Assembly: GCA_041914905.1 (NCBI GenBank) | Contig: JAYSCL010000001.1 | Coordinates: 43,917-107,916 of the forward strand | Direction of reading: 5' to 3' | Length of the DNA: 64,000 nt | Origin: Enterobacterales bacterium | GTDB lineage: Bacteria > Pseudomonadota > Gammaproteobacteria > Enterobacterales > Permianibacteraceae | Shown: positions 1 through 64,000 of the stretch, piece after piece | Numbering within the stretch: the stretch's first letter is position 1 | Layout: every line of letters begins with the position of its first letter | Position numbers and translations under genes: made by a program | Notes under the pieces: model-generated | The model's database searches: none | The model's input: only the letters and a program-made list of their open reading frames with translations | Told to the model about the DNA's origin: nothing

Positions 1-2312
1 GCACATTCGAAACGTTTATCGATGCCAGCACGGGTCATGTGCTGAAAATCAAACAAATTGACACGCCCAATAAGACATCACGTCTGGCCGGAAAATGGAT
101 CAGTGCCGGCACCAAACAATCACCCGCGTTTGCACAGGCGTTGCGTGCGTTTGAGCAGCGCTCAGCTCAGAATAAAACCGCTGTAAATGGCTTCAAAGCC
201 GATGCCAGCGCGCAAGTATTTGATCCGGATCCGCGCACGACATTAAACGATGGCAGTTTGGTCGATACGTCGACCGCCGGATCGTTCAATGCCGCGTATT
301 TAACCCGCACGCTGCGCGACGTGACGTTTGCAGGCGGCACCTACAGTTTGACCGGCCCGTGGGTCACCATTGCGGATATTTCCGCCCCCACTACCGCCCC
401 CAGTACGACGACTGACGGGCAATGGAATTTTGCACGCGGTAACAATGCGTTTAATGACGCGATGACGTATTTCCACATCGATCAATCTCAGCGCTATATG
501 CAATCACTGGGATTTACCGGCAGCAAAGCGATTCAAGACGGTTCCATTCAAGTTGATAGCGACGGCGTCGATGGCGGTGACAATTCCTTCTTCTCACCCG
601 CCGATAATCACCTCGAATTTGGTCACGGCGGTGTCGATGACAATGAAGATGCCGACGTGATCCTGCATGAGTACGGCCATGCCATTCAGTGGGATATCAA
701 TAACAACTGGGATGGTGGTGACACCGGCGCCATGGGCGAAGGGTTTGGCGATTATTGGGCCGGCTCGTACAGCTACAGCACGCCGAATGGTCAGATCTTC
801 AATCCTGCCTGGGTCTTTACCTGGGATGGTCACAACAGTTTCTGGCCAGGTCGTCAAATGGATCGCACCGATTTCCAATACGACCCCAACGCAACCTATG
901 GCGCGCATGACGAAGTCGGTGGTGTGCTCGGTGACGAACTGTGGTCAACACCGTTATTTCAATCACTGGTTTCATTGATGGCGGCGGGCGTGCCGCGTTC
1001 GCAAGTCGATCAAATTGTGTTGGAATCCCATTTCGGTTTGGGCACCGGCATGCGTATGCCGGAAATGGCGCAAGCGACGGTGGACGCCGCAGCCGCTTTG
1101 TTCCCTAGCGGTGATCACGCCAATGTTTTTCTCAGCAAGTTTGTTGAAGTCAATATTTTGCAAGACGGGCTTGCGCTTGGTGAGGTCAGTTTTACTGAAA
1201 CCGAAGGCGACGGTGTAGCGGATCCCGGCGAAACCCTGTCGCTTACGCTACCGCTGAAAAACAACAACAATGTCACCGCAACCGCCATCAATGGCTCGCT
1301 GAGCACAACAACCGCCGGTGTGACGGTGCCCGTTAATGCCAGTAGCTATGCCAATTTGGCGCCCGCTGCCACAGGCAACAACAGTACCGCCTATACGGTT
1401 GCGATCCCGGAAGCCCATGTCTGCGGCACCCCCATCGCGTTGCATTTGCAGGCCAATTACTCCACTGGCAGCAATCGTTCCGATGGCTTTGATTTTGAAA
1501 TTCCGGTCGGTGAACGCGAGTTGAGCAGCGTGACATCGTCCACTCCCGTCGCGATTCCGGACGATAATCCGACCGGAGCCACCGCTACCTTGGTCGTCAG
1601 CGGTACCGGTCGCACGGTCTCTTCCGGCTTTAAACTTGGCGTCAATATTTCGCATACCTATCGTGGCGATTTGCAGCTCGATCTGACGTCACCGGCCGGT
1701 ACGACGGTACGCGTACTCGAATCAAGCAACGACGGTAGCGAAGATTATATCGGCGATTTTCCTGGTGATTTCGAGCCTGCCAATTCATTGGATGCCTTCG
1801 TCGGCGAACCACTTGATGGCACCTGGTCACTCAAAGTGGTGGATACCGTCGGCGAAGATGTCGGCACATTGAACGCTTGGTCCCTGCGTAATTACGGACC
1901 TTGGGACTGCGGTGAAACTGCGAGCAATACGGCGCCAGTCGCTGCCGTCGCTAACGGAACCATAACAACAACGGCAGGCAATTCAGTTTCGTTGAACGGG
2001 TCCAGCAGCACCGACGCCGATGGTGATACCTTGAGTTTCGCTTGGACTCAAACCAGCGGCACAATCGTGACGTTGAACAATGCCAACACGGCCACGGCCA
2101 CGTTCACGGCTCCCAATGTCAGCAGCGCCGCCACTCTACAATTTTTGTTGACGGTATCCGATGGCAATGGTGGTACCGACACTGAAACGGTTAGCGTTAC
2201 GGTTAACCCCAGCGCCGGTAATGGAGGCGGTGGAGGCGGCAGCGGTTCGTTCACGTGGTTCGGTGCCGCGTTTTTGGCATGGGCAGCAACCCGTCGTCGC
2301 CACAAGCGCTAA
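1..2312 (+). CDS. Secreted zinc metalloprotease, 5' end truncated by the window. It has an HEXXH zincin core, a proprotein-convertase P-domain, a PKD domain and a GlyGly-CTERM-like sorting tail.
   Basis: The reading frame is open upstream of position 39 back to the window edge. The zincin motif is HEYGHAIQ followed by GEGFGDYWA, giving an M6/M36-like HEXXH...E arrangement. A P-domain-like block reads YRGDLQLDLTSPAGTTVRVLE...GTWSLKVVD. A PKD-like block reads SVSLNGSSSTDADGDTLSFAWTQTSG. The C-terminus GGGGGGSGSFTWFGAAFLAWAATRRRHKR is Gly-rich, then a TM helix, then basic residues. Confidence 0.7.
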   Translation, partial: TFETFIDASTGHVLKIKQIDTPNKTSRLAGKWISAGTKQSPAFAQALRAFEQRSAQNKTAVNGFKADASAQVFDPDPRTTLNDGSLVDTSTAGSFNAAYLTRTLRDVTFAGGTYSLTGPWVTIADISAPTTAPSTTTDGQWNFARGNNAFNDAMTYFHIDQSQRYMQSLGFTGSKAIQDGSIQVDSDGVDGGDNSFFSPADNHLEFGHGGVDDNEDADVILHEYGHAIQWDINNNWDGGDTGAMGEGFGDYWAGSYSYSTPNGQIFNPAWVFTWDGHNSFWPGRQMDRTDFQYDPNATYGAHDEVGGVLGDELWSTPLFQSLVSLMAAGVPRSQVDQIVLESHFGLGTGMRMPEMAQATVDAAAALFPSGDHANVFLSKFVEVNILQDGLALGEVSFTETEGDGVADPGETLSLTLPLKNNNNVTATAINGSLSTTTAGVTVPVNASSYANLAPAATGNNSTAYTVAIPEAHVCGTPIALHLQANYSTGSNRSDGFDFEIPVGERELSSVTSSTPVAIPDDNPTGATATLVVSGTGRTVSSGFKLGVNISHTYRGDLQLDLTSPAGTTVRVLESSNDGSEDYIGDFPGDFEPANSLDAFVGEPLDGTWSLKVVDTVGEDVGTLNAWSLRNYGPWDCGETASNTAPVAAVANGTITTTAGNSVSLNGSSSTDADGDTLSFAWTQTSGTIVTLNNANTATATFTAPNVSSAATLQFLLTVSDGNGGTDTETVSVTVNPSAGNGGGGGGSGSFTWFGAAFLAWAATRRRHKR

Positions 2313-2330
2313 GGGTGTTCTATTTGCATT

Positions 2331-2366
2331 GAAAAATCCCCGCTGAATGGCGGGGATTTTTTTTAC
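2331..2366. terminator. Bidirectional rho-independent terminator between the convergent protease and icd genes.
   Basis: An ATCCCCGC-TGAATG-GCGGGGAT hairpin is followed by a T-run on the plus strand and by an A-run (T-run on the minus strand) on the other side. Confidence 0.6.
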
Positions 2367-2370
2367 TGGT

Positions 2371-4599
<2,229 letters not shown>

Positions 4600-5060
4600 T
4601 TAGGGGATGCAAGCGGGGGAAATCGGCGGCAAATCGTGACGGAACACGCGCCTTGAACGGATGCTATAGATTTTATCTGGGATTTCTAAAACCGGGGCAT
4701 TTTCTGCGCGGGGTTTTGACGCAGATTCTGGTTTTTACCAGCCAAGCTTGTTGACCGGCAAACAACTAACGGTCAACGCGCAGACGAGAAAGCACCTCGC
4801 GTAACCTCGTAATTGGTCACGAAATAAGCTTCTGAAAAGTTAACAATCAACAGGCATCCCCTGTTTTTCGCTCCCAACGATGATCCTTTTGCGCCGCCAA
4901 ATAAACAGGCATTTTTCTGCTGTTGCGCACTAGATTGTTGAGTCTAAACGTATGTCGCTATGATGCGTAACCAATCTGTAAGTTCACTCAAAGCGGTGTT
5001 TACAAATTTCGGCATCACACGATGACAAATCTTGGCGCACTTTATTGGCGAGTATCAGGA

Positions 5061-6641
5061 ATGATCAGAACTATTTTCATTGTCACTTTAGTGATAGTAC
5101 TGTTGGGTGCCTGCAGTGACGGTACACAACAAGAAGCAGGCGCCGTCCAAGACCTTCCGCCATCGGAAGCTACTGCGAATCAAGTCATCGAAAGTTCCAC
5201 CGTGGATTTTGTCGAATCGCCCTATGACGAAACAGAGCTAAGTTCATCCATTGCCGACACGATAGAGCGATTGAACGAAGCTCACTTTGAGACAGTGCGA
5301 TCTGGATGGGATTTTGACTATGGCTTTAACTCAGAAAGTGGGCTTCTCAACACATACGAGTATTTGCACACGCTCACAAGTTTCGAGAAATTGAATTCCA
5401 TATTGCCGGTCCCAATTTTTGTGAGCGGGCCACATAAAAACAACTCACTGGATCTTGAAAATGCCTACGAGTTTGGCCATTACAACCCTGAATTCGTTAG
5501 CTTGTTTCGTGAAGCTATACGAAACGTTGTTCAACACAGTGACTTTGTGTCCCGCACCCGTGATGATGTTATCCGCTTTGGAGTTCTTCAAAAGCTGAAG
5601 AACCTTGAACAAATACACGACTACATCGAGTCCAACCGTGACGAATTTATGGGCTTTAAGACAAGGTATGAACGCCAGATTCGTGAAAAAACCTGGCGCA
5701 AAGAAGCTTACCGAGACTATCTCCCGGCGGAGCTAAAAACAGAACCGTATTGGAACTGGTCTGAGTCGGTGTACTACTTCTGGATTCGACGCGAAATTGA
5801 TGGCACAAGGGCACTGTGGAATTCAACCATTGTTGACATACTGACCGCTTACGATCGCGACACATCGCTAACAACTCCCCCTCTGGAAGATAGGCCATAT
5901 GCCGCGCGATTTAATGAGCTTTTGGATGCGAAATTCGATCCCGCCGAAAAAGTTGAACCAGCAAAAATGGCTGAGTTATTGGCAAGTGTCGGCGAAAAAG
6001 GTCACCTCGATTCACTTGATGAATGCGACCGCAATTCTGCTGACGTGCTTGCCCCCTTGGCTGAGCAACGTTATGGAATATTGGTTCCTGGAAGTCCTCA
6101 GCAAAGACTGGTTGCGATTTACTTTCAACGGTGCAGCCAACCTTATTGGTTTCGTGAAAGTCACTTGCAACTGTATGAAAATGACAAAGTGATCGCCTCA
6201 GGCAAGATCGATTGCATGGACAGATTTTTTCTGGTGCCACACCCGAGCTCCGCCAAGAACCAGGCCATTCTCGGCATTTGTGGCGGCTCAAAGCATGGGT
6301 ATACATCTACGAAAGCTGTGCTTTTCGAAGTCAGCGGCAATGGGTTTATTCAAATCGGGGATTTCGGCAAGGTTTACGGCGCAAACTGCGGAACTTCCGA
6401 GTCTGTTGCAATTAGTGTATTTGCTGTCGTTACGTTCGAGTCCAATAACGGCTACACGGTACGAACCTACAAAAGTCCTTGCGCGGACTCTTACACCGCG
6501 AGTTTTCTGCATACTGGTTGGCCAACAGATGCGGACTATAACTCGCCTTTGCCTGGCGCAAACCCCCTTGACGAAAGTGCTGAGGCCGAATTGCAGGAAG
6601 CGGTTGCTAATGAAACCAACGATGCCACTCAGGTTCCTTAG
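5061..6641 (+). CDS. Hypothetical lipoprotein with no recognisable domain. An alternative start lies at 5022.
   Basis: The signal peptide MIRTIFIVTLVIVLLGAC carries a lipobox (LGAC-S). The long ORF is visibly more AT-rich than its neighbours. Confidence 0.45.
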   Translation: MIRTIFIVTLVIVLLGACSDGTQQEAGAVQDLPPSEATANQVIESSTVDFVESPYDETELSSSIADTIERLNEAHFETVRSGWDFDYGFNSESGLLNTYEYLHTLTSFEKLNSILPVPIFVSGPHKNNSLDLENAYEFGHYNPEFVSLFREAIRNVVQHSDFVSRTRDDVIRFGVLQKLKNLEQIHDYIESNRDEFMGFKTRYERQIREKTWRKEAYRDYLPAELKTEPYWNWSESVYYFWIRREIDGTRALWNSTIVDILTAYDRDTSLTTPPLEDRPYAARFNELLDAKFDPAEKVEPAKMAELLASVGEKGHLDSLDECDRNSADVLAPLAEQRYGILVPGSPQQRLVAIYFQRCSQPYWFRESHLQLYENDKVIASGKIDCMDRFFLVPHPSSAKNQAILGICGGSKHGYTSTKAVLFEVSGNGFIQIGDFGKVYGANCGTSESVAISVFAVVTFESNNGYTVRTYKSPCADSYTASFLHTGWPTDADYNSPLPGANPLDESAEAELQEAVANETNDATQVP

Positions 6642-6678
6642 GAATTTGCGACCTTGTAGTTTGTACAAAGCAAGGTAT

Positions 6679-7143
6679 TTAAGCCGGCTTATTCACCATC
6701 AACCAGTAAACGAACACGAGTGCGCTGAAGGCCGGTACACCGAGCACAATCCAATATTTTTCGTAACGCCAGTAACGCGCAGGTAAAGGTTGATGGTGTT
6801 GCTGCGCATACTGAGCCATGTCTCGCATACGTAGTTGCAAAACCACTACCGGTAACCAGCACAATCCGGCGAGCGTGTACAACAGTAGCGACATCACGAT
6901 CCACCGTTGTTGCCAATCAAACCCCGCTATCGCGATCAACATACAACCGGTGACCGGTTGTGCGATCACAGTCGGTGTTGTGAACCACCAATCCGCGCGC
7001 ACCACCCATTTAGCGACTTCAGCGATGACTTCTGTTTTGCCACTGCGATTGGCGACAAAAAAGTAAAACGCCGTGCCTAGTCCAGTGCCAAATAAAATGG
7101 TGGATGACAAAATGTGCAACCATTTGATCGTCAGATAATCCAT
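6679..7143 (-). CDS. Small integral membrane protein (DUF2269-like), last gene of the GbsR-regulated operon.
   Basis: It has four predicted TM helices. The ORF is contiguous with the upstream gene (stop at 7144, start at 7143). Confidence 0.5.
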   Translation of the reverse strand: MDYLTIKWLHILSSTILFGTGLGTAFYFFVANRSGKTEVIAEVAKWVVRADWWFTTPTVIAQPVTGCMLIAIAGFDWQQRWIVMSLLLYTLAGLCWLPVVVLQLRMRDMAQYAQQHHQPLPARYWRYEKYWIVLGVPAFSALVFVYWLMVNKPA

Positions 7144-8397
7144 TTAACGCTCCTGTGAATTATTGTCGCGTAGCAACTGAACCAATAGCCACAACACCGC
7201 CAGATTTTTGCTCAGTGCACCATAGGGGTGTAGCCACCAAATCGGATCAAATAGGGAGATCAACACGGTGTAGATCACAATAACGCCAATCTGCAGTTGC
7301 CATAAGCGGCGACACGGCCAACACCATGTCAACACACCCAACACCGCGTCCAGCGCCGCACCGGCAAAAATGGCGATCATTTGCAGGTTTTCGGATAACG
7401 GTAACGCCCGGATAAGCGTCTGCGATTGCTCGAAATTGATTACCGACACCAACGCCGTAAAAAGCCAGATGAAGCTCAGCACAATGCGCGTTACAAAGTC
7501 CGAAAATTGCCGTTGCCAAAACGCCGCCATGCGGTTCGACACAAATTGATCCGGTGATTTTTCGCCAACAAGTTTTTTAATGTGTGAATCTTCGCTGGCG
7601 ATATTGTCGTGCTGCATCAAATCGAGACTTTGTGTGGTGAACAGTGATAGCACAACGCGCGGTTTTATTTTCAGTAGCACGTAAAACCAAGCCGCCGGAA
7701 CTGAAAGTAGAATTGCGTTTTTACCGAGTAATTGCCGGCGCAATCCATTCAAGTAGTCAGCAAAAGTGAGTGTCTTCGGCCCCACCATTTCGACAATTTT
7801 CGCAGCTGGTACGGGCTCCACTTTATTGATTAAACGGCACACGTGTGCCACCAGATCATCCATGTGGATCGGCTGAATCAGCGCATCGGTTTTTGGCAGG
7901 ATCAGCAACGGTGATAATGCCAAAGAACAGAAAAACTGTGTGCTGCGGCCGCGTTCGGCAAAGACCAGCGAAGGCCGCACTATGCAAGCATCGAAATCAC
8001 GTGTTTGCAATTGCTGATCGGCCCAGCCTTTACTGCGTGCATAATAGTTGTTCGCCCGATGATGCGCCCCCAACGCCGAAAAGTGCAGCAAGCGACTTTT
8101 GGTTTGTTCACAGACCGAAAAAACTTTTTGCGCCGCTTGTTGGTGAATCGCCAAAAACGTTTGGCCGGGATGTTCATCAAAAATGCCAACACACATAACG
8201 ACACAATCGTGTTCTAAGCACAGCGCACGCAAATCACTGTCGGGCATTGTCAGCAGATCGGCGGCGTACCAATCAATTTGGCCAAGACGACGGTCAGGGT
8301 GACGACAAAGTCCCGTTACTTGATGATGTTGAGCAAGCAATGCCAGCGCAAGGTGACGACCGATCAGACCGCTGGCACCAAGAATTAAAATTCTCAT
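7144..8397 (-). CDS. Protein with an NAD(P)-binding epimerase/dehydratase-family (SDR-like) N-terminal domain fused to a C-terminal multi-TM domain.
   Basis: It contains a Rossmann motif MRILILGASGLIGRHLA. The C-terminal 130 aa are hydrophobic. Its start ATG at 8397 abuts the stop of the upstream gene at 8394. Confidence 0.6.
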   Translation of the reverse strand: MRILILGASGLIGRHLALALLAQHHQVTGLCRHPDRRLGQIDWYAADLLTMPDSDLRALCLEHDCVVMCVGIFDEHPGQTFLAIHQQAAQKVFSVCEQTKSRLLHFSALGAHHRANNYYARSKGWADQQLQTRDFDACIVRPSLVFAERGRSTQFFCSLALSPLLILPKTDALIQPIHMDDLVAHVCRLINKVEPVPAAKIVEMVGPKTLTFADYLNGLRRQLLGKNAILLSVPAAWFYVLLKIKPRVVLSLFTTQSLDLMQHDNIASEDSHIKKLVGEKSPDQFVSNRMAAFWQRQFSDFVTRIVLSFIWLFTALVSVINFEQSQTLIRALPLSENLQMIAIFAGAALDAVLGVLTWCWPCRRLWQLQIGVIVIYTVLISLFDPIWWLHPYGALSKNLAVLWLLVQLLRDNNSQER

Positions 8398-8795
8398 ACT
8401 AACCTCGCGGCTTTTTGTGCCGGCTCGACAAACGATTTCCACACAAGGCGCGCCAACACCAGCAACGCTAACGAATGCCCGATCAGTATTGGTGCAATCA
8501 CAGACTTAATCGCTCGCACAAAACTGTAACCCGGCTCAAAATCACCAAAGCTGATCACCAGTAGCAGCGGCGCCATAACCAGCAGCAGATTCAAAATTCG
8601 CAACCAGAACTCGCCCCCGTATTGTGGGCAAGCGTTGTTAACCAAACCGGCTAAAACCTTTTTGAGATAGCGGATCACAAGCAGGCTGGTCGATATCGAT
8701 AGCAGCATTGCCAACAAAAGCAGCAGCAGATCGCTCATTGTGTTTCCCCTTGTTTCACCAGCGGCCAACAATGTGATGGTTGATTCATTCATCGC
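8394..8795 (-). CDS. Small membrane protein, hypothetical. The start is uncertain.
   Basis: It has hydrophobic segments. It is placed between the DCC gene and the SDR-fusion gene in the same orientation. Confidence 0.4.
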   Translation of the reverse strand, partial: AMNESTITLLAAGETRGNTMSDLLLLLLAMLLSISTSLLVIRYLKKVLAGLVNNACPQYGGEFWLRILNLLLVMAPLLLVISFGDFEPGYSFVRAIKSVIAPILIGHSLALLVLARLVWKSFVEPAQKAARLV

Positions 8796-8836
8796 GTTTT
8801 TCCTTATTTCTGTATAAACAGAAATCAATGGGTAAA

Positions 8837-9226
8837 TTAATAGCGGTTTTGACAGTAAGTCGACGAACAGCCGTAACCAAGCCAGCGACTGATGCGATTG
8901 CGATGGCGCGCAAATAAGCGGTAACTGTTTTGCCACAACGGACGCAGCAGCCGAATTTTAAGCGGCCAGATCAAATAGGCTTTGCCGACCAATTCGTAAG
9001 CTGCCGTGATTGCGTCAATACCGATTAACCACGCACCGTTTGCAGTTCTCGCGTGCAATTGCTGATCCACATCTTCAAAGCGTAATCCGAGGGTTTTGGC
9101 GTCGAACGTCGCCGAACGTATATCGATATAACCAAGTTTTTGACACCTGTCCCAGCGTGCCAGTCGCCGCATTTCTGCCGCACACAATGGGCAGGCGCTA
9201 TCAAATAGCAAAGTTAACTCGCTCAT
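8837..9226 (-). CDS. DCC-family thiol-disulfide oxidoreductase (DUF393).
   Basis: The N-terminal D-x-x-C-P-L-C motif (FDSACPLCAAEMRRL) and a length of ~130 aa match this family. Confidence 0.6.
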   Translation of the reverse strand: MSELTLLFDSACPLCAAEMRRLARWDRCQKLGYIDIRSATFDAKTLGLRFEDVDQQLHARTANGAWLIGIDAITAAYELVGKAYLIWPLKIRLLRPLWQNSYRLFARHRNRISRWLGYGCSSTYCQNRY

Positions 9227-9229
9227 GAT

Positions 9230-9772
9230 TTACTCCTTTTTGCTGTCAGTGGCGGCTGGCAATAGACGCGCAAGCGAACCGCCCATTGCCATCATGCGTT
9301 TTAAGGTGGCGGGGCTTAAGTGTTTGAAATCGTCGTACGCGCTCATCAACACCTCCATGAAGTCGAGCACCTCGGCCATGCGTTGTTTGGTCGCTGCCGC
9401 CAGCTGCGGATCGTTGTCGGCTTCCAATGCGCATTCGCGCAAAACCGATAAGGTTGGATCGAGCTCACGTTTTTTGCGCTCTTCCATAATGATGCGAAAG
9501 ATGTCCCAGGGATCTTGGTGCGCGACAAAGTGGTCGCGTCGATCGCCTAGCACATGGCTGATTTTGATCAGGCCCCAGCTTTGTAGTTCTTTTAGACTGG
9601 TGCTGACATTGGAACGGGCGACATTCAAGGTTTCAGCAATACTTTCGGCATTGAGGGGCTGATTGCTCAAAAACAGCAGTGCGTGGATCTGCGCGACGGT
9701 GCGGTTAACACCCCAGCGCGTACCCATTTCGCCCCAATGCAGGATGTATTTTTGTTCGGTTGGGCTAAGCAT
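9230..9772 (-). CDS. GbsR/MarR-family HTH transcriptional regulator.
   Basis: It has a YILHWGEMGTRWGVNRTVAQIHALLFLS winged-helix block typical of the GbsR family. It is the first gene of the minus-strand operon. Confidence 0.7.
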   Translation of the reverse strand: MLSPTEQKYILHWGEMGTRWGVNRTVAQIHALLFLSNQPLNAESIAETLNVARSNVSTSLKELQSWGLIKISHVLGDRRDHFVAHQDPWDIFRIIMEERKKRELDPTLSVLRECALEADNDPQLAAATKQRMAEVLDFMEVLMSAYDDFKHLSPATLKRMMAMGGSLARLLPAATDSKKE

Positions 9773-9886
9773 CAGGCAATGTCTCTAATTTCTGTCGTTA
9801 CAGAAATTAGAGACCAAAGCAGAGATGAAGTCAAGCGACTTTCAATCTGAGCCGGCTTACCGATACGGCGTTTGCCCCAGTTTCCA

Positions 9887-12475
9887 TCAAACCCCCAAAC
9901 CAAAGCGGTACAGTGCCGTCATGATGTCGAAGAGCGGTTGTTGTGCGTTGAGCGTGCCATTGTTGCGATCGATCTGTTCAACCGAGTCTTGATTGAACAA
10001 CAGCACAAAACCAACCTGAGTAAACGGGTTATAGAACATCCAGGCGGTGGTGCCGATATCGCCACCGGTGTGGCCGTAAAACGAACCGATTTGCAACCAA
10101 AACAGACCTTGTTTTTCATGCGGACTCAGCGCCGTTTGTGATGACAGCAAGGCATCCACACTGGCCTTTGATAACACGCGCACACCATTTAATTCACCGC
10201 CGTGCATGATCGCATTTAAGTAATGCGCGACATCGTGAGCACTGGACCATAAACCACCGGAATAAATATCGGGATAACGATAGTGCGGCACCGGTAACGC
10301 CGGTTCTGTTGTGGTTTCACTCAGTAATCGTGTGTACAAGCGCGCCGGCGTTATCGCGGTTAATTGTTCGCGCGACCAAGCGGTGTTGTGCATCGCGAGC
10401 GGTTCAAACAATTGCTGCGTCATGCTGCTGGCCAATGGCACGCCGGTTTGCGTTTCAATCGCGTAACCCGCCAACGCACTGGCGGTATTGCTGTACGCCC
10501 ATTGTTGACCGGGTGCTGCGATAAAGTGATTGCTGTTATAGATCTGACCGGCTTGCGATAGATACGCATTTAAGAAAACTGGCAGTGTGGTGATGGGGGC
10601 TTGTGTGCACGGATTGTTGTCAGGCATTAAGGCGGCATACAGTGATGAACCATCGGCTTCGAGAAAGTATTGGCAAGCATAAAGAGTCGGATCATCAACA
10701 ATGCCGGAAGTGTGCGTGGCTAAATCACGCAGGCTCGGTTGGCGGTGACTGGCAAACGGATTGTCGATGAACAGATCCATCCGCGCACTCGACAACGGCG
10801 CATCCAAATCAAGTGCCGCCGATTCAACCCATTGCATCATGTGTGTGCCAATAAATGTTTTGCTGATCGACGCCAAACTCATCGGTGTATTCGCTGTCAT
10901 TGCGATCTGATTTTCAACATCGGCCAAACCAAAACCGTCTTCAAATACCGTGGCATTGTCGCGAATCACCGCGACTGAAAACCCGCTGATATTTGCCGAA
11001 CGACGCAGCTGTTCCAATGTGTCTCGCAACACCTCAGCGTCAGCCTTCGTTGGTGTTGTGTTCAGCTGTTGCGCCGCTGACGCCAGTGGTGTTGATACAC
11101 CGGTTTGCAGATCAAAACTGGCATACGCGGGCATGATGCGTTGCGGCTGTACGCCATCACCTTCCGGCATTTGATCGTGGCTGTCGGTGTAGATTTCATT
11201 CGACAAAGCGAAGATACCGCCATTGGGTAAACTGACCGTCAACACATCGGAAAAAATGCCCTGTGTGGCCTCGCCAATCACCGTTGTTTGCGGCAATGCT
11301 TGCAAGGCCAGCGTCATTACTTCGGCGGCTGAAGCAGTGCTGCCACCGATCAACACATACACCGGTTTTATGTACGGCGACGAACTCGCCGCCAGCACAA
11401 TGTTTTCGGTAACGGGATTTTCGCGCGTGTGACTGCGTGCAATAATTTTTTGCTGCGCATTAAAATAACTCGCGATACGCAAACCGACTTGATCGGCACC
11501 ACCAAAGTTAAATCGCAGATCAATGATGAGCGCTTTTGTTGACGCCAACGAGCGTTGGATCTGCGGCATCACTTCATCAACGTAATTCAAATCATCGTTT
11601 AGCCCCCTCAAACTTTGCAGCCAATTGAACTCGTTAATTTCTGCGCGCAACGACGATAAACGGTGAATGCGCAAATAGCCGATGTCCTGATTTATTTTTC
11701 CCCACACCAGTGCCGGTTCCGCCGTCGCCGTGGCGACACTGGTTTGTCGACTCTCTGGCAACAGAAAACGATCGGCGCTGTCTTTGTGCAATTGGGTGAA
11801 TTGCTCAAAGCTGCTCAGGGAATCGGGTAAAAAATAGGGATTTTTTGGCCACTCTTTTTGCAACCCTTTGATCTGGGCTGAACCAAAAGACACACTGGCA
11901 CGGTCAAGACTAAAAGCGACATGCGCATCCGGAAACGCGCTGATGATGTCGTCATAAATGGCAGCAACCTCGTCCGGTGTTTTGGCGGCAACAATGCGTG
12001 GCCGCTGCGTTTCAAAGATCGACGCCCAGTCGATGCCGTGACGCGAAAAAAAAGCGTAATGGTCATTCATGGTTTGCCAGAAAAAATCAAAATTGACGGC
12101 GTTGTCGCGGTTACCATTCAAGGGCTGCACACAACTGGCGGGCAGCTGGTACAAGCGTGTCAGCCGATAGGGTTTGGCGGCCAATCCCGTCACCGTCATC
12201 TCATCCTTGCTGACGGTCGTCATAAACTGTTTGCTGCGATACAGCTCAGCCAATGGTTCGGTAGTTTCCTGCACACAACCGACCGCGTTGCGGCTAAAAA
12301 CCGTCAGCTGTTTGTTGTCGAACTGCCAGATGCGTCCGTAGCCTTTTTGTTCCCACACGCCGTCACGTGACTCGTGCTTGCTGTCGTCGACATGACAAGC
12401 GCTCAAGCCAGTGATGACGGCGAGCACACACGATAACTGTTGTACCGTTTTCTCTTTGAAAACCCATTTCTTCAT
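9887..12475 (-). CDS. Lipoprotein fusing an S41 (tail-specific/C-terminal processing) peptidase domain to a serine beta-lactamase-like (PBP/class C-like) hydrolase domain.
   Basis: The lipobox is LSAC. An S41-like block reads KALIIDLRFNFGGADQVGLRIASYF. The C-terminal half carries an S-x-x-K motif (ASISKTF) and a beta-lactamase-family layout. Confidence 0.55.
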   Translation of the reverse strand: MKKWVFKEKTVQQLSCVLAVITGLSACHVDDSKHESRDGVWEQKGYGRIWQFDNKQLTVFSRNAVGCVQETTEPLAELYRSKQFMTTVSKDEMTVTGLAAKPYRLTRLYQLPASCVQPLNGNRDNAVNFDFFWQTMNDHYAFFSRHGIDWASIFETQRPRIVAAKTPDEVAAIYDDIISAFPDAHVAFSLDRASVSFGSAQIKGLQKEWPKNPYFLPDSLSSFEQFTQLHKDSADRFLLPESRQTSVATATAEPALVWGKINQDIGYLRIHRLSSLRAEINEFNWLQSLRGLNDDLNYVDEVMPQIQRSLASTKALIIDLRFNFGGADQVGLRIASYFNAQQKIIARSHTRENPVTENIVLAASSSPYIKPVYVLIGGSTASAAEVMTLALQALPQTTVIGEATQGIFSDVLTVSLPNGGIFALSNEIYTDSHDQMPEGDGVQPQRIMPAYASFDLQTGVSTPLASAAQQLNTTPTKADAEVLRDTLEQLRRSANISGFSVAVIRDNATVFEDGFGLADVENQIAMTANTPMSLASISKTFIGTHMMQWVESAALDLDAPLSSARMDLFIDNPFASHRQPSLRDLATHTSGIVDDPTLYACQYFLEADGSSLYAALMPDNNPCTQAPITTLPVFLNAYLSQAGQIYNSNHFIAAPGQQWAYSNTASALAGYAIETQTGVPLASSMTQQLFEPLAMHNTAWSREQLTAITPARLYTRLLSETTTEPALPVPHYRYPDIYSGGLWSSAHDVAHYLNAIMHGGELNGVRVLSKASVDALLSSQTALSPHEKQGLFWLQIGSFYGHTGGDIGTTAWMFYNPFTQVGFVLLFNQDSVEQIDRNNGTLNAQQPLFDIMTALYRFGLGV

Positions 12476-12661
12476 CGCTGTATTCCCCCTTGCTCAGATT
12501 GGTCTTAAGGGGAGAGCTTGCGTGATGGTTGGGTGCGATGCGTCCGCGTTGATGGGTCAGCACGTTTAGGGTGTCCGAGAACATCGGCCGCCGGGCCAAT
12601 AGGACGTCAACACGGCCTGTGACGATGTCGCTTTATCCACAACGGAAGAAAGGAAAAACGC

Positions 12662-13399
12662 TTATTTTTGTTTTGATTGTTGCCGAATGTCGGCGATCTG
12701 CTGCCAAATGGCTTCAGCGACACTTTGCTGCTGCTGATAAAAGGACTTGGAAAACGCCAAATAGTAATGTTCGTGATCGAGCGGTTCGGCCAATGCTTCA
12801 ATTTTGTCGGAATATTCACGCTGTACCAATTCGAGTAAATCATCTCCGCCGGCGATGAGATCAAGACGCTTTGCGATCAGTCGCTGCGCCAAGGAACGGA
12901 TATCACGCGAATTGTCATCCGGTGTACCACCAAACTTGGCAACGGACAGGCTGTTGACTTGATAGGCGTAGAGGATGCCGACCGGCGTTTTCAATTCAAT
13001 AAAACGTCCGTCGCGTAAATCGACGGCACTGCCTCTGCGCCGAAACAGCGTCGTGCGCACACGGCCCAGCGCTTTATCGGTATCGGGAAAGTGACCCCGC
13101 ATCGGAAACACGGCGACACTGATATTGATTGCCGCAAAGCCAGCGCCAGCGATCGCTTGCACCTTATTTTGATCAACCCATTTTTGACATTCACGCCATG
13201 AGGCAAACACTTCGGTCACTGACAGGTTCATTTTCGCTGCCACCGCGTACATCAGCTGTTGTCCCGGTGCTGGCCGCGATTTATCCGGATGGGTCAGTGG
13301 TCGAAATTCTTTGTTCTCGCTGCAGATCGTGATCGGTTCTGCCGCTGCCCAAACGCAGCAGCCCATTGGCCAAAGCAGGCACAACCAGCGAATCATGAT
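12662..13399 (-). CDS. Periplasmic solute-binding protein, family 3-like.
   Basis: It has a signal peptide MIRWLCLLWPMGCCVWAAA. The length of ~245 aa and the overall pattern fit SBP_bac_3. Confidence 0.45.
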   Translation of the reverse strand: MMIRWLCLLWPMGCCVWAAAEPITICSENKEFRPLTHPDKSRPAPGQQLMYAVAAKMNLSVTEVFASWRECQKWVDQNKVQAIAGAGFAAINISVAVFPMRGHFPDTDKALGRVRTTLFRRRGSAVDLRDGRFIELKTPVGILYAYQVNSLSVAKFGGTPDDNSRDIRSLAQRLIAKRLDLIAGGDDLLELVQREYSDKIEALAEPLDHEHYYLAFSKSFYQQQQSVAEAIWQQIADIRQQSKQK

Positions 13400-13487
13400 C
13401 TTCTCCGAAGAGACAATGCCATCGTCGACACGATGAAGTGTAATCAAGAATTGGCACAAGTTTGAACAGGACAACAAATTCACCGGC

Positions 13488-13532
13488 AAACAAAAGCCCC
13501 AATCGCCCTGCCGCCGATCGGGGCTTTCAACA
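13488..13532 (-). terminator. Rho-independent terminator downstream of the PAE-family esterase gene.
   Basis: On the minus strand, an AGCCCCGATCGGCGGCAGGGCGATTGGGGCT hairpin is followed by TTTGTTTG. Confidence 0.5.
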
Positions 13533-13540
13533 ATCAAGTT

Positions 13541-14824
13541 TTAGCGAGGCAACGCGTTCACCAGATCGAGCCAGACGCTGCTAACGTCTTTGTCGTAGCT
13601 GTTCGGCGCCTCTTCACGGCGTGTCACACTGCCACCATCAAGCATGTCGTTGATGAAATGGCCGACATTCACGGCGTCGGTCTGGATCTCGGTGCCGGTC
13701 CATTCAACGATGGTCGTGCAATGCGATTCATTGACGTTGCGCAAGTAAGGCACGTAATACGCCAGATTGGCGCGCGTGTTGTATTGCGCGATCATTTTCT
13801 GGATGTCTTGATTCCACAGCACGCTGATCTGCTCTTTTTGCGCCGGATCGTTTTCGTCGAGATTAAAAAAGCGCGCATAACTGTACGCCGAATAATTGCC
13901 ATCACGCTTGAACAGCGCCAATGCCAGCTTGTCATTGGGCCAACGATCGGCCAGTGCCGTGTTAAGGCGACCAAAATCGATGTGCTGCATATCCGGAAAC
14001 TCGTTCGGAAATTCGACCTGGTATTTGGCCAGCACATAATCCAAGTTCCAAGCCGAGCGGATCTTGTCATGCAGTGGTTTCTGATTGCTATCAGACGGGA
14101 AGATCGGGCCGGAATCGTTCAATAAATAGCTCTTGGCCGGGTTCAGGGCTTTACGAATAAAGTGATAGTTGATCAAAGATCCGGTGCCACCGGCGCTGCA
14201 GCCACTGACCATCATCTCTTTCGGCGTGTTGAAGTTGTTTTTCAGCCAGTTCACGACCAATTCCATGTTTTTGGCACCAACATGGCGGTAAGTGATCGAT
14301 TTTGTCGCATCATTCGGATCGGTATAGGTCGCCACTGTGTTACCGGCATACACATCGCCGGTGCAATACGGTAAAAACACCTTGTTCCACGACGATGTCA
14401 CCACGTTCTTACCTGATGGGTGATTTTTAAGGATGATCGGCGAAATGATCGCATTAACACTGCCACCCGGAATATTCGGGTCAAGCGCTGCCGCCACATT
14501 CATATGATTGTCCGGAATACCGTTCGGATTGGCCGCCCCGCGTATACCGGTTTGGCCGGTGCAGGACGCGTAATCCCAACAGGCGCCACCCGGTTCCATA
14601 TAAACCGTTAAACGGCGATTGTTGCCAAGCAAGTAGTCGATAAACGTGTTCGCGCGATCGACGAAGATCTTGTATTGCGAACCGTCGCTGCAATAGGCGC
14701 CCGGAATGGGCACGACATCGTATTCGCCCCAAATCGCGCCGGTGATGTCGTCAAGCAGGTTTGCGCTGGCCGTACCGTTAAACCCGGCCATCACCGCCGC
14801 ACCAATTAATGTGCGCTTTTTCAT
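13541..14824 (-). CDS. Secreted alpha/beta-hydrolase of the pectin-acetylesterase (PAE/Notum) family.
   Basis: It has a signal peptide. The block EPGGACWDYASC resembles the PAE GGGWC motif. GCSAGG matches the PAE catalytic-serine motif. Confidence 0.5.
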   Translation of the reverse strand: MKKRTLIGAAVMAGFNGTASANLLDDITGAIWGEYDVVPIPGAYCSDGSQYKIFVDRANTFIDYLLGNNRRLTVYMEPGGACWDYASCTGQTGIRGAANPNGIPDNHMNVAAALDPNIPGGSVNAIISPIILKNHPSGKNVVTSSWNKVFLPYCTGDVYAGNTVATYTDPNDATKSITYRHVGAKNMELVVNWLKNNFNTPKEMMVSGCSAGGTGSLINYHFIRKALNPAKSYLLNDSGPIFPSDSNQKPLHDKIRSAWNLDYVLAKYQVEFPNEFPDMQHIDFGRLNTALADRWPNDKLALALFKRDGNYSAYSYARFFNLDENDPAQKEQISVLWNQDIQKMIAQYNTRANLAYYVPYLRNVNESHCTTIVEWTGTEIQTDAVNVGHFINDMLDGGSVTRREEAPNSYDKDVSSVWLDLVNALPR

Positions 14825-15178
14825 TGTGTCGTCTCCGTAAGTGAGTAGGTACTAACGACACAAAAGCGCCACACCAAAACGAAACAAACCATTGCTCGCC
14901 GCTTTTTTGCCGTCAGCTCAAATTCGGAAGTGTCTTCGCGCCGTCAAAGCAATATTCACTTCCGACAACGGCGGCGCACAACGGTACAGGCGTACTAATT
15001 AGGCCGAAAATGCACCGATGTCAAATCGAATGTGCTCACTTTTTTGCAGAGACTCTTTCAACATTAAATGGCGCTATGCGGCGGGGTAAGTCTGTCTGGA
15101 AGGCGCTCGTGACACGAGCGCCAGAGCAACGCAATCGACATGGAAACAAGCACGATTTTGGCCATCGTTAACGGCTGA

Positions 15179-15454
15179 TCACGGGCATTTCAGTTTGGGC
15201 AGTTCGCGAAAACCTGGATGCTCATTACAACGCCCGTTCCACGCCTCGATCATGATATTGATGGCCTGGCATTGTTGCGGATTTGGCGAGGCTTGATAGT
15301 GCACCAAATGTGCCGTGATCAAATTCAAGCTACCAATACATTCCTGAATGGCTCGCGCACGTTCGTTGTCACGTGCAATGGCGTTGATTTTGGCGGCAAG
15401 CACCATGGCTGCGATACAAATAAGCGCACCTAAAAGTATAACTTCGATAAGCAT
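15179..15454 (-). CDS. Small hydrophobic protein, hypothetical.
   Basis: A 91-aa ORF with an N-terminal TM helix lies in otherwise non-coding DNA just left of the repeat element. Confidence 0.3.
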   Translation of the reverse strand: MLIEVILLGALICIAAMVLAAKINAIARDNERARAIQECIGSLNLITAHLVHYQASPNPQQCQAINIMIEAWNGRCNEHPGFRELPKLKCP

Positions 15455-15565
15455 ATTGGCATTCTCCGTTGCGGTAATGGAGATGTCATTTTAGTTGCTG
15501 TTTTAGATGTGAGGGGGCTCACTCACTGATGGGGTGTGGATAAGATATCTGCAACTATGTGGTTG

Positions 15566-15835
15566 ATAAATAAGAGAAAGGCCCTTTCGGGCCTTTTCAT
15601 TTAGACGTCTATTTCCATTAATTGTGAGATTTATTTCCACTTTCTGTGAGATCCCACAACACTTGTGGGATCTCATTAAACATGAAAACTCTGCATCGTT
15701 GATTTTAAAGGGGATTTTCATTTAATGTGAGATTTTCAGGTGTTTGTTTTTCTCACAGTACATGGAAATTTCTCCCTAAATCTCACAATTAGTGAAAAAG
15801 CAGCTTTCGTTTTCATATTCACACAACCACCGACC
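15566..15835. repeat. MITE-like repeat element, full copy, at the left boundary of the island.
   Basis: The first ~95 bp are near-identical to 47012-47110. It contains a terminator-like hairpin GGCCCTTTCGGGCCTTTT. A perfect palindrome ATGAGATCCCACAAGTGTTGTGGGATCTCA is visible on the minus strand. Inverted copies of AATTGTGAGAT(T) lie near both ends (15620 vs 15782) as candidate TIRs. Confidence 0.55.
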
Positions 15836-15842
15836 GCTAGTA

Positions 15843-18020
15843 TCAAACAATTTGTGCTTCTGTATTCGTATCGCCGAGTAGGTTTCGATACTGCAGTTGC
15901 ATATAATTCACGCGAATAATTCTCTCGACAGATTGTGGCAAATCGCGTTTCAGCTTGCGAAATTCGACGAAACCCATTTGAGCTATTTTTTCAATATGAG
16001 CATCCAGCTGCGCAAGCGGTTGGTGTGATAGTTCCACAGACAAACCGCGTTCAGCCGTCTTTAGAAGCACCGATCGCAAGGCTTCAAATGGCAGAAGAAG
16101 AGTCGTTGATTGAGACGATGATCCGTTTTGATTAGATTTCGGCTTTAAACGCTTCAGCTTCTGCAGCGACTGCGCAACAAGCCCGATAGCGGGTGTCGAA
16201 TCAAAATGCAAAACGTCCACTGCATTGGCGCGATCGGGATAGATCAAACTCAGCGGCTCAGCACTAAACTCGGCACCGTACCGACGAATTTTCGCAATCA
16301 AAACCGTGCCATTTACCAAGTCCCCCGCGGACAAGTTTTCGATGCGTTCAATCGCGTGTTCGTTATCTTCGGAGTAAGGAATGTCGACGTTTAATTGCTC
16401 GCCCTGTTCGTCATACAAAGGCCAAATCAGTTTTTGCCGAATCGAATCAAATTGCGCATCACCAAATCGTGCTGGACGCAGCGAGACCCAATCTTGCATT
16501 GGCTGCGGCTCTGCTAACACACTCTGACGCGACAATGCATATCGGCCTTTCAATTCACGCCAAGAATTGCAGAGATCTAATTTGTCGATAAACGCTTGCG
16601 CACTCACCACATCGCTTGTTATCGCCGTGGTGTTCTCACTGGTAGAAAGACGGCCATTGGCGCTGAGTTGTGCCGCCATCAGCTGAATTTGTTTACCACA
16701 CATTGCTGCTGGAGATGACGCACCACGCCATGGTCCTGGTGCAGCAAAACGTGCGCGCGGATTAAAGTTACGCTGACTTTCGGGGCGGGCGTCTGTACAG
16801 GCAAAAAAGGCTTTTTCCTTTGGAGACCAGAATATCATTGTTAAACCAACATAGCCCGCTGCCGAACGCCAAGGCATCGCCCCCAAACCAAGCAATTGCA
16901 AAGAATCAACAACATCATATTGATTGCGCGCCTGCCCCGTTAGTGACGTTGATACCATACCCTTTCGCTCAGCCGCCATCAGCGCTTCGACCAGAGCATA
17001 CGCACGAGTCATATCGTCAAATAGGCGAGACTCATCGGCGTCACGTGAGCGCGCAAGCAGTTGCTCTACATGGTCAGCCAGATGACGCAACAATCGTGCT
17101 AAGCGGTAGTAGTCAGCGGCCTGCGCCCATACAGCGAGTGTTGAAAAGCGCTCCCAAACCGCTGACGATAAATGCGATAAACCCAATCGAAGACAATCAA
17201 ACATAAGCTGACGCACAGACTCACATAATCGTTGTCGTGACTGGGTTTGCGAAACATTGTTATCGGCGAGCTCATGATCTTTGCCGAAGTTCAGGCTTTC
17301 GTTGTGTTTCTTACGAGTGGGTTCAGGTACGGCATGAACAACACCGTGTGCAGATTGATAAGCGAGAATGGCGGCGACTTGATACTTTTCTACGCTCGCT
17401 AAATCTGTTTCCGTTATCAACGCTTCGGGGCCACCACCCAAATAACGAAATCCGATCCGACGTCGTGGAAATCGGATCACAATGTAGCGATCAACTAGCA
17501 ATTGCAAGTCGTTTTCCAGCACCAAATCATGCACAAACTGCCAAGCCCATCGATACGCAGCGGTACCAGCATATTTAGTCAGTTCAGCACTGCTCGTTTG
17601 CATCAATTTGGCGTGCAACTCACCCGTTTCTTGATTGTTATAAGCCGAGTGATCGGTGGTGTCCGCTGTTTCGCTAGTAGCTCGTTTATCATCAATTGCT
17701 GCGCGATCGTTTTGAGCGATCGAGGATTCATTTTCTTGGTTGTTTTCACGCTGTAACCAGATCGCGGCTGCAAGAATGTGCTGACAAATTGATGACGACG
17801 GGCAGCTACATACGGCCTGCGCTGGTCCTCGTTTATCAAATTGAATGTCGAAGGATCCGAAAGAAACGATCAGCGCCTCATCGGATTCTTGACGAATTTC
17901 GGCGACAACTGTTTCAAGATCTTTATGGGCTCGGCGTAATAAACCTCGATTCGCCAGTGCGACAAAAGCTTCATCATCATAGCGGCTCAATTGGGCCAAC
18001 AATTGTGCACGCAAACTCAT
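15843..18020 (-). CDS. SWIM zinc-finger protein, fifth gene of the MoxR/VWA operon.
   Basis: A SWIM CxCx(n)CxH motif reads CSCPSSSICQHILAAAIW. Its start overlaps the VWA stop in an ATGA arrangement. Confidence 0.65.
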   Translation of the reverse strand: MSLRAQLLAQLSRYDDEAFVALANRGLLRRAHKDLETVVAEIRQESDEALIVSFGSFDIQFDKRGPAQAVCSCPSSSICQHILAAAIWLQRENNQENESSIAQNDRAAIDDKRATSETADTTDHSAYNNQETGELHAKLMQTSSAELTKYAGTAAYRWAWQFVHDLVLENDLQLLVDRYIVIRFPRRRIGFRYLGGGPEALITETDLASVEKYQVAAILAYQSAHGVVHAVPEPTRKKHNESLNFGKDHELADNNVSQTQSRQRLCESVRQLMFDCLRLGLSHLSSAVWERFSTLAVWAQAADYYRLARLLRHLADHVEQLLARSRDADESRLFDDMTRAYALVEALMAAERKGMVSTSLTGQARNQYDVVDSLQLLGLGAMPWRSAAGYVGLTMIFWSPKEKAFFACTDARPESQRNFNPRARFAAPGPWRGASSPAAMCGKQIQLMAAQLSANGRLSTSENTTAITSDVVSAQAFIDKLDLCNSWRELKGRYALSRQSVLAEPQPMQDWVSLRPARFGDAQFDSIRQKLIWPLYDEQGEQLNVDIPYSEDNEHAIERIENLSAGDLVNGTVLIAKIRRYGAEFSAEPLSLIYPDRANAVDVLHFDSTPAIGLVAQSLQKLKRLKPKSNQNGSSSQSTTLLLPFEALRSVLLKTAERGLSVELSHQPLAQLDAHIEKIAQMGFVEFRKLKRDLPQSVERIIRVNYMQLQYRNLLGDTNTEAQIV

Positions 18021-19135
18021 GACACAACCCTCACCAACCACTGTGCCAAACGCTGCGGTGTTAACGCCGCGATTTCCATACCGCTAGCGGCTAGCCGTTC
18101 GGCCATTTCACGATCATAAAATGGTTGTGATTGCGCATCGAGCGATGCCAGACCAAGCAGTTTGACGCGCGCTTCGGCTAACGCTTTGGTTGCTCGCAGT
18201 AATTCGGCGGGCGATCCACCTTCACAGAAGTCACTGACTAAAACCAAAACAGTTCGATGCGGATTTTCCACCAGCTGGCTGCAATAGCGCATGGCTTGTG
18301 CAATATCGGTTCCGCCACCCAATTGCACTTGCATTAAAATCTCAACCGGATCGTCGGCATAACCAGATAGATCAACAATATTGGTATCGAACACTACGAT
18401 CTTGACGCGGAAAGCCGGCAAAGCCGCAAGAATTCCTGCCATGATCGCGCTGTGTATGACGGAGTCCGCCATGCTGCCACTCTGATCGACACATAAAATA
18501 ATGTCCCAGGGTAGTCGCCGACTATTGCGTTCAAAAAAGCGCAACTGTTCGATCACCAGTTGTTGGCGTTCACGATCATAATTTTTCAAGTTACGACGCA
18601 CCGTACCGCTTGCATCGAAGTTCTGAAGCACCGCCATCGGCGAATGGCGAAACCGATTCAAACGCCCCGACAGTGTTTGCCGTATTTCGGCTTCGAGCTG
18701 ACGCCGGATTTCTGCAACAACTTGCCGAATGATACGTCGTATGGTTGGCAAAACATTGTCATTCAAGTGACCACGCAAAGTCAGCAATGAGCGCAACAAT
18801 TGTTGATTCGGTTCCAGTTTTTCCAGCGTTTGGGGATCGGTTAGCAGCTCGGTCAAACCATAACGATCGAGTGCATGTTTTTCGATGACTTCAATCGTTT
18901 CTTGCGGAAACAACTCGCGCACTTCGGCTAGCCAAGTCACCAATGTCAGCTGCGTTGCATCAAGCGAACCAGGACCCAGTTCTTTGCGTAATCCGCGTGC
19001 GCTGTATTCACGCCCGTAAAGGTATTCTAGTGCCGAGTCCATTCGCCCATGTGCACCGGCTAAAGTGTTTTGATTGAGCAGTTTCTGATTGGCATATTTG
19101 CCAAGAATAAGTCGCCATCTTTCAAGCTGGCTCAT
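18017..19135 (-). CDS. VWA-domain protein with a MIDAS motif.
   Basis: The MIDAS motif is LCVDQSGSMADSV, a DxSxS pattern. Its start overlaps the upstream gene's stop (ATGA). Confidence 0.7.
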   Translation of the reverse strand: MSQLERWRLILGKYANQKLLNQNTLAGAHGRMDSALEYLYGREYSARGLRKELGPGSLDATQLTLVTWLAEVRELFPQETIEVIEKHALDRYGLTELLTDPQTLEKLEPNQQLLRSLLTLRGHLNDNVLPTIRRIIRQVVAEIRRQLEAEIRQTLSGRLNRFRHSPMAVLQNFDASGTVRRNLKNYDRERQQLVIEQLRFFERNSRRLPWDIILCVDQSGSMADSVIHSAIMAGILAALPAFRVKIVVFDTNIVDLSGYADDPVEILMQVQLGGGTDIAQAMRYCSQLVENPHRTVLVLVSDFCEGGSPAELLRATKALAEARVKLLGLASLDAQSQPFYDREMAERLAASGMEIAALTPQRLAQWLVRVVS

Positions 19136-21570
19136 GACTCTCTCCAACTTGCTAAACCGTCTGCACTCAAAAGTTCACGCACTTGGCGCGACCATTCCAG
19201 GTTTTGTTGCAGCTCATGTTCGTCAATTTGATAATTAATTAACGGTCCTAAGTGGCTTTGCTTATGCAAAGCAGCAACCGCTGCTGCGATTCGATCAGTT
19301 TCTTTGGGTGTCAATTCGGCAAACGCGAGACGCAATTCAGGCAAGTTAGCGACAAAATCCGCGTCCGACCATTGCGCCAACAAGTCGTCCAATACGCTAA
19401 GCAGAATTGGTTGCTGCCAAGCCGCTTCACGAGCGGTGTGCAAAAGACCACGCAGAAAGGCAACGGCTTCGCTTGGCTGACTGAGGCCTCGTAAATGCCC
19501 ACTCAATGTCGCAGCAAGCGTGGATTCACCAAGGCGACCAGCACTGTAGAGAAGACCGGTAGCGGCACCACGTATCAACGCGACATCGTGTGCAGTTTGC
19601 AGACTCTCGATCATGCCCCAGTAAAGCGAACTGTCTAAATTTGATCCTGCTGTGCTCATCAACAACTCACGCAACTGCATAAGCGCCTGGATGGCGTTAT
19701 TCGGTTCGCATTGTTGACCGCGCATTTCTCGCCCGAGGTAGATAGCACGCTCATATGCCGCCTGTAGCAGAGTCGGTAGCTCCGGCACGTCACGCGCTTC
19801 GAGCGGTTCACGAGATTCCCACAACACTCCGAGACTGGCCACAGCGGCGGTAACGGATTCAAACGCTGCATCGGATCCGATCACTTGGCGCAATAAAGCC
19901 ACCACACGCGGCAAATGATCATGCAGGCCCAATACGCAGGCGTGATTCATCAGTGCCGCCGCGCGACGAGCATTAGCCAAATTATCTTCAGCTTGAAGCT
20001 GATCTAAGCGCGCAACAAATCGATTGGCGACGGCGAGCGGCACCGTAACTCCATACAACGACGCTTCAACCAATGCGGCTTCAGTCGCGGCTGAATGATG
20101 GTATTCCCATTGTTCCTGTAATCGATCTAGAGCAAGGCCGGTGACAAAATCCGGCCCGGCAATGCGGACGCCTAACGGCACTCCGAGTAAGAGCAAACCG
20201 TGAAAAAGACGACTTGTTTGTCGATGCGTTGCATTTCGGTAAATGTCAAGAACGGTTCGGTGCGATGCCGCATCATCGATCTTTAATCGCTGCCGCCGTG
20301 CGCGATAATTAAAGTCTTTGACTAAGGGAGGAAGATTCGCCGATGGCGGCACCTTTCCCATCGCTACGCCGGTGAGGATTTGTTGCGCAGCTGCGCGTAC
20401 AAAAACACCATCGCCGTCTGCATCACCTTTGACAAAACAACTGGTTATGGCATCCAGCACATCATCACGCACCGGTGCCACGCGCTGACGCAGTTGCGCT
20501 AGACGCAGGCATTGCTCATAAGCTGCGGTCAACGCAGGCATAGGTAGTGCTAATTTGTATTTTGTTCGCAGCTCTTCTGCCAGATCCATGAGCACTTGCA
20601 AAGCAACCGTGCGGCGAGTATCAACAAGATCTAGTGACACACGCTTCTCGTTTTTTTGCATTTGTTGCCAAAGCGTTTGATGCCAGGCCGGTGATGTCAT
20701 GCCGGCTGCGTAACCGTTTAAACGGTCGAGCCTTTCAAAGCTATAACGAATTAACGCGGACGCTGTATCCGTTACCTCACTGCGTTGTATCGAAGGACGT
20801 TTTGCTCCGGCGTCAATGCAAGTCTTAATTGCCGCTGCATGAAAACCACCTACGACGGCGATCACCGGCCCTTCATCCGCCTGGCGTTCTAACAGAGCTT
20901 GTTGAATATGCCAGGCCATTTCTGCTTCGCGTGTCAATGTTCCGTCGGCAATTAATTCTTCTTCACGGCTGTCAAATCGTGCCAACTCACAATAGGCGAC
21001 CATATGTTCAACATGTTCCGCCAAAGTTAGATTCGCGGCTGGCACCTCAAATAAATGCTCCCACAGTTCTTCGTGATCGCGGCAACCAATGCGAACGGCC
21101 AGCGCTTGCAAATACTGGCTGCGGCGATAATGTTGTTCATCAAGCAAAGACGCATTTTCTTCAGCATTTTCTTCGTTTTCAAATTGACATTGCTCGGCAA
21201 ATTCGAGGTCGATAAATCGAGCCGCAATTCCGCGTTCTTGGGCATAGCGCAGCGCAATCAGTTCTGGCGAGTAATCACAGAAGGGATAGTATGCAGCGCG
21301 ACGCTGTTCATTGCTGCGTTGTTCGGTTTTGGTCACCGCGTACGTATAAATCGCCAACGGCATTCGTGCTGCGGCATCGGTGAGTTGCGGAATCAAGCTG
21401 TTGAAAGATCGTGGACCTTCAACCAACACCGCCGACGGTGTACAACTCGCTAACAAACGACGCAGCTGCCATGCGCAAGCGGGGCTGTGATGACGAACGG
21501 GAAAAATAATCAGGTCCGGTCGAATCAATTTCGCCGCAAGCGCACGTAACTCGGCTGACGTCGGTAACAT
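19132..21570 (-). CDS. Large uncharacterised protein (DUF5682-like), third gene of the operon.
   Basis: It is 812 aa with no catalytic motif recognised. The five-gene syntenic context is conserved. The N-terminus reads IIFPVRHHSPACAWQ...VLVEGP. Confidence 0.45.
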   Translation of the reverse strand: MLPTSAELRALAAKLIRPDLIIFPVRHHSPACAWQLRRLLASCTPSAVLVEGPRSFNSLIPQLTDAAARMPLAIYTYAVTKTEQRSNEQRRAAYYPFCDYSPELIALRYAQERGIAARFIDLEFAEQCQFENEENAEENASLLDEQHYRRSQYLQALAVRIGCRDHEELWEHLFEVPAANLTLAEHVEHMVAYCELARFDSREEELIADGTLTREAEMAWHIQQALLERQADEGPVIAVVGGFHAAAIKTCIDAGAKRPSIQRSEVTDTASALIRYSFERLDRLNGYAAGMTSPAWHQTLWQQMQKNEKRVSLDLVDTRRTVALQVLMDLAEELRTKYKLALPMPALTAAYEQCLRLAQLRQRVAPVRDDVLDAITSCFVKGDADGDGVFVRAAAQQILTGVAMGKVPPSANLPPLVKDFNYRARRQRLKIDDAASHRTVLDIYRNATHRQTSRLFHGLLLLGVPLGVRIAGPDFVTGLALDRLQEQWEYHHSAATEAALVEASLYGVTVPLAVANRFVARLDQLQAEDNLANARRAAALMNHACVLGLHDHLPRVVALLRQVIGSDAAFESVTAAVASLGVLWESREPLEARDVPELPTLLQAAYERAIYLGREMRGQQCEPNNAIQALMQLRELLMSTAGSNLDSSLYWGMIESLQTAHDVALIRGAATGLLYSAGRLGESTLAATLSGHLRGLSQPSEAVAFLRGLLHTAREAAWQQPILLSVLDDLLAQWSDADFVANLPELRLAFAELTPKETDRIAAAVAALHKQSHLGPLINYQIDEHELQQNLEWSRQVRELLSADGLASWRES

Positions 21571-21587
21571 CGGCTAACTCAAATAAA

Positions 21588-22685
21588 TCAGCGGTCGAGT
21601 TCGCGACGGGCATCAAGCACCCGCTGCCATTGTTTTAAGCGCTGCGCACGTTGCTTGATCACAACATCAAAGTAGTGACGCAATTTTTTTCCGTCATCCG
21701 GATTATCTTTGAGCACGGTACCAATCAACTGACGCGCAATATGATCGCCCGCCACTTCACCGTTACCAAAATAGTGTGCATCCAAAGCGGCGGCATAACC
21801 CACCGCTACCGCTTCGGCAGAAGACATGATGGCCGTTGGTTTTTCCACCACTATGCCTTCAGCGGTTACGCCATTTCGCAAATCATTGAATGTCGTTACC
21901 AATAACTCGACGGCATCGACGCTGAAATTGACATCGATTTGCGCCTGTTGCAGCAGCACCGTTGTCTGATCGCGAACCAGTTGCATCTCCAGTTTGCGAT
22001 CATTGATTGGTCGTACCGTTTCAAAATTGAAGCGACGCTTTAGCGCGCTCGACATCTCATGCACGCCACGATCGCGAATATTAGCGGTCGCAAGCACATT
22101 AAAACCACGTGCGGCAAATACACTGGCGCCGTCATCGTTCAGCTCTGGCACATGCAGCACTTTGTCGGACAACAAGCCGATCAAACAATCTTGAATTTCC
22201 GGTTGTACGCGCGTTATCTCTTCGAAGCGACAAATTCGCCCTTGTTGCATCGCCTCATACAAAGGACCACGCACCAAAGCTTTTGGCGACGGCCCTTCCG
22301 CAATCAACAAGGCATAGTTCCAAGAGTATTTTATTTGGTCTTCCGTGGTACCAGCGGTGCCTTGTATCGTGCAATCAGAATGACCGGAAATCGCCGCCGT
22401 TAGCAGCTCTGACAACATGGACTTGGCAGTGCCCGGCTCGCCGACCAGCAATAAACCGCGATTGCTCATCAGTGTCACGATACAGCGATCTATCAGCGCA
22501 TCATCACCAAAAAATTTGCGGCGAATCGCGAGTTTGTCATCACCCAGAATAAACGTGCGTACAGCACGAGGAGACAAGCGCCATCCTAACGGGCGTTGCG
22601 ATCGGTCTTCAGCCAGTAAGCGCGCCAACTCTTCGGCATAAATGGTTTCGACAGGCGCCCGTAACATTTCACCAACGGCTTTCAT
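21588..22685 (-). CDS. MoxR-family AAA+ ATPase.
   Basis: The Walker A motif is LLVGEPGTAKSMLSE. It is 365 aa, and the overall layout is typical of MoxR/RavA-like ATPases. Confidence 0.75.
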   Translation of the reverse strand: MKAVGEMLRAPVETIYAEELARLLAEDRSQRPLGWRLSPRAVRTFILGDDKLAIRRKFFGDDALIDRCIVTLMSNRGLLLVGEPGTAKSMLSELLTAAISGHSDCTIQGTAGTTEDQIKYSWNYALLIAEGPSPKALVRGPLYEAMQQGRICRFEEITRVQPEIQDCLIGLLSDKVLHVPELNDDGASVFAARGFNVLATANIRDRGVHEMSSALKRRFNFETVRPINDRKLEMQLVRDQTTVLLQQAQIDVNFSVDAVELLVTTFNDLRNGVTAEGIVVEKPTAIMSSAEAVAVGYAAALDAHYFGNGEVAGDHIARQLIGTVLKDNPDDGKKLRHYFDVVIKQRAQRLKQWQRVLDARRELDR

Positions 22686-22691
22686 GATGAA

Positions 22692-25600
22692 TCAGTACTC
22701 CGATTTTTTTCGCCAATCCGGATCAAATCCAGCACCGTCGGCCGCAATAAGACGCAGATCGTTGTAGCACTCTGACAGCAATACTTTTGGCACGCTGGCA
22801 AGACGATGAGCATTTCTCTGCCAGGAATCATTTTGTGCTGAGACAAACGACATATTGAGCAAAGCAACCAAACGATTTTCTTCCGGTAAGGGGTTGCCGG
22901 TAAATTCAAGCACAGCAATTAAACCCAGCGTTGGAAAACGTTTCTCATAAACATGAAACCAGCCACCGTCTTCAGCCGCGCCTCGCGTATAACCCAGTTT
23001 TAATGCACGACCGCGTAGCGTGAACGCCTCGATCATATGACCTTCAAAGTCGGTGATTAATTGTTCGTTTTGTTTGGTCGCTGGTAAAGTATAAATACCT
23101 TTTCCAAATTGCTGAAACAACGACGATATTTCGTAATCGACAAGATGCTGCTGCCATTTTTCAACCAACTCGTGCGGAAGATTGCTGTCATGACTTATGC
23201 GTATTTGCGCAGTATCAGGTAGATGAATTTCATTGTCGTCGCAGTCCGTCAGTGTGCCGTCGTCCAGGGGCCGGAACGTCGCGACAACAACATCGTCGTC
23301 GCGCGCGGTCCACACCAATCGCTGCAGTAAACGTCGCATAACAGGATGTTGATTGAGGTAGCGACTCCAGTCCTCAAATGACCAGTTCCGCTCGGTGCAG
23401 AGCGCTTCGTAAAGGCGCTCGGATTGCAAATCAACAATGGTCTTAATTTCCTTCTTGGCGGCCGAAAATGCCTTCTTGGCATCACGTGCAAGCTCGGCAT
23501 CATCATCTTGTCGAGGCTCAGGCAACGCACTAATTTTTTTCCCGTCCGGGTTAAATATTTCGATCTTAAAATCAGGCATCAATTTGGCACGGAAGATTCG
23601 TTGCCCGTAACTGAGGTCCTGTACACCAGTTTCATCAAATCCGGCTGATGGAATTGTTCGGTCAGACAATTCTGCCAAGGTCCAGCCTTTGCGTTCAGCC
23701 AACGCTTCGGCTTGACGAGTTGCTTCTTCTTGAAAACTCTTCGTACGAAAACGATTACCGACTGACAGCATAAGCTGTGTTGCTGACGAGTGTTCAATCC
23801 ACGCCAACATCGCAATCAATGCTTTGCCTTGCGCGGCACGCGTTCCGTAATACTCTTTCAGAAAACGCGCTACCGGCGCTGCTGCTCGTTCCGCTGCGCA
23901 CGCAGCGGCGACTGCGAGCAAGCCTTTGCTTGCGATTGCAGAACCCGCCGGTTGACGCAAATACCCTGGCAAATAAATCGCGGTCAACTCCTCAACCGAG
24001 CGGCCAAGATTCGGATCGTCCTGATAATATTGCGGCGAGCGTGACATATAACCATGTACCGTTTGCGCTTGACTGCTAGCGCGTTTCATCGCTTCTTCGG
24101 CACTAATCGGTTTGATGTCTTCGGCAAGCCATGATTCAAGCACAAATTGCCCAAAAGCCTCTCGATCACGAGGCACAAACATCGCACAATATTTGCGCAC
24201 AATCGCGTTTGGTTCTGGCGATTTTTGTTTGACGGCTTGAGCCAAAAGCCAAATCAAAACATCATGTTCAACCAAGGAGTTATTGTCTTGCCAACGTACC
24301 GTTGGTAGCGCCTGCAAAGAAAACCATTCCAGATCTTTGGGTAATCCTTTAGCTAAAGATTTTTTTGCTTCTTTTGCTAACGCATCGCGGTCGAGGTATC
24401 TTTCAACAGGTTGACCGAGCAGTTGCAAGGTGTCCAACATTGCACCTTTAGCCACATCATTTTTTTCTTTGCGTACTGCCTCTTCAAGCATCGTGATCGC
24501 TGGCGCATAACGCAGTCGACCAAGCCACTGCGCCGAAACGGCCCGCACTTCGGCTTTGCCGTCAGTTAATGCATTTATGATTCGCGCCTCTTTACCAGGT
24601 AATTTATTGAGTGCTTCCTGCGCCAATGGGCGATCACTTTTGCCAGTTCCCAGCGCCAAATCAAACATGGCGTTTACAGCGGCGTCCGGCGGTATCGGCA
24701 GACTTGCTACGGCGCGATATAACGCCGAGCGGTCAAAGTAGTAGTCCTTGGTTTTGCTCGGGTTAAATGCTTGGATTAATGTATCAAGATAGTGCGCAAA
24801 AAAAGGCCAGACGTTTTCAGCCGGCCATCGATCGGCTAAGGGACTCCAATTTTGGCAATACGCGTTGAACACGGTTTGATGGCCATAACCCATGCTCTCC
24901 AACATGTGTGCAAGCTCGAGCAAGCTCGGGCGGCCGGTTGCTTCTTGTTGCGCATTGATAATGTTGGAGGCAGCGCGTGAGAGTGTGCTGTCACTTTGTA
25001 TCAACAGATCAAAGAACGCCATCGTTTTGACTAAGACAACGGGCGTGATTTCACTGCTTTTGGCCAGCAAAAATAAAGCAGGTTGCACGTGTGACCAATT
25101 GAAATCGCGCGGTCGGCTACACGGTGATTCGCTTTGCGGATTTTCCGACGCAATATAATCACAAAGACTGCGTAATTCACTTGATTCGATGATCGGTAGT
25201 TGCCGAAGTTGAATATTTTTATTGCCTTGCTTCTTTTGCTCTTCGTAATAACTCAATGCTTGTTTGTTTGATTTCTCGATTGAGTGATTAATCGTGCTCC
25301 ATAGCTCAGTCAGCAAATCCTTTACCGCTGGCGTCAGTGCATCGTTCCAGTTGATAACCGGATCCGTATATTCATAGCGTACAGAATCGGCGACGCGGTT
25401 TTGCGAATTTTCATGCCATTCACTAACCAGCGCTTGCACAGATGGTGCCTTATCCGCTGCCGCCAAATCACGAATTTGTACACTTAACAATTCATCATTC
25501 GTGCTTTGAGCAAGGCGCCACAGCAAGCGTAACGCGTTTAATCGCTGCTCTGGTTTTGCTTCTTTAGCCAACCGAATGAGTTCCGCTTGAATAGACGCAC

Positions 25601-26420
25601 CACATTGCATAACAAGCGGCTCAGCAGCAGCACGCACCTGTTTGCTCGACGACACCGATAGCTCTGCTAGTTCAACGGCAAAATGGCTAAGCTCAACGGC
25701 GCTGAGTTTTTCCAGCAAGTAGAGAACGTGCATGCGCTGCGTAACGGCAGGCTGCAGTAACAACGGCTTGATCTGTTCGCGATGACGTACTGCTGCTTCT
25801 CCGAAGCCATTTAGATCGGCGACTGCTTGAGCGCGCTGTTCAGCGCCATAACGTGTGAACATTGGACCATTAAACGCCGCCAACAAGAGCGCAGCCTCAG
25901 GTAAACCATCAGCAATCAGCAGGCGCTCAATCCCTGCAGCACTCAGATGTTTTACAAAGGGCCGCTGACTTGAACCCCCGTCCAAACTGTCACCCCCTGC
26001 ATGCCAAAGTAGTGCCTCAGGCCAGTGCACGCCGTTAGGTAAAGAGAGAACATACAATTGTTGCGTAGAATGCCGCACTGATGCGTCTAGTAACTTTGCC
26101 CATCGCAACATAACGGCAGCTGGCATGAGGTCGAAATAACGATAAAACTCGGCCCATTCTGAGTTACCACGACTGTAGTGATAGCCAGTTAGGCGTAAAT
26201 AGTTCGATACGCCGGGATTACCGCTGACCTCATTTAGTACCGACGTCGGCTCACCCTCGAAGACGTAGGCGAGCATTCGACCTGACAACCCTGCGCTGAC
26301 ATTCGCCAGCTTGTTAAGCCCAGCCAATCGCTCCACTAGTAAGTTAGCGCCTTCTTGCGGCACATCGGAAGAAACCTTTGAGCCCGCCCCGATAACCAAA
26401 CCTTCGATCCACTTGAACAC
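22692..26420 (-). CDS. Giant 1242-aa HEAT-repeat protein (DUF4132-like), first gene of the five-gene operon.
   Basis: PBS-lyase-type HEAT repeats are present (for example AEVRAVSAQWLGRL...AITMLEEAVRKEKNDVAKGAMLDTL). It lies 6 nt upstream of moxR. A promoter-sized gap precedes it at 26421-26637. Confidence 0.5.
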   Translation of the reverse strand: MFKWIEGLVIGAGSKVSSDVPQEGANLLVERLAGLNKLANVSAGLSGRMLAYVFEGEPTSVLNEVSGNPGVSNYLRLTGYHYSRGNSEWAEFYRYFDLMPAAVMLRWAKLLDASVRHSTQQLYVLSLPNGVHWPEALLWHAGGDSLDGGSSQRPFVKHLSAAGIERLLIADGLPEAALLLAAFNGPMFTRYGAEQRAQAVADLNGFGEAAVRHREQIKPLLLQPAVTQRMHVLYLLEKLSAVELSHFAVELAELSVSSSKQVRAAAEPLVMQCGASIQAELIRLAKEAKPEQRLNALRLLWRLAQSTNDELLSVQIRDLAAADKAPSVQALVSEWHENSQNRVADSVRYEYTDPVINWNDALTPAVKDLLTELWSTINHSIEKSNKQALSYYEEQKKQGNKNIQLRQLPIIESSELRSLCDYIASENPQSESPCSRPRDFNWSHVQPALFLLAKSSEITPVVLVKTMAFFDLLIQSDSTLSRAASNIINAQQEATGRPSLLELAHMLESMGYGHQTVFNAYCQNWSPLADRWPAENVWPFFAHYLDTLIQAFNPSKTKDYYFDRSALYRAVASLPIPPDAAVNAMFDLALGTGKSDRPLAQEALNKLPGKEARIINALTDGKAEVRAVSAQWLGRLRYAPAITMLEEAVRKEKNDVAKGAMLDTLQLLGQPVERYLDRDALAKEAKKSLAKGLPKDLEWFSLQALPTVRWQDNNSLVEHDVLIWLLAQAVKQKSPEPNAIVRKYCAMFVPRDREAFGQFVLESWLAEDIKPISAEEAMKRASSQAQTVHGYMSRSPQYYQDDPNLGRSVEELTAIYLPGYLRQPAGSAIASKGLLAVAAACAAERAAAPVARFLKEYYGTRAAQGKALIAMLAWIEHSSATQLMLSVGNRFRTKSFQEEATRQAEALAERKGWTLAELSDRTIPSAGFDETGVQDLSYGQRIFRAKLMPDFKIEIFNPDGKKISALPEPRQDDDAELARDAKKAFSAAKKEIKTIVDLQSERLYEALCTERNWSFEDWSRYLNQHPVMRRLLQRLVWTARDDDVVVATFRPLDDGTLTDCDDNEIHLPDTAQIRISHDSNLPHELVEKWQQHLVDYEISSLFQQFGKGIYTLPATKQNEQLITDFEGHMIEAFTLRGRALKLGYTRGAAEDGGWFHVYEKRFPTLGLIAVLEFTGNPLPEENRLVALLNMSFVSAQNDSWQRNAHRLASVPKVLLSECYNDLRLIAADGAGFDPDWRKKSEY

Positions 26421-26637
26421 AAAGTTCCCCTAAAAATTCAGTAAGTCAAACTCGCGGCCAGACTATAGCGATAGCCTTTGTCAGAGGAAACTGACTTTCT
26501 TGGGTTGTTCATAGGAATTTGCTGCTTACGAAAGCTGGTCTTGTTGGCACGCCGCAGCATAGTTGTATTAAGCCACTATCTAAGCTAGTCTGTTGTCGTT
26601 AGTTGTATAAAGCACATATATAGTCCAGGAGGACCCC

Positions 26638-27660
26638 ATGTTCGGCTTTCGCTATATCAAAACCTTACCCACCAGCTACGTCATTCAGTATCGCAACGGC
26701 AAAATCGAGCGAGAGGGCCAAGGCCTCTCCTTTATATATTTTGCCCCAACCAGTTCTTTGGTTTCAGTTCCTGCGGCAAGCCGAGATGAGCCTTTTATCT
26801 TTCAGGAAACAACACGAGACTTCCAAGAAATCACTGTTCAGGGTCGCGTTACCTGGCGCGTCAAAGACGCGCCTCGCTTGGCAAGCATGTTGAACTTTAC
26901 CTTGGATACCAGTGGCAACAAGTATGTATCGGACGATCCAGAAAAATTGCCCACTCGCGTTCTTCATCAAGTTCAGGTCGCCATGCGGGCTGTTTTAAGC
27001 TCACTTGAGTTGCAATCAGCTTTAAGTTCTTCGCAAACCTTGGTCACGACGGTTCAAAACGGCCTTTCGAGCAACCGCGAACTTGAAGCGCTGGGCTTGG
27101 AGATCTTGGGTCTGTCGGTGCTCGCGATCAAACCGAAACCTGAGACAGGTAAAGCACTTGAAGCGCGCGTGCGTGAACAAATTTTGCGTGAGGCGGACGA
27201 AGCCGCGTATGCGCGCCGTAATGCCGCCGTAGAACAAGAACGCACCATCAAAGAAAACGAACTGAATACCGAAGTCGCGATCGAAAAGAAGAAGCGCCAA
27301 GTGCAGGAGGAGAAAGTCGAAGCCGAGCGTGTTCTGAAACAGAAGAAAAATGCCATTGCCGAAGAGGATCTTGCCGCACAAGTTGATCGCGAAGAAAAAC
27401 GTAAAGCGTTGGTAGAAAAAGCTGCCGAAAACGCTCGTGCTGAAGCCGATGCAAAAGCGTATCAACTCGCCGCCATGCTCAACACCGTGAAGTCTGTTGA
27501 CGTTAAAACATTGGAAGCCTTAGCACTAAACGGTATGGACGCATCACGATTGGTTGCACTCGGTTTTCGTGAGTTGGCTGAAGGCGCCGGCAAGATTGGT
27601 CAGCTCAATGTCAGCCCGGATTTATTACGTGAGTTGATTGCCAGCGAGAAACGCGCATGA
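26638..27660 (+). CDS. Cytoplasmic SPFH/band-7 (flotillin/slipin-like) protein lacking an N-terminal TM segment.
   Basis: An SPFH core is followed by an E/A/K-rich coiled-coil (EAERVLKQKKNAIAEEDLAAQVDREEKRKALVEKAAENARAEADAKA). Confidence 0.6.
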   Translation: MFGFRYIKTLPTSYVIQYRNGKIEREGQGLSFIYFAPTSSLVSVPAASRDEPFIFQETTRDFQEITVQGRVTWRVKDAPRLASMLNFTLDTSGNKYVSDDPEKLPTRVLHQVQVAMRAVLSSLELQSALSSSQTLVTTVQNGLSSNRELEALGLEILGLSVLAIKPKPETGKALEARVREQILREADEAAYARRNAAVEQERTIKENELNTEVAIEKKKRQVQEEKVEAERVLKQKKNAIAEEDLAAQVDREEKRKALVEKAAENARAEADAKAYQLAAMLNTVKSVDVKTLEALALNGMDASRLVALGFRELAEGAGKIGQLNVSPDLLRELIASEKRA

Positions 27661-28574
27661 GTGGTGAACGTAAAGTCGTTTTAGTCACTCGGCGCACACG
27701 TCTCGAAGAGTTGGTTGTGCGCCATAACTCTGTCGGACAAGCCAAATTTTATCTTGAGCATTTGGGTGCCGATTTTGGCGACTATGTCATCGAGCACGAC
27801 AATTATCGTCGTGCTCTCGATCGGTGCTTGTCGCAGCTTGACCCTCTCGTTCGTTATCAACAGCTGGACCGTAGCTTTTTGCCCAATTTCGTTTTTGCCC
27901 CCGATGATATTGTGATGACACTTGGCCAAGATGGTTTGGTTGCCAACACACTGAAGTATGTGGATCAACAATCGGTTGTCGCGATTAACCCAGATCCGCA
28001 ACGCTGGGATGGCGTGTTGTTGCCATTTCAAGTGGATCAAATTGGTTTTACGGTTGCCAACGTATTGGCTGACAAATATCAGTGCAAAAGAATCACGATG
28101 GCGGAAGTGGCGCTAAACGACGGCCAGCGCTTAAAAGGTGTGAACGATATTTTTATTGGTCAACGCTCACACGTCTCGGCACGCTACGCCATTGAGTTTG
28201 CGCAGCAACGTGAACATCAATCTTCCAGTGGTGTTATCGTCGCCACCGGCCTTGGCTCCACTGGCTGGTTACGCAGCGTGATCACAACGGCGCAAAGAAT
28301 CTCGGCCCCACAGCAAAATGCTGACTATTCTCCTCACGCTTGGGATGAAAAGCGTCTGCACTTTGTGGTGCGCGAAGCATTTCCTTCGCGCAATACAGGG
28401 GTCAATTTAATTGCCGGGGAAATTGCTCACAATCGCGTTCTCACCATCACGTCGGAAATGCCTGAAGGTGGTGTTATTTTCGCCGATGGAATGGAAATGG
28501 ATGCAATTCAGTTCGGCGCCGGCTTCACTGCCACGATTCAACCTGCCATGCAACAAGCGCGGCTGGTTGTTTAG
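27657..28574 (+). CDS. ATP-NAD kinase / diacylglycerol-kinase catalytic-fold protein (putative), translationally coupled to the SPFH gene.
   Basis: The start overlaps the SPFH stop (ATGA). The block VMTLGQDGLVANT resembles the GGDG loop of the NAD-kinase/DAGK fold. Confidence 0.4.
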   Translation: MSGERKVVLVTRRTRLEELVVRHNSVGQAKFYLEHLGADFGDYVIEHDNYRRALDRCLSQLDPLVRYQQLDRSFLPNFVFAPDDIVMTLGQDGLVANTLKYVDQQSVVAINPDPQRWDGVLLPFQVDQIGFTVANVLADKYQCKRITMAEVALNDGQRLKGVNDIFIGQRSHVSARYAIEFAQQREHQSSSGVIVATGLGSTGWLRSVITTAQRISAPQQNADYSPHAWDEKRLHFVVREAFPSRNTGVNLIAGEIAHNRVLTITSEMPEGGVIFADGMEMDAIQFGAGFTATIQPAMQQARLVV

Positions 28575-29995
28575 CGTCGCCATTCGGTACAAATACGAAC
28601 GATCTCGGTCAACGTTTCCTTCTGAATCCTCGGAAACGTGTTCTGTACCGCGATCAATGACTCATCAATTGAAGCAATCAATGTTTTCGGAATGGGCAGG
28701 TAGCAACTCCGCTTCGCATAAATCCATCGTGCTAACAAATTATTTTGCAAGTTGATGTCTTGTACGGCGCCCGAGTTAACGACCAACTCCAGCAAGAATG
28801 CCAAACGTTCCCACAACGGAATGAGATCACATAGCGCAACAACCCTGCCATGATGTTGACGATTTATGTTCGTCTGAATGAGCTGCTTTGTTGTCTCCAA
28901 TGATAGTGCCACATGATTTTTTAAGCGGTGTTTCATGCCATAGCGAAAAATTCGCTGACTTGGATCTTCCAACATGAGTAGCACGAGGTTTTCGTGATCA
29001 ATATCCGGCAATTGCCTCAGCGCCCAATAGGCCGTTGTTCGCGTTTCGACACACGGGCTAGTCGCAGCCGCCTTCAATCTGTCTAGATAGATAGTGTTTT
29101 TTTCTAGACCCATTAACCCGATCAACTTGGGTGCGGGCATTCGCTCATCGTTGCATTTTGTCAGTTCGTCATCAATCAACTGTGAAATCGCAAAACCGCC
29201 CTTTTTTGCATACCAATGAGCAACGTCCCGCACTCCTGCGGAATCATCCAATAACGCGCTTTTGAGAACCGCATTTCTGTCAAAAACAGAATTGTCGCCC
29301 GCAAAAAAAACGTGCAACGCTTTTTGCCTTACCGAAGGCTGCGGATCTTGAAGTAACAACTCAACAAACCCGATATGCGCGGATAAATCCGTTTTACAGA
29401 CGTCCAGAACCATCATGCGTAACCGGCAGTCAGAATGTTGGACAACAACAGGTAACGCGGAGGCCAAAGCGTCTTCCGGCCATTTCAACATAAACGAAAA
29501 AGCATAACGTGCAGTTGAAGCCTTTAAGCACGCAAATTGCGTCAATAAAAGTGGCTGCACCGAGGGTAGCGCCAACAACGCCTCAACCATCTGCAGAGTT
29601 TTAACATGATTATCTCGTGACTGTTCGAACAGCCTGAAAAGTTCATCAAGACTATCAATTATCACCTGTGCATTTTCTTCCCGAATAAACTGGTGAACCA
29701 GTTGTCGCGACGAAATACGGACAGCATAGACCCAGTCATTTAGTCGCAAAACCAACAGTTGAAATGTGGCTGCATTACTAATAGAACTAAGGCGCTCCAG
29801 TGCCGCTTCACGGATAAATCCGTCGTTGTTTTGAGAGAACTCGATTAGGGCTTCTTCGTTTGCATTTGCAGGGATTTGTCTTCGAGCTTGCTGAAGTCTC
29901 TCCATCAGAGCTGGATGGATGTATCCTTCGTCTTCGATATAGCTTTTATTGCCTTCCATTCGCAGACGAAGTTTTTCTATGAAATCAATTATCAT
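28571..29995 (-). CDS. HEAT-repeat protein (PBS-lyase HEAT-like repeats), downstream of rtcB.
   Basis: Repeated xVRxxAxxAL units are present (AVRISSRQ, SVRQKALHVF, GVRDVAHWY, VETRTTAYWALRQL). Confidence 0.5.
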   Translation of the reverse strand: MIIDFIEKLRLRMEGNKSYIEDEGYIHPALMERLQQARRQIPANANEEALIEFSQNNDGFIREAALERLSSISNAATFQLLVLRLNDWVYAVRISSRQLVHQFIREENAQVIIDSLDELFRLFEQSRDNHVKTLQMVEALLALPSVQPLLLTQFACLKASTARYAFSFMLKWPEDALASALPVVVQHSDCRLRMMVLDVCKTDLSAHIGFVELLLQDPQPSVRQKALHVFFAGDNSVFDRNAVLKSALLDDSAGVRDVAHWYAKKGGFAISQLIDDELTKCNDERMPAPKLIGLMGLEKNTIYLDRLKAAATSPCVETRTTAYWALRQLPDIDHENLVLLMLEDPSQRIFRYGMKHRLKNHVALSLETTKQLIQTNINRQHHGRVVALCDLIPLWERLAFLLELVVNSGAVQDINLQNNLLARWIYAKRSCYLPIPKTLIASIDESLIAVQNTFPRIQKETLTEIVRICTEWRR

Positions 29996-30113
29996 TTTTT
30001 CGCCTCAGCCTCATCAATCATGAACAGCGTTAGTGAAACTTGTTAAAGCTTTGCGACGCTTGCTTGATGCGAACGCTCTATGCAGTAAAGCGCGCCCAAG
30101 GCGCGCTTACTCT

Positions 30114-31325
30114 TTACCCCTTGACGCAAACGACTTGACGCAAGGTATGCACAACTTCAACCAATTCTCGTTGTGCCATAATTACAGCATCAATGTCTTT
30201 ATAAGCCATTGGGATCTCGTCAATCACATCGGCGTCTTTACGGCATTCAACATGTGCGGTCGCTTCAATTTGATCGCTTACCGTAAATTTGTTTTTCGCC
30301 GCTGTGCGACTCATTACACGACCAGCACCGTGACTGCAGGAGTGAAAGGATTCAGGGTTACCAAGTCCTCGCACAATATAGCTTTTTGCGCCCATTGAAC
30401 CCGGAATGATGCCGAGTTCACCTTTCTTCGCCGACACTGCACCTTTACGGGTTACCAAAACCTCTGCGCCGAAGTGCGTTTCTTTTTGCACATAGTTGTG
30501 ATGACAATTGACCGCGGCTACGTCTGCGGTGAATGGTTTGCGAATAACGCGCTGCGCCGCCGCCACCACATTTTGCATCATCACCATACGGTTTCGGCGT
30601 GCATAGTCCTGTGCCCAACCAACGGCTTCAATGTAGTCGTCAAAGTGCTGGCTACCTTCTTCGAAGTACGCGAGATCACGATGAGGCAAATTAGCAATGT
30701 GTTGCCGCATATCGGCTTGTGCCAACGCAATAAATAATTCGCCAATGGCGTTACCGACTCCCCGTGAACCGGAATGCAACATGAACCAGACAACTCCTGC
30801 TTCATCAATACAGACTTCGATAAAATGGTTACCGGTACCTAATGTCCCAAGATGTTTATAGTTGTTGGTGTTTTTAAGGCGCGGGTATTTCTCTGTAATG
30901 CGATTAAAGCCCGGCAACAATTCTGCCCACATGGTGTCGACCGTCGTCGGCGCATTCTCCCAGGCACCACGATCACGTCTACCCGATGAACGACCATGCG
31001 GTACCGCTTGCTCAATGGCTGTTCGCAATTCGCGTAAATTGTCAGGTAGATCTTCAGCGCGCAGTGTCGTGCGCGCCGCCATCATGCCGCAACCAATATC
31101 AACACCCACGGCTGCCGGAATAATCGCTCCTTGTGTTGGAATTACACTTCCAATGGTTGAGCCCTTTCCGACATGCACGTCCGGCATCACAGCCATATGC
31201 TTATAAATAAAAGGCATCGTTGCGGTGTGGCCTAACTGACGTTTTGCGTCGTCATCGACCGGCACGCCTTGCGTCCACATTTTGATCGGCTTACCGTTTT
31301 CTACTTCCAGCAATTCATATTCCAT
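30114..31325 (-). CDS. rtcB: RNA-splicing ligase RtcB (3'-phosphate/5'-OH RNA ligase).
   Basis: The protein aligns end to end with E. coli RtcB (MEYELLEVENGKPIKMWTQGVPVDDDAKRQLGHTATMPFIYKHMAVMPDVHVGKGSTIGSVIPTQGAIIPAAVGVDIGCGM). Confidence 0.9.
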   Translation of the reverse strand: MEYELLEVENGKPIKMWTQGVPVDDDAKRQLGHTATMPFIYKHMAVMPDVHVGKGSTIGSVIPTQGAIIPAAVGVDIGCGMMAARTTLRAEDLPDNLRELRTAIEQAVPHGRSSGRRDRGAWENAPTTVDTMWAELLPGFNRITEKYPRLKNTNNYKHLGTLGTGNHFIEVCIDEAGVVWFMLHSGSRGVGNAIGELFIALAQADMRQHIANLPHRDLAYFEEGSQHFDDYIEAVGWAQDYARRNRMVMMQNVVAAAQRVIRKPFTADVAAVNCHHNYVQKETHFGAEVLVTRKGAVSAKKGELGIIPGSMGAKSYIVRGLGNPESFHSCSHGAGRVMSRTAAKNKFTVSDQIEATAHVECRKDADVIDEIPMAYKDIDAVIMAQRELVEVVHTLRQVVCVKG

Positions 31326-31400
31326 AGCTGTAAATCCTATCGTCGTTTATTGCCCATCAATGTTTTTTGCAGTTGATGGGCTTGCTACTGCACTTATCTG

Positions 31401-32534
31401 TTATGAACCAATCTTAACCAAGCCATTCATCAGCGAATCCAAACCACCATAAACGTTCAGATGACCAATGCGCTCCGATAACTTTTCCAACGTTTCGAGC
31501 TCTTTCAAGCGCAACAACACCGCATTACCTTCCATCATGCGCGCCGTGTTGTGTAACGAACGCGTTGCAGCCGTTTCCTCGCGACGTTTGATCAAGTTGG
31601 CTTCGGCTGCTTTTTGTGCCTGCACAACTTGATTCAAAATGTCTTTCATTTCACCGGGCAAAATAATGTCCTTCACACCCACCTGATCCAGATCGATACC
31701 GTATTGCGCCAGCGATTCAGTACACTCTTTTGCAATCACACGGCTGATCGAATGTTTGTCCGCCAGCAACTCGTCCAATGTGCGCGTACCAACCGCTTCA
31801 CGCAATGCCAATTGCAAACGGCGATAAACGTGATCATCAACTTGTTTCAGTTTTTGCGCGACCGTTTGTGGGTCACGAATTCTGAAGGCCGCATTCAAAT
31901 TGATTCGCAGCGATACACGATCTTTGGTCAAAATTTCCTGGCCACTGATTTCCACGTTCTGCAAACGCAAGTCATAGACCTGTAACGTCAATTGACGATT
32001 AACATGCCAGAACGCGTGCCGACCGGCCGACAATGCACTTTTTAAACGACCGTTTTCATACAACAAACCCACCGATTGTTCTGGTATTAGCGCTTGCAGC
32101 AAGCGATCACCTTTTTTACTAAGGTTTACACCTTGGCGCAGGATCTCTGATAACAACGGCTCTTGCACACGATACGTATCGCTAACATCGAACGTATCGA
32201 TTCGAATTGTGAACGGTGTTTTCCACCACACTACACGCTCACCTGGCTCGACTAAACGGATCAAACGATTGTCGCTATACAGCGCGCCCACTTCGTTTGC
32301 TGTCAGCTGTTTCACCATCACGTGATCGGCAAACGCGGCTTGCTTCAATAAAACGTCGAGTTGCGCATGCTGCACTTCACCTGAGCCCAGCGCGACGACA
32401 TCTGCATTTAAGCGATTGCCCCAATCGATTTTACGATGCCGACCTGGCGCCAGCACGTGTTGAAACTGTTTATCATGGAACAACAAACCACGTTCGTTAT
32501 CGCCAATTTTCCACTGTTTAATTTGCATCATCAT
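31401..32534 (-). CDS. SPFH/band-7 (slipin-like) protein with no TM anchor, immediately upstream of rtcB. The ORF extends to 32600; the start is placed at the MMMQIKQ methionine cluster.
   Basis: An SPFH core is followed by a C-terminal coiled-coil (VVQAQKAAEANLIKRREETAA). It shares orientation with rtcB, with a 75-nt gap between them. Confidence 0.6.
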   Translation of the reverse strand: MMMQIKQWKIGDNERGLLFHDKQFQHVLAPGRHRKIDWGNRLNADVVALGSGEVQHAQLDVLLKQAAFADHVMVKQLTANEVGALYSDNRLIRLVEPGERVVWWKTPFTIRIDTFDVSDTYRVQEPLLSEILRQGVNLSKKGDRLLQALIPEQSVGLLYENGRLKSALSAGRHAFWHVNRQLTLQVYDLRLQNVEISGQEILTKDRVSLRINLNAAFRIRDPQTVAQKLKQVDDHVYRRLQLALREAVGTRTLDELLADKHSISRVIAKECTESLAQYGIDLDQVGVKDIILPGEMKDILNQVVQAQKAAEANLIKRREETAATRSLHNTARMMEGNAVLLRLKELETLEKLSERIGHLNVYGGLDSLMNGLVKIGS

Positions 32535-32807
32535 TTTTTCCTTTTTTAAGAGCCGGCGAGGGGTCGACAACGTGTCATCGGCCAATTCAGTTGTGGTCAT
32601 GGTGCTATCCGTCCTGTGGATCGCTTCCTTCTTTTCACCATCACGACTTCTGCGATGGCCGTGGCTACGTTGTCGACGCAGCTCGCCGGTTTGGTGCTAC
32701 TGACGAAAACCCGAAAAGCAGTTTTCGCATTCACACCGTTGTTGGGCTTGCGCCCAATTGACTTAAGTGGGGTTTTCACCCCAAAGGCGTGAAAGGCCCT
32801 TTTCCAA

Positions 32808-32879
32808 GGAGCTTGTGCAGGATTCGAACCTACGACACATCGCATTGCTGCGATTGCTCTACCGCTGAGCTATCAAGCG
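32808..32879 (-). ncRNA. tRNA-like element (tRNA mimic or Y-RNA-like module, or a tRNA pseudogene) in the leader of the SPFH-rtcB operon.
   Basis: On the minus strand it reads CGCTTGATAGCTCAGCGGTAGAGCAATCGCAGCAATGCGATGTGTCGTAGGTTCGAATCCTGCACAAGCTCC. The D-arm GCTC/AGCGGTA/GAGC is perfect. The T-arm GTAGG/TTCGAAT/CCTGC is perfect. The anticodon stem ATCGC/GCGAT encloses a loop of only 6 nt. The acceptor stem has 5 central base pairs with mismatches at both ends. No CCA is encoded. Confidence 0.5.
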
Positions 32880-32984
32880 TTTGAGTTTGTGATCTCCAGT
32901 CGGTACATCCTTGCCCAATGGGCGGATGCCAGTCCGGTGTAACAACCAGAACCGCTGATCCGGAGCACTTGCTCACGATTACTA

Positions 32985-33003
32985 TTCCAAGTTGCGTGCC
33001 AAG
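32985..33003 (-). promoter_or_regulatory. Candidate sigma54 (-24/-12) promoter reading leftwards into the tRNA-like element, the SPFH gene and rtcB.
   Basis: The minus strand reads TTGGCACGCAACTTGGAA. TGGCACG is a perfect -24 element. The spacing is correct. The -12 element is TTGG rather than TTGC. It sits ~140 bp upstream of divergent rtcR, whose product is a sigma54 activator. Confidence 0.45.
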
Positions 33004-33146
33004 TCCGGGCTAGAAGATTCTATACGCATCTATCTTATTGTTTTTTAATGTTTTAATTTTTATTGGTTGGCAAAAAGCTGTTGGTTGATGTGCTTGATGG
33101 ATTACGTCAAACTTAACTATATAGATAGTTAATTATCGACAATGAT

Positions 33147-34739
33147 ATGAAGAAGAATGTTGTGCTCGGTATTGTGGGCCAGGCACTTGATAACCGTGGC
33201 AAGGGGTACAAACGTTGGGATGCTTGGCGCCCCTCCGTCAGTGTGTGTATGCAGCCCGATCTGCACGTCGATCGATTTGAACTGATTCATCAACCCCGAG
33301 ATTTCAAACTGGCCAACGAAGTCGCGACGGATATCGCCAGCGTTTCAGTGGCGACCACGGTTGGACTGCACCCCATCGAGTTCAACGATCCCTGGGATTT
33401 CGAAGAGGTGTACAGCAAGCTGCTGGATTTCTGTTTGGCCTATCGCTTTGACAATGAAAACGAACAGTATTTTTTGCACATCACAACCGGTACTCACGTC
33501 GCTCAAATTTGCTGGTTCTTGCTCTGCGAAGCCAACTACGTGCCCGCGCAGTTGCTGCAAAGTTCTCCGCAAAAATCAACCGAACACGGAAAAGGTTCCA
33601 TTCAGATCATTGATCTGGATCTGTCACGCTACGATGCGATCAGTTCGCGGTTTAAGCGGCATAAGCTCGAAGGCGAAGCGTTTCTCAAATCCGGCATTGC
33701 GACACGCAATGAGCGCTTTAATGCGATGATTCACGAAATTGAACGCGTTGTGATTCGTTCGAAAGCGCCATTACTGATCACTGGCCCCACCGGCGCCGGA
33801 AAATCGCAACTGGCAAAACGTGTTTACGAGCTGAAGCAACGACGTGCACAAGTGCAGGGTGAATTCATCGCGATAAATTGCGCAACACTGCGTGGTGACA
33901 ACGCGATGTCAACTTTGTTCGGCCATACCCGCGGTGCTTTCACTGGTGCACAACAAGCGCGAAAAGGACTTTTAGCCAAAGCACATAAAGGTCTGCTGTT
34001 TCTCGACGAGATCGGCGAGCTGGGGCTTGATGAACAGGCCATGTTGTTGCACGCACTCGAAGAAAAATGTTTTTACCCGGTCGGTGCCGATGTCGCCGTC
34101 AACAGCGATTTCCAGCTGATCGCCGGCACCAACCGTGATTTGCGCATTGCAGTGAAGAACGGTCAATTCCGTGACGACTTGCTCAGTCGAATCAATTTAT
34201 GGAGTTATGAATTACCCGGACTTAAAGATCGACGCGAAGACATCGAACCCAATATCGATTATGAGCTTCAGCAATTAGAAGCCGAGCAAAATCACAAAAT
34301 CAGTTTCAATAAACTGGCGCGCCAACAATACCTGACGTTTGCGAAGAGCACTGAAGCGAGTTGGAGTGGTAATTTTCGCGATCTGAACGGTTCGATCCGT
34401 CGTATGGTGACCTTGGCCGATGGTGGTCGCATCACCGAAGAAGTCGTCGCAACGGAAGTAGCGCGCCTGCGATTATTTTGGGCGGATACAAAACCAGAGC
34501 AAGCTTTGCCACGTTTGGAAAATTACGTTGCCACGGACGTGCTAGCCGAGATGGACCAATTTGATCAATGGCAACTGTCCAGGGTTATTGCTGTTTGCCA
34601 AGGCACCGCTTCACTGTCGGAGGCAGGTAGGCAATTGTTTGATCGCAGTCGCTTGCAAAAGTCATCGGTCAATGACAGCCATCGACTCCGACAATATTTA
34701 GCAAAATATGGATTGAGTGCCGATCAACTGCTGCGGTAA
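33147..34739 (+). CDS. rtcR: Sigma54-dependent transcriptional activator RtcR (CARF sensor domain, AAA+ domain, HTH).
   Basis: The N-terminus MKKNVVLGIVGQALDNRGKGYKRWDAWRPSVSVCMQ...ITTGTHVAQICWFLL matches E. coli RtcR. It has the AAA+ motif GPTGAGKSQLAKRVYEL. It is 530 aa. Confidence 0.85.
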   Translation: MKKNVVLGIVGQALDNRGKGYKRWDAWRPSVSVCMQPDLHVDRFELIHQPRDFKLANEVATDIASVSVATTVGLHPIEFNDPWDFEEVYSKLLDFCLAYRFDNENEQYFLHITTGTHVAQICWFLLCEANYVPAQLLQSSPQKSTEHGKGSIQIIDLDLSRYDAISSRFKRHKLEGEAFLKSGIATRNERFNAMIHEIERVVIRSKAPLLITGPTGAGKSQLAKRVYELKQRRAQVQGEFIAINCATLRGDNAMSTLFGHTRGAFTGAQQARKGLLAKAHKGLLFLDEIGELGLDEQAMLLHALEEKCFYPVGADVAVNSDFQLIAGTNRDLRIAVKNGQFRDDLLSRINLWSYELPGLKDRREDIEPNIDYELQQLEAEQNHKISFNKLARQQYLTFAKSTEASWSGNFRDLNGSIRRMVTLADGGRITEEVVATEVARLRLFWADTKPEQALPRLENYVATDVLAEMDQFDQWQLSRVIAVCQGTASLSEAGRQLFDRSRLQKSSVNDSHRLRQYLAKYGLSADQLLR

Positions 34740-34844
34740 GCCATTTGCTTCCAGTCCATGCGAAAAGACGGCTAATTACCATCTCGCCTTTGTTTTTTAC
34801 ACAGTCGTCACGGTTTTTTTTCAGTCGGTTCGTGAGCAGTATTT

Positions 34845-35303
34845 TTAGGGTTCATAGATCACTAGTGTGTGGTTCTCACTGGCTAGTTCTTCATCGATGA
34901 TTTTGGCGATCACGTCCCAATTCCCGCCTGCGAGTCCCGCACCAATTAACGGATAAGCAATGCGTTTGCCGAAGAACGCGTTTTTTATGCATTTCATCGC
35001 GCTGCGAATGGCCTCGTAATCAGCTTTGTTGCGATTACCTCGCCAATCAAACTGAGTGTATGCGTTGACGACGTAAAAGGCATGATCACCCCTGCGAACC
35101 AAAACGGAACTAATTGAGCCCAGCTTTTCAACTGAACCTTTTGGTGTTTGAAGATCTGCTTCATAGGCTTCAGGGAAGTGCGCACGGATTTGCTTTGCAA
35201 TCCCTGCCCCCATAACACACATGCAATTGCAGCCATGGACTATAACATCGAAATGTCCTTCCTGTGCAAGCAGGAGAAGATCGCCTTTAACGGTTATACC
35301 CAT
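34845..35303 (-). CDS. Macro-domain protein (ADP-ribose / ADP-ribose-1''-phosphate binding or hydrolysing).
   Basis: Macro-domain motifs are present (VVHGCNCMCVMGAGIAKQI and AYPLIGAGLAGGNW). It is 152 aa. Confidence 0.7.
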   Translation of the reverse strand: MGITVKGDLLLLAQEGHFDVIVHGCNCMCVMGAGIAKQIRAHFPEAYEADLQTPKGSVEKLGSISSVLVRRGDHAFYVVNAYTQFDWRGNRNKADYEAIRSAMKCIKNAFFGKRIAYPLIGAGLAGGNWDVIAKIIDEELASENHTLVIYEP

Positions 35304-35362
35304 TTAATTTTTTCCCGCAAGGTTTCGATAGGAGTTTGTGGTAATAGGGTGAGTTAATTGCA

Positions 35363-36271
35363 TCAGATACTTGCATATTTGTTCTCGTAAAGCGCTTGCG
35401 CTTTCCGTCGAATCATTTCGCGATCAACCAGCTTATCAAGCCAGCGTTGGGGGATAGCCGCAACACCGTAAAACGCGCCAGCAAGTTGGCCGGTAATTGC
35501 AGCCGTAGTATCGGTGTCTTCACCAAGGCTAATCGCTTTTAGAATGGCGTCCTCAAAATTGCTTGTAGTGGCAACACACCAAAGCGAGGCTTCCAGTGAA
35601 TGAAGAACATAGCCCGAACTTTCAATGGCTTCCATCGATTTGGTACGCCAATCGCCGCGCACAATGCAGCGCAACTTGTCTGTGCTTGGCGTGAAGCTGG
35701 CATTGCTGAGCACCTGTTCCTTCGTTTCACCGCGTAGTGCACGAATCAGATGTTCAACATAAACCTGACAAGCTTCCAAACATTCGGTCGCACCGTGTGT
35801 AGTTTTGGAACTCAACGTAGCAAATTCGCGCGCCGCATTTAAGTCTTCGCAAAAATACATCGCGATCGGGGCCAGCCGCATCAAACTGCCGTTGCCTGCA
35901 GTGTTCGGATTGTTGCTGCCGGCATACGCCACACCGTTAGCGATGTACTGGCGTAAAGCCGTTGCCGTTGTCATGCCAATATCAAAACAGCGCCCGTTGC
36001 TGCTTAGGTAACCGTAATTCATCCAATTGCAGTAGCGGTTCATCTGATCAACCGGATCAAAGCTTTTGCAATACAATAAGCTTTCAGCAAGGCAAAGCGC
36101 CATTGATGCATCGTCGGTCCATTCACCGGGGCCGAGATCGAAGGGTCCACCACCAACCATTTCTGTGGGCGTTTCAAATGCGAAACGCTCACGAAATTCA
36201 ACTTGTGCGCCTAAAGCATCACCACAAGCAAGGCCAAGTAAACAGCCTTCGAAGCGTTCAATCATGTCCAC
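35363..36271 (-). CDS. ADP-ribosylglycohydrolase (ARH/DraG family).
   Basis: The N-terminus ERFEGCLLGLACGDALGAQVEF and the block GEWTDDASMAL are ARH-family signatures. Confidence 0.75.
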   Translation of the reverse strand: MDMIERFEGCLLGLACGDALGAQVEFRERFAFETPTEMVGGGPFDLGPGEWTDDASMALCLAESLLYCKSFDPVDQMNRYCNWMNYGYLSSNGRCFDIGMTTATALRQYIANGVAYAGSNNPNTAGNGSLMRLAPIAMYFCEDLNAAREFATLSSKTTHGATECLEACQVYVEHLIRALRGETKEQVLSNASFTPSTDKLRCIVRGDWRTKSMEAIESSGYVLHSLEASLWCVATTSNFEDAILKAISLGEDTDTTAAITGQLAGAFYGVAAIPQRWLDKLVDREMIRRKAQALYENKYASI

Positions 36272-36276
36272 TTGAT

Positions 36277-37050
36277 TTATGCTCCACTGGTAATCGTGCG
36301 CGGAAAAAAGTGTTGGCGCGTGCCATCTTTTAATCGAAACAGCTGGGCCGGACGATTAGCACCACCGCGCACGGCACCCACGATTTCTTCGAGAATCGCT
36401 GCATCATTAATACGACGACGAAAGGCGCTTTTATCAATGGGGCGACCGAGAATGATCTCGAAGGTTTTTTGCAAATCGCCCAACGTAAATTGCTCTGGTA
36501 ACAGGTGCACCGGCAGGGCGCTGTACTCGGTTTTGGCGCGCAATCGTTGCAAAGCATTTTCAAGCAGCAGGTCATGATCAAATGCGAGTGTTGCTGACAC
36601 GGCGTTGTCCGTGATCGGAAACCAGGCGACCGCATCGCTGTTACCACCTACCGACAGATCAATGGCATCACTATTGATCAGCGCAAAATACACCACCGTC
36701 ACCGACCAACCGCGTGGATCGCGTTGCTTATTGCCAACCGTCATCAACTGCTCGACATAGGGGCTGGCGACACCGGTTTTTGTTTTGAGGATACGCAGTG
36801 CGGCGGCGTCTAAATCGGCATCTTCTTGTAATCGAATAAACCCGCCAGGCAACGCCCACTTTCCCAATGCCGGATGATCGTTGCGTTTGACCAGCAGCAC
36901 CTGTAGTTGAGTGTCCTTGACCGTAAAGATCACCGTATCGACGGTCGTTAATGGCGCATCAAAGACTTTGGGGTCATAGCTGCGCAAAAATTCGCTTTCA
37001 CTTAAGGTCGTGGACATGCTGATAGGCTTGTTGAAATAAGATAGTTGCAT
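36277..37050 (-). CDS. nrtR: Nudix-related transcriptional regulator (NrtR type): a Nudix ADP-ribose-binding domain plus a C-terminal winged helix. The start is uncertain; the ORF extends to 37125.
   Basis: The Nudix box reads GKWALPGGFIRLQEDADLDAAALRILKTKTG. It has a C-terminal wHTH-like tail. It is divergent from the pncA-pncB-nadE operon and sits upstream of the ARH and macro genes. Confidence 0.6.
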   Translation of the reverse strand: MQLSYFNKPISMSTTLSESEFLRSYDPKVFDAPLTTVDTVIFTVKDTQLQVLLVKRNDHPALGKWALPGGFIRLQEDADLDAAALRILKTKTGVASPYVEQLMTVGNKQRDPRGWSVTVVYFALINSDAIDLSVGGNSDAVAWFPITDNAVSATLAFDHDLLLENALQRLRAKTEYSALPVHLLPEQFTLGDLQKTFEIILGRPIDKSAFRRRINDAAILEEIVGAVRGGANRPAQLFRLKDGTRQHFFPRTITSGA

Positions 37051-37118
37051 ATTGCCACTAACAGGATTAGAGTACAAGCATAGTTTTACAGAGCAACTAA
37101 GTATTAAAGGGGAGCACC

Positions 37119-37778
37119 ATGGCAAACATCATGTTGGGACTAAAAGCCCATACCGCTTGCTTCGATGTCGACGCGCAGTACACCTTTACACCGGTTTGCC
37201 CACAAGAGTTACCCGTACCTGGCGGTGATGAGATTGCAGCGGAACTTAATGCTCAAGCCCAGTTCGCGGCCGTTCGGGTCGGATCAAAAGACGCCCACTC
37301 ACCTCACGCCGTTTGGGTTGCCGATGAAAAGCATCCGCAATTTTCACCGGTAGCTGGTGACAACGTTGACATCCACTGGGTGCAACACGCGGTGCCCGGT
37401 AGCAAGGGTTTTGAGTTACTGGCGACCTTGCCACACCCAGCCGATTACGACTTTTTTGTTTGGAAGGGTGTTGAGCTCGATATGCATCCTTACGGTGCGT
37501 GTTACCACGATCTGCGTGATCGCTTGAGCACCGGCGTCATTGAGTACCTGAGAGCACATCAGATCCAAACGGTTATCGTTGGTGGCTTGGCAACCGATTA
37601 CTGTGTCAAAACTACGGTCATGCAATTACGCCGTGCCGGATTCGAGGTGGTGGTCAATTTGGGTGCCTGCCGCGGCATTAACAAAGACACCATCGACGCC
37701 GCTATCAAGGAAATGAAGAACGCCGATGTGCGCTTTGTTGCAACCGCGGCAGAGTTACAAAATCTGATCGCGGCGTAA
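37119..37778 (+). CDS. pncA: Nicotinamidase (isochorismatase family).
   Basis: The isochorismatase-family layout is present, with a catalytic Cys in VIVGGLATDYCVKTT. It is first in the NAD-salvage operon. Confidence 0.75.
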   Translation: MANIMLGLKAHTACFDVDAQYTFTPVCPQELPVPGGDEIAAELNAQAQFAAVRVGSKDAHSPHAVWVADEKHPQFSPVAGDNVDIHWVQHAVPGSKGFELLATLPHPADYDFFVWKGVELDMHPYGACYHDLRDRLSTGVIEYLRAHQIQTVIVGGLATDYCVKTTVMQLRRAGFEVVVNLGACRGINKDTIDAAIKEMKNADVRFVATAAELQNLIAA

Positions 37779-37794
37779 TTTGGGGTAACAGAAA

Positions 37795-38961
37795 ATGATT
37801 ATCGAATCGCTGCTTGATACCGACTTATACAAATTCACCATGATGCAAACGGTGTTGCATCAATTTCCATCGGCTCAGGTGGAGTACCGCTTTAAATGCC
37901 GCAATGCCGGTATCGATCTTAAAACGCTGGTTCCTGTGATTGAGCAAGAGCTTGATCACTTGTGTCAGCTGCGTTTTCAGCCGGAAGAGCTCGATTATTT
38001 AACGACATTGCGCTTTCTGAAATCTGATTTCATCGACTTTTTGCGTTTGTTCCAACTGAACCGTGACTACGTGCAGATCACGACCGATCCCGAATTCGAC
38101 ATCGTCATTCGTGGCCCATGGCTTCACACCATATTGTTTGAGATCCCGCTGCTGGCGATTGTTAACGAGAGCTACTTCCGTCATACACAGCCCAACGCGA
38201 ATTATGACGAAGGACGTCAGCGTCTTAAGCGAAAGATCGATTTGGTCAAAAACTTGAAGCCATATGACCGCTTCCAGTTTTCGGATTTTGGTACTCGCCG
38301 CCGCTTCAATCGGCGGTGGCACTACGAGGTGGTTGATCGCCTAATCGCTGAACTACCTCATCAGTTAACTGGCACCAGCAATGTGCATTTGGCGCGAACA
38401 AGAAAAATCAAACCGATCGGCACGATGGCACACGAGTTTTTGCAGGCCTGCCAGGCCTTGGGCGTGCGACTGGCCGATTCGCAAAAGTTTGCACTTGAAA
38501 CCTGGGTCAAAGAATACCGTGGCGATTTGGGTATTGCCCTGACCGATGTATGCGGTATTGATGCGTTTTTACGTGACTTCGATCTTTACTTCTGCAAATT
38601 GTTTGACGGTGTGCGTCACGATTCTGGCGATCCGTTTATCTGGGGCGAAAAGGTGTTGGCGCATTATCAAAGCATGCGTATTGATGCTCGCAGCAAAACC
38701 TTTGTGTTCAGCGACGGTTTGACGTTTCCACTCGCGCTTGAACTCTACAACCGATTTAAGGACCGCACCAACACCGCGTTTGGCATTGGCACCAACTTGA
38801 CCAATGACATGGGTTACGAAGCGCTCAATATCGTAATCAAAATGACCGAATGTAATGGCCAGCCGGTCGCAAAGCTAAGCGACTCACCCGGAAAAACGAT
38901 GTGTCGCGATGAAACTTATCTAGCGTACTTACGCAAAGTATTCCAAGTTGGCATCGAATAA
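37795..38961 (+). CDS. pncB: Nicotinate phosphoribosyltransferase.
   Basis: The N-terminus [21 protein letters not shown] and the ~390-aa length match PncB. Confidence 0.85.
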
Positions 38962-38975
38962 TAGGGAAGAAGAAC

Positions 38976-40673
38976 ATGAAAATTTTAATGGTACAATGCA
39001 ATTTCACCGTTGGTGATTTCTCGGGTAATAAACAGAAGATCATGGACATCATTTGGCGCCATGGTCACGACCACGATTTGATCGTGTTTTCGGAGTTGTG
39101 TTTATCGGGCTACTACCCGATGGATCTGATTCATCAACCGGGTTTTTTAGCCGCACAACACGATGTGATCGGTGAGCTAAGGATCGCCACACAATCGTTA
39201 AAAGCCGCGATCGTGATTGGCTTTATCGATCAGAACCATTGGACCGGCAAAGCGCATCACAATGGCTTGATGGTGTTAGCCAAGGGCGTCACCCAACTTG
39301 TCTATCACAAGCGATTGTTGCCCACTTACAACATCTTTGATGAAGCACGCCATTTTGAGCCAGGCAATCTGCCCGGCATGTTAATGCTAAATGGCGTGCG
39401 CATCGGTTTTGCGATCTGTGAAGACTTGTGGAATGACGATGAAGATGGCGACTACGCGATGATGCCGATTAAATTGTTGGCGCGTGACAATCCCGACTTT
39501 ATTGTCAGCATTAACGCATCGCCGTCGAATTTGCATAAACACAGCGAGCGTCTGGTCCGTTTCCAAAAGCTCAGCGCGAAGTATCAGATCCCGTTGGTGT
39601 ATGTGAATCAAGTGGGTGGCAACGATGAGATTGTGTTTGATGGCAATAGCTTTGTAACCGATGAGAAAGGTCAGCTGCGCGTTCAACTGAAAGCATTTGC
39701 TGAAGATGAGGCCTCGATTGAGTTCAATACTGAACAGGGATTTCGGACACTGACCGAGGCCAAGTTCAACGCACCAACGGATGCTGAGTTTTACTACCAG
39801 CAAATTGTTATGGGCTTACGTGACTACGTGGAAAAGTGTGGTTTCCGTTCCGTTGTTGTCGGCTCTAGTGGTGGTATCGATAGCGCGCTGACATTAGCCC
39901 TCGCTCGCGATGCTTTAGGTGCCGAGCATGTCGCCGCGATCACGATGCCTTCACGCTACTCGTCACAAGGCAGCGTTGGTGATTCCGAAATTCTGTGTCG
40001 CAATCTTGGCATTAAATTGTTTAATGCGCCGATTGAAGCGCAGTTTAAACAAGCCACCAATGACTTCACCGCAGCATTTGGTCATGCGCCATCACGATTG
40101 ACGCAAGAGAATATGCAGGCGCGTATTCGTGGTCGTATCTTGATGGAGTATTCCAATCATCACGGCAACCTGGTGTTGTCGACCGGCAATAAAAGCGAAA
40201 TGTCGGTTGGTTACGCCACCTTGTATGGTGATATGAACGGTGGACTGAATTTGATTGGTGACCTATACAAAATGGAAGTGTATGCGTTGGCGCGTTATTT
40301 CAATGAAAGACACGGACGCGAATTAATTCCGCAATCGATTATTGATAAGGCGCCTTCTGCCGAATTGTTCGAAGGTCAAACCGATCAGGACTCATTGCCG
40401 CCTTATCCGGTGCTCGATGCGATTTTGCGTTTGTATGTCGAACGTGATTTGTTGATCGCTCAAGAGATTGAAGACAACAGCGCGTTGATCGCGCGTTATC
40501 CTGATGTCGATATTGATCGTGTATTACGCATGGTCGATATCGCCGAATTTAAACGTCGGCAAGCACCACCGATTATTCGTGTGCACAAAAAATCGTTCGG
40601 TATCGGCCGTCGAATTCCGATAGCCAAACAATGGACAAGCCCTGCGGATGCTGTGGTGATTCAACATGGTTAA
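38976..40673 (+). CDS. nadE: Glutamine-dependent NAD+ synthetase (a nitrilase domain fused to an NAD-synthetase domain).
   Basis: It has an N-terminal CN-hydrolase domain. The C-terminal PP-loop reads VVVGSSGGIDSALTLAL. It is 565 aa. Confidence 0.85.
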   Translation: MKILMVQCNFTVGDFSGNKQKIMDIIWRHGHDHDLIVFSELCLSGYYPMDLIHQPGFLAAQHDVIGELRIATQSLKAAIVIGFIDQNHWTGKAHHNGLMVLAKGVTQLVYHKRLLPTYNIFDEARHFEPGNLPGMLMLNGVRIGFAICEDLWNDDEDGDYAMMPIKLLARDNPDFIVSINASPSNLHKHSERLVRFQKLSAKYQIPLVYVNQVGGNDEIVFDGNSFVTDEKGQLRVQLKAFAEDEASIEFNTEQGFRTLTEAKFNAPTDAEFYYQQIVMGLRDYVEKCGFRSVVVGSSGGIDSALTLALARDALGAEHVAAITMPSRYSSQGSVGDSEILCRNLGIKLFNAPIEAQFKQATNDFTAAFGHAPSRLTQENMQARIRGRILMEYSNHHGNLVLSTGNKSEMSVGYATLYGDMNGGLNLIGDLYKMEVYALARYFNERHGRELIPQSIIDKAPSAELFEGQTDQDSLPPYPVLDAILRLYVERDLLIAQEIEDNSALIARYPDVDIDRVLRMVDIAEFKRRQAPPIIRVHKKSFGIGRRIPIAKQWTSPADAVVIQHG

Positions 40674-41019
40674 TGAAACTGTCACGCTGTTTCGTCCCAC
40701 CGGACCGAATGAGCTCAAATTGGTTGAACAAAGTGGTTTTCGGCGTTGGCCACCACGGTTACCGGAGCAGCCGTTTTTTTATCCGGTAACCAATGAGCAA
40801 TACGCCGCCGAAATTGCACGCAACTGGAACGTTAAAGACAGCGGTTCCGGTTACGTCACGCGCTTTCAAGTGAAGAAAGCGTTTATGGATCGCTATCAAG
40901 TTCAAACCGTTGGCGCCCGCCACCACACCGAGTGGTGGGTACCGGCAGAGGAGTTGGAAGCATTAAATGACAATATTGTTGGACTCATCGAAGTGATCGG
41001 TGAGTTCAAACGAGAATAA
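40666..41019 (+). CDS. Hypothetical 117-aa protein, translationally coupled between nadE and kptA.
   Basis: It overlaps the nadE stop by 8 nt. Its own 3' end overlaps the first kptA start at 41000. No motif was recognised. Confidence 0.35.
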   Translation: MVNETVTLFRPTGPNELKLVEQSGFRRWPPRLPEQPFFYPVTNEQYAAEIARNWNVKDSGSGYVTRFQVKKAFMDRYQVQTVGARHHTEWWVPAEELEALNDNIVGLIEVIGEFKRE

Positions 41020-41032
41020 CAACGGAAGAAGT

Positions 41033-41566
41033 ATGAAAGACGAGAAAGTCAGTAAATTTTTAAGTTATGTGCTGCGACACAAACCCGATGCCATTGGCTT
41101 GCAATTGGATGCCAATGGCTGGGTCGATGTTGAAGAGCTGCTGGATAATATGGCTTACGCCGATATGGCGATATCGATTGAGACACTGCAACGCATCGTG
41201 CGCGAAAGCGATAAACAGCGATTTGCCTTTAGTGAAGATGGCGCACGAATTCGCGCCAATCAGGGGCACTCCATAAATGTTGATTTGGCATTGCCCGATC
41301 GAGAACCGCCCGCCGAGCTCTTTCATGGCACGGCAACACGCTTTTTGGAATCTATCAGGAAGGACGGTTTGATTCCGCGCTCACGCCATGCCGTTCATCT
41401 GTCAGCCAATTACGAAACTGCACTCAATGTTGGTCAGCGCCATGGCAGCCCGGTTGTACTGCGTATCGCTTCGGGAAAAATGTTTTCAGCGGGATTTCGT
41501 TTTCAGTGTTCAGAAAACGGTGTCTGGCTTACCGAAAAAGTGCCCGCCGAATTTATTTCGGTCTGA
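41033..41566 (+). CDS. kptA: RNA 2'-phosphotransferase KptA/Tpt1. An alternative start lies at 41000.
   Basis: The sequence is close to E. coli KptA throughout (SKFLSYVLRHKPDAIGLQLDANGW...RANQGHSI...LFHGT...RHAVHLSA...GQRHGSPVVL...ENGVWLT). It has a GGAAGAAG Shine-Dalgarno before the ATG at 41033. Confidence 0.85.
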   Translation: MKDEKVSKFLSYVLRHKPDAIGLQLDANGWVDVEELLDNMAYADMAISIETLQRIVRESDKQRFAFSEDGARIRANQGHSINVDLALPDREPPAELFHGTATRFLESIRKDGLIPRSRHAVHLSANYETALNVGQRHGSPVVLRIASGKMFSAGFRFQCSENGVWLTEKVPAEFISV

Positions 41567-41591
41567 CTGATTATTTTTAAGGAAAATAGTA

Positions 41592-42203
41592 TTGAATCTT
41601 GTAACTCAACTCTATGTTGAGCAATTAAAACACTGGCCTGAGTCCGGCCAACATATCATGGCTCAGTTTGATGAACACTCCATTATTGTTTATCAGGCTT
41701 ACCGACCAGCCATTGCGGAATACGCCGTACAGCATCAACAATTCGGTGGTGAGTTTAGTTTTGCTCGCATGAGTTGGATAAAACCAAACTTTTTGTGGAT
41801 GATGTTTCGCTCCGGCTGGGCCAACAAACCCGGGCAAGAACATATTCTTGCCATTCGCTTACGCCGGCAGTTTTTTGATGAATTATTGTCGAACGCCGTG
41901 GCGTCAACATTTGATACTAAAAAATTTGAGAACCGGGAAAGCTGGAAGGCTTCAGTCGAAAATTCCGAAGTAAGACTGCAATGGGATCCGGATCATGATC
42001 CCTTTGGTGCACCAATTACCAGACGCGCAATTCAACTCGGGCTGCGTGGTGAAATGCTAAAACGATTTGCTACAACTGCGCTTTTAAGCGTCGAAGACAT
42101 AACCGATTTTGTGCGAATGCAATCTCGACAGTTAGAAAGTGGCATCCAAAATTTGGTAGTTCCTATTGAAACCAGCTACAGCGGACCCGTTATTGGCCTG
42201 TGA
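41592..42203 (+). CDS. Conserved hypothetical protein, last gene of the NAD-salvage/kptA operon. No function was recognised.
   Basis: A 203-aa ORF with coding-like composition lies 25 nt after kptA. The start is uncertain (a TTG, or the internal Met at 41658). Confidence 0.4.
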   Translation: MNLVTQLYVEQLKHWPESGQHIMAQFDEHSIIVYQAYRPAIAEYAVQHQQFGGEFSFARMSWIKPNFLWMMFRSGWANKPGQEHILAIRLRRQFFDELLSNAVASTFDTKKFENRESWKASVENSEVRLQWDPDHDPFGAPITRRAIQLGLRGEMLKRFATTALLSVEDITDFVRMQSRQLESGIQNLVVPIETSYSGPVIGL

Positions 42204-42237
42204 CGTCCAAAACTAGAAATCTCTGCCTATATCTGTC

Positions 42238-42429
42238 TCAGTTTACGGGGTGTGGACAGTAGTACTTGAGAGTGACCTGCATGCTCGTTACACGGTTGGT
42301 GCCAAAGAAGACGTAGTCGTTTGCCGCCTTTGAATCCTCACGCTCAAACGCAATGTTCTTCGACAAATCGGTTAGCGACTTCTTTATCTCCAATGGCGCA
42401 TGCGACCCTTCGATGTATAAGGTGGTCAT
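42238..42429 (-). CDS. Small hypothetical protein coupled to the DUF3010-like gene.
   Basis: The 63-aa ORF starts with an ATGA overlap onto the stop of the upstream gene at 42426. Confidence 0.3.
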   Translation of the reverse strand: MTTLYIEGSHAPLEIKKSLTDLSKNIAFEREDSKAANDYVFFGTNRVTSMQVTLKYYCPHPVN

Positions 42430-42854
42430 TTTTTAGCCGCTTGCTTTGCCAAAGCTGCGCAGGCTGTACGGAATGCCTCCTCTTGGTATTTGTTCAGCGA
42501 ATCAGGAGAAGGGAAATCATGCTTGCGAGCCTGTGCGGCAATAGTCTGAGCAGATAGCAGTTCGACTTGTATTTCTTTGAGTAGCTGAAAGACCCCCTCA
42601 ATCTTGAAGGTTGTGGGGCCTCCTGCGTATTCTCCGTTCTTCGCACGCATCTTGATGACCACGTGGGAGACCTTGTTGTCTCGAAGGAACCCAGCAACAA
42701 GATCTGCAAATGACTGAACGTTGGCGGCTTTATCGTCGTCTGCCAGTGTAATTCGCTTGGTCGCGGTGGAGATGTAGTTGAACTGTCCCTCCGCCAACTC
42801 GGTGACGGCGAAGATAGCTTCGCTGCCCTTGATCTCAACGCCGCAAACTCGCAT
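42426..42854 (-). CDS. DUF3010-like hypothetical protein.
   Basis: A 142-aa ORF. The family assignment is from memory of an N-terminal pattern resembling MRVCGVEIKGSEA.... Confidence 0.35.
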   Translation of the reverse strand: MRVCGVEIKGSEAIFAVTELAEGQFNYISTATKRITLADDDKAANVQSFADLVAGFLRDNKVSHVVIKMRAKNGEYAGGPTTFKIEGVFQLLKEIQVELLSAQTIAAQARKHDFPSPDSLNKYQEEAFRTACAALAKQAAKK

Positions 42855-42905
42855 AGAAGGCTCCTAGAATGTCTAACGTTATGCCGTCGTGCGCGCAAAA
42901 TGCGA

Positions 42906-44852
42906 TCACTGGTTGGGCCAATCCGCTGGAACAAGTGCAGGTGGCTTGGTCCACGGCTCCTCAACCAGCGCATCCTGAAACCACTGATCGCGCAGGTTCG
43001 CATGCTCAGTGACAATTAGTTGGAAACCTGGAACATCGTTCTGGGTGAACTTTAGCAACAAGTCGAACAGCCGGCGCACAGCATCTAGGTCGGCGTCGGC
43101 TTCCGTCTTCTGCACCGAACCATCAGCATCCCTATAAACCTGCTCAGAGGGGAAATAGACCTGGGTTGGTTGGTCGATCAACAGGAAGCGCGGAATCGGA
43201 CGGTTGTTCTGTGCCGCGAATAGATGCAGGGCGAGCAATGCTGACAGGTGGTAGGCCAGATGGTTCTCGCCGCCACCGGTCCTGCCCATCGACACAGGAC
43301 GCTCGGGTCGATCGAAGATTATTGTCAATTGCGGCAGGTTGAGCCGCGCAGGGTAAGGACCGAATTCGGCGTTGAACTTTTGGATGTATCGCGACACCTG
43401 TGCGGAGATGTTGTTGAGGATCGATGTCAGGCGTTCGCTGCTGTCGTCAGCACCGATCTGCTCCTCAAGCTGCTTCACTTTGTTGCTGAGACGGCGATTC
43501 TCTGCTTCCAGTTTGGCAAGATCCTCATTCGGGAGGAGCGTTTCTAGGAACAGGCTGATACGGCCGACCACGCGCGCGGCCGCGTTGTTGCGGGTTCCCA
43601 TCTGGGCGATGAATTCATTGGCCGAGATCGCCGCGGATAGCTCCGCTTCCTTCTGCTTGATATCGCCTGCGATCCCATCCGCTTTGCCTGTTAATTCGGC
43701 AAGGTAGGCTTCGAGCTTGGGGCGCTGGCCGCTGGCAATGCGCAACTCATTTTCGAGCGATTCCAATTCATTGAGCAAGACGATGGCGACTGGGGATTCC
43801 AGCGCCAAGTTCTGCTCGCTGAACGGCCATTGCCATTCGCCGCTGTCTGGATTCTTCGGCAGTGCCTTGATTGAGGCCAGCCGGTCTATCTGTTCGGCGG
43901 CCTCATTTTCGTAGCCGCCAGCCCGCTTGGCGAACTGTCGTGCCGCGTCAATCCGGGCCTGCGTATCTCGGCGATCCTGACGCAGTTGGGCCAGCTCATC
44001 TTCCAGAAACGAGACCCGGCTGCCGTCGTCGTCTGGCACGGTTTCGGGATTCCACGACAGCGCCAACCTCAAGGCATCAATGATCCCGTCGGTATTCGAG
44101 TTCTCGTCGGTGTTGCGGATGACCCCGACCGTTTTGGCTTCTGAGTAGAGGCCGATAGCCTGTACATGCGACGTGTCGACGGCGTCGCGCGCCTGCTCCA
44201 GCTTCTTGTTGCTAATCCTCAGATCGCGCTGCGCTAAGCGCAGCTTGGATTCCAACTCGTAACGATCGTGAGAGGAGACGCCAAGCAAGATTGGCAACGT
44301 GTCGCGGATCGCTTGCGGTTGAAACTGCTCGTTCTGGCGATAGAAAAGTTGATCCTTGTTGGCGACAAGCCCCTGCTTCTGGAACAGGTAATAGAACGTG
44401 TGCTTGACGTTCGCGTCGTAGCTATCTCGACTGTGCTCAAGAGCGACTTCGGTGCGGTTCTCGGGAATTCCAAGCAAGCGCGACAGCAGTTCGACAATGC
44501 TGTCATCGTCAGTGTTGACCGCCAGATCCTTGAACTCGGGCACCTGCAATTGGGCCCCCCTTCGCAACATTGCCGTGCTGCAACTGGCGCCACCCCCGGG
44601 CGGGGTCGGCTTGGCAACCAGCACCTGTTCTTTCTCGAACTGGTAGATCACGGCGAACCAAGACACTTTGTCACGGATGATGCCTTCCGGAACGTTGAAC
44701 GACGAGCGTCCCATGCAGTATTCGATAATCTCGGAGAGCGCAGACTTGCCGGTGGAGGAGCGGCCGGTGATAACGTTGAGTCCGTCTACCTTGAACCGGA
44801 GGTCACGGCGCTGGCTGCCATGGCTGTAGATGTGGATAGATCTGATCTTCAT
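42906..44852 (-). CDS. SMC-like ABC ATPase of a three-component ABC (ABC-3C) conflict system (DUF3732-like).
   Basis: The N-terminal Walker A reads NVITGRSSTGKSALSE. A long coiled-coil middle region follows. The C-terminal Walker B/D-loop reads FLLIDQPTQVYFP. Its start overlaps the stop of the upstream gene. Confidence 0.6.
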   Translation of the reverse strand: MKIRSIHIYSHGSQRRDLRFKVDGLNVITGRSSTGKSALSEIIEYCMGRSSFNVPEGIIRDKVSWFAVIYQFEKEQVLVAKPTPPGGGASCSTAMLRRGAQLQVPEFKDLAVNTDDDSIVELLSRLLGIPENRTEVALEHSRDSYDANVKHTFYYLFQKQGLVANKDQLFYRQNEQFQPQAIRDTLPILLGVSSHDRYELESKLRLAQRDLRISNKKLEQARDAVDTSHVQAIGLYSEAKTVGVIRNTDENSNTDGIIDALRLALSWNPETVPDDDGSRVSFLEDELAQLRQDRRDTQARIDAARQFAKRAGGYENEAAEQIDRLASIKALPKNPDSGEWQWPFSEQNLALESPVAIVLLNELESLENELRIASGQRPKLEAYLAELTGKADGIAGDIKQKEAELSAAISANEFIAQMGTRNNAAARVVGRISLFLETLLPNEDLAKLEAENRRLSNKVKQLEEQIGADDSSERLTSILNNISAQVSRYIQKFNAEFGPYPARLNLPQLTIIFDRPERPVSMGRTGGGENHLAYHLSALLALHLFAAQNNRPIPRFLLIDQPTQVYFPSEQVYRDADGSVQKTEADADLDAVRRLFDLLLKFTQNDVPGFQLIVTEHANLRDQWFQDALVEEPWTKPPALVPADWPNQ

Positions 44853-45337
44853 GGACGAATCCCGAAAGTCGTATAAACGGTCGCCCGATCGGCGATGCGT
44901 GCAAATTCCTTTCCGACGATCCGCGCCACTTTCTGGCAGGCGACGGTTTCGGCGGTTCCATCGATGCTCTTGCGGACCTTTCTTGATACGGTCTGGATGC
45001 GGCCATCGTCCGCGACGGTGATGCAGCCTCTTTCCATCAGTAAACCGAACCCCTCGAAGGCATACGGCAGTATCTGCGTAACCCGGTCGGCGAAGCCCAC
45101 CATGATTTGCTGGTTCTTCTCTACGGTCTTGAGCAGGTAGCTGCGTGGACTGCTGGCGATCACCTCGCGCGAATCCTTATGCAGGCACAGGGGCAGCACA
45201 AGCAGCGACAGCGAGAATGGCATGCCGCGAGCGTCTTCTTCCTCGTAGCCGTGCAGGGCGCGGAACAAGACCAAGCCACAAAAGGCAGGATTGAACAGGT
45301 TCCGAATTTCAAAGGGGCGCTGATCCCATCGCTTCAC
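44849..45337 (-). CDS. ABC-3C middle-component protein.
   Basis: A 162-aa ORF sits between the effector and the ABC ATPase with ATGA-type overlaps at both ends. The size is typical of ABC-3C middle components. Confidence 0.5.
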   Translation of the reverse strand: MKRWDQRPFEIRNLFNPAFCGLVLFRALHGYEEEDARGMPFSLSLLVLPLCLHKDSREVIASSPRSYLLKTVEKNQQIMVGFADRVTQILPYAFEGFGLLMERGCITVADDGRIQTVSRKVRKSIDGTAETVACQKVARIVGKEFARIADRATVYTTFGIRP

Positions 45338-46569
45338 GAGGCCTCCCCCAGGATCTTGCCAAGACGGTCGAGGAATCTGGGATGCCAGTAGACCTTGGGT
45401 TTGGGGGTGGAATCCGCCAGGATGTGGAAGCTGCCGCGAAGGACATAGGGTTCCGTCACCCGTGCACGAATGCGTAGAGATTCGATCTTTCCAGTCTCAA
45501 ATTCCGCCCAGTTATAGAGAGTCGCGCCGGCTTCGCGCAGTGCTTTTTCCGCGCTATCGTCCTTCAGCTTCTCGAAAGCGAAATCCTTGTAGCGGCCCCA
45601 CTCATCGGTGAGGCGGTCTTCGTACTCCTCGACCTCTCCCAACATAAGCAGGTTCTCGCGTGCCCAGGCCGATCGTTGTTCGAACGCTCGGTAATAATCC
45701 AGAATCGCGCTCCTGATCCGATTGGAGGAAATACCGATCTCACGCAGTTGCGCCACGAACAGGCGCGGATCTGTATCAGTGTCAATCTCATCGGCGGGCA
45801 GCTTTCCGCGGAAGGTGATAGGCAGGTTGTCCGCCTTGTATTCCTCGGCGAAGTTTGAGAGCTTGTCCGACACTTCGTAGCCGAAGATCCCTTCCGGCCT
45901 AGCTCCGGTCAAATGCTTGATCACGGCATCAGTCCACCAGCCCTCCAGCCGCTCGAAGACAAACTCGCGGTGCTCGCGCCGGATGGGCCGCATGTGCTTG
46001 TCTCTGATGAGCGCCGGGATGTCGTCTATGCGTGGGCTGCCATCGAGGATCAGGATGCGTCCGAGAAAGTCCTGCTTTTCGGGGTCACTTAGTTCGTTGA
46101 ACGCTGCGGCTGTCGGCGCGATGAGTTTCGATGTCGATTTGGCAAGCGCCGCATCGGCCAGTTCGGAGAGCGCTGCCGCATCACGCGAGGCGACAGGCTT
46201 ATCGGGGAGAAGAAGGGCAAGAAATGAGCCGGTGGACACCGTGCCAGTAGTGAACAGGAAGAACCGCATGTTCGATGCAGCGCGGCCATCCCGTTTGTAA
46301 CGCGCCAGCCAGATATTTACGGACTTCCAGAAATCGGTCGACAGGTCGGTCAAACTATCGCCAATCGCCTTGTGTTTGAGTGAGGCTAGGGACTTGCCAC
46401 CGCTACCGTCGATAAAGTCGAGGTCGTCGTCCTTTTCTAGGAAGATGGCAGTGTCTTCAGGCAATTGAAGCAGTTGCAGCAGCGCGAGACGTGCCTGGTA
46501 GATATATCCCAGCCCCTGCTCGCCGGCAGAGTATTGGTCAGTGGCTTTCCTTGTCATTGGTATAATCAC
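45334..46569 (-). CDS. ABC-3C effector component with an N-terminal Cap4-like (DUF4297) restriction-endonuclease-fold nuclease domain.
   Basis: The N-terminus GLGYIYQARLALLQLLQL...FLEKDDDLDFIDGSG...KHK shows a G-x-x-YQ start and a D...EK...K pattern. It is the first gene of the three-gene operon. Confidence 0.45.
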   Translation of the reverse strand: MIIPMTRKATDQYSAGEQGLGYIYQARLALLQLLQLPEDTAIFLEKDDDLDFIDGSGGKSLASLKHKAIGDSLTDLSTDFWKSVNIWLARYKRDGRAASNMRFFLFTTGTVSTGSFLALLLPDKPVASRDAAALSELADAALAKSTSKLIAPTAAAFNELSDPEKQDFLGRILILDGSPRIDDIPALIRDKHMRPIRREHREFVFERLEGWWTDAVIKHLTGARPEGIFGYEVSDKLSNFAEEYKADNLPITFRGKLPADEIDTDTDPRLFVAQLREIGISSNRIRSAILDYYRAFEQRSAWARENLLMLGEVEEYEDRLTDEWGRYKDFAFEKLKDDSAEKALREAGATLYNWAEFETGKIESLRIRARVTEPYVLRGSFHILADSTPKPKVYWHPRFLDRLGKILGEAS

Positions 46570-47011
46570 CCCTTAGCATCGACACGCCATCGACGACGAT
46601 ACATTCTCTCCGTCATAACGTGAGTTCGGCCCCCGAGTAGGGGCGTTTTCTCACGCCTTTTAGGTGGATATATCCGGTTTCGATGATTGTAAGTGCCCGA
46701 TTTAATTCGACCTCACCAGAAATAGGGTCGATTAGGGCTCAAAAGGATAGGCGCCTTGGACGGCAAACTTAAGCTACTCCGGCTTGGTCGACAAGAGCCG
46801 CATTTCCGTTCTCACAGATATCAACTCGACCGTCTGCTTCTGGCCGATAGGCGACATTCAAGCCTTAATATATATGCTGTAGGCATTTTATGTGTTGCGA
46901 TAAAATGGTAGTTCGCGAAGGCTGTTTGCTACAACATCAATCATCCATAAATTTACAAAAGCATCGGAAAAGCCGAAAAATCGCCAAGAATAGATTTTTG
47001 TTGTTAAATAA

Positions 47012-47110
47012 TTGATAAATATGGAAAAGGCCCTTTCGGGCCTTTTCATTTAGACGTCTATTTCCATTAATTGTGAGATTTATTTCCACATTCTGTGAGA
47101 TCCCACACTT
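47012..47110. repeat. Truncated copy of the MITE-like element, abutting the gyrB stop codon at the right boundary of the island.
   Basis: It is about 95 bp and near-identical (1 substitution, 1 small indel) to 15566-15666. It includes the same GGCCCTTTCGGGCCTTTT hairpin and the TTCCATTAATTGTGAGATTTATTTCCAC block. Confidence 0.55.
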
Positions 47111-47113
47111 ATG

Positions 47114-50657
<3,544 letters not shown>

Positions 50658-50728
50658 CTTGCTCGCATTCAGTTTGGCAGAAAGCAAAAACGGCAGACTG
50701 AGCTGCCGTTTTGGTCAATATTCATTGT

Positions 50729-51829
50729 TTACAACCGCATTGGCATCACAAGATACAGTGTACCGCTACTGCCCTGCTCTTCAGCCAAGGCTGAACTACT
50801 CGAATCAAGCAGCACAAAGCGTATGGATTCCCATCGAACGGCGTTAACAATATCCAGCAGATAATTCACGTTAAAACCGATCTCAAGGTCACCTGCGGAG
50901 TAATCGGCATCGACAACAACCTCCGCTTCTTCCTGCTCGGGGTTATTGGCAGTCAATTTGAGCACACCGGTACTGAGGTTCAACCGAACGCCGCGAAATT
51001 TCTCATTGCACAGAATGGCCACGCGACCCAAGGCTTCCTTCAACACTTCGCGATTGATGACCAGGTATTTGTCGCCATTACGTGGGATCACACGCTCATA
51101 TTCCGGAAACTTACCGTCAACGAGCTTCGACACAAAGTGATAATGTTCGGTTTGGATGCGAATATGGTTGCTACCAACGCTGATACGGATACTGGCATCG
51201 CTCGGTTCCAACAAACGCAGTAACTCAAGCACGCCTTTGCGCGGAATAATGACACCGAACTCTTCGCTACTATCAATGGCCTGCTTCGCGTCAGCAAGCG
51301 CCAGACGATGACCATCGGTGGATACCGTGCGCAAACGACCAGCTTTCAGTTCCAGAAACAAACCATTCATGTAATAGCGCACATCGCCTTGCGCGATGGC
51401 AAACTGCGTACGCTCCAATAAAGAGCGCAACTCCACTTGCGGCAGTTCAAAGCTCACGGTACCGACACCTTCTTCCAACGCCGGAAATTCCGCAGCGGGC
51501 AAGGTCGTCAACGTAAAACGGTTGTTACCGGAACGCAGCAATACCTTGTTTTCTTGCAAGCTGAAATTCAACTGGGCGGTATCAGGCAACGATTTCACGA
51601 TATCGAGCAATTTACGCGCAGGCACTGAAATCTCGCCCGGTTCGGCATTATCGAGCGGTACTTGCGCTTTCAATTCCACTTCGAGATCGGTGCCGGTCAT
51701 CAATAAACCTTGTTCTGTAACGGCTAACAGTACATTGCTCAAAATAGGCAATGTGCCTTTACGTTCAACGGCACCACATACCAACGATAACGCTGGAAAT
51801 AATTGTTCACGGGTTAACGAAAATTTCAT
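50729..51829 (-). CDS. dnaN: DNA polymerase III beta sliding clamp.
   Basis: The N-terminus MKFSLTREQLFPALSLVCGAVERKGTLPILSNVLL and the 366-aa length match DnaN. Confidence 0.95.
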   Translation of the reverse strand: MKFSLTREQLFPALSLVCGAVERKGTLPILSNVLLAVTEQGLLMTGTDLEVELKAQVPLDNAEPGEISVPARKLLDIVKSLPDTAQLNFSLQENKVLLRSGNNRFTLTTLPAAEFPALEEGVGTVSFELPQVELRSLLERTQFAIAQGDVRYYMNGLFLELKAGRLRTVSTDGHRLALADAKQAIDSSEEFGVIIPRKGVLELLRLLEPSDASIRISVGSNHIRIQTEHYHFVSKLVDGKFPEYERVIPRNGDKYLVINREVLKEALGRVAILCNEKFRGVRLNLSTGVLKLTANNPEQEEAEVVVDADYSAGDLEIGFNVNYLLDIVNAVRWESIRFVLLDSSSSALAEEQGSSGTLYLVMPMRL

Positions 51830-51855
51830 GATGAGCGCTTTTAGGTCATTAAGTT

Positions 51856-53208
51856 TTAGGCGGACAGTATACGTAACAAATTCGCGTAATCTTCGGTCAT
51901 GCTGCGATCACTGTCACGCAATTCTTTCACTTTACGGCAGGCATGCAGCACCGTCGTGTGATCTTTGCCACCAAACGATTCACCGATCTCCGGCAAAGAA
52001 TGATTGGTCAATTCTTTGGCCAAGGCCATGGCTACTTGCCGTGGGCGAGCGATTGAGCGTGAACGCCGTTTAGACATCAGATCGGACAATTTAATGCGGT
52101 AATACTCCGCGACGGTTTTCTGAATATTCTCTATCGTCACCATCTTTTCTTGCGCTGCAATTAAATCGCGCAACGCATCTTTGACCAGCTCGACTGTAAT
52201 CGCATGACCGGTAAAACGGGCATAAGCGGTGACCTTATTCAATGCGCCTTCCAGTTCACGGACATTGGAACGGATTCGTTTACCAATAAAAAACGCAACG
52301 TCTTGTGCCAGCTGCAAACCTTGCTTTTCCGCTTTGGCTTGCAAGATCGCGACACGCGTTTCCAAATCGGGGGGTTCGACAGCAACGGTTAAGCCCCAAC
52401 CAAAACGCGACTTCAAGCGATCATCGAGGTTGGCGACTTCTTTTGGATACTGATCACACGTCAAAACGATCTGACCATTGGACTCAAATAACGAATTGAA
52501 ATTATGAAAAAATTCTTCCTGCGAAAAATCTTTACCGGCCAAAAACTGAATATCATCGACCAACAAGCAATCCACTGAACGATAATTACGTTTGAATTGT
52601 TCAATAGTGTTTGTCTGCAATGCTTTGACCATGTCTTGCACATAACGCTCAGAACGTACGTAAACGACTTTGGCACCCGGACGATTTTTTTCGATGTAAT
52701 TGCCAATTGCCTGCATCAAATGGGATTTACCCAAGCCACTGGCACCATAGATAAACAACGGGTTGTAGGACTTCACCGGATTCTGTGCAACTTGCATTGC
52801 GGCGGCTTTGGCAACTTGATTTGATTTGCCTTCGACGAAATTATCGAAGACAAAATTAGGGTCAAGATTGCTGCGATGAGGCAAAGTCACCGGTTCGGCT
52901 ACGGCGCGAGGCAATTCAGCTACGGGCTTTTGCGTCACGGCGGTTTGGGCTGGTCGAACGGTGGTGGCCTGACGGCTATCGCCGACCATGACAAGGACCA
53001 CCGGTGCTTTGTCACCCTTGTTTTGCACCAACACATCCCGGATACGGGAGCTAAATCGTTCACGCACCCAATCCGCGACAAAACGATTCGGTGCAAACAA
53101 ACGCAATTCGGTTTCTGATTCCGTGGCCTGCAGTGGTCGAATGTACATACCAAACTCGTCCGGTTTGAGTTCGTCTTGCAAACGTTGCAGGCAGAGATTC
53201 CAGAGCAT
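51856..53208 (-). CDS. dnaA: Chromosomal replication initiator DnaA.
   Basis: The N-terminus [28 protein letters not shown] is DnaA-like. The AAA+ motif reads [20 protein letters not shown]-terminal DnaA-box-binding domain is present. Confidence 0.95.
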
Positions 53209-53954
53209 GGCTATCCGTGTACAGGTCTTAGGGGATTATTTTCTTGTTTTGATCCCTTAGCGCTGATTCATCCACAGAGCCCAGTGCTAACGGGGTGCGA
53301 ATTGTGCGATCAGACGCTACCCAGCTGTCAAGACTTGATCATTTTGAGCAATTCTGGATCGTTAATCTGGGGGAAAGTATAAAAATTACCAATAAAACGA
53401 AATACTATTCACAGTAATAACAGCCTTAACCACGATTCCCCCCGTTTACGATAAAGTTACTAACAGACTTAAAATAAAAAATAAGCAATATTTTTCAATT
53501 AGTTAATTGACTTACAAACAGAACTTTACGCACTAATAGTTATTAACATAATTCTATTTTATTATTTAGTTAACCAAGATCTAAAACCTAAAAAACAAGG
53601 AAAACACAGTCGGAAAGCGTCAAAATAAAAAAAAATACTGAGCGAAACGGGAAAACGCTGTGGATAAATTCACGCGCAAGCGGACGCCAAAACTTTATGA
53701 ACAGAAAATAGCCTTGTTTTGGCCGAAAGTGCGTTCCACATACAAGCTATTGTGTTTTAAGGTTCACAAATAGCTATAGATAGCTTTACATGACGTTGCA
53801 AAAAGATCTAAGTATCGGAATTTCAAGGTTTTCTTGATCTTTGTGGAAACTTCAAAGTAGAATGCGCGCCCTTTTGAAGCACCTGGTCCTTGGACGGGGT
53901 GCCCTAGCGCGTCGAGCTTAACGGTTCGACGCCGAAGTTAAGCTGAGAGTTATC
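53209..53954. other. Probable chromosomal replication origin (dnaA-rpmH intergenic type) with dnaA promoter elements.
   Basis: The region is ~745 bp non-coding and contains a ~250-bp strongly AT-rich stretch (53390-53650). A perfect DnaA box TGTGGATAA lies at ~53661. Near-boxes include TCATCCACA at ~53271 and TGTGGAAAC at ~53841. Several GATC sites are present. Confidence 0.55.
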
Positions 53955-54089
53955 ATGAAACGTACCTTCCAACCGAGCAATCTGAAGCGTAAACGCGATC
54001 ACGGCTTCCGTGCCCGTATGGCTACCAAAAATGGTCGTCTGGTGTTGAAACGCCGTCGTGCCAAAGGCCGTAAGCGTTTAGCTGTCTAA
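53955..54089 (+). CDS. rpmH: 50S ribosomal protein L34.
   Basis: The 44-aa product [44 protein letters not shown] is below the ORF-track cutoff, so I read it directly from the sequence. Confidence 0.9.
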
Positions 54090-54101
54090 ACCCACTAAGG
54101 T

Positions 54102-54476
54102 TTGGCGTCGATGGCAGCCTTCGCTTTTCCGAAAGCTGCCCGACTGTTACAACCGGCGGAATTCGAGTTCGTTTTTGCTAAGGCAGAAAGGCACTCGGCC
54201 GCCGGTTTAACCGTTTTGGCGCGAGCAAACGGTTTGTCCTCGGCACGCTTAGGTCTAGCAGTTGCCAAAAAAAATATTCCGAACGCTTCACAGCGCAATC
54301 GCCTGCGACGACTGGTTCGAGAATACTTTCGCTGCCACCGATCCCAATTGCCGGCCTGCGATCTGATTTTCATGGCGCGCGCAGGCAGCGACAAACTCGA
54401 CAATGCCGCCATTGTTGCGGCATTGACCCGCTGTTTTGGTGGTGTCATCAAAAATTCCGCTTTATCAGGATCTTAA
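54102..54476 (+). CDS. rnpA: RNase P protein component.
   Basis: The protein reads AFAFPKAARLLQPAEFEFVF...RLGLAVAKKNIPNASQRNRLRRLVRE and follows rpmH. Confidence 0.85.
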   Translation: MASMAAFAFPKAARLLQPAEFEFVFAKAERHSAAGLTVLARANGLSSARLGLAVAKKNIPNASQRNRLRRLVREYFRCHRSQLPACDLIFMARAGSDKLDNAAIVAALTRCFGGVIKNSALSGS

Positions 54477-54479
54477 AAC

Positions 54480-56138
54480 ATGCTTGAAACCCAACGTGGA
54501 TTTTTAGCGATAGCTTTTGCTGCGCTGAGCTTTTTCCTGTTTACGACCTGGCAAAGCGAAAGTAACAAAACAAAAACTGACGCTGTGCCGGAAAAAGTCG
54601 TTGCATCAGTGACGGAACAGCACGATGTGCCGCCGGCAGCAGAAACCCCGGTCGCCAGTGATGCCGACGTCCCCGCAGCCACAACGGAAAAAGTTGAAGT
54701 GGTAAGTGTTGTCAGCGCTAACCGTTACACCACCTTGCAAAATGATGTACTGCGTATCGTCATCGATCGCGTGGGTGGCGACATCGTCGAAGCCGACTTG
54801 CTTAGTTACAAAGAAAGCATTGATGCCGAATCCAAACCAATCCGTATTCTGCATAACAGCAATAACCGCGTTTATGTCGCCCAGACCGGTATAGCGGGCA
54901 AAAATGGCCCCGATGGTAACGGCCGTGGTGAATACCAAGTTGCGGTAAACAATGACAACACCGAAGCGACGCTAACCTGGACTGGTACAACGGGCATCGT
55001 CGTCAAAAAGTTAATCAGCCTAAGTCCGGGTAGCCATTCGGTTGCAGTGCGCTATACCGTGCACAATCAAAGCAGCGACACTTTCACTGGCCAGATATTC
55101 ACGCAATTCAAACGTGACCGTTTTGCACCGACGGCCTCAATCACACAGATTGGTACTTACACTGGTGCCGCCTATGGCACCACTGAAAAGCGCTACAACA
55201 AGTACAGCTTCGATGATATGGATGAACAAGAACTCAAAACCGTTACCGACGGTGGTTGGGTTGCGTATATGCAGCACTATTTCCTGACCGCTTGGGTGCC
55301 GGGCAGTCCACAGGGCAACGAAATTTCGACGCGGGTGCAAGCCGACAAAAAAGCCATCATCGGTCTGTTGCAACCGGCCTTCACAGTGGCGGCCGGCGAA
55401 ACAATCGAACAAGCCGCGACATTGTATATTGGCCCCAAGATCCAAGCCGATTTGGAGAAGATCGCCACTGGATTGGATCTGACGGTTGATTACGGCATCC
55501 TCTGGTGGATCGGTCAGCCGCTGTTCTGGTTCCTGTCAAAATTGTTTGCGCTGTTTGGTAACTGGGGTATCGCCATTATTCTGGTCACGATCACGGTGAA
55601 AGCGCTGCTTTATCCCTTGTCGAATGCGCAATACCGCAGCTTTGCCAAAATGCGCAAACTGCAGCCAAAACTAGAAGCACTAAAAGAACGTCACGGTGAC
55701 GACCGTCAGGCCTTTGGTCAGGCGATGATGGAGCTGTACAAAAAAGAGAAAGTAAACCCGCTCGGTGGTTGCTTCCCGCTGTTACTGCAAATGCCGGTGT
55801 TCTTTGCGTTGTACTGGGTTTTGCTCGAAAGCGTCGAAATGCGTCAGGCCCCGTTCTTTGGCTGGATCCATGATTTGTCGGTGATGGACCCGTACTATGT
55901 ACTGCCGTTGTTAATGGGCATCAGCATGTGGTTTATGCAAAAACTACAGCCGGTCAGCCCGACAATGGATCCGATGCAGCAAAAAATGATGCAGTACATG
56001 CCCGTGCTGATGACCGTATTCTTCATTTGGGCACCGGCGGGTCTGGTGCTGTACTGGTTCTTCAACAATCTGTTGTCGATTGCACAGCAGTGGTACATCA
56101 CCAAACGCATCGAAGCCGAAGACGGCAAAAAGAAATAA
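54480..56138 (+). CDS. yidC: Membrane protein insertase YidC.
   Basis: It is 552 aa, with an N-terminal TM helix, a large periplasmic domain and a conserved C-terminal 5-TM core (GCFPLLLQMPVFFALYWVL). Confidence 0.9.
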   Translation: MLETQRGFLAIAFAALSFFLFTTWQSESNKTKTDAVPEKVVASVTEQHDVPPAAETPVASDADVPAATTEKVEVVSVVSANRYTTLQNDVLRIVIDRVGGDIVEADLLSYKESIDAESKPIRILHNSNNRVYVAQTGIAGKNGPDGNGRGEYQVAVNNDNTEATLTWTGTTGIVVKKLISLSPGSHSVAVRYTVHNQSSDTFTGQIFTQFKRDRFAPTASITQIGTYTGAAYGTTEKRYNKYSFDDMDEQELKTVTDGGWVAYMQHYFLTAWVPGSPQGNEISTRVQADKKAIIGLLQPAFTVAAGETIEQAATLYIGPKIQADLEKIATGLDLTVDYGILWWIGQPLFWFLSKLFALFGNWGIAIILVTITVKALLYPLSNAQYRSFAKMRKLQPKLEALKERHGDDRQAFGQAMMELYKKEKVNPLGGCFPLLLQMPVFFALYWVLLESVEMRQAPFFGWIHDLSVMDPYYVLPLLMGISMWFMQKLQPVSPTMDPMQQKMMQYMPVLMTVFFIWAPAGLVLYWFFNNLLSIAQQWYITKRIEAEDGKKK

Positions 56139-56145
56139 AGTGAAG

Positions 56146-56170
56146 AGCCCGCGGAAGCGGGCTTTTTTCT
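56146..56170 (+). terminator. Rho-independent terminator after yidC.
   Basis: An AGCCCGCGGAAGCGGGCT hairpin is followed by TTTTTT. Confidence 0.6.
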
Positions 56171-56245
56171 AAGCTGTAGAAATGGCATTTGGCGCCTTCT
56201 TGAAAAGAGCGGTTTGACGCGTCTGCTCTGCCGACAGCACTATGG

Positions 56246-57607
56246 GTGATTTTGATCATGATAAAGACCCGCGACACCATCGCCGCGATCGCGACCGCAC
56301 CCGGAAAAGGGGGGGTCGGTGTCATTCGCATTTCGGGCGACAAGTCGCTCACGATTGCAGAAGCCATCACACATAAAACCGCCACTGCCCGCCAAGCGCA
56401 CTACCGACGTTTTTTTGATCAAGAGAATAATGTACTTGATCACGGCATTTTGCTGTTTTTCCCTGGCCCCAATTCTTTTACCGGCGAAGACGTTATCGAG
56501 CTGCAAGGCCATGGTGGACCCGTCATTCTCGATCTCATTTTGCAACGCGTGTTGGCACTGGGTGCGCGAATCGCGCGACCCGGTGAATTTTCCGAACGCG
56601 CCTTCTTAAATAATAAAATCGATTTGGCTCAAGCCGAAGCGATCGCCGATCTGATCAACGCACAATCACAGCAGTCCGCAAAACTAGCGATGCGATCGCT
56701 CGATGGACAGTTTTCACAGCAGATACATACGCTCGTCAAAAAACTGATTTATCTGCGCATGTATGTCGAAGCCGCAATTGATTTTCCAGAAGAAGAAATC
56801 GACTTTTTATCCGACGGAAAAGTGCAAAAACTGACACAGGATCTGCAGCGCCATTTCGTTGAATTGCTGCGTGCTTGCCAACACGGAAGTGTGTTGCGCG
56901 AAGGTATTCATGTCGTGATTGCTGGCAAACCCAACGCGGGAAAATCCAGCCTGCTCAATGCGCTTTGTGGTCGTGACAGTGCCATCGTTACGGATATTCC
57001 CGGCACCACGCGTGATCTGTTGCGCGAACATATAGTGCTGGATGGTTTGCCGATACATTTAATTGACACGGCCGGTTTGCGTGAAGCGCACGATCGTGTC
57101 GAACAGATCGGCATTGAACGTGCGCAACAGGCGATTCAACAAGCGGATGTCATCTTGCTGGTTGTCGATGCGAGCACAACGACGGAGTCCGATCCTAAAA
57201 CATTATGGCCTCTGCCCTCCGCACTTCCGGCCAAAGACATTATTGTTGTTCACAACAAAATCGATCAAACCACGCGCCGCGCAGGCAAGTTGTCTCATCA
57301 ACACATCGCACTGTCGGCTCAAAGTGGCGAAGGTCTCAATGACCTGATTACTCTGTTAAAACAACACGCCGGTCTTGGCAACAATGACGAAAGCCTGTTT
57401 CTGGCACGTCGTCGACACATCGATGCAATTCAACATGCGCAAGACCACGTTGAAACCGGACTAAATGAATTGCAGAAACGCCGCGCTGGTGAATTGCTCG
57501 CTGAAAATTTACGGCTTGCACAACAACACCTGAATGAAATCACCGGCGAATTCAGCAGTGATGATCTGCTTGGGCGAATCTTTTCGTCGTTCTGCATTGG
57601 TAAATAA
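56246..57607 (+). CDS. mnmE: tRNA modification GTPase MnmE (TrmE). The probable start is the Met at 56258.
   Basis: The protein reads [24 protein letters not shown]. The G-domain reads [18 protein letters not shown]. It ends with the C-terminal CIGK. Confidence 0.9.
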
Positions 57608-57609
57608 CC

Positions 57610-58431
57610 ATGCGATCAGCTTTATTGGCGATCGCGCTGTGGTCCAGCTTGACTAGCTTGATTGTCCTTGTTGGCGCAATACCACCATTCTTATTGACCG
57701 GTTTGGGGTTAATTTTAGGTGCCTGCTTTTTGCTACCGTGGTGGAAACAGTGGCGAGTAACGATCGACGTATTTGTACTGGGTAGTGTAGCGCTATTCAT
57801 CTATCATGCGGCGTTGTTCACAGCGTTACAAACAGCGCCGGTTGTCAGTGCTAATTTGATCAACTATCTGTGGCCGCTATTGATTGTGCTGTTGGCGCCG
57901 TTAATTGATCAGCGTTCAATCTGGAGCGGGCGCAGCATTTTGGCGGCGCTGTTAGGTTTTTTAGGCGCTGCGTTAGTGATAAGCGGTGAGCGCGAACTGA
58001 CTTGGTCAGTATCAGCCATTAGCGGCTACTTACTGGCCTTTTTCGCAGCGGTGACTTGGGCTGTTTATAGTTTATTGCTGAAACGAATGCGCCCATTTGC
58101 AAGCGCTGCCGTAGGTGGTTTTAATTTGGCTGCCGGCACAATGTCGTTGCTGGTGTCGGTGCACTACGAAAATTGGCCGGCGTTCAACACAAATCAATGC
58201 ATGGTGTTATTGCTGATTGCGCTGGGGCCCTTGGGTTTCGCGTTCTATTTTTGGGATCACGCCGCAAAAACACTACCAGCAAAAAAACTGGGAACCTTGA
58301 GTTTTTTTACGCCGGTACTATCAACGAGTTTTCTTTTATTGCTGCAAGGCCAGCTTCCCGGAGTAACAGTTGTTTTGGGTGCGACATTAGTTGTTTTCGC
58401 CAGCGCAATCGCACTCTTTTCAAAGGAATAG
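57610..58431 (+). CDS. Integral membrane protein, DMT/EamA-like transporter (putative).
   Basis: It is 273 aa and almost entirely TM helices. It starts 3 nt after the mnmE stop. Confidence 0.4.
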   Translation: MRSALLAIALWSSLTSLIVLVGAIPPFLLTGLGLILGACFLLPWWKQWRVTIDVFVLGSVALFIYHAALFTALQTAPVVSANLINYLWPLLIVLLAPLIDQRSIWSGRSILAALLGFLGAALVISGERELTWSVSAISGYLLAFFAAVTWAVYSLLLKRMRPFASAAVGGFNLAAGTMSLLVSVHYENWPAFNTNQCMVLLLIALGPLGFAFYFWDHAAKTLPAKKLGTLSFFTPVLSTSFLLLLQGQLPGVTVVLGATLVVFASAIALFSKE

Positions 58432-58453
58432 ACAGTCTGATTTTCTGACGTAA

Positions 58454-58876
58454 TCAAAACGTCGATAATATCGAGTAAACCCCTATCGCCACCGCCGCGC
58501 CAACGACTATACCAGCAGCAATTTCCACTTTGCTGTGTCCGATGCGCTCACGCAATGTATGACGATCGGATTGATTCGCCATCAACAAATTAATCGCGCT
58601 GGCCTGCAAACCGATTTGGCGACGCAAACTGTTTGCATCCAACAGGACAATAAACGCCAACGTAATCGCGACACCAAAAGCGGGATGCGCGATACCCTCA
58701 CGTAGAGCGATTAAAACGGCGGTACTGCTGACGATTGCACTGTGATTGCTGGGTAAACCACCATAACCGATTAAACCAAAGGCAAGCTGCCCTGCGCGAA
58801 TGCTGTTGATCAAAAACTTTAACGATCCGGCAACTGCCCATGCCAAAAAAGGTGTCACCAAATAACTGATATCCAT
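58454..58876 (-). CDS. Divergent PAP2-family membrane phosphatase, the candidate decaprenyl-phospho-ribose-5-phosphate phosphatase counterpart.
   Basis: PAP2-like motifs are present (KFLINSIRAGQ...YGGLPSNHSA...SLRRQ). Its start overlaps the UbiA-family gene's stop at 58876. Confidence 0.55.
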   Translation of the reverse strand: MDISYLVTPFLAWAVAGSLKFLINSIRAGQLAFGLIGYGGLPSNHSAIVSSTAVLIALREGIAHPAFGVAITLAFIVLLDANSLRRQIGLQASAINLLMANQSDRHTLRERIGHSKVEIAAGIVVGAAVAIGVYSILSTF

Positions 58877-59763
58877 TACACACTCCCCGTTGGCAACATG
58901 GCCCAAATACAGACACCGATCCACAACGCTAAAGTGACCAGCAACTGCCAATCTTCGAGCACCGCGTCGGTGGGTGATTCACCTTCGTCATGTTGTTCAA
59001 CCACATACCAATAACGAAACAAACCGAACAACACCAATGGAACCGTTGCGACCAAGGCAGGTCGCGATGCCATCACAAACAAACTGTAAAACACCAGTGT
59101 CATCGTACCGGCCATTTCGGCATAGCGATCGACGAGAGAAGGCGAATAACGCTCCAGCACCCGTCGCGCTTCACTGCCACTGTTATTCAGTTCCTGCCGT
59201 CGTTTCACGGCAGCCAAATACAGAGCAATGCTCAAGGTAGTAACGAACATCCATGATGAAAGCGGTACCGCCAAGGCTACCGCGCCGGCATAGACACGCA
59301 AGACGAAACCAACGGCGATGGTAAAAATATCAATAACCGGTTGATGCTTTAACACGTAGGTATAGGCAAGGTTCAGCACCATATAGCCGATCAACACGAG
59401 CACGACATCCGCGGCAAACGACCAGGTCAAGGCCAGTAACAAATACAAAAACAACAACAAGCTGAGGGCCAACGGACGCGTAACAACGCCACTCGCCAAA
59501 GGTCTTTTTTTGGCCTTTACCGGATGCTTACGATCCCGCTCAATATCATGCCAATCATTGATGATATAGGTTGCTGATGAGGCAATACAAAACAGCACGG
59601 CAGCGGTCAGTGCGGCCCATACTGAACTCAGGCGCATAAACTCACCGGCAAACAAGAGTGGCGCTAGCACAAAGCCGTTTTTTATCCACTGCTTTGGACG
59701 TAACAACTGAATCAAACCCCAGGCCCGAGCTAGAGGCGTTACAGTGACTTCGGTATCATGCAT
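58876..59763 (-). CDS. UbiA-family prenyltransferase resembling decaprenyl-phosphate phosphoribosyltransferase (DPPR synthase).
   Basis: It is a multi-TM protein. The aspartate-rich motif reads NDWHDIERDRKHPVKAKKRPLASG, a UbiA N-D-x-x-D-x-x-x-D pattern. Confidence 0.6.
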   Translation of the reverse strand: MHDTEVTVTPLARAWGLIQLLRPKQWIKNGFVLAPLLFAGEFMRLSSVWAALTAAVLFCIASSATYIINDWHDIERDRKHPVKAKKRPLASGVVTRPLALSLLLFLYLLLALTWSFAADVVLVLIGYMVLNLAYTYVLKHQPVIDIFTIAVGFVLRVYAGAVALAVPLSSWMFVTTLSIALYLAAVKRRQELNNSGSEARRVLERYSPSLVDRYAEMAGTMTLVFYSLFVMASRPALVATVPLVLFGLFRYWYVVEQHDEGESPTDAVLEDWQLLVTLALWIGVCIWAMLPTGSV

Positions 59764-59797
59764 CTCTTTTGGCCTTGGCGGTCAACTGACTGACAGA

Positions 59798-60202
59798 ATG
59801 ATCAAATTAGCATTCAATTATGCGGCGTTTGCCTGCATCGCGATCATAGCGAACATTCTATCGCAAGACCTGTTCACCCGCATTTATCACGGGCCGTGGG
59901 CCGTTGCACTGTCGGTCTTAGTGGGTACCGGTGTTGGTTTGGTCGTCAAATATGTGTTGGATAAACAATATATTTTTCGCTTTAAACCCGCGAATCGCGC
60001 TGAAAACGGTCGTGCATTTGTGCTTTATGCTGTGATGGGATTGATCACGACAGCGATCTTTTGGGGATTTGAGTTTGCCTTCGACTATCTGTTTGATAAC
60101 AAAACGATGCGATATGTTGGAGGTATTATCGGCCTCGTCATTGGTTACATCAGCAAATATCAGCTCGACAAACGATATGTGTTTCGTGGTGACAGTCGAT
60201 GA
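59798..60202 (+). CDS. GtrA-family small membrane protein (lipid-linked sugar flippase-like). The ORF opens at 59744.
   Basis: It has four TM helices. The C-terminus KYQLDKRYVFRG is typical of GtrA. It overlaps the next gene (ATGA). Confidence 0.5.
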   Translation: MIKLAFNYAAFACIAIIANILSQDLFTRIYHGPWAVALSVLVGTGVGLVVKYVLDKQYIFRFKPANRAENGRAFVLYAVMGLITTAIFWGFEFAFDYLFDNKTMRYVGGIIGLVIGYISKYQLDKRYVFRGDSR

Positions 60203-61491
60203 CGATCTTGTCTTGGGGGCGTATTAATCGTGCACCACAAACAACGATCACATTACATGATCGGAAACAACGGTTATCTCCATTGGCAGTACCAGGTATT
60301 GCTTATGGCATGGGGCGCAGTTATGGCGATCAATGTTTTAATCGCAACGCAACAGTGTGGTTGACGCGCGGTCTTGATCGTTACATCGCGTTTGATGCAA
60401 ACAAAGGGCGTTTGCGTTGCGAAGCCGGTGTAGTGTTGCGCGATATACAACGCCTGTTTATGCCACGAGGCTGGATGTTGCCGGTTGTACCAGGAACGCA
60501 ACTGATCACGGTAGGCGGCGCTATCGCCAACGACGTGCACGGAAAAAATCACCATGGTTACGGCACTTTTGCCCACCATATTACGGAACTGGTGCTGCTT
60601 CGTACTAGCGGTGAGCGAATGATCTGTTCGCCTACCCAGAATAGCGATTGGTTTAATGCAACGATTGCTGGTATGGGTTTAACCGGACTGATTATTGAAG
60701 TGGAATTGCAACTGCGGCGGGCGAACAGTTTGTGGTTGGACACTGAAACCCTCACTTATCAAGGGTTGGACAATTTTTTTGCGTTATCGCAGAAAAAAAG
60801 CGCCGATTGGGAACACACCGTGTCGTGGTTCGATTGCACGCGTGCGCAGCAGATCAGAGGGGTGTTTTTGTCAGCATCGCCTAGTGCGACACCACCTCAA
60901 GAGCGGCCGTCGCCACGACACGCGAAAACGTGGCCGTTCGAACCACCGTTGTCTTTGATGAATCGTGCCTCACTGGCGCTACTAAACAACGTTTATTACT
61001 GGTCAAAGCGACATCAAGCAGCGCAAAAATTGGCCGATTACGAATCCTTCTTGTTTCCGCTTGATGCGATCGACGGGTGGAACCAGATCTATGGCCCCAA
61101 CGGTTTTTATCAGTATCAATGTGTTCTACCAAATGATGGCGCGCGTGAAGCCGTAATGGAAATTGTGAACACGATTGCGCGCGCAAAAGCGGGTTCTTTT
61201 TTAGCCGTGTTAAAAACATTTGGTGATCGCCCTTCGCGTGGCATGCTCAGTTTCGCGCAAGCAGGTGTCACGCTTGCGCTGGATTTTCCAAATCAAGCGC
61301 AGCACACAATGAGGCTGTTTTCTCGATTGGATGCAATCGTGCAAGCGGCGAAAGGCAAACTGTATTTAGCCAAAGATGGTCATATGTCGCGAGCACTATT
61401 CGAATCGACATATGAACATATCGATCAATTTAAACGGTATCGCGATCCGGGCATTAGCTCGTCGATGTCGCAACGTTTGATGGGGTTCTAA
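60199..61491 (+). CDS. FAD-linked oxidase resembling DprE1 (decaprenylphosphoryl-beta-D-ribose 2'-oxidase).
   Basis: It has a PCMH-type FAD-binding domain (GMGRSYGDQCFN...VVPGTQLITVGGAIANDVHGKNHHGYG). It is 430 aa. Confidence 0.6.
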   Translation: MTILSWGRINRAPQTTITLHDRKQRLSPLAVPGIAYGMGRSYGDQCFNRNATVWLTRGLDRYIAFDANKGRLRCEAGVVLRDIQRLFMPRGWMLPVVPGTQLITVGGAIANDVHGKNHHGYGTFAHHITELVLLRTSGERMICSPTQNSDWFNATIAGMGLTGLIIEVELQLRRANSLWLDTETLTYQGLDNFFALSQKKSADWEHTVSWFDCTRAQQIRGVFLSASPSATPPQERPSPRHAKTWPFEPPLSLMNRASLALLNNVYYWSKRHQAAQKLADYESFLFPLDAIDGWNQIYGPNGFYQYQCVLPNDGAREAVMEIVNTIARAKAGSFLAVLKTFGDRPSRGMLSFAQAGVTLALDFPNQAQHTMRLFSRLDAIVQAAKGKLYLAKDGHMSRALFESTYEHIDQFKRYRDPGISSSMSQRLMGF

Positions 61492-61492
61492 G

Positions 61493-62239
61493 ATGCCAAA
61501 ACGAATTGTTATTGTAGGCGCCACATCGGCGATAGCGGAACATTGTGCCAGGTTATGGGTACAAGAATCCGGCAGTTCGATGGTTTTACTCGGGCGTGAT
61601 AATGCAAAGCTTGAGGCGGTGGCCAATGATCTGCGTGTGCGACAGGTAACAGCGCGCATCGATACGATTGTATGTGACTTTTTTGATCCAATGGCGATTG
61701 CGAAAACGGTTACCGAAATAGCCCAACAAGGTCAAATCGACATCGTTTTGATTGCACACGGCCACTTGTCCGATCAACAGGAATGTCAGCAGGATCTCGC
61801 AGAACTAAACCACGCACTACAGATCAACGCGGTGTCCCCCGTGCTTTTTGCCGAAGCGTTTGCCGCACAGTTACAACGTCAAAGCCACGGCCAATTGGCC
61901 GTGATCGGCTCGGTTGCGGGTAATCGTGGGCGTCAATCCAATTACGTTTATGGCGCTGCCAAAGGTTTAATCGCTCGGTATGTTGAAGGTATGCAACATC
62001 GATTCGCTCACAGCAATGTCCATGTTAGTCTAATAAAACCAGGACCAACAGATACACCGATGACGGCAACGCTTAAAACACAGGGTGTTGCATTGGCACC
62101 GGTGGAAAACGTGGCACAACAAATTGTCCACGGCATTGAAAAGAACAAACCAGTCATTTATGCACCAGCCAAATGGGCGCTGATTATGCTGATCATTCGT
62201 CATCTTCCGCGCTTCGTATTTAATCGCATGAAAATTTGA
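61493..62239 (+). CDS. Short-chain dehydrogenase/reductase resembling DprE2 (decaprenylphosphoryl-2-keto-ribose reductase).
   Basis: The SDR motifs are RIVIVGATSAIAEHCA and YVYGAAKGL (YxxxK). It lies 1 nt after the DprE1-like gene. Confidence 0.55.
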   Translation: MPKRIVIVGATSAIAEHCARLWVQESGSSMVLLGRDNAKLEAVANDLRVRQVTARIDTIVCDFFDPMAIAKTVTEIAQQGQIDIVLIAHGHLSDQQECQQDLAELNHALQINAVSPVLFAEAFAAQLQRQSHGQLAVIGSVAGNRGRQSNYVYGAAKGLIARYVEGMQHRFAHSNVHVSLIKPGPTDTPMTATLKTQGVALAPVENVAQQIVHGIEKNKPVIYAPAKWALIMLIIRHLPRFVFNRMKI

Positions 62240-63909
62240 TTCTGATGTTCGTCAGCACACGCAACACAACCGTTTTGACCAGTGCCCGGCCCCCGTGGTT
62301 TTGGCCACTGCTGTTCTTAACTCCCATTCTTTTTTGCCTCGTTTTTGCCTTTTACGGTTGGTCACAAGGTGACGATGGCTTTATTCTGGGTTACAGCTGG
62401 CGCCTATTTAACGGAGAGGAACCGTATCGCGATTTCATCTATGTGCGACCACCCTTGTCGCCGTTGCTGCATTCGTTCTATTTTTACATCCTACCCGATC
62501 AATACATCTATCTGGCGAGTCGTATTTTTGTTGTGTTGCAGCTGTATATCTACTCGCTGTTAGCCGCCAAATTGTTGTTTGCGGTATCACCGGTTGACGA
62601 TCATGAATGGCAACAATGGTTGCAATGGGGCTGTCTCGGCTTTTTTGTGTCCGCCACGGCGTTTACACCGATGCCTTGGCACACGATCGATGGCGTATTG
62701 TTTGCGGTGCTGTCGTTCTATTGGCTGACTAAACCGTTGCGCGTTTCCACGATATTGTCCGCGTTGTTTCTGTTGTTGGCGCTGCTAACCAAACAATCAT
62801 TTTATCCACTGTTACCGCTGTTTCCTCTGCTGCTGCTATTGCAACGTCGCTATCAAAGCGCAGGAATTTGGCTAAGCACTTTTGTCATAGCGGGTTCCGC
62901 ACTGTATGTTTTCCCATCCACCGCAACTATGCTTGCTCGCTTTCACGAGCTGACAATCGGGATCTCGGCGCCAAACGACGCGATACAAGCCGGTGTTTTC
63001 GCCTACCTTGAATCGCCGCTGCGACTGATTGCATTGACCGTTATTTTCACTACGGTGTTCTTTTTTTTCGCGCGTAAACGTCAGCGCTCACCGCAGATGT
63101 TGCACTATTTTCTAATCCTATTGAGTGTCGCACTTGCCCTTAGCGTTTATCTGCAAATAAAAGGTGATGGCTGGCTGAGTCAACGCAGAACAGGGTTGAT
63201 GCATGCACTATTAATCATGAATGTTATCGCGATGATTCATTTTTGGCAGCAGCAACAAAAAGAATTAGCGGTGCGGTTATGTGCGCTGACGGCGATTGCA
63301 TGGTGTGCCAGCATTAGCTGGGGATTTCAGACGCCGGTTTTATTTTCGACACCACTGATCGTAGGCGCTTATACCTATTGTTTGCAGCAATCGGTCTTAA
63401 CGCCGGCGACCACGCTTTTGTTGCGACGCTGGGTAATCGCATTATTGGTGGCACTCGCTTTGGTGATCGCGTGGCAACCGTATGGTGATCGCAATCGTGA
63501 TGAATTAAGCTGCCATTTGGGGACCGTATCGCCGAAACTGTTTGGGATTAAATCGCACGCTGAAGCCTGCCGTAAGCTCGACGAAGCAAAGCGGTTGGCC
63601 GAACAACTTGACCAAGCAACGGCCTTTTTGCCTGCGTTTGATCTGGCGTATTTCCTCTTCGATCGTCACAATCCGCTGCCATTGGATTGGCCGATGGTGG
63701 CCGAGATCGGCAATGCCAACGCCCAAACGCTAAAAGCATTGACAGACAAAACGCGTTTTGTCGTCATCGATCGGGCCGCACTCGCACGCAACGACGAAAT
63801 CGGCAGCGACAATCGTTTTTATGTACCGATGGTGACGCTGGTTCAGCAAACCTGGAAAAAGACGCACAGCGGAAACTACTACGATGTGTACCAAAATCCC
63901 GGTCTTTGA
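62236..63909 (+). CDS. Polytopic membrane glycosyltransferase (GT-C fold; candidate arabinofuranosyl- or other lipid-linked-sugar transferase).
   Basis: It is 557 aa with more than 10 TM helices. An N-terminal DD-containing loop (GWSQGDDGFILGY) is typical of GT-C enzymes. It overlaps the DprE2-like stop (ATGA). Confidence 0.45.
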   Translation: MILMFVSTRNTTVLTSARPPWFWPLLFLTPILFCLVFAFYGWSQGDDGFILGYSWRLFNGEEPYRDFIYVRPPLSPLLHSFYFYILPDQYIYLASRIFVVLQLYIYSLLAAKLLFAVSPVDDHEWQQWLQWGCLGFFVSATAFTPMPWHTIDGVLFAVLSFYWLTKPLRVSTILSALFLLLALLTKQSFYPLLPLFPLLLLLQRRYQSAGIWLSTFVIAGSALYVFPSTATMLARFHELTIGISAPNDAIQAGVFAYLESPLRLIALTVIFTTVFFFFARKRQRSPQMLHYFLILLSVALALSVYLQIKGDGWLSQRRTGLMHALLIMNVIAMIHFWQQQQKELAVRLCALTAIAWCASISWGFQTPVLFSTPLIVGAYTYCLQQSVLTPATTLLLRRWVIALLVALALVIAWQPYGDRNRDELSCHLGTVSPKLFGIKSHAEACRKLDEAKRLAEQLDQATAFLPAFDLAYFLFDRHNPLPLDWPMVAEIGNANAQTLKALTDKTRFVVIDRAALARNDEIGSDNRFYVPMVTLVQQTWKKTHSGNYYDVYQNPGL

Positions 63910-64000
63910 TCAGCAGAATTGACCAGCAAAAACGGTGATATGAGCAATCCCCCAGGTGTTGTCCTGATCCAGTTAAGGGAAAAAGAAGTGCCGTATTCAT

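Follow-up and report, generated by a model that had tools for sequence, protein, structure and literature searches.

How did a block of accessory genes come to lie directly behind gyrB, and what are the near-identical repeats at its two edges? These questions are raised by a window of 64,000 nucleotides (the whole stretch of DNA that was analysed), for which the first-pass annotation proposed an island bracketed by direct repeats that may be the trace of its acquisition. The observation itself was confirmed, the interpretation in part. The block at 15664-47107 is here explained, with a modest preference over other readings, as a 31.4-kb transposon-type element with ends of the kind recognized by TnsB/MuA-superfamily DDE transposases, which would behave most like a Tn7-like element and would have been inserted downstream of gyrB.

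Repeat copies and element ends

The repeat pair was refined to 15563-15658 and 47012-47107, i.e. 96 nt in direct orientation with 92 of 96 positions identical and an exact core of 64 nt (15577-15640 = 47026-47089); these are the only two copies within the 64-kb window, the chance expectation being 0. As reported earlier, each copy has the AATTGTGAGATTTATTTCCAC block together with a GGCCC-TTTC-GGGCC hairpin, and both hairpins score as intrinsic terminators on the minus strand, which is the gyrB-sense strand. Each copy consists, in this order, of a TGTGGGATCTCA terminus, phased ~22-bp sites with the motif ATCTCAC-N6-TGGAAAT, and an inward-facing terminator. Exact TGTGGGATCTCA termini were found exactly three times in the window, at 15658 (minus), 15664 (plus) and 47107 (minus). 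The ends and junctions, with the block designated Y and the adjoining element or remnant X, are as follows:

15563-15658, minus strand: right-type end of X (left repeat copy), terminus at 15658, oriented as the right-type end of Y
15577-15596, minus strand: terminator hairpin in the right-type end of X, the same as in Y, downstream of the SWIM operon and the left end of Y
15659-15663, unstranded: 5-bp spacer ACACT from the X terminus to the left terminus of Y, forming with these termini the palindrome GAGATCCCACA-ACACT-TGTGGGATCTC
15664-47107, unstranded: element Y, 31,444 bp, with perfect 12-bp terminal inverted repeats 5′-TGTGGGATCTCA ... TGAGATCCCACA-3′
15664-15801, plus strand: left-type end of Y, with the terminus, three spaced sites oriented like it (15670-15689, 15750-15769, 15780-15799) and a fourth, inverted one at 15714-15733
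47012-47107, minus strand: right-type end of Y (right repeat copy), terminus at 47107, with packed, 22-bp-phased sites at 47082-47101 and 47060-47079
47024-47047, minus strand: terminator hairpin in the right-type end of Y, a 10-bp stem followed by a T-rich tail, now the gyrB terminator
47105-47110, unstranded: ACACTT, a direct repeat of 15659-15664, shifted by 3 bp on the gyrB side and considered a candidate for a target-site duplication
47114-49555, minus strand: gyrB (813 aa), stop codon at 47114-47116, its 3′ end being the presumed recognition target of the insertion

The 20-nt motif, counted with 0-3 mismatches, is present in eight copies, all at most ~140 bp from the termini, and the remainder of the window holds just two further matches, both weak. 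Terminal and subterminal sites are built from this one motif. In the right-type end they are packed in 22-bp phase and accompanied by a third, degenerate unit (47045-47066) and a terminator that faces inward; in the left-type end they are spaced out across ~136 bp. The two ends of Y align as inverted repeats, with the inner two left sites pairing with the two right sites. This layout fits the published definition of Tn7-family ends, which comprises TGT/ACA termini, right sites packed at 22 bp, spaced left sites and an att gene that lies beyond the right end (PMC11406308; PMC8649781), and thus supports the transposon reading.

The right copy, which does abut the gyrB stop codon (at a distance of 6 nt), had been taken as truncated and is a complete end, while the extra ~140 bp by which the left copy seemed to extend into a MITE-like unit are a separate, oppositely oriented end. 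The copies are not paired att sites of the island, since the block is bounded by the inverted termini at 15664 and 47107 and the left copy lies outside it, belonging to the neighbouring element or remnant X, which is arranged head-to-tail with Y. As Y adjoins an end of the same type from what would be an older element, the direct repeat can be understood as two copies of a right-type end. The homology between the two is confined to the ~96-nt end and the inner sequence differs, as expected of two elements with different cargo. Against the transposon reading, no partner left-type end of X was found in the 15.5 kb at 1-15562.

The repeats might instead represent a dispersed MITE- or REP-like family with a preference for terminator-proximal intergenic sites, i.e. 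a ~240-bp foldback unit at 15563-15800 and a half copy at 47012-47107 separated by 31 kb of ordinary, partly ancestral chromosome. The left unit contains nested inverted repeats that would fold back (I1 with 22-nt arms, 91%; I2 with 26-nt arms), the bulk of the cargo has a host-like composition and gives the impression of long residence, and the window is free of transposase genes. This explanation is nevertheless regarded as unlikely: the half copy stops exactly at the palindrome centre and 6 nt from the gyrB stop codon, which is expected for a transposon terminus and would have to be put down to chance in a truncated MITE, and the homology between the copies runs ~50 nt past the outer inverted repeat, over the terminator and on one side only, making the unit asymmetric. 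Moreover, only two loci occur in 64 kb and none in the collections searched, and the 5-bp spacing and the recurrent ACACT(T) are left unaccounted for.

Junctions, gyrB flank and mobility genes

Read in the direction of gyrB, the junction on the gyrB side is ...TGA CATA AGTGT GGGATC and the distal one ...CCCACA AGTGT TGTGGGATC. The gap between the X and Y termini is exactly 5 bp, the same as the Tn7-family stagger. At the gyrB-side junction ACACT(T) recurs with a 3-bp offset inside a TGT-TGT repeat, and a 5-bp duplication would hold only if a slippage of 3 bp is assumed. Two points count against it: with strict TGT/ACA termini the flanking 5-mers are unlike (ACACT versus CTTAT), and some 5-bp repeat within ±4 bp arises in ~6% of random trials.

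The right flank gyrB-recF-dnaN-dnaA-rpmH-rnpA-yidC-mnmE, of which gyrB-recF-dnaN-dnaA was previously described as core, is syntenic in five relatives, and in all five synteny is lost directly after the gyrB stop codon, in agreement with a discrete ~31.4-kb block exactly at the gyrB 3′ end. The closest GyrB relative is only 82% identical, the nucleotide identity of gyrB to its nearest relative is 78%, and the 3′ coding sequence of the gene is conserved among relatives. Two results were counted against the transposon reading. A similar GGCCC/GGGCC terminator is present at gyrB of one relative, so that the hairpin could in principle be native, and the composition check that had been proposed along with the island gave a weak signal only, the block being barely or weakly distinct from its flanks.

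Integrase, recombinase or transposase genes were detected in the 64-kb window neither by Pfam nor by NCBIfam, small ORFs adjacent to the junctions included, so that the earlier statement on the missing integrase stands. Genes or remnants of tnsA/B/C/tniQ or MuA-like type were likewise found neither in the element nor in the 64 kb; the defining genes of the transposon family are therefore absent, which counts against the favoured reading, as do the 0 exact matches to the ends in species-representative genomes. Degenerate end patterns gave no matches in genomes and metagenomes beyond chance or unrelated ones, no ends were found in plasmids, and the end sequences of Y matched none of the known elements searched. 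Incidental ~22-bp phased site arrays ending in ...ACA-3′ in other genomes are unrelated and located at element boundaries beside phage tail genes; they have the end layout of Mu-like prophages, and hence the phased multi-site architecture is a mark of DDE-transposon ends. Due to the combination of transposon-type ends with a missing transposase, Y is probably a decayed, now fixed island or a non-autonomous element with a helper encoded elsewhere.

An island of a site-specific (tyrosine or serine) recombinase in the gyrB 3′ end, with the 96-nt repeats as attL/attR, the palindrome as core site, the motifs as arm-type sites and a lost integrase gene, is an improbable explanation. A conserved gene does have, at its 3′ end, a block bracketed by direct repeats, the left junction is a perfect 12-bp inverted repeat around a short spacer and hence resembles a recombinase core, and the homology ends at the palindrome centre. 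However, core-type and arm-type sites are distinct in lambda-like integrases, whereas the use of one motif for terminal and subterminal sites is a transposase-type pattern, and the spacer of 5 bp is below the overlap of typically 6-8 bp of tyrosine recombinases. Additionally, the chromosome-side copy would need pre-existing arm sites, integrase and excisionase genes or their remnants were not found, and the TG...CA termini and asymmetric site spacing suit DDE transposons. That the locus has no mobile-element history, the motif arrays being operators of a host DNA-binding protein duplicated with the terminator by local segmental duplication, is very improbable: the lack of mobility genes and the position of the arrays at operon ends beside terminators would fit, but the motif is absent elsewhere in the 64 kb, promoters included, operators are unexpected downstream of stop codons, and neither the exact inverted termini at a distance of 31.4 kb nor the location 6 nt from the gyrB stop codon is explained.

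Cargo and proposed course of insertion

The cargo of Y comprises the following features:

15843-26420, minus strand: MoxR operon of five genes (DUF4132, MoxR AAA+, DUF5682, VWA, SWIM)
26638-29995, both strands: SPFH1 and a 305-aa weakly NAD-kinase-like protein (plus), HEAT-repeat protein (minus)
30114-34739, both strands: RtcB module, with an SPFH2(Band-7)-RtcB operon (minus) and the divergent RtcR gene at 33147-34739 (plus)
32809-32879, minus strand: tRNA-like b7a-tRNA within the RtcB module
34845-42203, both strands: NAD/ADP-ribose cluster, with Macro, ARH and NrtR (minus) and PncA, PncB, NadE, a 117-aa orphan, KptA and DUF4291 (plus)
42426-42854, minus strand: DUF3010 gene
42878-46598, minus strand: ABC-3C cassette, with CTD7 (45334-46569), MC3 (44849-45337) and ABC ATPase/DUF3732 (42906-44852)
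46599-47011, unstranded: non-coding stretch of 413 bp just inside the right-type end, the usual place of tnsA/B/C in Tn7-like elements, in which no gene remnants were found

The stop codon of the MoxR-SWIM operon is located ~45 nt from the innermost left-end site. The gene list given in the first-pass annotation was correct and the cargo is of the RNA-repair, NAD and defence type; its description as one coherent acquisition did not hold, since the cargo is a mosaic of mixed ages. The ABC-3C cassette has a GC3 of ~0.70 and a nucleotide identity of 92% to Gallaecimonas and 89% to the cargo of a Thalassospira ICE; judged by these values, it is a recent horizontally acquired insert and demonstrably mobile DNA. 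Such identities to distant taxa and ICEs, compared with 78% for gyrB, point to mobility of a part of the cargo. No relative of the MoxR-VWA-SWIM operon exceeds 58% protein identity, and for the larger part of the cargo, the MoxR operon and the NAD salvage genes, close relatives are missing and codon usage is near that of the host, which was counted against the transposon reading.

For a transposon-type element at gyrB, the following course of events is proposed. A TnsD/TniQ-like target selector would recognize gyrB by its conserved 3′ coding end, with the transposase joining the element just beyond the stop codon at a 5-bp stagger. Y would have been inserted in this way in a fixed orientation a few bp past the stop codon, where an older element or remnant at this site had already left an end of the same type; this second insertion at the same 5 bp would have pushed the older end outward and left the termini 5 bp apart. 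The terminator carried by the element end may replace that of gyrB itself and insulate the cargo, which was probably built up stepwise, with the ABC-3C cassette as the last addition. Adjacent insertions at one att site giving multiple left and right ends have been documented (PMC8649781).

Comparison with known systems

With regard to the cargo only, and not to the boundaries of the island, Y resembles systems described by Burroughs and Aravind: RtcR, a Band-7 gene, a tRNA-like RNA and RtcB as in the RtcB / Band-7 / b7a-tRNA RNA-repair systems, and KptA, Macro, ARH and NAD salvage genes as in the KptA-Macro NAD/ADP-ribose systems. No report of RtcB or KptA-Macro systems inside a transposon-ended unit was found in the literature examined.

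SGI1 is an integrase-borne island at the 3′ end of the oriC-proximal trmE/mnmE. Islands of this type share with the present locus an accessory island that abuts a conserved gene near dnaA/oriC and is flanked by direct repeats, but they have a tyrosine integrase and short att repeats, whereas Y has no integrase and transposon-type inverted ends. Mu-like prophages and MuA/TniA-type DDE elements (Tn402/Tn5053, IS21) have, like Y, phased multi-site ends terminating in ...CA-3′; unlike them, Y contains no phage or tni genes, and homing to one particular housekeeping gene at its 3′ end is not known for these families.

In prototypic Tn7 at attTn7 (glmS) and its genomic islands, as in Y, the right end is nearest to the conserved gene, and 22-bp phased right sites, spaced left sites and a 5-bp stagger are common to both. 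The first six bases of the Y terminus, TGTGGG, are presumably those of the Tn7 terminus. In Tn7, too, successive insertions are known to give extra ends. As a rule, a resident end makes a further insertion from the same family beside it less likely, owing to the target immunity of Tn7. Y has a binding-site sequence and a target gene of its own and is without transposition genes.

Tn7-like elements with TniQ/TnsD targeting downstream of parE, a paralogue of gyrB, have been documented (PMC11406308); they include elements of Acinetobacter and other Gammaproteobacteria and some I-F3 CASTs. Y differs from them in its presumed target gyrB, the missing tnsA/B/C/tniQ and a 5-bp duplication that is not clean. 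In common with Y, these parE-homing elements keep a fixed orientation directly behind the stop codon of an essential gene for a type-II topoisomerase B subunit and have TGT/ACA termini with packed and spaced ~20-22-bp subterminal arrays. They also share with Y a large defence-rich cargo and, at the att site, ends that are orphaned or arranged in tandem.

Terminal architecture of the block adjoining gyrB

The first-pass annotation had described 15566-47110 as an accessory island bracketed by direct repeats of about 90 bp, and the near-identical direct repeats are real. Over 96 nt, the copies at 15563-15658 and 47012-47107 are identical at 92 of 96 positions, with an exact 64-nt core (15577-15640 = 47026-47089), and they are the sole two copies in the window, where none are expected by chance. 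A 20-nt motif, ATCTCAC-N6-TGGAAAT, was found in eight copies with 0-3 mismatches, none of them farther than about 140 bp from a junction, while only two weak matches were present elsewhere in the window. Read inward from its gyrB-proximal tip, the 96-nt copy consists of TGTGGG, site 1, site 2 in 22-bp phase, a degenerate third 22-bp unit and a terminator. Exact TGTGGGATCTCA termini occur three times in the window, at 15658 (-), 15664 (+) and 47107 (-), and the latter two form a perfect 12-bp terminal inverted repeat with TGT/ACA ends. These inverted termini bound 15664-47107 (31,444 bp) as a unit with asymmetric multi-site ends, here called Y; X denotes a second element or remnant known from one end.

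15563-15658, minus strand: right-type end of X, terminus at 15658
15596-15577, gyrB-sense strand: terminator-like hairpin in the X end
15664-15801: left-type end of Y
15670-89, 15750-69 and 15780-99: co-oriented sites of the left-type end, spread over about 136 bp
15714-33: inverted site of the left-type end
47012-47107: right-type end of Y
47047-47024, gyrB-sense strand: terminator-like hairpin in the right-type end of Y
47114-49555, minus strand: gyrB, with the TGA stop codon at 47114-47116

The right-type end comprises two strong sites and one degenerate unit in 22-bp phase, and the two inner sites of the left-type end of Y align with both sites of the 96-nt right-type end. Y thus carries arrays of at least three repeats at both ends, packed on the right, spaced on the left and mutually inverted, with the packed sites adjoining gyrB and the spaced sites at the far side. 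By their likeness to published end arrays, the motif sites appear to be of the transposase-binding type.

The left 96-nt copy lies outside Y and is the right-type end of X, in the same orientation as that of Y, so that the repeats do not appear to bracket the block as had been proposed. From the terminus of X to the left terminus of Y there are exactly 5 bp (ACACT), a gap that fits the expected stagger. The X end, these 5 bp and the left end of Y together form the palindrome that had been read as part of a MITE-like unit. Homology between the right-type ends of X and Y is limited to the end itself, the inner sequences being different, and a partner left-type end for X was not found in window positions 1-15562. 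As proposed in the first-pass annotation, Y could plausibly be deleted by RecA-dependent recombination between the two 96-nt copies, which share the exact 64-nt core.

The right repeat copy has its last base at 47107, at a distance of 6 nt from the gyrB stop codon, and no part of the 96-nt repeat reaches into the coding sequence of gyrB. For that gene, the likely start is M39 of its longest ORF, which immediately follows the recF stop. At this one locus, both right-type ends in the window face gyrB. On the gyrB-sense strand, both repeat copies contain the terminator-like hairpin noted earlier, of the intrinsic type (AAAAGGCCC-GAAA-GGGCCTTTT, followed by a T-rich tail). Each right-type end would bring an inward-facing terminator with it, and that of Y would now terminate gyrB. 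An Rfam scan of the right junction gave only a sub-threshold sRNA match, which covers the terminator.

With the strict TGT/ACA termini of Y, the flanking 5-mers differ (ACACT versus CTTAT on the plus strand). The sequence ACACTT is shared by 15659-15664 and 47105-47110. Read in the direction of gyrB, the junction on the gyrB side is ...TGA CATA AGTGT GGGATC... and the distal one is ...CCCACA AGTGT TGTGGGATC..., from which it follows that the gyrB-side junction equals the expected AGTGT|TGTGGG less one TGT of a TGT-TGT tandem; the same 3-nt gap was placed by MAFFT in the alignment of the two repeat copies. ACACT(T) is thus found at both junctions only if 3 bp (TGT) were lost on the gyrB side, and in random trials a 5-bp repeat within +/-4 bp arose by chance in about 6% of cases. 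The junctions would fit a history, assumed here, in which the same 5 bp, 4 nt beyond the stop codon, received two insertions in succession and a slippage deletion came afterwards.

Recombinase genes and further copies of the ends

As previously stated for integrases, no integrase, transposase or other recombinase was identified in the 64-kb window, either by Pfam, by NCBIfam for the Pfam-negative proteins or among the small junction ORFs. Domains of rve, Mu-transposase, TnsA, TnsC or TniQ were absent from all window ORFs, and Pfam and NCBIfam yielded no tyrosine or serine recombinase in or beside the block. The 413 bp inside the right-type end are non-coding and contain no gene remnants.

Further copies of the ends were searched for in several collections. 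An exact 25-mer of the repeat had 0 matches in species-representative genomes; the terminal-site pattern had 23 matches in JGI metagenomes, all of them single-site as chance predicts; and neither the junction unit nor the 413 bp of non-coding sequence inside the right-type end had a blastn match among plasmids. A degenerate two-site pattern gave 31 matches in species-representative genomes (comparison loci L003-L033), all of which were rejected as unrelated, many being the ends of another family with opposite polarity. The arrays of that family have the form [TTTCTCA-N7-TG(A/C)AAA]x2 followed by ...(A/T)ACA-3' (e.g. TTTCTCA-N7-TGAAAA). Examples are:

L009, 5413-5460: unrelated end array
L015, about 5099-5150: unrelated end array
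L023, about 6265-6310: unrelated end array

This end family is widespread, with hosts among Clostridia, Desulfobacterota, a spirochaete symbiont and an Archaeoglobus MAG. The three arrays examined are all located at element boundaries beside phage tail genes, a setting from which Mu-like transposable prophages are the probable owners of these ends. Used as a calibration, the arrays show that the phased architecture is diagnostic of MuA/TnsB-class DDE ends generally, without being particular to Tn7.

The organism has also been assembled independently: Logan contig SRR26835165_25101 (L066, 31,445 bp) is 100% identical to the window over the 12.4 kb compared and breaks exactly at the 64-nt exact cores (window 15611-47055). 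A circular form was considered for this contig and rejected, as it is exactly the k=31 unitig that runs from one of these cores to the other.

Cargo and chromosomal setting

The gene list of the block was correct as first annotated and reads as follows from 15.8 kb onwards:

DUF4132 / MoxR / DUF5682 / VWA / SWIM; SPFH1 and a 305-aa orphan; HEAT-repeat protein
SPFH2-RtcB, tRNA-like RNA, RtcR; Macro, ARH, NrtR, PncA, PncB, NadE
117-aa orphan, KptA, DUF4291; DUF3010; ABC-3C trio

Its description as coherent holds in theme, with RNA repair and NAD/ADP-ribose metabolism plausibly combined, but not in history, where the block is composite. The ABC-3C trio consists of three consecutive genes with PF12532/AAA_23, PF20131 and PF20283, i.e. 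the ATPase, MC3 and CTD7 effector by which the class is recognised, and is also present in ICEs. This 3.7-kb cassette (42878-46598) shares 92.2% nucleotide identity with the chromosome of Gallaecimonas pentaromativorans (L034) and 89% with the traG-trbB cargo slot of Tn4371-type ICEs of Thalassospira (L035-L040), and for its proteins, CTD7 among them, identity across Alpha-, Beta- and Gammaproteobacteria is 87-91%. Set against gyrB, which has only 78% nucleotide identity to its nearest relative, the cassette is, by sequence identity, a recent piece. The limits of homology fall within about 30 nt of where its outermost genes end, and no flanking mobility gene is present in the window. The SWIM protein, with a best identity of 58% (Permianibacter) and about 45% to others, is by the same measure an old piece, as is its operon. 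The cargo is therefore, as judged from these identities, a mosaic of mixed ages that was built up stepwise.

The five-gene DUF4132/MoxR AAA+/DUF5682/VWA/SWIM operon (15843-26420, minus strand) occurs as a self-contained module in two unrelated neighbourhoods (L041, L042), and in the Permianibacter copy an IS21-type insertion disrupts the gene for DUF4132. A role of the operon as mobilisation machinery was considered and rejected, since it stands alone elsewhere in two neighbourhoods without an obvious mobility link. It appears to resemble the yehI-yehLMPQ cluster of E. coli. PADLOC gave no matches for the MoxR operon, SPFH, HEAT or DUF3010 proteins. The gene for the 305-aa orphan (27657-28574, plus strand) overlaps the SPFH1 stop by 4 nt; its product has no Pfam match and only a weak likeness to NAD kinase (NCBIfam E about 5e-6, far below the family cut-off), and it may be a further NAD-linked component of the cargo. 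The tRNA-like RNA (32809-32879, minus strand) is located in the leader of the Band-7(SPFH2)-rtcB operon, divergent from rtcR, and scores 36.2 bits with the Rfam tRNA model; it is rejected by ARAGORN and shows a 6-nt anticodon loop, acceptor-stem mismatches and no CCA. Upstream of it, around 33005-32990 (minus strand), there is a sigma54-like box, TGGCAC-N5-TTGG.

The source organism is a sparsely sampled gammaproteobacterium, the best GyrB matches of which, besides itself, are 82% and 80%. The earlier distinction between a core right flank and an accessory block is supported on the flank side: the order mnmE-yidC-rnpA-rpmH-dnaA-dnaN-recF-gyrB is kept in five relatives, and synteny stops at the gyrB stop. 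Behind gyrB the relatives carry, each differently, CMD/TetR/P450 genes, a DNA methylase, a sensor kinase with a lanthipeptide cluster, or pyruvate carboxylase genes. Neither motif arrays nor a Y-like element were present after gyrB in these five genomes, which are all too distant to serve as empty-site references and have unrelated gyrB downstream regions. In one comparison locus (L002, 12656-15008), a DNA methylase and an unknown gene follow gyrB directly; in another (L067, 12665-22424) the position is taken by a lanthipeptide-like cluster, whereas core genes occupy it in a close sister genome (L069). In this part of the Gammaproteobacteria, the flank 3' of gyrB may be a place of repeated insertion or rearrangement.

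The compositional check proposed earlier was weakly informative. GC3 was 0.42-0.57 in the cargo between 15.8 and 42.2 kb, 0.48-0.65 in the flanks, 0.68-0.71 in ABC-3C and 0.65 in gyrB; ABC-3C alone stands out, and GC, GC3 and codon usage revealed no clean island boundary.

The proximity of the block to oriC is based on gene order and the AT-rich dnaA-rpmH spacer. Perfect DnaA boxes (TTATCCACA) were seen at 15535-15543 (minus strand), 20 nt outside the X end, and at 53659-53667 (minus strand), in that spacer. Across the window, DnaA boxes are no more frequent than in shuffled sequence, and no significance is therefore given to these two.

Origin of Y and comparison with known systems

On balance we favour the explanation that Y is a Tn7-type element (TnsB/MuA superfamily) which homed to the 3' end of gyrB beside an older end of the same family. 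X would have been at this position first, Y would then have been inserted next to it, and Y would by now have decayed or would depend on a helper encoded elsewhere. The main weaknesses of this explanation are the lack of transposition genes, ends that were found nowhere else searched, the imperfect duplication and an X without a left end. What was observed directly is the layout and position of the ends, the lack of recombinase genes and the differing ages of the cargo, while the family of the transposase, the recognition of gyrB, the sequence of insertions and any mobility, past or present, are deduced. A fixed, decayed island would be a more ordinary outcome than a mobile element. The first-pass interpretation is in this way supported in part, its central observation having been confirmed.

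A more far-reaching version is unlikely: Y would be a large, cargo-only and non-autonomous member of an undescribed Tn7-type family that has the gyrB 3' end as its home, sister to the parE-targeting TnsD/TniQ, and that could be mobilised in trans by a helper in the same genome. If this were true, Y would be the counterpart of a giant MITE in the Tn7 world, and its modules for RNA repair, NAD salvage and defence would sit where gene dosage on the chromosome is highest. We likewise consider it improbable that the repeats belong to a dispersed MITE/REP family and that the 31 kb are ordinary chromosome, which would leave unexplained both the 5-bp spacing of X and Y and the precise end point of the 'half copy', at the very centre of the palindrome and 6 nt from the stop codon; moreover, only two loci exist in the 64-kb window and none in the collections searched. 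An integrase-type island with att repeats and a since-lost integrase would account for the 96-nt direct repeats, but the chances of this are slim in view of the motif shared by terminal and subterminal sites, the TG...CA termini with a 5-bp spacer, the left copy outside the inverted-repeat unit, a repeat that does not extend into gyrB coding sequence, and the missing integrase gene by Pfam/NCBIfam. Non-mobile operator arrays are very improbable.

If the favoured explanation is correct, gyrB joins glmS, parE, comM, tRNA genes and others as a safe-harbour target of Tn7-class elements, and the paralogue pair parE/gyrB would be a natural example of a shift in target-selector specificity, useful for the study of TnsD/TniQ evolution and for the engineering of site-specific insertion tools. 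The locus shows Tn7-class end architecture at a target not reported before, in an element that has 31 kb of cargo but lacks transposition genes. Here the architecture of the ends was enough to set the limits of a large island, with neither integrase nor transposase, to the base pair, at a locus that defeats island-finding pipelines based on recombinase genes or on composition. Beside the replication origin, the locus appears to record a stepwise build-up, with an ICE-borne ABC-3C cassette added to an older RNA-repair/NAD block. Both the gyrB/parE parallel and the base-pair delimitation are directly testable.

Known Tn7-family ends have a short TGT/ACA terminus with closely spaced 22-bp TnsB sites on the right and spaced sites on the left; beyond the right end lies the att gene, and insertion duplicates 5 bp of the target (PMC11406308). 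Benler et al. delimited 6,549 elements by their arrays of inverted subterminal sites (PMC8649781), and adjacent insertions are known to yield multiple left and right ends (PMC8649781; A. baumannii study PMC11014353). Tn7-like elements home downstream of parE, the paralogue of gyrB, where TniQ/TnsD reads the 3' end of the coding sequence (PMC11406308 among other sources); in the literature on Tn7-like elements, no report of gyrB as att site was found. The family carries TnsB, TnsC, TniQ/TnsD and usually TnsA next to one end, whereas Y has none of these, and because these defining tns genes were looked for and are absent, Y is not classed as a member of the Tn7-like family. Tn7-like behaviour is suggested by apparent homing beside a housekeeping gene, in fixed orientation and twice, and judged by its ends Y looks built to work like a Tn7-like element.

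Follow-up and report, generated by a model that had tools for sequence, protein, structure and literature searches.

Why should an operon governed by the RNA-repair regulator RtcR begin with a tRNA-like RNA, and which of its proteins does that RNA partner? We addressed this question for a locus in the window, the whole 64-kb stretch of DNA analyzed here. All parts named in a preliminary description of this DNA were found at or near the places assigned to them, and the features are arranged as follows.

33147–34739, plus strand: rtcR, divergent from the operon, encoding a sigma54-dependent activator with an RtcR/CARF-type N-terminal domain and an AAA+ domain
33113–33132, no strand assigned: palindrome, read from the sequence
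32984–33001, minus strand: sigma54-type promoter, faced by rtcR
32894–32965, minus strand: three-way-junction (3WJ) RNA motif, from a covariance model and covariation
32809–32879, minus strand: tRNA-like element of the b7a-tRNA type, 71 nt, from an Rfam tRNA match
32535–32808, minus strand: structured 3' leader, from RNAalifold and a fold z-score
31401–32534, minus strand: SPFH/Band-7 ("slipin") gene, from Pfam Band_7
30114–31325, minus strand: rtcB, from Pfam RtcB
28571–29995, minus strand: gene for a HEAT protein, from Pfam HEAT_2 (31.5 bits)

The identity of RtcR was borne out by matches to Pfam RtcR (E=1.1e-79) and Sigma54_activat (E=1.4e-48), and to the NCBIfam equivalog RNA_repair_RtcR with 790.9 bits against a cut-off of 650. 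The same holds for RtcB, which matches Pfam RtcB over its full length (E=5.1e-128) and is 53–82% identical to RtcB of related loci; its predicted product is a ligase joining RNA 3'-phosphate or 2',3'-cyclic phosphate ends to 5'-OH ends. The promoter, TGGCACGcaacTTGGAAT (33001–32984, minus strand), has the form TGGCACG-N4-TTGGAAT, with GG in place of GC in the -12 element. It is unchanged in the window, Permianibacter aggregans (L081), a second close relative (L083) and Enterovibrio (L061), and its counterpart in L082 reads TGGCACGTAACGTGAAAT. A relaxed sigma54 pattern matches four times in the window against 0.62 expected, and loci of the same gene order have the promoter 29–42 nt upstream of the 3WJ motif. 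Transcription is expected to start near 32975. Approximately 110–130 bp upstream of the -24 element, the palindrome TTAACTAT-ctat-ATAGTTAA lies in a block conserved in L081 and L083 and is a candidate RtcR binding site or rtcR operator. Control by sigma54 and RtcR is well supported at the sequence level.

The arrangement of rtcR divergent from RNA, SPFH gene and rtcB recurs, in our neighborhood comparison, in P. aggregans and about 15 other genera. Based on the domain assignments, the conserved promoter, the recurring gene order and the description of such a class in the literature, the locus is very probably an RtcR/sigma54-controlled RNA-repair operon of the "Band-7 / b7a-tRNA / RtcB" type. 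We predict that it is stress-inducible and combines the RtcB ligase with a soluble SPFH protein and a structured leader RNA holding a tRNA mimic. The reported lack of rtcA holds across the 64 kb, where tblastn with two RtcA proteins from related loci gave a best E of 0.18 over 28 aa, but it is not unusual: among loci with RtcR, RtcB and SPFH, 13 have no RtcA within 6 kb and 18 have one. Similarly, the HEAT gene described after rtcB is present but does not belong to the unit. We rejected it as an operon member, as it was not found after rtcB in the three closest relatives, has no homolog in L083 and is preceded by sigma70-like sites.

The operon had been described as beginning with a 72-nt tRNA-like element. 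Such a mimic is indeed present (32879–32809), scoring 36.2 bits with the Rfam tRNA model (gathering score 29) and adopting a cloverleaf as its minimum-free-energy fold, with canonical loops on the D and T arms; the RNA as a whole, however, is a leader of ~440 nt comprising the 3WJ, the mimic and a structured 3' region, which runs into the SPFH gene and rtcB. No Rfam Y_RNA-type match was found at E<=10. The acceptor stem of the mimic has 5 bp flanked by mismatches 1:72 and 7:66, its anticodon arm consists of a 6-bp stem with a GCAA tetraloop replacing the 7-nt anticodon loop, and no CCA is encoded. With its tetraloop, the window copy is unusually degenerate. Among relatives, the loop has 7 nt with GUU in L081 and L083 and 3 nt in L082, and the tRNA body is conserved.

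The 3WJ motif (32965–32894, minus strand) lies 5' of the mimic. Its closing stem P0 is followed by the junction AGC, a P1 hairpin whose loop starts with UUC, a P2 helix of the form GGCAY.../...RUG with a two-nucleotide bulge (UA in the window), and CC. The covariance model matches 32960–32897 with 55 bits (E=3e-15; 48.1 bits with the R2 model), and the motif has no Rfam match at E<=10. In the MAFFT seed alignment, 92.8% of cells are paired and compensatory changes occur in 11 of 17 pairs, a result equaled by none of 500 shuffles; in a 61-sequence alignment they occur in 15 of 18 pairs.

The 3' leader contains hairpins at 32800–32784, 32782–32769 (degenerate and T-arm-like), 32757–32742 (GCAA-capped) and 32737–32693 (compound), followed by a long-range helix in which 32689–32668 pairs with 32572–32553, stopping ~10 nt before the ribosome-binding site (RBS) and ~20 nt before the start codon of the SPFH gene. 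RNAalifold on four relatives gave 57 pairs, 21 of them with compensatory changes, the fold z-score of the whole leader is -6.96, and distant loci contain an analogous long-range pairing, GAGGCCCA/UGGGCCUC, again with compensatory changes. No terminator-like site was found on the minus strand of the 3' leader. The covariation in the 3WJ and 3' leader, together with a conserved tRNA body whose anticodon loop changes freely, argues for a functional structured RNA.

Which protein this RNA belongs with is indicated by its distribution. The co-location is not due to chance: nearly all of 80 loci retrieved via the SPFH protein carry at least one tRNA or tRNA-like element upstream on the same strand, the proximal one usually 150–630 nt from the SPFH start codon. 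Of 85 SPFH-retrieved sequences, 72 have the 3WJ, in a single copy per locus that lies on the coding strand just 5' of the tRNA-like element, and no other copy was found in 1.0 Mb at E<=0.01. In the reverse direction, a metagenome scan found an SPFH homolog downstream of 37 of the 39 true 3WJ matches with enough downstream DNA, and of none of 22 low-scoring chance matches. SPFH and RNA are linked in both directions. RtcB and RtcR are found less regularly (36 and 29, respectively, of 57 loci with full flanks); 19 of the 57 have the RNA and neither gene, and a second gene order places the RNA downstream of rtcB/rtcA. No such RNA accompanies the other Band_7 gene of the window. This two-way linkage, and the absence of RtcB and RtcR from many loci, indicate that the predicted partner of the RNA is SPFH rather than RtcR or RtcB, which are optional. 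The proposal that the leader is a built-in ligand of the RtcR CARF domain is weakened by the same loci and by the second gene order, since the RNA tracks the SPFH gene and not rtcR. Overall, the RNA turns out to be larger, and more closely linked to SPFH, than a lone tRNA mimic.

The SPFH open reading frame extends from 32600 to 31401 on the minus strand (Pfam Band_7, E=1.4e-29), and of the 1134–1200 nt proposed for it, 1134 nt is most likely. An identical database protein, P0001, has 375 aa, the P. aggregans ortholog has 377 aa, and 32600–32535 aligns as structured RNA with indels that break the frame, which places the real start most likely at 32534 (377 aa), behind the RBS AAGGAA (32543–32538). 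The protein comprises two N-terminal beta repeats of ~70 aa, the SPFH domain and a long C-terminal helix; a third beta unit lies inside the Band_7 match, and the repeat number differs among homologs. No hydrophobic or transmembrane segment was found (maximum Kyte-Doolittle 19-residue mean 0.72). The best structural matches of its AF2 model (pLDDT 80.5) are stomatin, prohibitin and HflK/C, and the longest alignments are with major vault protein (MVP), which the modeled fold loosely resembles in its tandem beta repeats, SPFH domain and long helix. Given the missing transmembrane segment and the likeness to these ring- or cage-forming proteins, the protein is probably a soluble oligomer, cage formation being extrapolated from other SPFH proteins.

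[quoted passage not shown] We propose tentatively, with a little less than an even chance of being right, that the locus is an RtcR-induced repair operon with an accessory ribonucleoprotein made up of the leader RNA and an SPFH oligomer. Damaged tRNA would bind RtcR, which would turn on the promoter at 33001–32984, yielding a transcript with the ~440-nt leader followed, without a terminator, by the SPFH gene and rtcB. The leader, either intact or trimmed around the mimic by RNase P-type processing, could be the cognate RNA of the SPFH protein, which, lacking a membrane anchor, would probably assemble through its C-terminal helix into a soluble ring or cage, in the manner of all SPFH proteins whose oligomeric structures have been solved. 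The particle may act as a scaffold or cofactor for tRNA repair, with the tRNA-shaped module recruiting or positioning RtcB or further enzymes that handle tRNA, much as Ro60 is held to a partner enzyme by Y RNA; this cofactor mechanism is plausible but somewhat doubtful. Some points speak against the ribonucleoprotein. A leader that merely controlled SPFH expression in cis would show the same linkage to the gene, and the position of the long-range helix, which stops just before the RBS, suits such regulation. A paFlo8 deletion in P. aeruginosa PA14 shows no phenotype, and Pseudomonas loci have no detectable 3WJ.

The leader could instead be a 5' UTR sensor, in which 3WJ, mimic and 3' domain gate translation or stability of the SPFH-rtcB mRNA through a tRNA-recognizing protein or RNase P/E, with no trans-acting RNA. 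The RNA always immediately precedes SPFH on the same strand, without an intervening terminator, is linked to its downstream gene as riboswitches and leaders are, and its conserved, compensated helix closes shortly before the RBS. In the window, however, the helix ends at 32553, leaving RBS and start codon outside; ~440 nt is very long for a leader; and the tRNA-like unit is tandemly duplicated or swapped with near-canonical tRNAs (68–71 bits), behaving more like a gene product. We consider regulation in cis unlikely.

Similarly improbable, in our view, is a decoy or feedback role, in which the tRNA module would be a sponge or competitive inhibitor of anticodon nucleases, or be cleaved into cyclic-phosphate fragments feeding the CARF domain, with SPFH a separate stress factor. 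Proximal elements carry varied anticodons across loci, including Met CAT, Lys UUU and Asn GUU, and tRNAs with these anticodons are known anticodon-nuclease targets. Whole tRNA arrays adjoin the module in relatives, RtcR is responsive to tRNA fragments, and YrlA has been proposed to act as a decoy (PMC7790460) and cyanobacterial array tRNAs co-regulated with rtcB as a sponge (PMC8421152). In contrast, the window copy, with a GCAA tetraloop and no anticodon loop, is unable to pass for an anticodon-nuclease substrate, 19 of 57 complete loci have the RNA but no rtcR or rtcB, and the conserved 3WJ and tight SPFH linkage are left unexplained.

An ordinary decoding tRNA, functional or spare, that shares the transcript like the tRNA genes before tufB in E. 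coli is highly improbable: although good proximal tRNAs, all tRNA-Met CAT, occur in L009 (71.4 bits), L001 (68.3) and L023 (68.2), and several genomes have arrays of apparently canonical tRNAs next to the module, ARAGORN finds no tRNA at any place in the window, the Rfam score of its element is the lowest of 13 proximal elements, the mimic has neither a 7-nt anticodon loop nor a full acceptor stem nor an encoded CCA, the anticodon loop varies among close relatives with a conserved body, and in many loci the call is "???" and the loop length abnormal.

Several related systems are known. The locus had been regarded as a non-canonical oddity, but a class of RtcB, Band-7 protein and "b7a-tRNA" was predicted by comparative genomics (Burroughs & Aravind 2016, as cited by Wang et al., bioRxiv 10.1101/312249); the citing paper gives it as a proposed functional analog of Ro60 and Y RNA, without experimental validation as of 2018. 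As presented there, the class shares with the window RtcB adjoining a Band-7/SPFH protein and a predicted, strongly tRNA-like ncRNA, and with no essential difference from it the window appears to be a member. Relative to the class as the citing paper presents it, our analysis adds the 3WJ motif and the two-way RNA-SPFH linkage, along with an SPFH protein without a membrane segment, a HEAT gene that is not conserved and the frequency of rtcA-less versions.

An SPFH gene within an rtc locus has also been noted before. In P. aeruginosa PA14, the SPFH gene PaFlo8 (PA14_60630), of orthologous type, lies between rtcR and rtcB in a locus that includes rtcA; the report treats it as a putative membrane-microdomain protein, does not mention RNA, and saw no phenotype of the deletion in assays that covered growth, virulence factors, motility, biofilm and oxidative stress but no RNA-damaging conditions (PMC13086221, 2026). 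Four Pseudomonas loci (L064, L071, L079, L080) share with the window rtcR divergent from tRNA-like element(s), SPFH and rtcB, but have two tandem tRNA-like elements and, in L064, L079 and L080, rtcA (the L071 sequence ends at rtcB). The covariance model found no 3WJ in them, and hence the system may be able to do without this motif. In other relatives, the 3WJ-tRNA-like-SPFH module is directly preceded by arrays of 5–19 tRNA genes and an HNH endonuclease gene, in some cases together with rtcB. These resemble cyanobacterial tRNA arrays in the upstream HNH gene and the rtcB link (2021, PMC8421152; a text search of that paper for SPFH, stomatin or slipin gave no match). The window has neither array nor HNH gene.

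The E. coli rtcR/rtcBA system shares RtcR (CARF-type and AAA+), the sigma54 promoter and the RtcB ligase, but contains RtcA and lacks both an accessory RNA and an SPFH gene, the reverse of the window. In YrlA, the tRNA-like domain is embedded within a Y RNA, whereas the window has a complete four-arm cloverleaf after a separate 3WJ domain. The Salmonella Typhimurium operon rsr-yrlBA-rtcBA (Rsr, YrlA, YrlB, RtcB and RtcA, under RtcR and sigma54) contains a TROVE/Ro60 gene and rtcA, both missing from the window. The two share the divergent rtcR, sigma54 promoter, RtcB, a structured ncRNA with a tRNA-like module and a protein of a ring- or cage-forming family. The enteric analogy of the preliminary description, with SPFH in place of Ro and the mimic kept, is one that the literature also draws, to the operon of Rsr(Ro60), YrlA and RtcB. 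The eukaryotic vault particle, composed of major vault protein, vault RNA and TEP1, is likewise among the closest known systems.

The unit consists of rtcR, a divergent σ54-type promoter and, behind that promoter, a leader RNA, a gene for an SPFH/Band_7 protein and rtcB. All of these parts had been proposed in a preliminary description made from the sequence alone, and domain, Rfam and promoter matches confirmed each of them. The features of the locus are as follows.

33147-34739, forward strand: rtcR, divergent from the operon (Pfam RtcR and Sigma54_activat)
33001-32984, reverse strand: σ54-type promoter, TGGCACGcaacTTGGAAT, upstream of the operon
32965-32894, reverse strand: three-way-junction (3WJ) RNA motif with helices P0, P1 and P2
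32879-32809, reverse strand: tRNA-like element, 71 nt (Rfam tRNA model)
start at 32534, reverse strand: SPFH/Band_7 gene, 377 aa (Pfam Band_7, E=1.4e-29)
31325-30114, reverse strand: rtcB (Pfam RtcB, E=5e-128)

The RtcR protein, encoded beside the operon, combines a CARF-type N-terminal domain with a σ54-interaction AAA+ domain and scored 790.9 bits against the cut-off of 650 of the NCBI RtcR equivalog model. The predicted promoter contains the −24/−12 core TGGCACG-N4-TTGG (33001-32987), which is conserved in orthologous loci. A relaxed σ54 pattern, TGGCAC-N5-TTGG, has four matches in the window, against 0.62 expected; the other three lie at 28897-28911 (−), 18034-18048 (−) and 63449-63463 (+), one of them inside the gene for a HEAT-repeat protein. 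Between rtcR and the promoter we observed a perfect 8+8 palindrome, TTAACTAT-ctat-ATAGTTAA (33113-33132), in a block conserved in two close relatives (L081 and L083). This palindrome could be an upstream activating sequence for RtcR or an rtcR operator.

The SPFH gene is separated from rtcB, on the same strand, by a 75-nt gap. We moved its start to 32534, refining the ORF of 1134-1200 nt first described, because the identical database protein has 375 aa and the Permianibacter aggregans orthologue 377 aa, an AAGGAA ribosome-binding site precedes the run of ATG codons at this position, and the ORF sequence 5′ of it aligns as RNA, with indels that break the frame. These indels, which in relatives are not multiples of three, and the covarying helices rule out coding both for the N-terminal extension (32600-32535) and for an 82-aa ORF at 32845-32597. 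The absence of rtcA, also part of the preliminary description, was borne out by a tblastn search with RtcA proteins from related loci, which gave no match in the 64 kb. The HEAT-repeat ORF does come next after rtcB, but it is not conserved in relatives and is therefore ruled out as a member of the operon. None of the nine ORFs from 26638 to 37125 encodes a TROVE domain, the mark of a Ro60 orthologue. A defence system was ruled out by the lack of a PADLOC match for SPFH, RtcB or HEAT, and a phage origin by the finding of only one SPFH relative among 2.9 million viral contigs.

The surrounding genes include a second, unrelated Band_7 protein (340 aa, 26638-27660, +), which overlaps by 4 nt the gene of a 305-aa protein (27657-28574, +) that weakly resembles NAD kinases (E about 5e-6, well short of the cut-off). 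This pair converges on the HEAT gene and has no 3WJ, tRNA-like RNA or PADLOC match. Directly beyond rtcR, the region 34845-40673 encodes a macro-domain protein (DarG-macro-like, E=4e-17), an ADP-ribosylglycohydrolase and an NrtR-type Nudix regulator, followed by ORFs that on inspection resemble pncA, pncB and nadE. The region appears to be an NAD-salvage/ADP-ribose cluster.

The tRNA-like element scored 36.2 bits with the Rfam tRNA model, above the gathering score of 29, and its minimum-free-energy (MFE) fold is a cloverleaf with normal D and T arms. The acceptor stem, by comparison with the canonical 7 bp, has 5 bp, with flanking mismatches at 1:72 and 7:66, and in place of the anticodon loop a GCAA tetraloop caps a 6-bp stem, with 6 nt in the Rfam alignment against 7 in the model. 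The tetraloop, the mismatched acceptor and the ARAGORN result of zero tRNA genes in the whole window rule out a canonical decoding tRNA here, a reading that the preliminary description had itself raised. In the four closest sequences the tRNA body is kept, mismatches included, while the anticodon loop is a 7-nt GUU loop, a GCAA tetraloop or a 3-nt loop; a loop that changes while the body stays is not how a decoding tRNA behaves.

An nhmmer search with the window's element returned 73 matches, all on the SPFH strand and nearly all just 5′ of the SPFH gene. For these proximal elements, ARAGORN called Met (CAT) most commonly, then Ile, Lys, Asn, Leu and Thr; the remainder were given as ‘???’ with abnormal loops or were uncalled. 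Among 13 proximal elements scored with Rfam, that of related locus L009 ranked highest (71 bits), and the window's copy, at 36 bits, was the most degenerate. Several loci carry two or three tRNA-like elements in tandem. Such head-to-tail elements were seen 5′ of SPFH in Pseudomonas (L057, L064, L071, L079 and L080), where abnormal anticodon loops often occur in both, and in L010, L016, L026/L061 and L060.

The preliminary description had equated the leader with a 72-nt tRNA-like RNA. The element is indeed there, but the RNA is larger and also includes the 3WJ and a structured 3′ leader. The rtcR–SPFH intergenic regions of the four closest sequences could be aligned from the promoter to the start codon, and the window's leader folds with z = −6.96 relative to shuffles. 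Single-sequence nhmmer searches with the 5′ and 3′ leader reached close relatives only, and a four-sequence profile was needed; for the 5′ part, this profile matched distant loci too. A regular expression composed by hand for the 3WJ proved so strict that it failed on the window's own copy. The seed was a MAFFT alignment of 22 hand-collected copies. In this seed, 92.8% of cells are paired (29-41% in slid controls), 11 of 17 pairs show compensatory changes, and the covariation score, 0.543, exceeds the shuffled value of 0.222, with 0 of 500 shuffles as high. The resulting covariance model gave one match per locus, always on the coding strand and just 5′ of the proximal tRNA-like element.

Refinement on a 61-sequence alignment raised the pairs with compensatory changes to 15 of 18, with helix P2 98.3% paired. 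The changes from G-C to U-A at 33:72 and from G-C to A-U at 34:71 define P2 as a bulged helix, GG-CRC.../...GYG-[two-nucleotide bulge, UA in the window]-CC. Covariation at these positions and at the P0 pair 4:73, which is also supported, rules out the alternative fold of the single-sequence MFE, in which CGGU pairs with ACCG. With a second covariance model and a threshold of E≤0.01, 72 of 85 sequences proved to contain the 3WJ. The window's match, at 32960-32897 with 48-55 bits, was extended by eye to the full motif. At E≤0.01 the 3WJ was found nowhere else in 1.0 Mb, including the vicinity of the window's other Band_7 gene. The model had no match in five Pseudomonas loci; a possibly diverged copy is visible there by eye, for example at about 5470-5545 of L079.

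Where the gene order is that of the window, the σ54 promoter lies 29-42 nt 5′ of the 3WJ, which makes the motif the first element of the transcript. Rfam 15 gave no match for the 3WJ at E≤10, and over 147 kb of related loci Rfam returned tRNA only. A Y RNA or YrlA was ruled out, since no Y RNA family matched at E≤10 in 32500-33250 and a Ro gene is lacking. The 3′ junction of P2 and P0 carries a nearly invariant GUACCGA or GUACCAA in all family members (32897-32903 in the window). Its likeness to the Ro60-contacting GGUCCGA of vertebrate Y RNA and to bacterial GNCGAA (PMC4201824) is faint. Downstream of the tRNA-like element, the 3′ leader (32808-32535) has a consensus structure of 57 pairs, 21 of them with compensatory changes among four sequences only. 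A long-range helix joins 32689-32668 to 32572-32553 and closes shortly before the ribosome-binding site; distant loci show an analogous pairing of GAGGCCCA with UGGGCCUC, including compensatory variants. No terminator-like site was found between the RNA and the SPFH gene.

To place the unit among its relatives, we used an alignment of SPFH homologues, which yielded 80 genome loci from Gamma- and Betaproteobacteria, and added three close relatives including P. aggregans. Two gene orders occur with RtcR: rtcR divergent from RNA-SPFH-rtcB, as in the window, and rtcR divergent from rtcB(-rtcA)-RNA-SPFH. ORF clustering over 84 loci found SPFH in 84, RtcB in 48, RtcR in 36, RtcA in 20, an HNH endonuclease in 18 and an RlaP-like nucleotidyltransferase in 16. 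Of the 31 loci that combine RtcR, RtcB and SPFH, 13 have no RtcA within 6 kb. Neither RtcB nor RtcR is present in 19 of 57 loci with full 6-kb flanks, and no gene recurs downstream of SPFH in RtcB-less loci, all being singletons. The SPFH–rtcB neighbourhood noted in the preliminary description is common but optional.

The nucleotidyltransferase of the 16 related loci (about 266 aa, motif GSRAWG...SDFD; for example L059, 9531-10331, and L079, 8692-9786) goes together with rtcB and rtcA in many cases; it is absent from the window. We take this protein to resemble an RlaP-type enzyme, a type that Burroughs and Aravind reportedly linked to RNA ligases. In other related loci the 3WJ–tRNA-like–SPFH module is immediately preceded, on its own strand, by an array of 5-19 tRNA genes that look canonical (Rfam 40-70 bits; L001, 1872-5614; L023, 1217-5654; L072, 3869-5463; L009, 4055-5627; also L029, L033, L049 and L161), often with a gene for an HNH endonuclease of about 190 aa between the array and the 3WJ. 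These arrays are similar to the cyanobacterial ‘L-arrays’, which have an upstream HNH gene and co-regulation with rtcB (PMC8421152).

From the RNA side, a degenerate pattern spanning P1 and the beginning of P2 picked out 92 loci in a metagenome scan, and their covariance-model scores were bimodal (56 at ≥41 bits, the rest at ≤26 bits). Downstream sequence of 900 nt or more was available for 39 high-scoring loci, and 37 of these have an SPFH homologue 430-1230 nt downstream on the same strand, against 0 of 22 low-scoring matches with enough sequence. The protein-side and RNA-side counts therefore identify the RNA and the SPFH subfamily as a tightly linked pair, and on this genomic evidence RtcB and RtcR are its frequent but optional associates. 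Two high-scoring copies without SPFH look like decayed or rearranged modules: L128 (5069-5700) keeps a tRNA-like element and a T-arm remnant, followed by an unrelated gene, and L161 (8000-8700) has a tRNA array and rtcB, followed by a tRNA-like element that is cut off behind the D arm.

The SPFH protein has no hydrophobic segment, its maximum 19-residue Kyte–Doolittle mean being 0.72. An AF2 model (pLDDT 80.5) arranges it as three beta units, the SPFH domain and a helix of about 60 residues. The SPFH domain and coiled-coil helix are common to the rings of stomatin, HflK/C, flotillin and prohibitin; in contrast to these, which have an N-terminal membrane anchor, the window's protein begins with beta repeats. 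The repeat, about 70 aa long and detectable by sequence, is present 2-3 times in the protein of the window but 4-6 times in longer homologues, of 534-683 aa (P0029, P0030, P0041, P0049, P0061, P0091 and P0105). Such variation in copy number is expected of a wall-building module. The modelled likeness to the vault protein (MVP-like tandem beta repeats, SPFH-like shoulder and cap helix) is a resemblance rather than demonstrated membership. We predict that the protein forms a soluble oligomer rather than organising membrane rafts, which bears on the current filing of such proteins under membrane microdomains. One of them, PaFlo8 of P. aeruginosa, is embedded in an rtc locus, and a 2026 study found no phenotype for its deletion in standard assays, which left out RNA damage (PMC13086221).

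Fragments of tRNA with a cyclic-phosphate end activate RtcR, and the breaks that leave such ends are sealed by RtcB (PMC7790460). The parts of the unit and their order, the predicted promoter, the conserved RNA structures, the RNA–SPFH linkage and the missing membrane anchor can all be read from the sequences compared. Beyond these, we hypothesize that the leader RNA, either intact or after processing around the tRNA mimic, would be the partner of the soluble SPFH oligomer, and that the SPFH–RNA particle would help RtcB-type repair of tRNA-shaped substrates, by analogy with what is thought for Y RNA and Ro60. A purely cis-acting leader is one main rival and fits the linkage data equally well as this RNP model. 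The other, a nuclease decoy or feedback role for the RNA, fits poorly both with the window's copy, which has no anticodon loop, and with loci that have no rtcR. Taken as a whole, the preliminary interpretation is partly supported.

We also considered a broader reading of the RNP model, which we regard as tentative and rather unlikely. The invariant core would be not RtcB but a two-part RNP, widespread among Gamma- and Betaproteobacteria, in which a vault-like soluble SPFH cage protein (variable N-terminal beta repeats, SPFH shoulder and cap helix) joins an RNA made of a 3WJ fused to one or more tRNA mimics. It would be the bacterial equivalent of a vault or Ro RNP, with the task of capturing RNAs of tRNA shape, or presenting them, for repair or quality control, and would plug into RtcB/RtcR operons or long tRNA arrays depending on the genome.

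Should the SPFH–RNA particle prove real, it would add a new class to the bacterial RNPs, with a logic akin to that of Ro/Y RNA and vaults. The coordinates of the structured leader of about 440 nt and the covariance model for the 3WJ domain offer testable handles, and the reciprocal genomic evidence assigns the RNA to the SPFH protein rather than to RtcR or RtcB. In the literature searched, with Burroughs and Aravind (2016) outside the comparison, we found no description of the 3WJ domain; within that scope, this domain, the reciprocal RNA–SPFH linkage and the soluble repeat–SPFH–helix architecture may be new.

Among known systems, the closest is the Band-7/b7a-tRNA/RtcB system of Burroughs and Aravind (2016), whose RNA, in the passage of Wang et al. 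(bioRxiv 10.1101/312249) that cites it, is without experimental validation. In the window a Band-7 gene adjoins rtcB and a predicted tRNA-resembling ncRNA lies beside the Band-7 gene; the unit is a member of this computationally predicted kind. It also has the RtcR, predicted σ54 promoter and RtcB of an Rtc operon. Rtc operons of the E. coli and Salmonella type carry RtcA as well, which is not universal and which the window's unit lacks. The Rsr–YrlA (Ro60/Y RNA) module differs further, having a TROVE gene and a Y RNA with a Ro-binding motif, neither of which is found at the locus. The comparison bears on the way in which RtcB of bacteria locates and deals with its substrates and on the purpose of the Ro60/Y RNA accessories in Rtc operons, beside which the SPFH/b7a-tRNA version would represent a second, independent solution.

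Follow-up and report, generated by a model that had tools for sequence, protein, structure and literature searches.

Gene content of the module

The window, that is, the whole 64-kb stretch of Enterobacterales DNA that was analysed, contains two back-to-back operons encoding NAD+ recycling enzymes, three proteins with an ADP-ribosyltransferase (ART) fold, KptA among them, and two ADP-ribose-removing enzymes, and both operons are probably switched by an ADP-ribose-sensing repressor. An ORF check and Pfam and NCBIfam profile searches recovered the nine genes of the original prediction at the same coordinates and with the same domains, including the four domains proposed for HMM checks (NrtR, macro, ARH and Tpt1), all found with Pfam:

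34845-35303, minus strand, macro-domain protein of 152 aa, DarG/TARG1-like class (Pfam Macro, 35.7 bits)
35363-36271, minus strand, ARH-family ADP-ribosylglycohydrolase of 302 aa (Pfam ADP_ribosyl_GH, 263 bits)
36277-37050, minus strand, nrtR, Nudix-like effector domain and winged helix (Pfam NUDIX and NrtR_WHD)
37119-37778, plus strand, pncA, nicotinamidase with isochorismatase fold (Pfam Isochorismatase, 56.7 bits)
37795-38961, plus strand, pncB, nicotinate phosphoribosyltransferase (NCBIfam, 581 bits, above the cut-off of 379)
38976-40673, plus strand, nadE, glutamine-dependent NAD+ synthetase with CN_hydrolase and NAD_synthase domains (NCBIfam, 625 bits, above the cut-off of 479)
40666-41019, plus strand, p117 (117-aa ORF), minimal ART-fold protein with a candidate R10-Y39-E89 triad
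41033-41566, plus strand, kptA/tpt1, RNA 2'-phosphotransferase (Pfam PTS_2-RNA, 176 bits)
41592-42203, plus strand, DUF4291 protein (203-aa ORF; DUF4291, 223 bits), ART fold

PncA scores 75.8 bits against NCBIfam PRK11609, under the cut-off of 174, and shows the Asp, Lys and Cys triad residues. The plus-strand genes had been described as packed with overlaps, which holds for nadE and the 117-aa ORF (8 nt), whereas 13-25 nt separate the genes at the remaining junctions. A search for promoter-like and terminator-like signals between these genes gave nothing above chance, and their appearance fits the proposed single transcript. NadD (NaMN adenylyltransferase) is absent from the module, which is therefore not self-sufficient for NAD synthesis, although a self-sufficient module had been suggested. 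Neither a 2H nor a cyclic phosphodiesterase that would open Appr>p, a by-product of KptA, was found in the module.

NrtR, its predicted operators and predicted regulon

The maximal ORF of nrtR spans 36277-37125. The start in the source's gene calls is at 37050 (257 aa), and an alternative start at 37017 (246 aa) is favoured because the NrtR orthologue from Permianibacter has 246 aa. The protein reaches 274 bits against the NCBIfam NtrR model (cut-off 400). Its Nudix box reads RILKTK in place of REUxEE, and this degeneration fits the expectation for a sensor rather than an enzyme, in line with the predicted NrtR-type Nudix-wHTH regulator. The gap between nrtR and the ARH gene is 5 nt, as predicted. 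Binding of ADP-ribose causes NrtR to leave DNA, and the nrtR<>pncA-pncB-nadE divergon is known in Pseudomonas (PMC2330246).

Two tandem sites were identified in the interval 37040-37118, which the original prediction had proposed to search for an operator, using the motif AGTTG-N7-CAACT derived from seven independent nrtR-divergent regions:

37043-37059, predicted NrtR operator site 1, AGTTGCATATTGCCACT, one mismatch to the motif
37082-37098, predicted NrtR operator site 2, AGTTTTACAGAGCAACT, 39 bp from site 1

Both sites are nearly base-for-base conserved in Permianibacter fluminis, where the 21 nt surrounding site 1 are identical. Similar tandem pairs occur in the nrtR-divergent regions of loci L033, L041, L049, L051, L061, L066, L070 and L092, and 12 of the 26 motif matches in 1.37 Mb of loci lie at nrtR promoters. 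All one-mismatch matches in the window (3/3) fall in the nrtR-pncA promoter region or in that of a second gene pair, and the NrtR regulon is thus predicted from these sites to reach beyond the module, to 26561-28574:

26561-26577 and 26601-26617, second pair of predicted NrtR operators, AGTTGTATTAAGCCACT and AGTTGTATAAAGCACAT
26638-27660, plus strand, SPFH1, SPFH/Band-7 protein (Pfam Band_7), predicted member of the NrtR regulon
27657-28574, plus strand, NAD-kinase-like (NADK/DAGK-fold) protein, translationally coupled to SPFH1

Both sites of the second pair are also conserved upstream of the Permianibacter orthologue, so that both pairs are kept there, whereas the flanking intergenic DNA has diverged. 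No sigma-70-like promoter was recognised beside the predicted operators. The tandem sites at nrtR resemble those of other nrtR loci and of soNrtR (PMC2330246). Orthologues of SPFH1 are the first genes of NrtR-controlled operons in L033, L065 and L092, and the NAD-kinase-like gene lies directly upstream of kptA in L033 and L065. The NAD-kinase-like protein matches NCBIfam NAD kinase models with E 5e-6, well below their cut-offs, and PDB NADK2 with E 4e-3; its relatives are named 'NAD kinase' or 'sugar kinase' by their sources.

KptA, the erasers and the ART-fold proteins

The kptA ORF is open from 41000, and the source's gene call begins at 41033 (177 aa). KptA exceeds the cut-off of NCBIfam NF002014 (264 versus 239 bits) and carries the LRH, RANQGHS and RSRH motifs. 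The ARH protein shows TDD and DTDT metal-binding motifs and has a 72% identical orthologue in Permianibacter; its best NCBIfam match is Tri1 (325 bits, cut-off 490). The macro protein, encoded by the last gene of the nrtR operon, scores 60 bits against NCBIfam DarG, far under the cut-off of 250, and 60.8 bits against the PADLOC DarG model, and its orthologue (56% identical) follows a KptA-p117 fusion in L066. The proposal that such enzymes process KptA-type adducts agrees with published biochemistry, in which KptA-type 5'-phosphate ADP-ribosylation of RNA and DNA is reversed by macro and ARH enzymes (PMC11833690).

The two small ORFs flanking kptA had been proposed as uncharacterised specificity factors, but both are modelled with confidence as ART folds, with RhsP2, an RNA 2'-OH ART using an R-Y-E triad (PMC12340436), as the nearest solved structure in both cases. 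The p117 protein matched no Pfam or NCBIfam family; its R10 and E89 are invariant and its Y39 is near-invariant, and these residues lie on the model's strands 1, 2 and 5. DUF4291 has Gln (Q130/Q148) at the position of the catalytic Glu, and its role may be limited to binding of NAD or ADP-ribose. Based on these models, KptA, p117 and DUF4291 are predicted to form a co-regulated set of three ART-fold genes in the operon divergent from nrtR. The module would accordingly place three potential ADP-ribose writers beside two erasers, and its description as a de-modification kit falls short.

Elsewhere, p117 is fused to KptA (L066), to ARH (L070) and, in other genomes, to Macro, NADAR, Nudix or isochorismatase domains; the nucleotide-metabolism domains Ham1, NT5C and Nudix are among its partners. 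By residue count p117 is slightly acidic, with no obvious basic excess, unlike the positively charged RNA-binding surface of RhsP2. About 68 of 80 sampled p117 genes lie outside any NAD/ADPr neighbourhood, suggesting that the core role of p117 may be unrelated to the operon.

Recurrence and the RtcB neighbourhood

In Permianibacter fluminis, the six-gene order pncA-pncB-nadE-117aa-kptA-DUF4291 is retained, again diverging from nrtR-ARH (62-87% amino-acid identity), and the SPFH-NADK-like pair adjoins these operons. The arrangement is therefore not a chance juxtaposition, and the embedding of kptA in a pncAB-nadE operon is not unique to this strain. Chitinimonas has the order NadR-PnuC-ARH-NrtR <> PncA~p117-2OG oxygenase-PncB-NadE-Macro-NadM/Nudix-KptA-phosphatase, and Aquabacterium combines SPFH2-RtcB, ARH, Macro, SPFH1-NADKl-KptA-p117-DUF4291-PARG, NadM/Nudix, NadE and PncB. 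In Ralstonia, nrtR diverges from SPFH-NADK-like with tandem operators. Accessory genes (NADAR, PARG, phosphatase, PnuC-NadR) differ among genomes.

Between the SPFH1/NAD-kinase-like pair and the module lies an RNA-repair locus (28571-34739), regarded here as an associated neighbour with no claim to membership of the NrtR regulon (proteins assigned with Pfam and NCBIfam):

28571-29995, minus strand, HEAT-repeat protein
30114-31325, minus strand, RtcB
31401-32600, minus strand, SPFH2
32809-32879, minus strand, tRNA-like element
33147-34739, plus strand, RtcR

RtcR or RtcB is close by in the window, Chitinimonas, Pelomonas and Aquabacterium. Among p117 loci, RtcR/RtcB is near 3 of the 12 ADPr-type loci versus 0 of the 68 others (Fisher p = 0.0027). 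The RtcB neighbourhood noted in the original prediction thus recurs in three other genera, so that the link with RNA repair is not just an accident of this locus. No 2'-phosphates arise from RtcB ligation, and the connection of KptA with RtcB is hence one of co-location only, in four lineages. According to the published view, KptA-containing NAD operons have no RNA genes (PMC8120803). The module lies in a variable region alongside a defence island, with a Lamassu system and other conflict-type clusters.

A proposed ADP-ribose-inducible regulon and its alternatives

The gene content, the modelled folds, the conservation of the operators, the synteny and the fusions shown here lead us to favour an ADP-ribose-inducible regulon that couples NAD+-consuming ADP-ribosyl transfer with adduct removal and recycling of nicotinamide to NAD+, to which we assign roughly an even chance (about 0.5); the target of the transfer is probably RNA or nucleic-acid ends. 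In the resting state, NrtR would be bound at both tandem operators that separate nrtR from pncA, as well as at the two upstream of the SPFH/NAD-kinase-like pair. Cleavage of NAD+ would raise free ADP-ribose and, given the known response of the NrtR family, release the repressor from DNA. The derepressed PncA, PncB and NadE would convert nicotinamide via NaMN and NaAD to NAD+, with NadD supplied from elsewhere, and the SPFH/NAD-kinase-like pair would also be made. KptA, by its family chemistry, and presumably the ART-fold p117 and DUF4291, whose substrates are conjectural, would use NAD+; ARH and the macro hydrolase, by the eraser activities of their families, would strip ADP-ribose from the products. 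The ADP-ribose so freed may sustain induction in a feedback loop. Damaged or end-modified RNAs may be the physiological substrates, as suggested by the recurrent RtcR/RtcB neighbourhood.

Among the alternatives, an ordinary NAD-homeostasis regulon with passenger genes is possible, if rather unlikely. NrtR would control pncA-pncB-nadE as in Pseudomonas, and KptA, p117, DUF4291, ARH and macro would act on soluble NAD/ADP-ribose derivatives (Appr1p, O-acetyl-ADPr, ADPr-phosphates), with neither a macromolecular target nor a link to RtcB. The core divergon is indeed a textbook NrtR target (PMC2330246), the review of KptA NAD/ADPr operons allows for non-RNA substrates (PMC8120803), and the metabolic partners (PnuC, NadR, NadM-Nudix, NAD-kinase-like), the Ham1, NT5C and Nudix fusions and the high conservation, which is compatible with a small-molecule substrate, all point the same way. 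However, the RtcR/RtcB association argues for RNA, as do the equivalog-level score of KptA as an RNA 2'-phosphotransferase and the modification of RNA by the nearest structural relative of p117 and DUF4291, and macromolecular adducts are the substrates with which the ARH and DarG/TARG1-like macro classes are chiefly associated. The p117 and DUF4291 proteins show 60-80% identity across phyla, a level of conservation seldom seen in conflict proteins and one that the favoured model does not explain.

Host immunity to foreign ADP-ribosylation (the 'ARG-centric' systems of Iyer, Burroughs and Aravind) seems improbable to us. Here ARH and macro would undo marks left by phage or T6SS ARTs, NrtR would sense the freed ADP-ribose, and NAD salvage would offset the loss. 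The NrtR-ARH-macro arrangement fits the published template (PMC9503650), the variable island beside Lamassu and the genome-to-genome turnover of accessory genes suit it, and the best family matches are the immunity and antitoxin proteins Tri1 and DarG, although both scores are far under the family cut-offs. Yet the template demands no genomically coupled ART, whereas three ART-fold genes lie in the divergent co-regulated operon and p117 itself is fused to ARH or macro elsewhere; moreover, a phosphatase or chaperone partner is missing from the window, and the module proteins are highly conserved rather than fast-evolving. Still more doubtful is a toxin-antitoxin or abortive infection system, in which p117 and/or DUF4291 would be RNA-targeting ART toxins (RhsP2- or CmdT-like) restrained by ARH and macro and blocking translation on infection. 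ART toxins are their closest structural neighbours, a defence island lies alongside, and the combination of writers with erasers, also as fusions (ART-ARH, ART-macro, ART-NADAR), is characteristic of DarTG-, Tre1/Tri1- and DraTG-type pairs; in Aquabacterium, DUF4291 is followed by PARG, which is the one enzyme known to erase RhsP2-type 2'-OH ADP-ribosylation (PMC11833690). Against this, most p117 genes stand alone without an eraser in their vicinity, which a free toxin would hardly permit; writers and erasers sit in opposite operons under one repressor rather than side by side as a compact two-gene unit; the catalytic Glu is missing from DUF4291; conservation across phyla is extreme; and PADLOC gave no matches except the weak DarG-like macro.

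Comparison with known systems

The NrtR/pncAB-nadE divergon (PMC2330246), KptA in NAD/ADPr operons (PMC8120803) and NrtR-ARH-macro systems (PMC9503650) have been published before, as has the assignment of DUF4291 to an ART-like family, so that the layout was largely foreseen by earlier comparative genomics and its novelty was initially overstated. Like Pseudomonas nrtR(-nadD)<>pncA-pncB-nadE (Rodionov et al. 2008, PMC2330246), the window has a Nudix-wHTH repressor divergent from pncA-pncB-nadE, palindromic operators in the shared intergenic region and ADP-ribose as the expected inducer. The window differs from Pseudomonas in that ARH and macro, not nadD, share the nrtR transcript and that three ART-fold genes are added to the salvage operon. 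In place of the generic GT-N7-AC core, its operators follow AGTTG-N7-C(A/C)ACT and form tandem pairs spaced 39-40 bp apart. The same paper also describes nrtR<>nrtX-nrtY, where the NrtR targets are functionally uncharacterised, in Proteus, Hahella, Streptomyces and further organisms. We infer that nrtX-nrtY is the SPFH/NADK-like pair, which in the window carries the same operators as Ralstonia nrtR<>SPFH-NADK-like and lies 8.5 kb from nrtR, unlike nrtX-nrtY.

KptA operons with macro, ARH, NADAR and NAD-pathway genes (de Souza & Aravind 2012, as summarised in PMC8120803) resemble the window; that summary gives them no RNA-related genes, whereas RtcR/RtcB is adjacent here and recurs in three other genera. 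The accessible literature on these operons makes no mention of a p117 partner or of KptA-p117 fusions. The ARH-centred systems under NrtR or WYL control, for which a role against viral ADP-ribosylation has been predicted (Iyer et al. 2022, PMC9503650), share NrtR, ARH, optional macro/NADAR, variable accessories and the conflict-island context; they are defined by the lack of a coupled ART, unlike the window with its three ART-fold genes and full nicotinamide salvage route, and their phosphatase or chaperone is absent here. Compared with the RhsP2 toxin (PDB 7RT7; PMC12340436), p117 and DUF4291 have no detectable sequence similarity, are not Rhs/T6SS cargo, lack an RhsI2-type immunity partner and are conserved, not polymorphic; in DUF4291, Gln also replaces the catalytic Glu. 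Speculatively, the module may be likened to archaeal ArkI/KptA (Ohira et al. 2022, PMC9095486), in which a kinase and KptA write and erase the RNA 2'-phosphate in reversible tRNA 2'-phosphorylation: in L033 and L065, kptA shares its operon with a kinase-like gene that is predicted to be co-regulated with it in the window, although the NAD-kinase/DAGK fold of this kinase-like protein differs from the protein-kinase fold of ArkI. The three ART-fold genes extend the known NrtR salvage divergon, and the overall layout recurs in other bacteria.

Gene content and organization of the module

The module consists of two divergent operons at 34845-42203, and the ORF map and the Pfam and NCBIfam scans agree with each of the genes originally listed there:

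34845-35303, minus strand, macro domain protein (ORF map, Pfam, NCBIfam)
35363-36271, minus strand, ARH-family ADP-ribosylglycohydrolase (ORF map, Pfam, NCBIfam)
stop at 36277, minus strand, NrtR (Nudix plus NrtR-winged-helix), 5 nt from the ARH start
37119-37778, plus strand, PncA (ORF map, Pfam, NCBIfam)
37795-38961, plus strand, PncB (ORF map, Pfam, NCBIfam)
38976-40673, plus strand, glutamine-dependent NadE (ORF map, Pfam, NCBIfam)
40666-41019, plus strand, 117-aa ORF encoding p117, which matches no family
start at 41033, plus strand, KptA/Tpt1, above the NCBIfam equivalog cut-off
41592-42203, plus strand, DUF4291 protein (Pfam)

The starts of KptA (41033) and NrtR (37050) are those of the source's gene calls. 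The plus-strand genes are tightly packed, as described originally, but an overlap exists only between nadE and the 117-aa ORF; gaps of 13-25 nt separate the rest. Promoter and terminator consensus scans of this block gave signal counts at or below shuffle expectation, which speak neither for nor against an internal kptA promoter. By inspection, the module enzymes retain the motifs expected of active proteins. [quoted passage not shown]

NrtR and its predicted operators

NrtR combines an N-terminal NUDIX domain (Pfam, 46 bits) with a C-terminal winged helix (NrtR_WHD, 75 bits). It scores 274 bits against NCBIfam NF050029, below the equivalog cut-off of 400 bits; judged by its sequence, it is a family member by architecture and not an equivalog of the curated set. 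By eye, its Nudix box is degenerate (RILKTK in place of REUxEE), which fits the expectation for a ligand sensor. Both tandem sites and release by ADP-ribose have been demonstrated experimentally for NrtR of Shewanella (PMC2330246), and by analogy we infer that the window NrtR would respond to ADP-ribose.

The operator motif was derived from the regions upstream of nrtR in loci fetched through p117 homologues, where tandem AGTTG-N7-CAACT palindromes are common to seven Burkholderiales nrtR loci. With one mismatch allowed, the motif has 26 matches in 1.37 Mb of fetched loci, including 12 at nrtR promoters, and three matches within the 64-kb window (37043-37059, 37082-37098 and 26561-26577). The operator palindrome sought at 37040-37118 was therefore found, as two predicted sites, 37043-37059 and 37082-37098, in the 100-bp nrtR-pncA spacer. 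In the corresponding spacer of Permianibacter fluminis, a block of ~60 nt with both sites is kept (site 1 identical at 21/21 positions), whereas the DNA on either side has diverged and differs by a 29-nt indel. Tandem predicted operators of this type upstream of NAD-metabolism genes are kept in Permianibacter and at least seven other nrtR loci. A metagenome scan with NrtR returned only two short contigs with 43-53% identity, of no help for synteny.

KptA and two putative ADP-ribosyltransferases

KptA scores 176 bits against Pfam PTS_2-RNA (cut-off 26) and 263.8 bits against NCBIfam NF002014 (equivalog cut-off 239), and the motifs LRH, RIRANQGHS and PRSRH, seen by eye, provide a candidate RH-R-R tetrad. 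We know of no natural 2'-phosphate RNA substrate in bacteria, which is why the role of bacterial KptA/Tpt1 has been open for about 25 years. Bacterial KptA produces 5'-P-ADPr RNA and DNA, from which macro and ARH enzymes take off the ADP-ribose (PMC11833690).

The 117- and 203-aa ORFs beside kptA were originally proposed to encode specificity factors; structure prediction instead assigns both products an ADP-ribosyltransferase (ART) fold, so that KptA would have two further ART-fold proteins at its sides. For p117, the model has a split beta-sheet ART fold and is the sole source of the assignment: p117 has no match in Pfam, NCBIfam, PADLOC or PDB sequences, and its profile gave chance-level matches only against PDB sequences. 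Profile comparison of p117 with DUF4291 detected no similarity, so the two are not detectable paralogues, though the predicted fold is shared.

Judging from the model, p117 appears to represent a large ART-fold family that has no Pfam or NCBIfam model, comprising more than 3650 clusters at 90% identity and about 2330 at 50%. RefSeq-derived names of its members are 'hypothetical' or, wrongly, 'ADP-ribosylation/crystallin J1'. Members from Gammaproteobacteria, Cyanobacteria, Planctomycetota and Actinomycetota are 70-80% identical. R10 and E89 are invariant, Y39 is kept in at least 90% of sequences, and the three residues are placed on model strands 1 (R10), 2 (Y39) and 5 (E89), forming a candidate [HR]-[YS]-E triad. 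The RNA 2'-OH ART toxin RhsP2 (PDB 7RT7) possesses an R-Y-E triad with similar spacing (PMC12340436), and we infer that R10, Y39 and E89 are equivalent to its residues. In other genomes, p117 is fused to ARH, Macro, NADAR, Nudix, isochorismatase or KptA domains, the KptA-p117 fusion occurring in Ideonella. Examples from the fetched loci (L-numbers) are:

L066:9419-10345, KptA-p117 fusion ORF
L070:1950-3269, ARH-p117 fusion ORF
L035:9107-10342, further p117 fusion ORF (Chitinimonas)

Identity of p117 with the 'ARPP' protein of Aravind was ruled out: a conserved Cys and a duplicated beta-meander characterize ARPP, but p117 lacks Cys and is predicted to adopt an ART fold. The phage search found p117 homologues in three huge-phage records only (genomes of 640-735 kb; for example, L090 7001-7291 in LR756502.1), and thus p117 is not a typical phage gene; the single significant match in the viral fold library was a GIY-YIG fusion protein. 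On a Deinococcus megaplasmid (L089), the p117 homologue is divergent from a NADAR gene. In Lysobacter soli (L002 8001-16360), the p117 gene is solitary, located after aspS and ahead of two small unknown ORFs; genes of the kynurenine pathway for de novo NAD synthesis (3-HAO, ACMSD-like, kynureninase) lie within a few kb and are possibly a further NAD link for the family.

The DUF4291 (PF14124) product has an ART fold in the model, with an invariant Gln at the expected position of the catalytic Glu. DUF4291 was predicted in 2025 to be an atypical ART (PMC12522546), and the modeled fold agrees with and sharpens that prediction. In Aquabacterium, a microbial-type PARG lies directly after DUF4291 (L065 10969-11820, plus strand). 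PARG is the sole hydrolase class reported to reverse RNA 2'-OH ADP-ribosylation of the RhsP2 type (PMC11833690), and its position after DUF4291 fits the RhsP2-like fold predicted for the latter.

ARH and macro proteins

The ARH protein (Pfam ADP_ribosyl_GH, 263 bits) possesses the TDD and DTDT acidic metal-binding motifs. Its scores are below the NCBIfam cut-offs for both Tri1 (325 vs 490 bits) and DraG (151 vs 337 bits), and no Tre1 or DraT partner was found. The 152-aa macro protein scores 60 bits against the DarG cut-off of 250. DarT was found neither by the Pfam scan nor by PADLOC, and DarG was ruled out as the identity of the macro protein by this lack of DarT, the lack of a C-terminal antitoxin domain and the sub-threshold score. 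The module is thus neither a DarTG nor a Tri1 system, and no PADLOC model matches NrtR, ARH, p117, KptA or DUF4291.

Conserved synteny and the RtcB neighborhood

Within the compared data, the source organism is closest to Permianibacter and to an uncultured 'Pseudomonadaceae' MAG. Permianibacter carries NadR-PnuC-NADAR-ARH-NrtR divergent from PncA-PncB-NadE-p117-KptA-DUF4291, with 62-87% identity to the window; the comparative check on whether kptA is embedded in pncA-pncB-nadE operons elsewhere thus has a positive answer, with the same gene order. In Chitinimonas, the gene order is shuffled and includes Macro, NadM-Nudix, a 2OG oxygenase and a DSP phosphatase; RtcR lies at a distance of 5 kb. 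The 2OG-Fe(II) oxygenase gene of this version (L035 10394-10987, plus strand) lies between p117 and pncB, and the DSP/PTP-type phosphatase gene (L035 16129-16674, plus strand) follows kptA. In Pelomonas Root1237, NrtR is divergent from p117-DUF4291-ARH, with RtcR and RtcB alongside. Aquabacterium combines SPFH2-RtcB, ARH, Macro, an operon from SPFH1 to DUF4291 followed by bacterial PARG, and NadM-Nudix-NadE-PncB.

Among 80 p117 loci, RtcR or RtcB lies near three of the 12 ADPr-type and none of the 68 others (Fisher p = 0.0027; three genera, phylogenetically non-independent). In the window, RtcR divergent from SPFH2-RtcB-HEAT is located between the two NrtR-marked operons. This rtcB operon has a HEAT-repeat protein (28571-29995, minus strand) and the SPFH/HflK-like SPFH2 (31401-32600, minus strand) in place of RtcA; SPFH2 also adjoins RtcB in Aquabacterium (L065 2329-4773). 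Between rtcR and the operon, on the rtcB strand, there is a tRNA-like element (32809-32879, minus strand) that scores 36 bits against the Rfam tRNA model, has canonical D and T arms and an anticodon loop of just 6 nt, and is not called by ARAGORN. Since RtcR reportedly detects fragments of damaged tRNA, the presence of a tRNA mimic in the rtcB operon leader may be relevant.

The SPFH1/NADK-like pair

The third one-mismatch operator match (26561-26577) precedes an SPFH/Band-7 gene (SPFH1, 26638-27660), and a second, weaker predicted operator lies 40 bp downstream (26601-26617). SPFH1 is coupled to a 305-aa NADK-like protein (27657-28574) remotely related to NAD kinases: its best score against curated NAD kinase models is 25.8 bits (cut-offs ~300), and the relationship is of the remote NADK/DAGK-fold kind only (PDB NADK2, E 4e-3). 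In Pelomonas (L033) and Aquabacterium (L065), orthologs of the pair occupy the first two positions in NrtR-controlled SPFH-NADKlike-KptA-p117-DUF4291 operons. In Ralstonia, the pair is the entire divergent operon beside nrtR, with tandem predicted operators, and in Permianibacter it directly adjoins the nrtR locus, with both predicted operator sites kept. The predicted NrtR regulon would thus extend beyond the module to this pair, which probably corresponds to 'nrtX-nrtY' of Rodionov et al.

Genomic surroundings

The module is part of a variable region bordering the gene cluster of the chromosomal replication origin; gyrB-recF-dnaN-dnaA (47114-53208, minus strand), followed by yidC and mnmE on the opposite strand, is a few kb away from it. 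Convergent with the end of the DUF4291 gene are a DUF3010 protein (142 aa) and an overlapping 63-aa ORF (42238-42854, minus strand). A complete Lamassu/ABC-3C system comes next (42906-46569, minus strand), with LmuB (445 bits, DUF3732), LmuC/MC3 and LmuA/CTD7; PADLOC recognizes it as a separate system adjoining the module. Its G+C content of 54-57%, above the ~49% of the surrounding DNA, suggests separate acquisition. A five-gene cluster at 15843-26420 (minus strand), encoding a SWIM-domain protein, a VWA (CoxE-like) protein, DUF5682, a MoxR-type AAA+ ATPase and a 1242-aa DUF4132 protein, resembles MoxR-vWA conflict-type systems and ends just upstream of the second predicted NrtR operator pair.

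Proposed function

The best-supported reading, to which we give a probability of about one half, is an ADP-ribose-induced module joining NAD-consuming transferases, erasers and recycling of nicotinamide to NAD+. KptA, p117 and perhaps DUF4291 would consume NAD, ARH and the macro protein would act as erasers, and PncA, PncB and NadE would return the nicotinamide by-product to NAD+, with NadD supplied from outside the module; the erasers would set free ADP-ribose and so strengthen induction. The p117 fusions, the RhsP2-like folds and the RtcB neighborhood point to RNA or nucleic-acid ends as the likely substrates. Against this reading count the mostly solitary occurrence of p117 genes, the non-basic character of p117, the missing catalytic Glu of DUF4291 and the absence of an Appr>p-processing enzyme.

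Purely soluble NAD/ADPr metabolism would account for the salvage genes under NrtR, and we regard it as unlikely given the features that point to RNA. Somewhat less likely still is immunity against foreign ARTs. The ARG-centric anti-viral-ART systems (PMC9503650) possess a Nudix- or WYL-type one-component repressor, as does the module, with NrtR directly upstream of ARH, and the Chitinimonas phosphatase is of the rhodanese-phosphatase type described as their partner; however, these systems are defined by a de-ADP-ribosylating enzyme without a coupled ART or sirtuin, whereas here three ART-fold genes occupy the divergent operon. A toxin-antitoxin arrangement, in which ART-fold proteins would be countered by ARH and macro, seems improbable.

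A bolder extension of the ADP-ribose-induced module is a long shot. The NADK-like protein would be a 2'-OH kinase making the long-sought KptA substrate in bacteria (2'-phosphorylated RNA or 2'-phospho-ADP-ribosylated ends), p117 and DUF4291 would be RhsP2-like RNA ribose ARTs, and, with RtcB and with ARH, macro or PARG as erasers, they would form an inducible, reversible RNA 2'-modification/repair cycle that covers its own cost through nicotinamide salvage. The NADK-like gene shares an operon with kptA in Pelomonas and Aquabacterium, and in the window it has predicted NrtR operators in common with the kptA operon. If true, such a cycle would parallel, in bacteria, the ArkI/KptA system of archaea; under the ordinary reading, what is gained is a better annotation of an NrtR regulon, with nrtX-nrtY probably identified. 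The window, Permianibacter, Chitinimonas, Pelomonas, Ideonella and Aquabacterium jointly offer a small set of co-regulated genes around KptA that is amenable to experiments, with a predicted ADP-ribose-responsive switch and defined operators, matching erasers, a kinase-like partner, a recurrent RtcB neighbor and two extremely conserved uncharacterized proteins of predicted ART fold, of which one occurs as a KptA fusion in some species.

Comparison with known systems

Several elements of this arrangement have been described already, namely the divergent nrtR and pncA-pncB-nadE operons (PMC2330246), KptA within NAD/ADPr operons (PMC8120803, citing de Souza & Aravind 2012), NrtR-ARH-macro systems (PMC9503650), and DUF4291 as ART-like, having Nudix, Macro, ARH and KptA as neighbors (PMC12522546). 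Apparently new are, for the p117 family, the predicted ART fold, the candidate R-Y-E triad and the fusion to KptA; for the DUF4291 model, RhsP2 as the closest structural relative; and the operator consensus, together with its occurrence upstream of the SPFH/NADK-like pair. The repeated linkage to RtcB is apparently new as well, and it contradicts the published statement that such KptA operons have no RNA genes.

What the first reader, a model, noticed from the sequence alone, without database searches (positions are those of the whole stretch)
42906..46569. A three-gene ABC-3C-type defence operon: Cap4-like (DUF4297) nuclease effector, middle component, SMC-like ABC ATPase.
The gene order effector-MC-ATPase, with ATGA overlaps at both junctions, matches the three-component ABC systems predicted by comparative genomics as NTP-dependent anti-phage systems. 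The 648-aa ATPase has an N-terminal Walker A, a coiled-coil and a C-terminal Walker B/D-loop. The 411-aa first gene starts with a GYIYQ...EKDDD...K segment, as in Cap4-type restriction-endonuclease-fold effectors of CBASS. Few such systems have been tested experimentally. The ~450-bp AT-rich leader upstream (46570-47010) may hold its promoter.
Basis: partly seen in the sequence, partly recalled or inferred. Interest (0 to 1): 0.6.

Follow-up and report, generated by a model that had tools for sequence, protein, structure and literature searches.

The report
Type II Lamassu anti-phage defence operon
This is an intact copy of Lamassu (also called ABC-3C or DdmABC), a well-studied three-gene bacterial defence system that senses foreign DNA and releases a DNA-cutting enzyme, so it is a correct but ordinary finding.

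Summary
The three overlapping minus-strand genes are real and intact. They are lmuA (45334-46557, 407 aa from the likely ATG start), lmuC (44849-45337) and lmuB (42906-44852).

- **Family searches:** Pfam gives CTD7, MC3 and DUF3732/LmuB_C at E 1e-41 to 1e-52. PADLOC gives LmuA, LmuC and LmuB at 9e-74, 2e-15 and 2e-133.
- **Solved structures:** All three proteins match the cryo-EM structures of Salmonella LmuACB and Vibrio cholerae DdmABC.
- **Nuclease domain:** The Pfam Cap4_nuclease (DUF4297) model does not hit this LmuA directly. It does hit 44 of 100 family representatives. A pLDDT-95.7 AlphaFold model retrieves LmuA first, then Cap4, HerA-DUF4297, Avs3 and Hachiman nucleases. E41, D45 and K61 are invariant.
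- **Classification:** ABC-3C is type II "short" Lamassu with a Cap4 effector, now mechanistically well characterised, so "few tested" is outdated.
- **Corrections:** One junction is GTGA, not ATGA. No convincing promoter was found in the leader.
- **Origin:** The 3.7-kb cassette has 57% GC against 50% for the window. It is 89-92% identical in DNA to copies in alpha-, beta- and gammaproteobacteria, often as cargo of integrative conjugative elements. Here it sits bare, just after the gyrB terminator near the replication-origin gene cluster.

Verdict: new member of a known kind; low interest.

The parts
45334..46557 (-). lmuA, the effector gene (407 aa from ATG 46557; the longest ORF starts at GTG 46569)
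   Evidence: ORF. PADLOC LmuA PDLC03848 at 8.7e-74 over residues 10-403. Homologues and an independent gene call are 407 aa. A family profile matches V. cholerae LmuA 9nxx_A at 7.8e-41 and Salmonella LmuA 9hqu_C at 2.2e-37, both full length.
45823..46557 (-). LmuA N-terminal Cap4-type PD-(D/E)xK nuclease domain (about aa 1-245)
   Evidence: The AlphaFold2 model has pLDDT 95.7. Foldseek ranks LmuA structures first (4e-16), then HerA-DUF4297, Cap4 (6vm5, 7yia, 6wan, 6vm6), Avs3 and Hachiman HamA. 44 of 100 family representatives hit Pfam PF14130 Cap4_nuclease. This protein gives no direct hit.
46375..46437 (-). Predicted nuclease active-site residues: E41 (46435-46437), D44-D45 (46423-46428), S59-L60-K61 (46375-46383), in 407-aa numbering
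   Evidence: E41, D45 and K61 are invariant in 128 diverse family members. Position 59 is Q in 109 and S in 17, including this clade. K61 aligns with Salmonella LmuA K68, the catalytic lysine mutated in Li et al.. It is the counterpart of V. cholerae K57.
45364..45759 (-). LmuA C-terminal domain CTD7, the sequestration and tetramerisation domain
   Evidence: Pfam PF20283 at 2.3e-41. Foldseek to CTD-only chains gives 9hr5_D TM 0.80 and 9hqu_C TM 0.69. Its role comes from the solved structures.
44849..45337 (-). lmuC, the middle component (162 aa, GTG start, GTGA overlap with lmuA)
   Evidence: Pfam MC3 PF20131 at 5.7e-51, full length. PADLOC LmuC at 1.6e-15. Weak sequence matches to solved LmuC chains at E 0.04-0.07. 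Junction read.
42906..44852 (-). lmuB, the SMC/Rad50-like ABC ATPase sensor (648 aa, ATGA overlap with lmuC)
   Evidence: PADLOC LmuB PDLC03859 at 2.2e-133. Pfam DUF3732/LmuB_C at 4e-52 on residues 459-639. Full-length alignments to Salmonella LmuB 9hqu_A (1e-51) and V. cholerae LmuB 9ny5_D (1e-41).
44742..44765 (-). LmuB Walker A, GRSSTGKS (aa 30-37; K36 aligns with K40 of the Salmonella and V. cholerae proteins)
   Evidence: The K40 mutants abolish defence.
43821..43850 (-). LmuB coiled-coil apex (PDSGEWQWPF, aa 335-344), aligned to the Salmonella CxxC zinc hook but without cysteines
   Evidence: Alignment. No CxxC anywhere in LmuB, which has only 2 Cys. Hook-less short Lamassu are known, including V. 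cholerae.
43170..43280 (-). LmuB signature-like loop TGGGEN (aa 525-530, 43263-43280) and deviant Walker B FLLIDQ (aa 556-561, 43170-43187)
   Evidence: The Walker B D-Q form is the short-Lamassu consensus hhhhD[Q/S/T/E]. Salmonella S536 aligns to G527 here.
42878..46598 (-). Extent of the horizontally shared cassette, defined by DNA similarity to other genomes
   Evidence: blastn gives 92.2% identity to Gallaecimonas over 46598-42878. It gives 88.9-89.1% to P. aeruginosa and Thalassospira copies over about 46533-42916. There is no similarity outside these limits. GC is 57-58% against 50.4% for the window.
46599..47023 (-). Non-conserved leader between the gyrB terminator and the cassette; promoter not located
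   Evidence: It has no similarity to the upstream regions of other copies. There is no Rfam hit, no flanking repeat and no ORF over 53 aa. The scan found no sigma-70-like site on this strand here.
47024..47047 (-). Intrinsic-terminator-like hairpin of gyrB (context, not part of the system)
   Evidence: It has a 10-bp stem with 6 GC pairs. The gyrB stop is at 47114.

Best explanation
The locus is an intact type II, 'short' Lamassu defence system with the gene order lmuA-lmuC-lmuB. It is the same as the ABC-3C class with a Cap4-nuclease/CTD7 effector and an MC3 middle component, and the same architecture as V. cholerae DdmABC and Salmonella LmuACB.

The mechanism below is inferred by homology and was not shown here:
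1. Two LmuB SMC-like ATPase protomers and one LmuC hold a single LmuA through its CTD7 domain. This keeps the nuclease monomeric and inactive.
2. The LmuB heads and LmuC bind double-stranded DNA ends or aberrant replication structures of phages or plasmids. ATP binding and slow hydrolysis by the Walker B D-Q ATPase contribute to this step.
3. LmuA is released and tetramerises through CTD7.
4. Two N-terminal Cap4-type PD-(D/E)xK domains pair to form an active site using E41, D45 and K61.
5. The active nuclease cuts DNA with little sequence specificity. This aborts the infection or eliminates the plasmid.

The cassette is foreign to this chromosome. It is a widely transferred three-gene module that landed immediately downstream of gyrB.
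For: Shown here:
- The three ORFs are intact and translationally coupled.
- Pfam gives CTD7 at 2e-41, MC3 at 6e-51 and DUF3732 at 4e-52.
- PADLOC gives LmuA at 9e-74, LmuC at 2e-15 and LmuB at 2e-133.
- All three proteins match chains of solved Lamassu complexes.
- The LmuA AlphaFold model (pLDDT 95.7) is closest to LmuA, then to Cap4-type nucleases.
- 44 of 100 family representatives hit Pfam Cap4_nuclease.
- E41, D45 and K61 are invariant in 128 relatives, and K61 aligns with the catalytic K68 of Salmonella LmuA.
- LmuB has Walker A GRSSTGKS and the short-Lamassu Walker B FLLIDQ.
- dN/dS is 0.06-0.15 for all three genes.
- Foreign origin is supported by GC of 57% against 50% and by 89-92% DNA identity confined to the three genes.
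- Close copies lie in integrative conjugative elements of Thalassospira and beside an integrase in P. aeruginosa.
- The 90%-identity clusters span many genera.

From the literature:
- The A1B2C1 sequestration complex, DNA-end sensing, the LmuA tetramer and the catalytic Lys and Walker A mutants come from PMC12663957, 10.1101/2025.03.14.643221 and 10.1101/2025.06.23.660979.
Against: - No activity, complex formation or expression was measured.
- The proteins are distant from the characterised ones. LmuA shows 16-21% identity in structural alignments, and LmuC matches solved LmuC only at E about 0.05.
- The Pfam Cap4_nuclease model does not hit this LmuA directly.
- The (D/E/Q) position of the xK motif is Ser59, where 85% of relatives have Gln.
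- The LmuB residue aligned to the Salmonella signature serine S536 is Gly527 within TGGGEN. That serine is needed for head engagement and defence in Salmonella.
- There is no zinc hook.
- No promoter was identified.
Confidence: 0.88

Rival explanations
1. The cassette works mainly as an anti-plasmid or inter-element competition module. On this reading it is cargo that conjugative elements carry to exclude rival plasmids, and phage defence of the host is secondary. It uses the same molecular machinery but has a different biological role.
For: Close copies (88-91% protein identity) sit in the cargo slot between traG and trbB of integrative conjugative elements in Thalassospira. In P. aeruginosa they sit beside an integrase and ParB/DUF932 genes. 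One related copy at 77% DNA identity is on a conjugative plasmid. V. cholerae DdmABC eliminates plasmids as well as phages.
Against: In this window no mobility gene accompanies the cassette. Characterised homologues protect against phages. The two roles do not exclude each other.
Confidence: 0.2
2. This clade works differently at the LmuB step. It lacks the zinc hook and has Gly where the signature serine aligns, so ATP-dependent head engagement or dimerisation may be altered or dispensable. Its trigger could then differ from DNA ends.
For: TGGGEN replaces GSG(S/A)N, and Salmonella S536 aligns to G527. There is no CxxC. All four copies compared keep these features.
Against: V. cholerae LmuB also lacks a hook and is active. 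T525 lies two residues before the aligned position and could serve as the signature hydroxyl after a one- or two-residue shift of the loop. Walker A, Walker B and the H-loop are intact. Strong purifying selection acts on lmuB, with dN/dS of 0.07-0.10.
Confidence: 0.1
3. The operon is a silent or decaying remnant in this genome, acquired but not expressed or not functional.
For: No promoter-like site was found between the gyrB terminator and lmuA. The adjacent DUF3010-kinase module is visibly decayed, with the kinase cut to 63 aa.
Against: All three ORFs are full length and match orthologue lengths. Catalytic and ATPase motifs are intact. dN/dS is about 0.1. The consensus scan is crude, and read-through from gyrB is possible.
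Confidence: 0.07
4. It is a Rad50/SbcC-type DNA-repair ATPase module rather than an immune system.
For: LmuB shows weak hits to Rad50, SMC_N and AAA_23. Lamassu is proposed to derive from SbcCD.
Against: There is no Mre11/SbcD partner. Instead the partners are the Lamassu-specific MC3 and CTD7 proteins. The best matches by far are LmuB models and structures. The cassette shows foreign GC and a mobile-element distribution.
Confidence: 0.01

Closest known systems
Vibrio cholerae DdmABC, also called Lamassu Vc-Cap4 (LmuA/DdmA, LmuC/DdmB, LmuB/DdmC; PDB 9nxx, 9ny5, 9nyg, 9uxh-9uxl)
   Same: It has the same three-gene order and the same domain set: a Cap4-type nuclease NTD with CTD7, an MC3 middle component, and a short LmuB of about 650 aa with Walker B D-Q. 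It also has no zinc hook. The catalytic Lys (K57 in V. cholerae, K61 here) and the Walker A Lys (K40 in V. cholerae, K36 here) are conserved.
   Different: The sequences are distant. LmuB matches at 1e-41. LmuA has 16-19% identity in structural alignment, and a single-sequence match of only 6e-6. Here the nuclease motif is S-x-K instead of Q-x-K, and the signature loop is TGGGEN instead of GSGAN. The genomic setting also differs: a bare cassette after gyrB rather than a pathogenicity island.
Salmonella enterica LmuACB (PDB 9hqu, 9hqx, 9hr5)
   Same: It is the best PDB match for LmuB (1e-51, full length). LmuA (profile 2e-37, Foldseek 4e-16) and LmuC also match. It belongs to the same NTD-Cap4/CTD7 + MC3 class. 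K68 aligns to K61 and K40 to K36.
   Different: Salmonella LmuB has a CxxC zinc hook that is required for defence, while this LmuB has none. The signature serine S536 aligns to Gly here.
CBASS Cap4 effectors (for example 6vm5, 6wan, 7yia) and other Cap4/DUF4297 nucleases (HerA-DUF4297 9c1m, Avs3 8dgc, Hachiman HamA 8zue)
   Same: They share the N-terminal PD-(D/E)xK nuclease fold and its activation by oligomerisation. Foldseek E-values are 3e-5 to 7e-3, and the family profile hits DUF4297 chains at 5e-5.
   Different: This locus has no SAVED/CARF sensor domain, no CD-NTase and no cyclic-nucleotide signalling. The nuclease is fused to CTD7 and controlled by an SMC-like complex.
Type I Lamassu (LmuA-LmuB, for example Bacillus)
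   Same: It has an LmuB SMC-like sensor and an LmuA nuclease effector released upon DNA-end sensing.
   Different: Type I lacks LmuC, whereas this locus has an MC3 LmuC.
Rad50-Mre11 / SbcCD
   Same: It has a split ABC ATPase head with a coiled-coil insertion, and it recognises DNA ends. It is the proposed ancestor of Lamassu.
   Different: This locus has no Mre11/SbcD nuclease. Its coiled coil is much shorter, its Walker B is deviant, and it has an immune effector.

Membership tests
Lamassu type II (short) / ABC-3C | LmuB: SMC/Rad50-like ABC ATPase with the LmuB_C (DUF3732) C-terminal head half | tested here: met
   Pfam PF12532 at 4e-52. PADLOC LmuB at 2.2e-133. Full-length alignment to solved LmuB at 1e-51.
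Lamassu type II (short) / ABC-3C | Walker A Gx4GK[ST] and the short-type Walker B hhhhD[Q/S/T/E]; LmuB of about 600 aa | tested here: met
   GRSSTGKS at 30-37 and FLLIDQ at 556-561 in a 648-aa protein. The criteria are taken from PMC12663957.
Lamassu type II (short) / ABC-3C | LmuC middle component present (its presence distinguishes type II from type I) | tested here: met
   Pfam MC3 PF20131 at 5.7e-51, full length. PADLOC LmuC at 1.6e-15.
Lamassu type II (short) / ABC-3C | LmuA with an ABC-3C C-terminal domain (CTD) that docks to LmuB and LmuC | tested here: met
   Pfam CTD7 PF20283 at 2.3e-41. The predicted CTD superposes on solved CTD chains at TM 0.69-0.80. Docking itself was not tested.
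Lamassu type II (short) / ABC-3C | Co-directional, tightly linked operon lmuA-lmuC-lmuB | tested here: met
   4-bp overlaps GTGA and ATGA. The same arrangement is seen in 8 other loci.
Lamassu type II (short) / ABC-3C | LmuB signature-motif serine for ATP-dependent head engagement (Salmonella S536) | tested here: inconclusive
   S536 aligns to G527 within TGGGEN. T525 lies two residues upstream and might substitute. The feature is conserved across this clade. It is a functional residue of one homologue, not a formal family criterion.
Lamassu type II (short) / ABC-3C | Zinc hook CxxC at the coiled-coil apex | tested here: not met
   There is no CxxC. This is not defining: short LmuB carry zero, one or two hooks, and V. 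cholerae has none.
Lamassu type II (short) / ABC-3C | Protection against phages or plasmids; A1B2C1 complex; DNA-end sensing; LmuA tetramerisation | not testable with these tools
   These require cloning, plaque and plasmid-stability assays and biochemistry. They are known for homologues.
Cap4_nuclease / DUF4297 (Pfam PF14130) domain | Match to the Pfam HMM | tested here: not met
   No hit for the full protein at E<=0.1, nor for residues 1-261 at E<=10. However, 44 of 100 homologous representatives do hit it, with a best E of 4.7e-9.
Cap4_nuclease / DUF4297 (Pfam PF14130) domain | Cap4-type PD-(D/E)xK fold with a conserved acidic/Lys active site | tested here: met
   The AlphaFold model has pLDDT 95.7. 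Foldseek hits LmuA, HerA-DUF4297 and Cap4 structures. The family profile hits DUF4297 PDB chains at 5e-5 and 3e-3. E41, D45 and K61 are invariant.
CBASS | CD-NTase cyclase plus an effector with a cyclic-nucleotide sensor (SAVED/CARF) domain | tested here: not met
   Neither domain occurs in the operon or its neighbours. Only the nuclease domain is shared.
Rad50-Mre11 / SbcCD repair complex | Mre11/SbcD phosphoesterase partner and long coiled coil with zinc hook | tested here: not met
   There is no such partner gene, no CxxC, and only sub-threshold Rad50/SMC_N matches.

The most novel reading that the evidence does not exclude
This particular Lamassu clade may not be just another DdmABC. Three observations leave room for that reading.

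- **Spread:** It travels as a bare 3.7-kb cassette with sharp ends, about 41 bp upstream and about 28 bp downstream of the genes. It has about 90% DNA identity across alpha-, beta- and gammaproteobacteria. No flanking repeats or recombinase are present here.
- **LmuB:** It lacks the zinc hook and has Gly at the position aligned to the signature serine.
- **LmuA:** It carries an S-x-K instead of Q-x-K nuclease motif.

The evidence does not exclude that the clade uses a different LmuB dimerisation or head-engagement mode, or a different trigger. It also does not exclude that the cassette moves by an unrecognised route.
Probability: 0.08. Interest if true: 0.4.

Novelty: new member of a known kind. 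Interest (0 to 1): 0.15.

Why it matters
It matters little beyond annotation. It adds one intact type II Lamassu to the defence repertoire of a poorly sampled gammaproteobacterium.

It also illustrates two points. First, a defence cassette can be dropped, without any mobility genes, directly behind gyrB in the conserved dnaA-dnaN-recF-gyrB cluster. Second, one Lamassu clade has spread almost unchanged across three proteobacterial classes, largely on integrative conjugative elements.

The clade's deviations are a hook-less LmuB, a TGGGEN signature loop and an S-x-K nuclease motif. These make it a reasonable comparison point for testing which features of the published Lamassu mechanism are general.

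Tried and rejected
1. **First AlphaFold run.** An alignment of 30 homologues at 86-91% identity gave an unusable model with pLDDT 36. The run was repeated with 128 diverse representatives and gave pLDDT 95.7.
2. **Direct Pfam search for DUF4297/Cap4_nuclease.** Nothing was found on the full protein or on the N-terminal 261 residues. This was resolved through family representatives, a profile search and fold search.
3. **NCBIfam.** There is no family-level model for any of the three proteins.
4. **Search for an empty site in a close relative.**
None of the 80 loci has Lamassu or DUF3010 after gyrB.
   - A scan of metagenome contigs with the variable part of GyrB reached only 51% identity.
   - The exact proteins occur only in two read-set assemblies and one unnamed NCBI assembly.
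   - The insertion is therefore inferred from GC content and cassette-limited similarity, not from an empty site.
5. **Flanking repeats, RNA families and small ORFs in the leader.** Nothing was found beyond chance.
6. **Promoter scan.** No credible site for lmuA was found.
7. **DUF3010 as a fourth component.** This was rejected. It is absent from all other copies, and its own homology block starts exactly where the cassette ends.
8. **Phage and plasmid collections.** There is no phage match, and only one plasmid match at 77% identity.
9. **Table S1 of Li et al.** This table lists the tested homologues but is not held, so I could not tell whether a member of this clade has been assayed.

Full report
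**Observation**

The window carries three co-directional minus-strand ORFs at exactly the coordinates given: 45334-46569 (411 aa), 44849-45337 (162 aa) and 42906-44852 (648 aa). Both junctions overlap by 4 bp. The first junction reads GTGA and only the second reads ATGA.

The first gene most likely starts at the ATG at 46557, giving 407 aa. Nearly all homologues are 407 aa. An independent gene call on identical DNA gives 407 aa. A Shine-Dalgarno-like AAGGGG lies 11 nt upstream of that ATG.

The three genes have 57-58% GC against 50.4% for the window.

**Family identity**

- Pfam assigns the C-terminus of protein 1 to CTD7 of ABC-3C systems (2e-41). It assigns protein 2 over its full length to ABC-3C middle component MC3 (6e-51). 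It assigns the C-terminal head of protein 3 to DUF3732 (4e-52), which the precomputed gene calls name LmuB_C.
- PADLOC models LmuA, LmuC and LmuB hit at 8.7e-74, 1.6e-15 and 2.2e-133.
- All three proteins match chains of the solved Lamassu complexes of Salmonella enterica (9hqu, 9hqx, 9hr5) and Vibrio cholerae (9nxx, 9ny5, 9nyg, 9uxh-9uxl). LmuB matches at 1e-51 and 1e-41 over its whole length.
- The literature equates ABC-3C with type II Lamassu and with DdmABC (10.1101/2025.06.23.660979; 10.1101/2022.05.11.491447).

**Nuclease domain**

Pfam PF14130, now named Cap4_nuclease, gives no hit on the whole protein or on its N-terminal 261 residues, even at E<=10. I therefore tested the claim in three other ways.

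1. A full HMMER scan of 1.84 billion representative proteins found 1,743 relatives. Of 100 full-length representatives at 30-61% identity, all 100 carry CTD7 and 44 hit PF14130, with a best E of 4.7e-9.
2. A profile of 128 relatives matches V. cholerae LmuA (7.8e-41) and Salmonella LmuA (2.2e-37) over the full length. It also matches two DUF4297 PDB chains at 5e-5 and 3e-3.
3. An AlphaFold2 model built on that alignment has mean pLDDT 95.7. A first attempt with only close homologues failed at pLDDT 36. Foldseek against the PDB ranks LmuA chains first (4e-16). These are followed by HerA-DUF4297, CBASS Cap4 (6vm5, 7yia, 6wan, 6wam, 6vm6), Avs3 and Hachiman HamA.

E41, D45 and K61 (407-aa numbering) are invariant in all 128 sequences. 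K61 aligns with the catalytic K68 of Salmonella LmuA, the counterpart of V. cholerae K57. Position 59 of the x-K motif is Ser in this clade and Gln in 109 of 128 relatives.

**LmuB**

- Walker A is GRSSTGKS (30-37), and K36 aligns with K40 of the studied proteins.
- Walker B is FLLIDQ (556-561). This is the deviant hhhhD[Q/S/T/E] form that defines short Lamassu.
- At 648 aa it is a short LmuB.
- It has no CxxC. The stretch aligned to the Salmonella zinc hook reads PDSGEWQWPF. V. cholerae LmuB also lacks a hook.
- The signature loop is TGGGEN where the two solved homologues have GSG(S/A)N. Salmonella S536, whose S536R mutant loses defence, aligns to G527. All four copies compared keep this loop.
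- I treat the signature loop as a clade peculiarity of unknown consequence.

**Selection and spread**

Against copies from P. aeruginosa, Gallaecimonas and Thalassospira, the proteins are 91-95% identical. dN/dS is 0.06-0.15 for each gene, so the genes are under purifying selection.

The DNA similarity of 89-92% is confined to the cassette, 46598-42878 at most, and stops within about 41 bp upstream and about 28 bp downstream of the genes.

Proteins 86-91% identical to this LmuA occur in alpha-, beta- and gammaproteobacteria. The 90%-identity clusters hold 271 LmuB and 56 LmuA sequences from genera such as Sphaerotilus, Xanthomonas, Delftia, Enterobacter and Maritimibacter.

In Thalassospira the cassette sits between traG and trbB of an integrative conjugative element. 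In P. aeruginosa it lies next to an integrase beside guaA. One related copy at 77% identity is on a conjugative plasmid, and none is in the phage collection.

**Setting in this window**

The cassette follows the dnaA-dnaN-recF-gyrB cluster. It begins about 425 bp after the gyrB terminator hairpin at 47047-47024.

That 425-bp leader has no counterpart upstream of other copies. It has no Rfam match, no flanking repeat and no meaningful ORF. It also has no sigma-70-like site on the right strand. The promoter therefore remains unlocated.

Directly downstream, homology to an unrelated DUF3010-kinase module starts at 42877, so DUF3010 is not a fourth component.

No mobility gene and no other PADLOC-recognised defence gene lies nearby. 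The one exception is a macro-domain protein with a DarG-like match.

I could not find a close relative with an empty site. Acquisition is therefore inferred from GC content and cassette-limited similarity.

**Mechanism (inferred by homology, not shown here)**

The steps follow PMC12663957, 10.1101/2025.03.14.643221 and 10.1101/2025.06.23.660979.

1. Two LmuB and one LmuC sequester one LmuA through CTD7.
2. The LmuB heads and LmuC bind dsDNA ends or phage replication structures, with slow ATP turnover.
3. LmuA is released and tetramerises through CTD7.
4. Paired Cap4 domains cut DNA with weak sequence preference.
5. This causes abortive infection or plasmid loss.

**Verdict**

The system is a new member of a well-characterised kind. 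Interest is low.

Noticed in passing
window 42238-42877 (-): DUF3010 (142 aa, 42426-42854) is an RNase H-like superfamily member per PMC3985635. It is followed, with a 4-bp overlap, by a 63-aa ORF (42238-42429). That ORF is the N-terminal remnant (57 aa, 68% identity) of a 364-aa Ser/Thr protein kinase, which in relatives (L172-L176) always follows DUF3010. This suggests a conserved two-gene DUF3010-kinase module of unknown function, decayed here. Its homology block starts at 42877, abutting the Lamassu cassette. In L172 and L173 it lies near NERD and HTH genes. It has no PADLOC hit.
   Followed up: partly
window 15843-26420 (-): This is a five-gene operon. It encodes a DUF4132 protein (1242 aa), an AAA_5 MoxR-like ATPase (365 aa), DUF5682 (812 aa), a CoxE-like VWA protein (376 aa) and a 732-aa protein with no Pfam match. 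The architecture is MoxR-vWA-centred and has no PADLOC hit.
   Followed up: no
window 32809-32879 (-): Rfam reports a tRNA-like match at 36.2 bits against a gathering score of 29, but ARAGORN finds no tRNA in the whole window. The match lies between rtcR (33147-34739, +) and the divergent SPFH/Band_7 (31401-32600) and RtcB (30114-31325) genes. It may be a tRNA-like element of an rtc-operon leader or Y-RNA-like transcript.
   Followed up: no
window 34845-42203: This cluster looks like an NrtR-type regulon for NAD salvage and ADP-ribose processing. It encodes a macro-domain protein (PADLOC DarG-like, 4e-17), ADP-ribosylglycohydrolase, NrtR (Nudix plus winged helix), PncA, PncB and glutamine-dependent NadE. 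These are followed by a 117-aa protein with no Pfam match (40666-41019), KptA/Tpt1 RNA 2'-phosphotransferase and DUF4291.
   Followed up: no
window 47114-53208 (-) and 54095-57607 (+): This is the replication-origin neighbourhood. dnaA (51856-53208), dnaN, recF and gyrB lie on the minus strand. ORFs at 54095-57607 (+) may be the rpmH-rnpA-yidC-mnmE group, judged by position and size only and not tested. A 41.8% GC trough at 53-54 kb may hold oriC. The recF and gyrB longest ORFs overlap because the listed gyrB ORF starts at an upstream TTG. The true GyrB probably starts at MTNEQ.
   Followed up: partly
whole window (host identity): The host appears to be a poorly sampled gammaproteobacterium. 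The best match in metagenome contigs was 51% over the variable region. The exact proteins of the window occur only in read-set assemblies SRR26835165 and SRR24079455 and in one unnamed NCBI assembly with a 249-kb contig.
   Followed up: partly
L084 793-4331: In one P. aeruginosa-type integrative element that carries the same Lamassu cassette, a CBASS-like set (patatin, CD-NTase and a DACNG/DACNH protein) sits about 6 kb upstream. The element's cargo region therefore acts as a small defence island.
   Followed up: no
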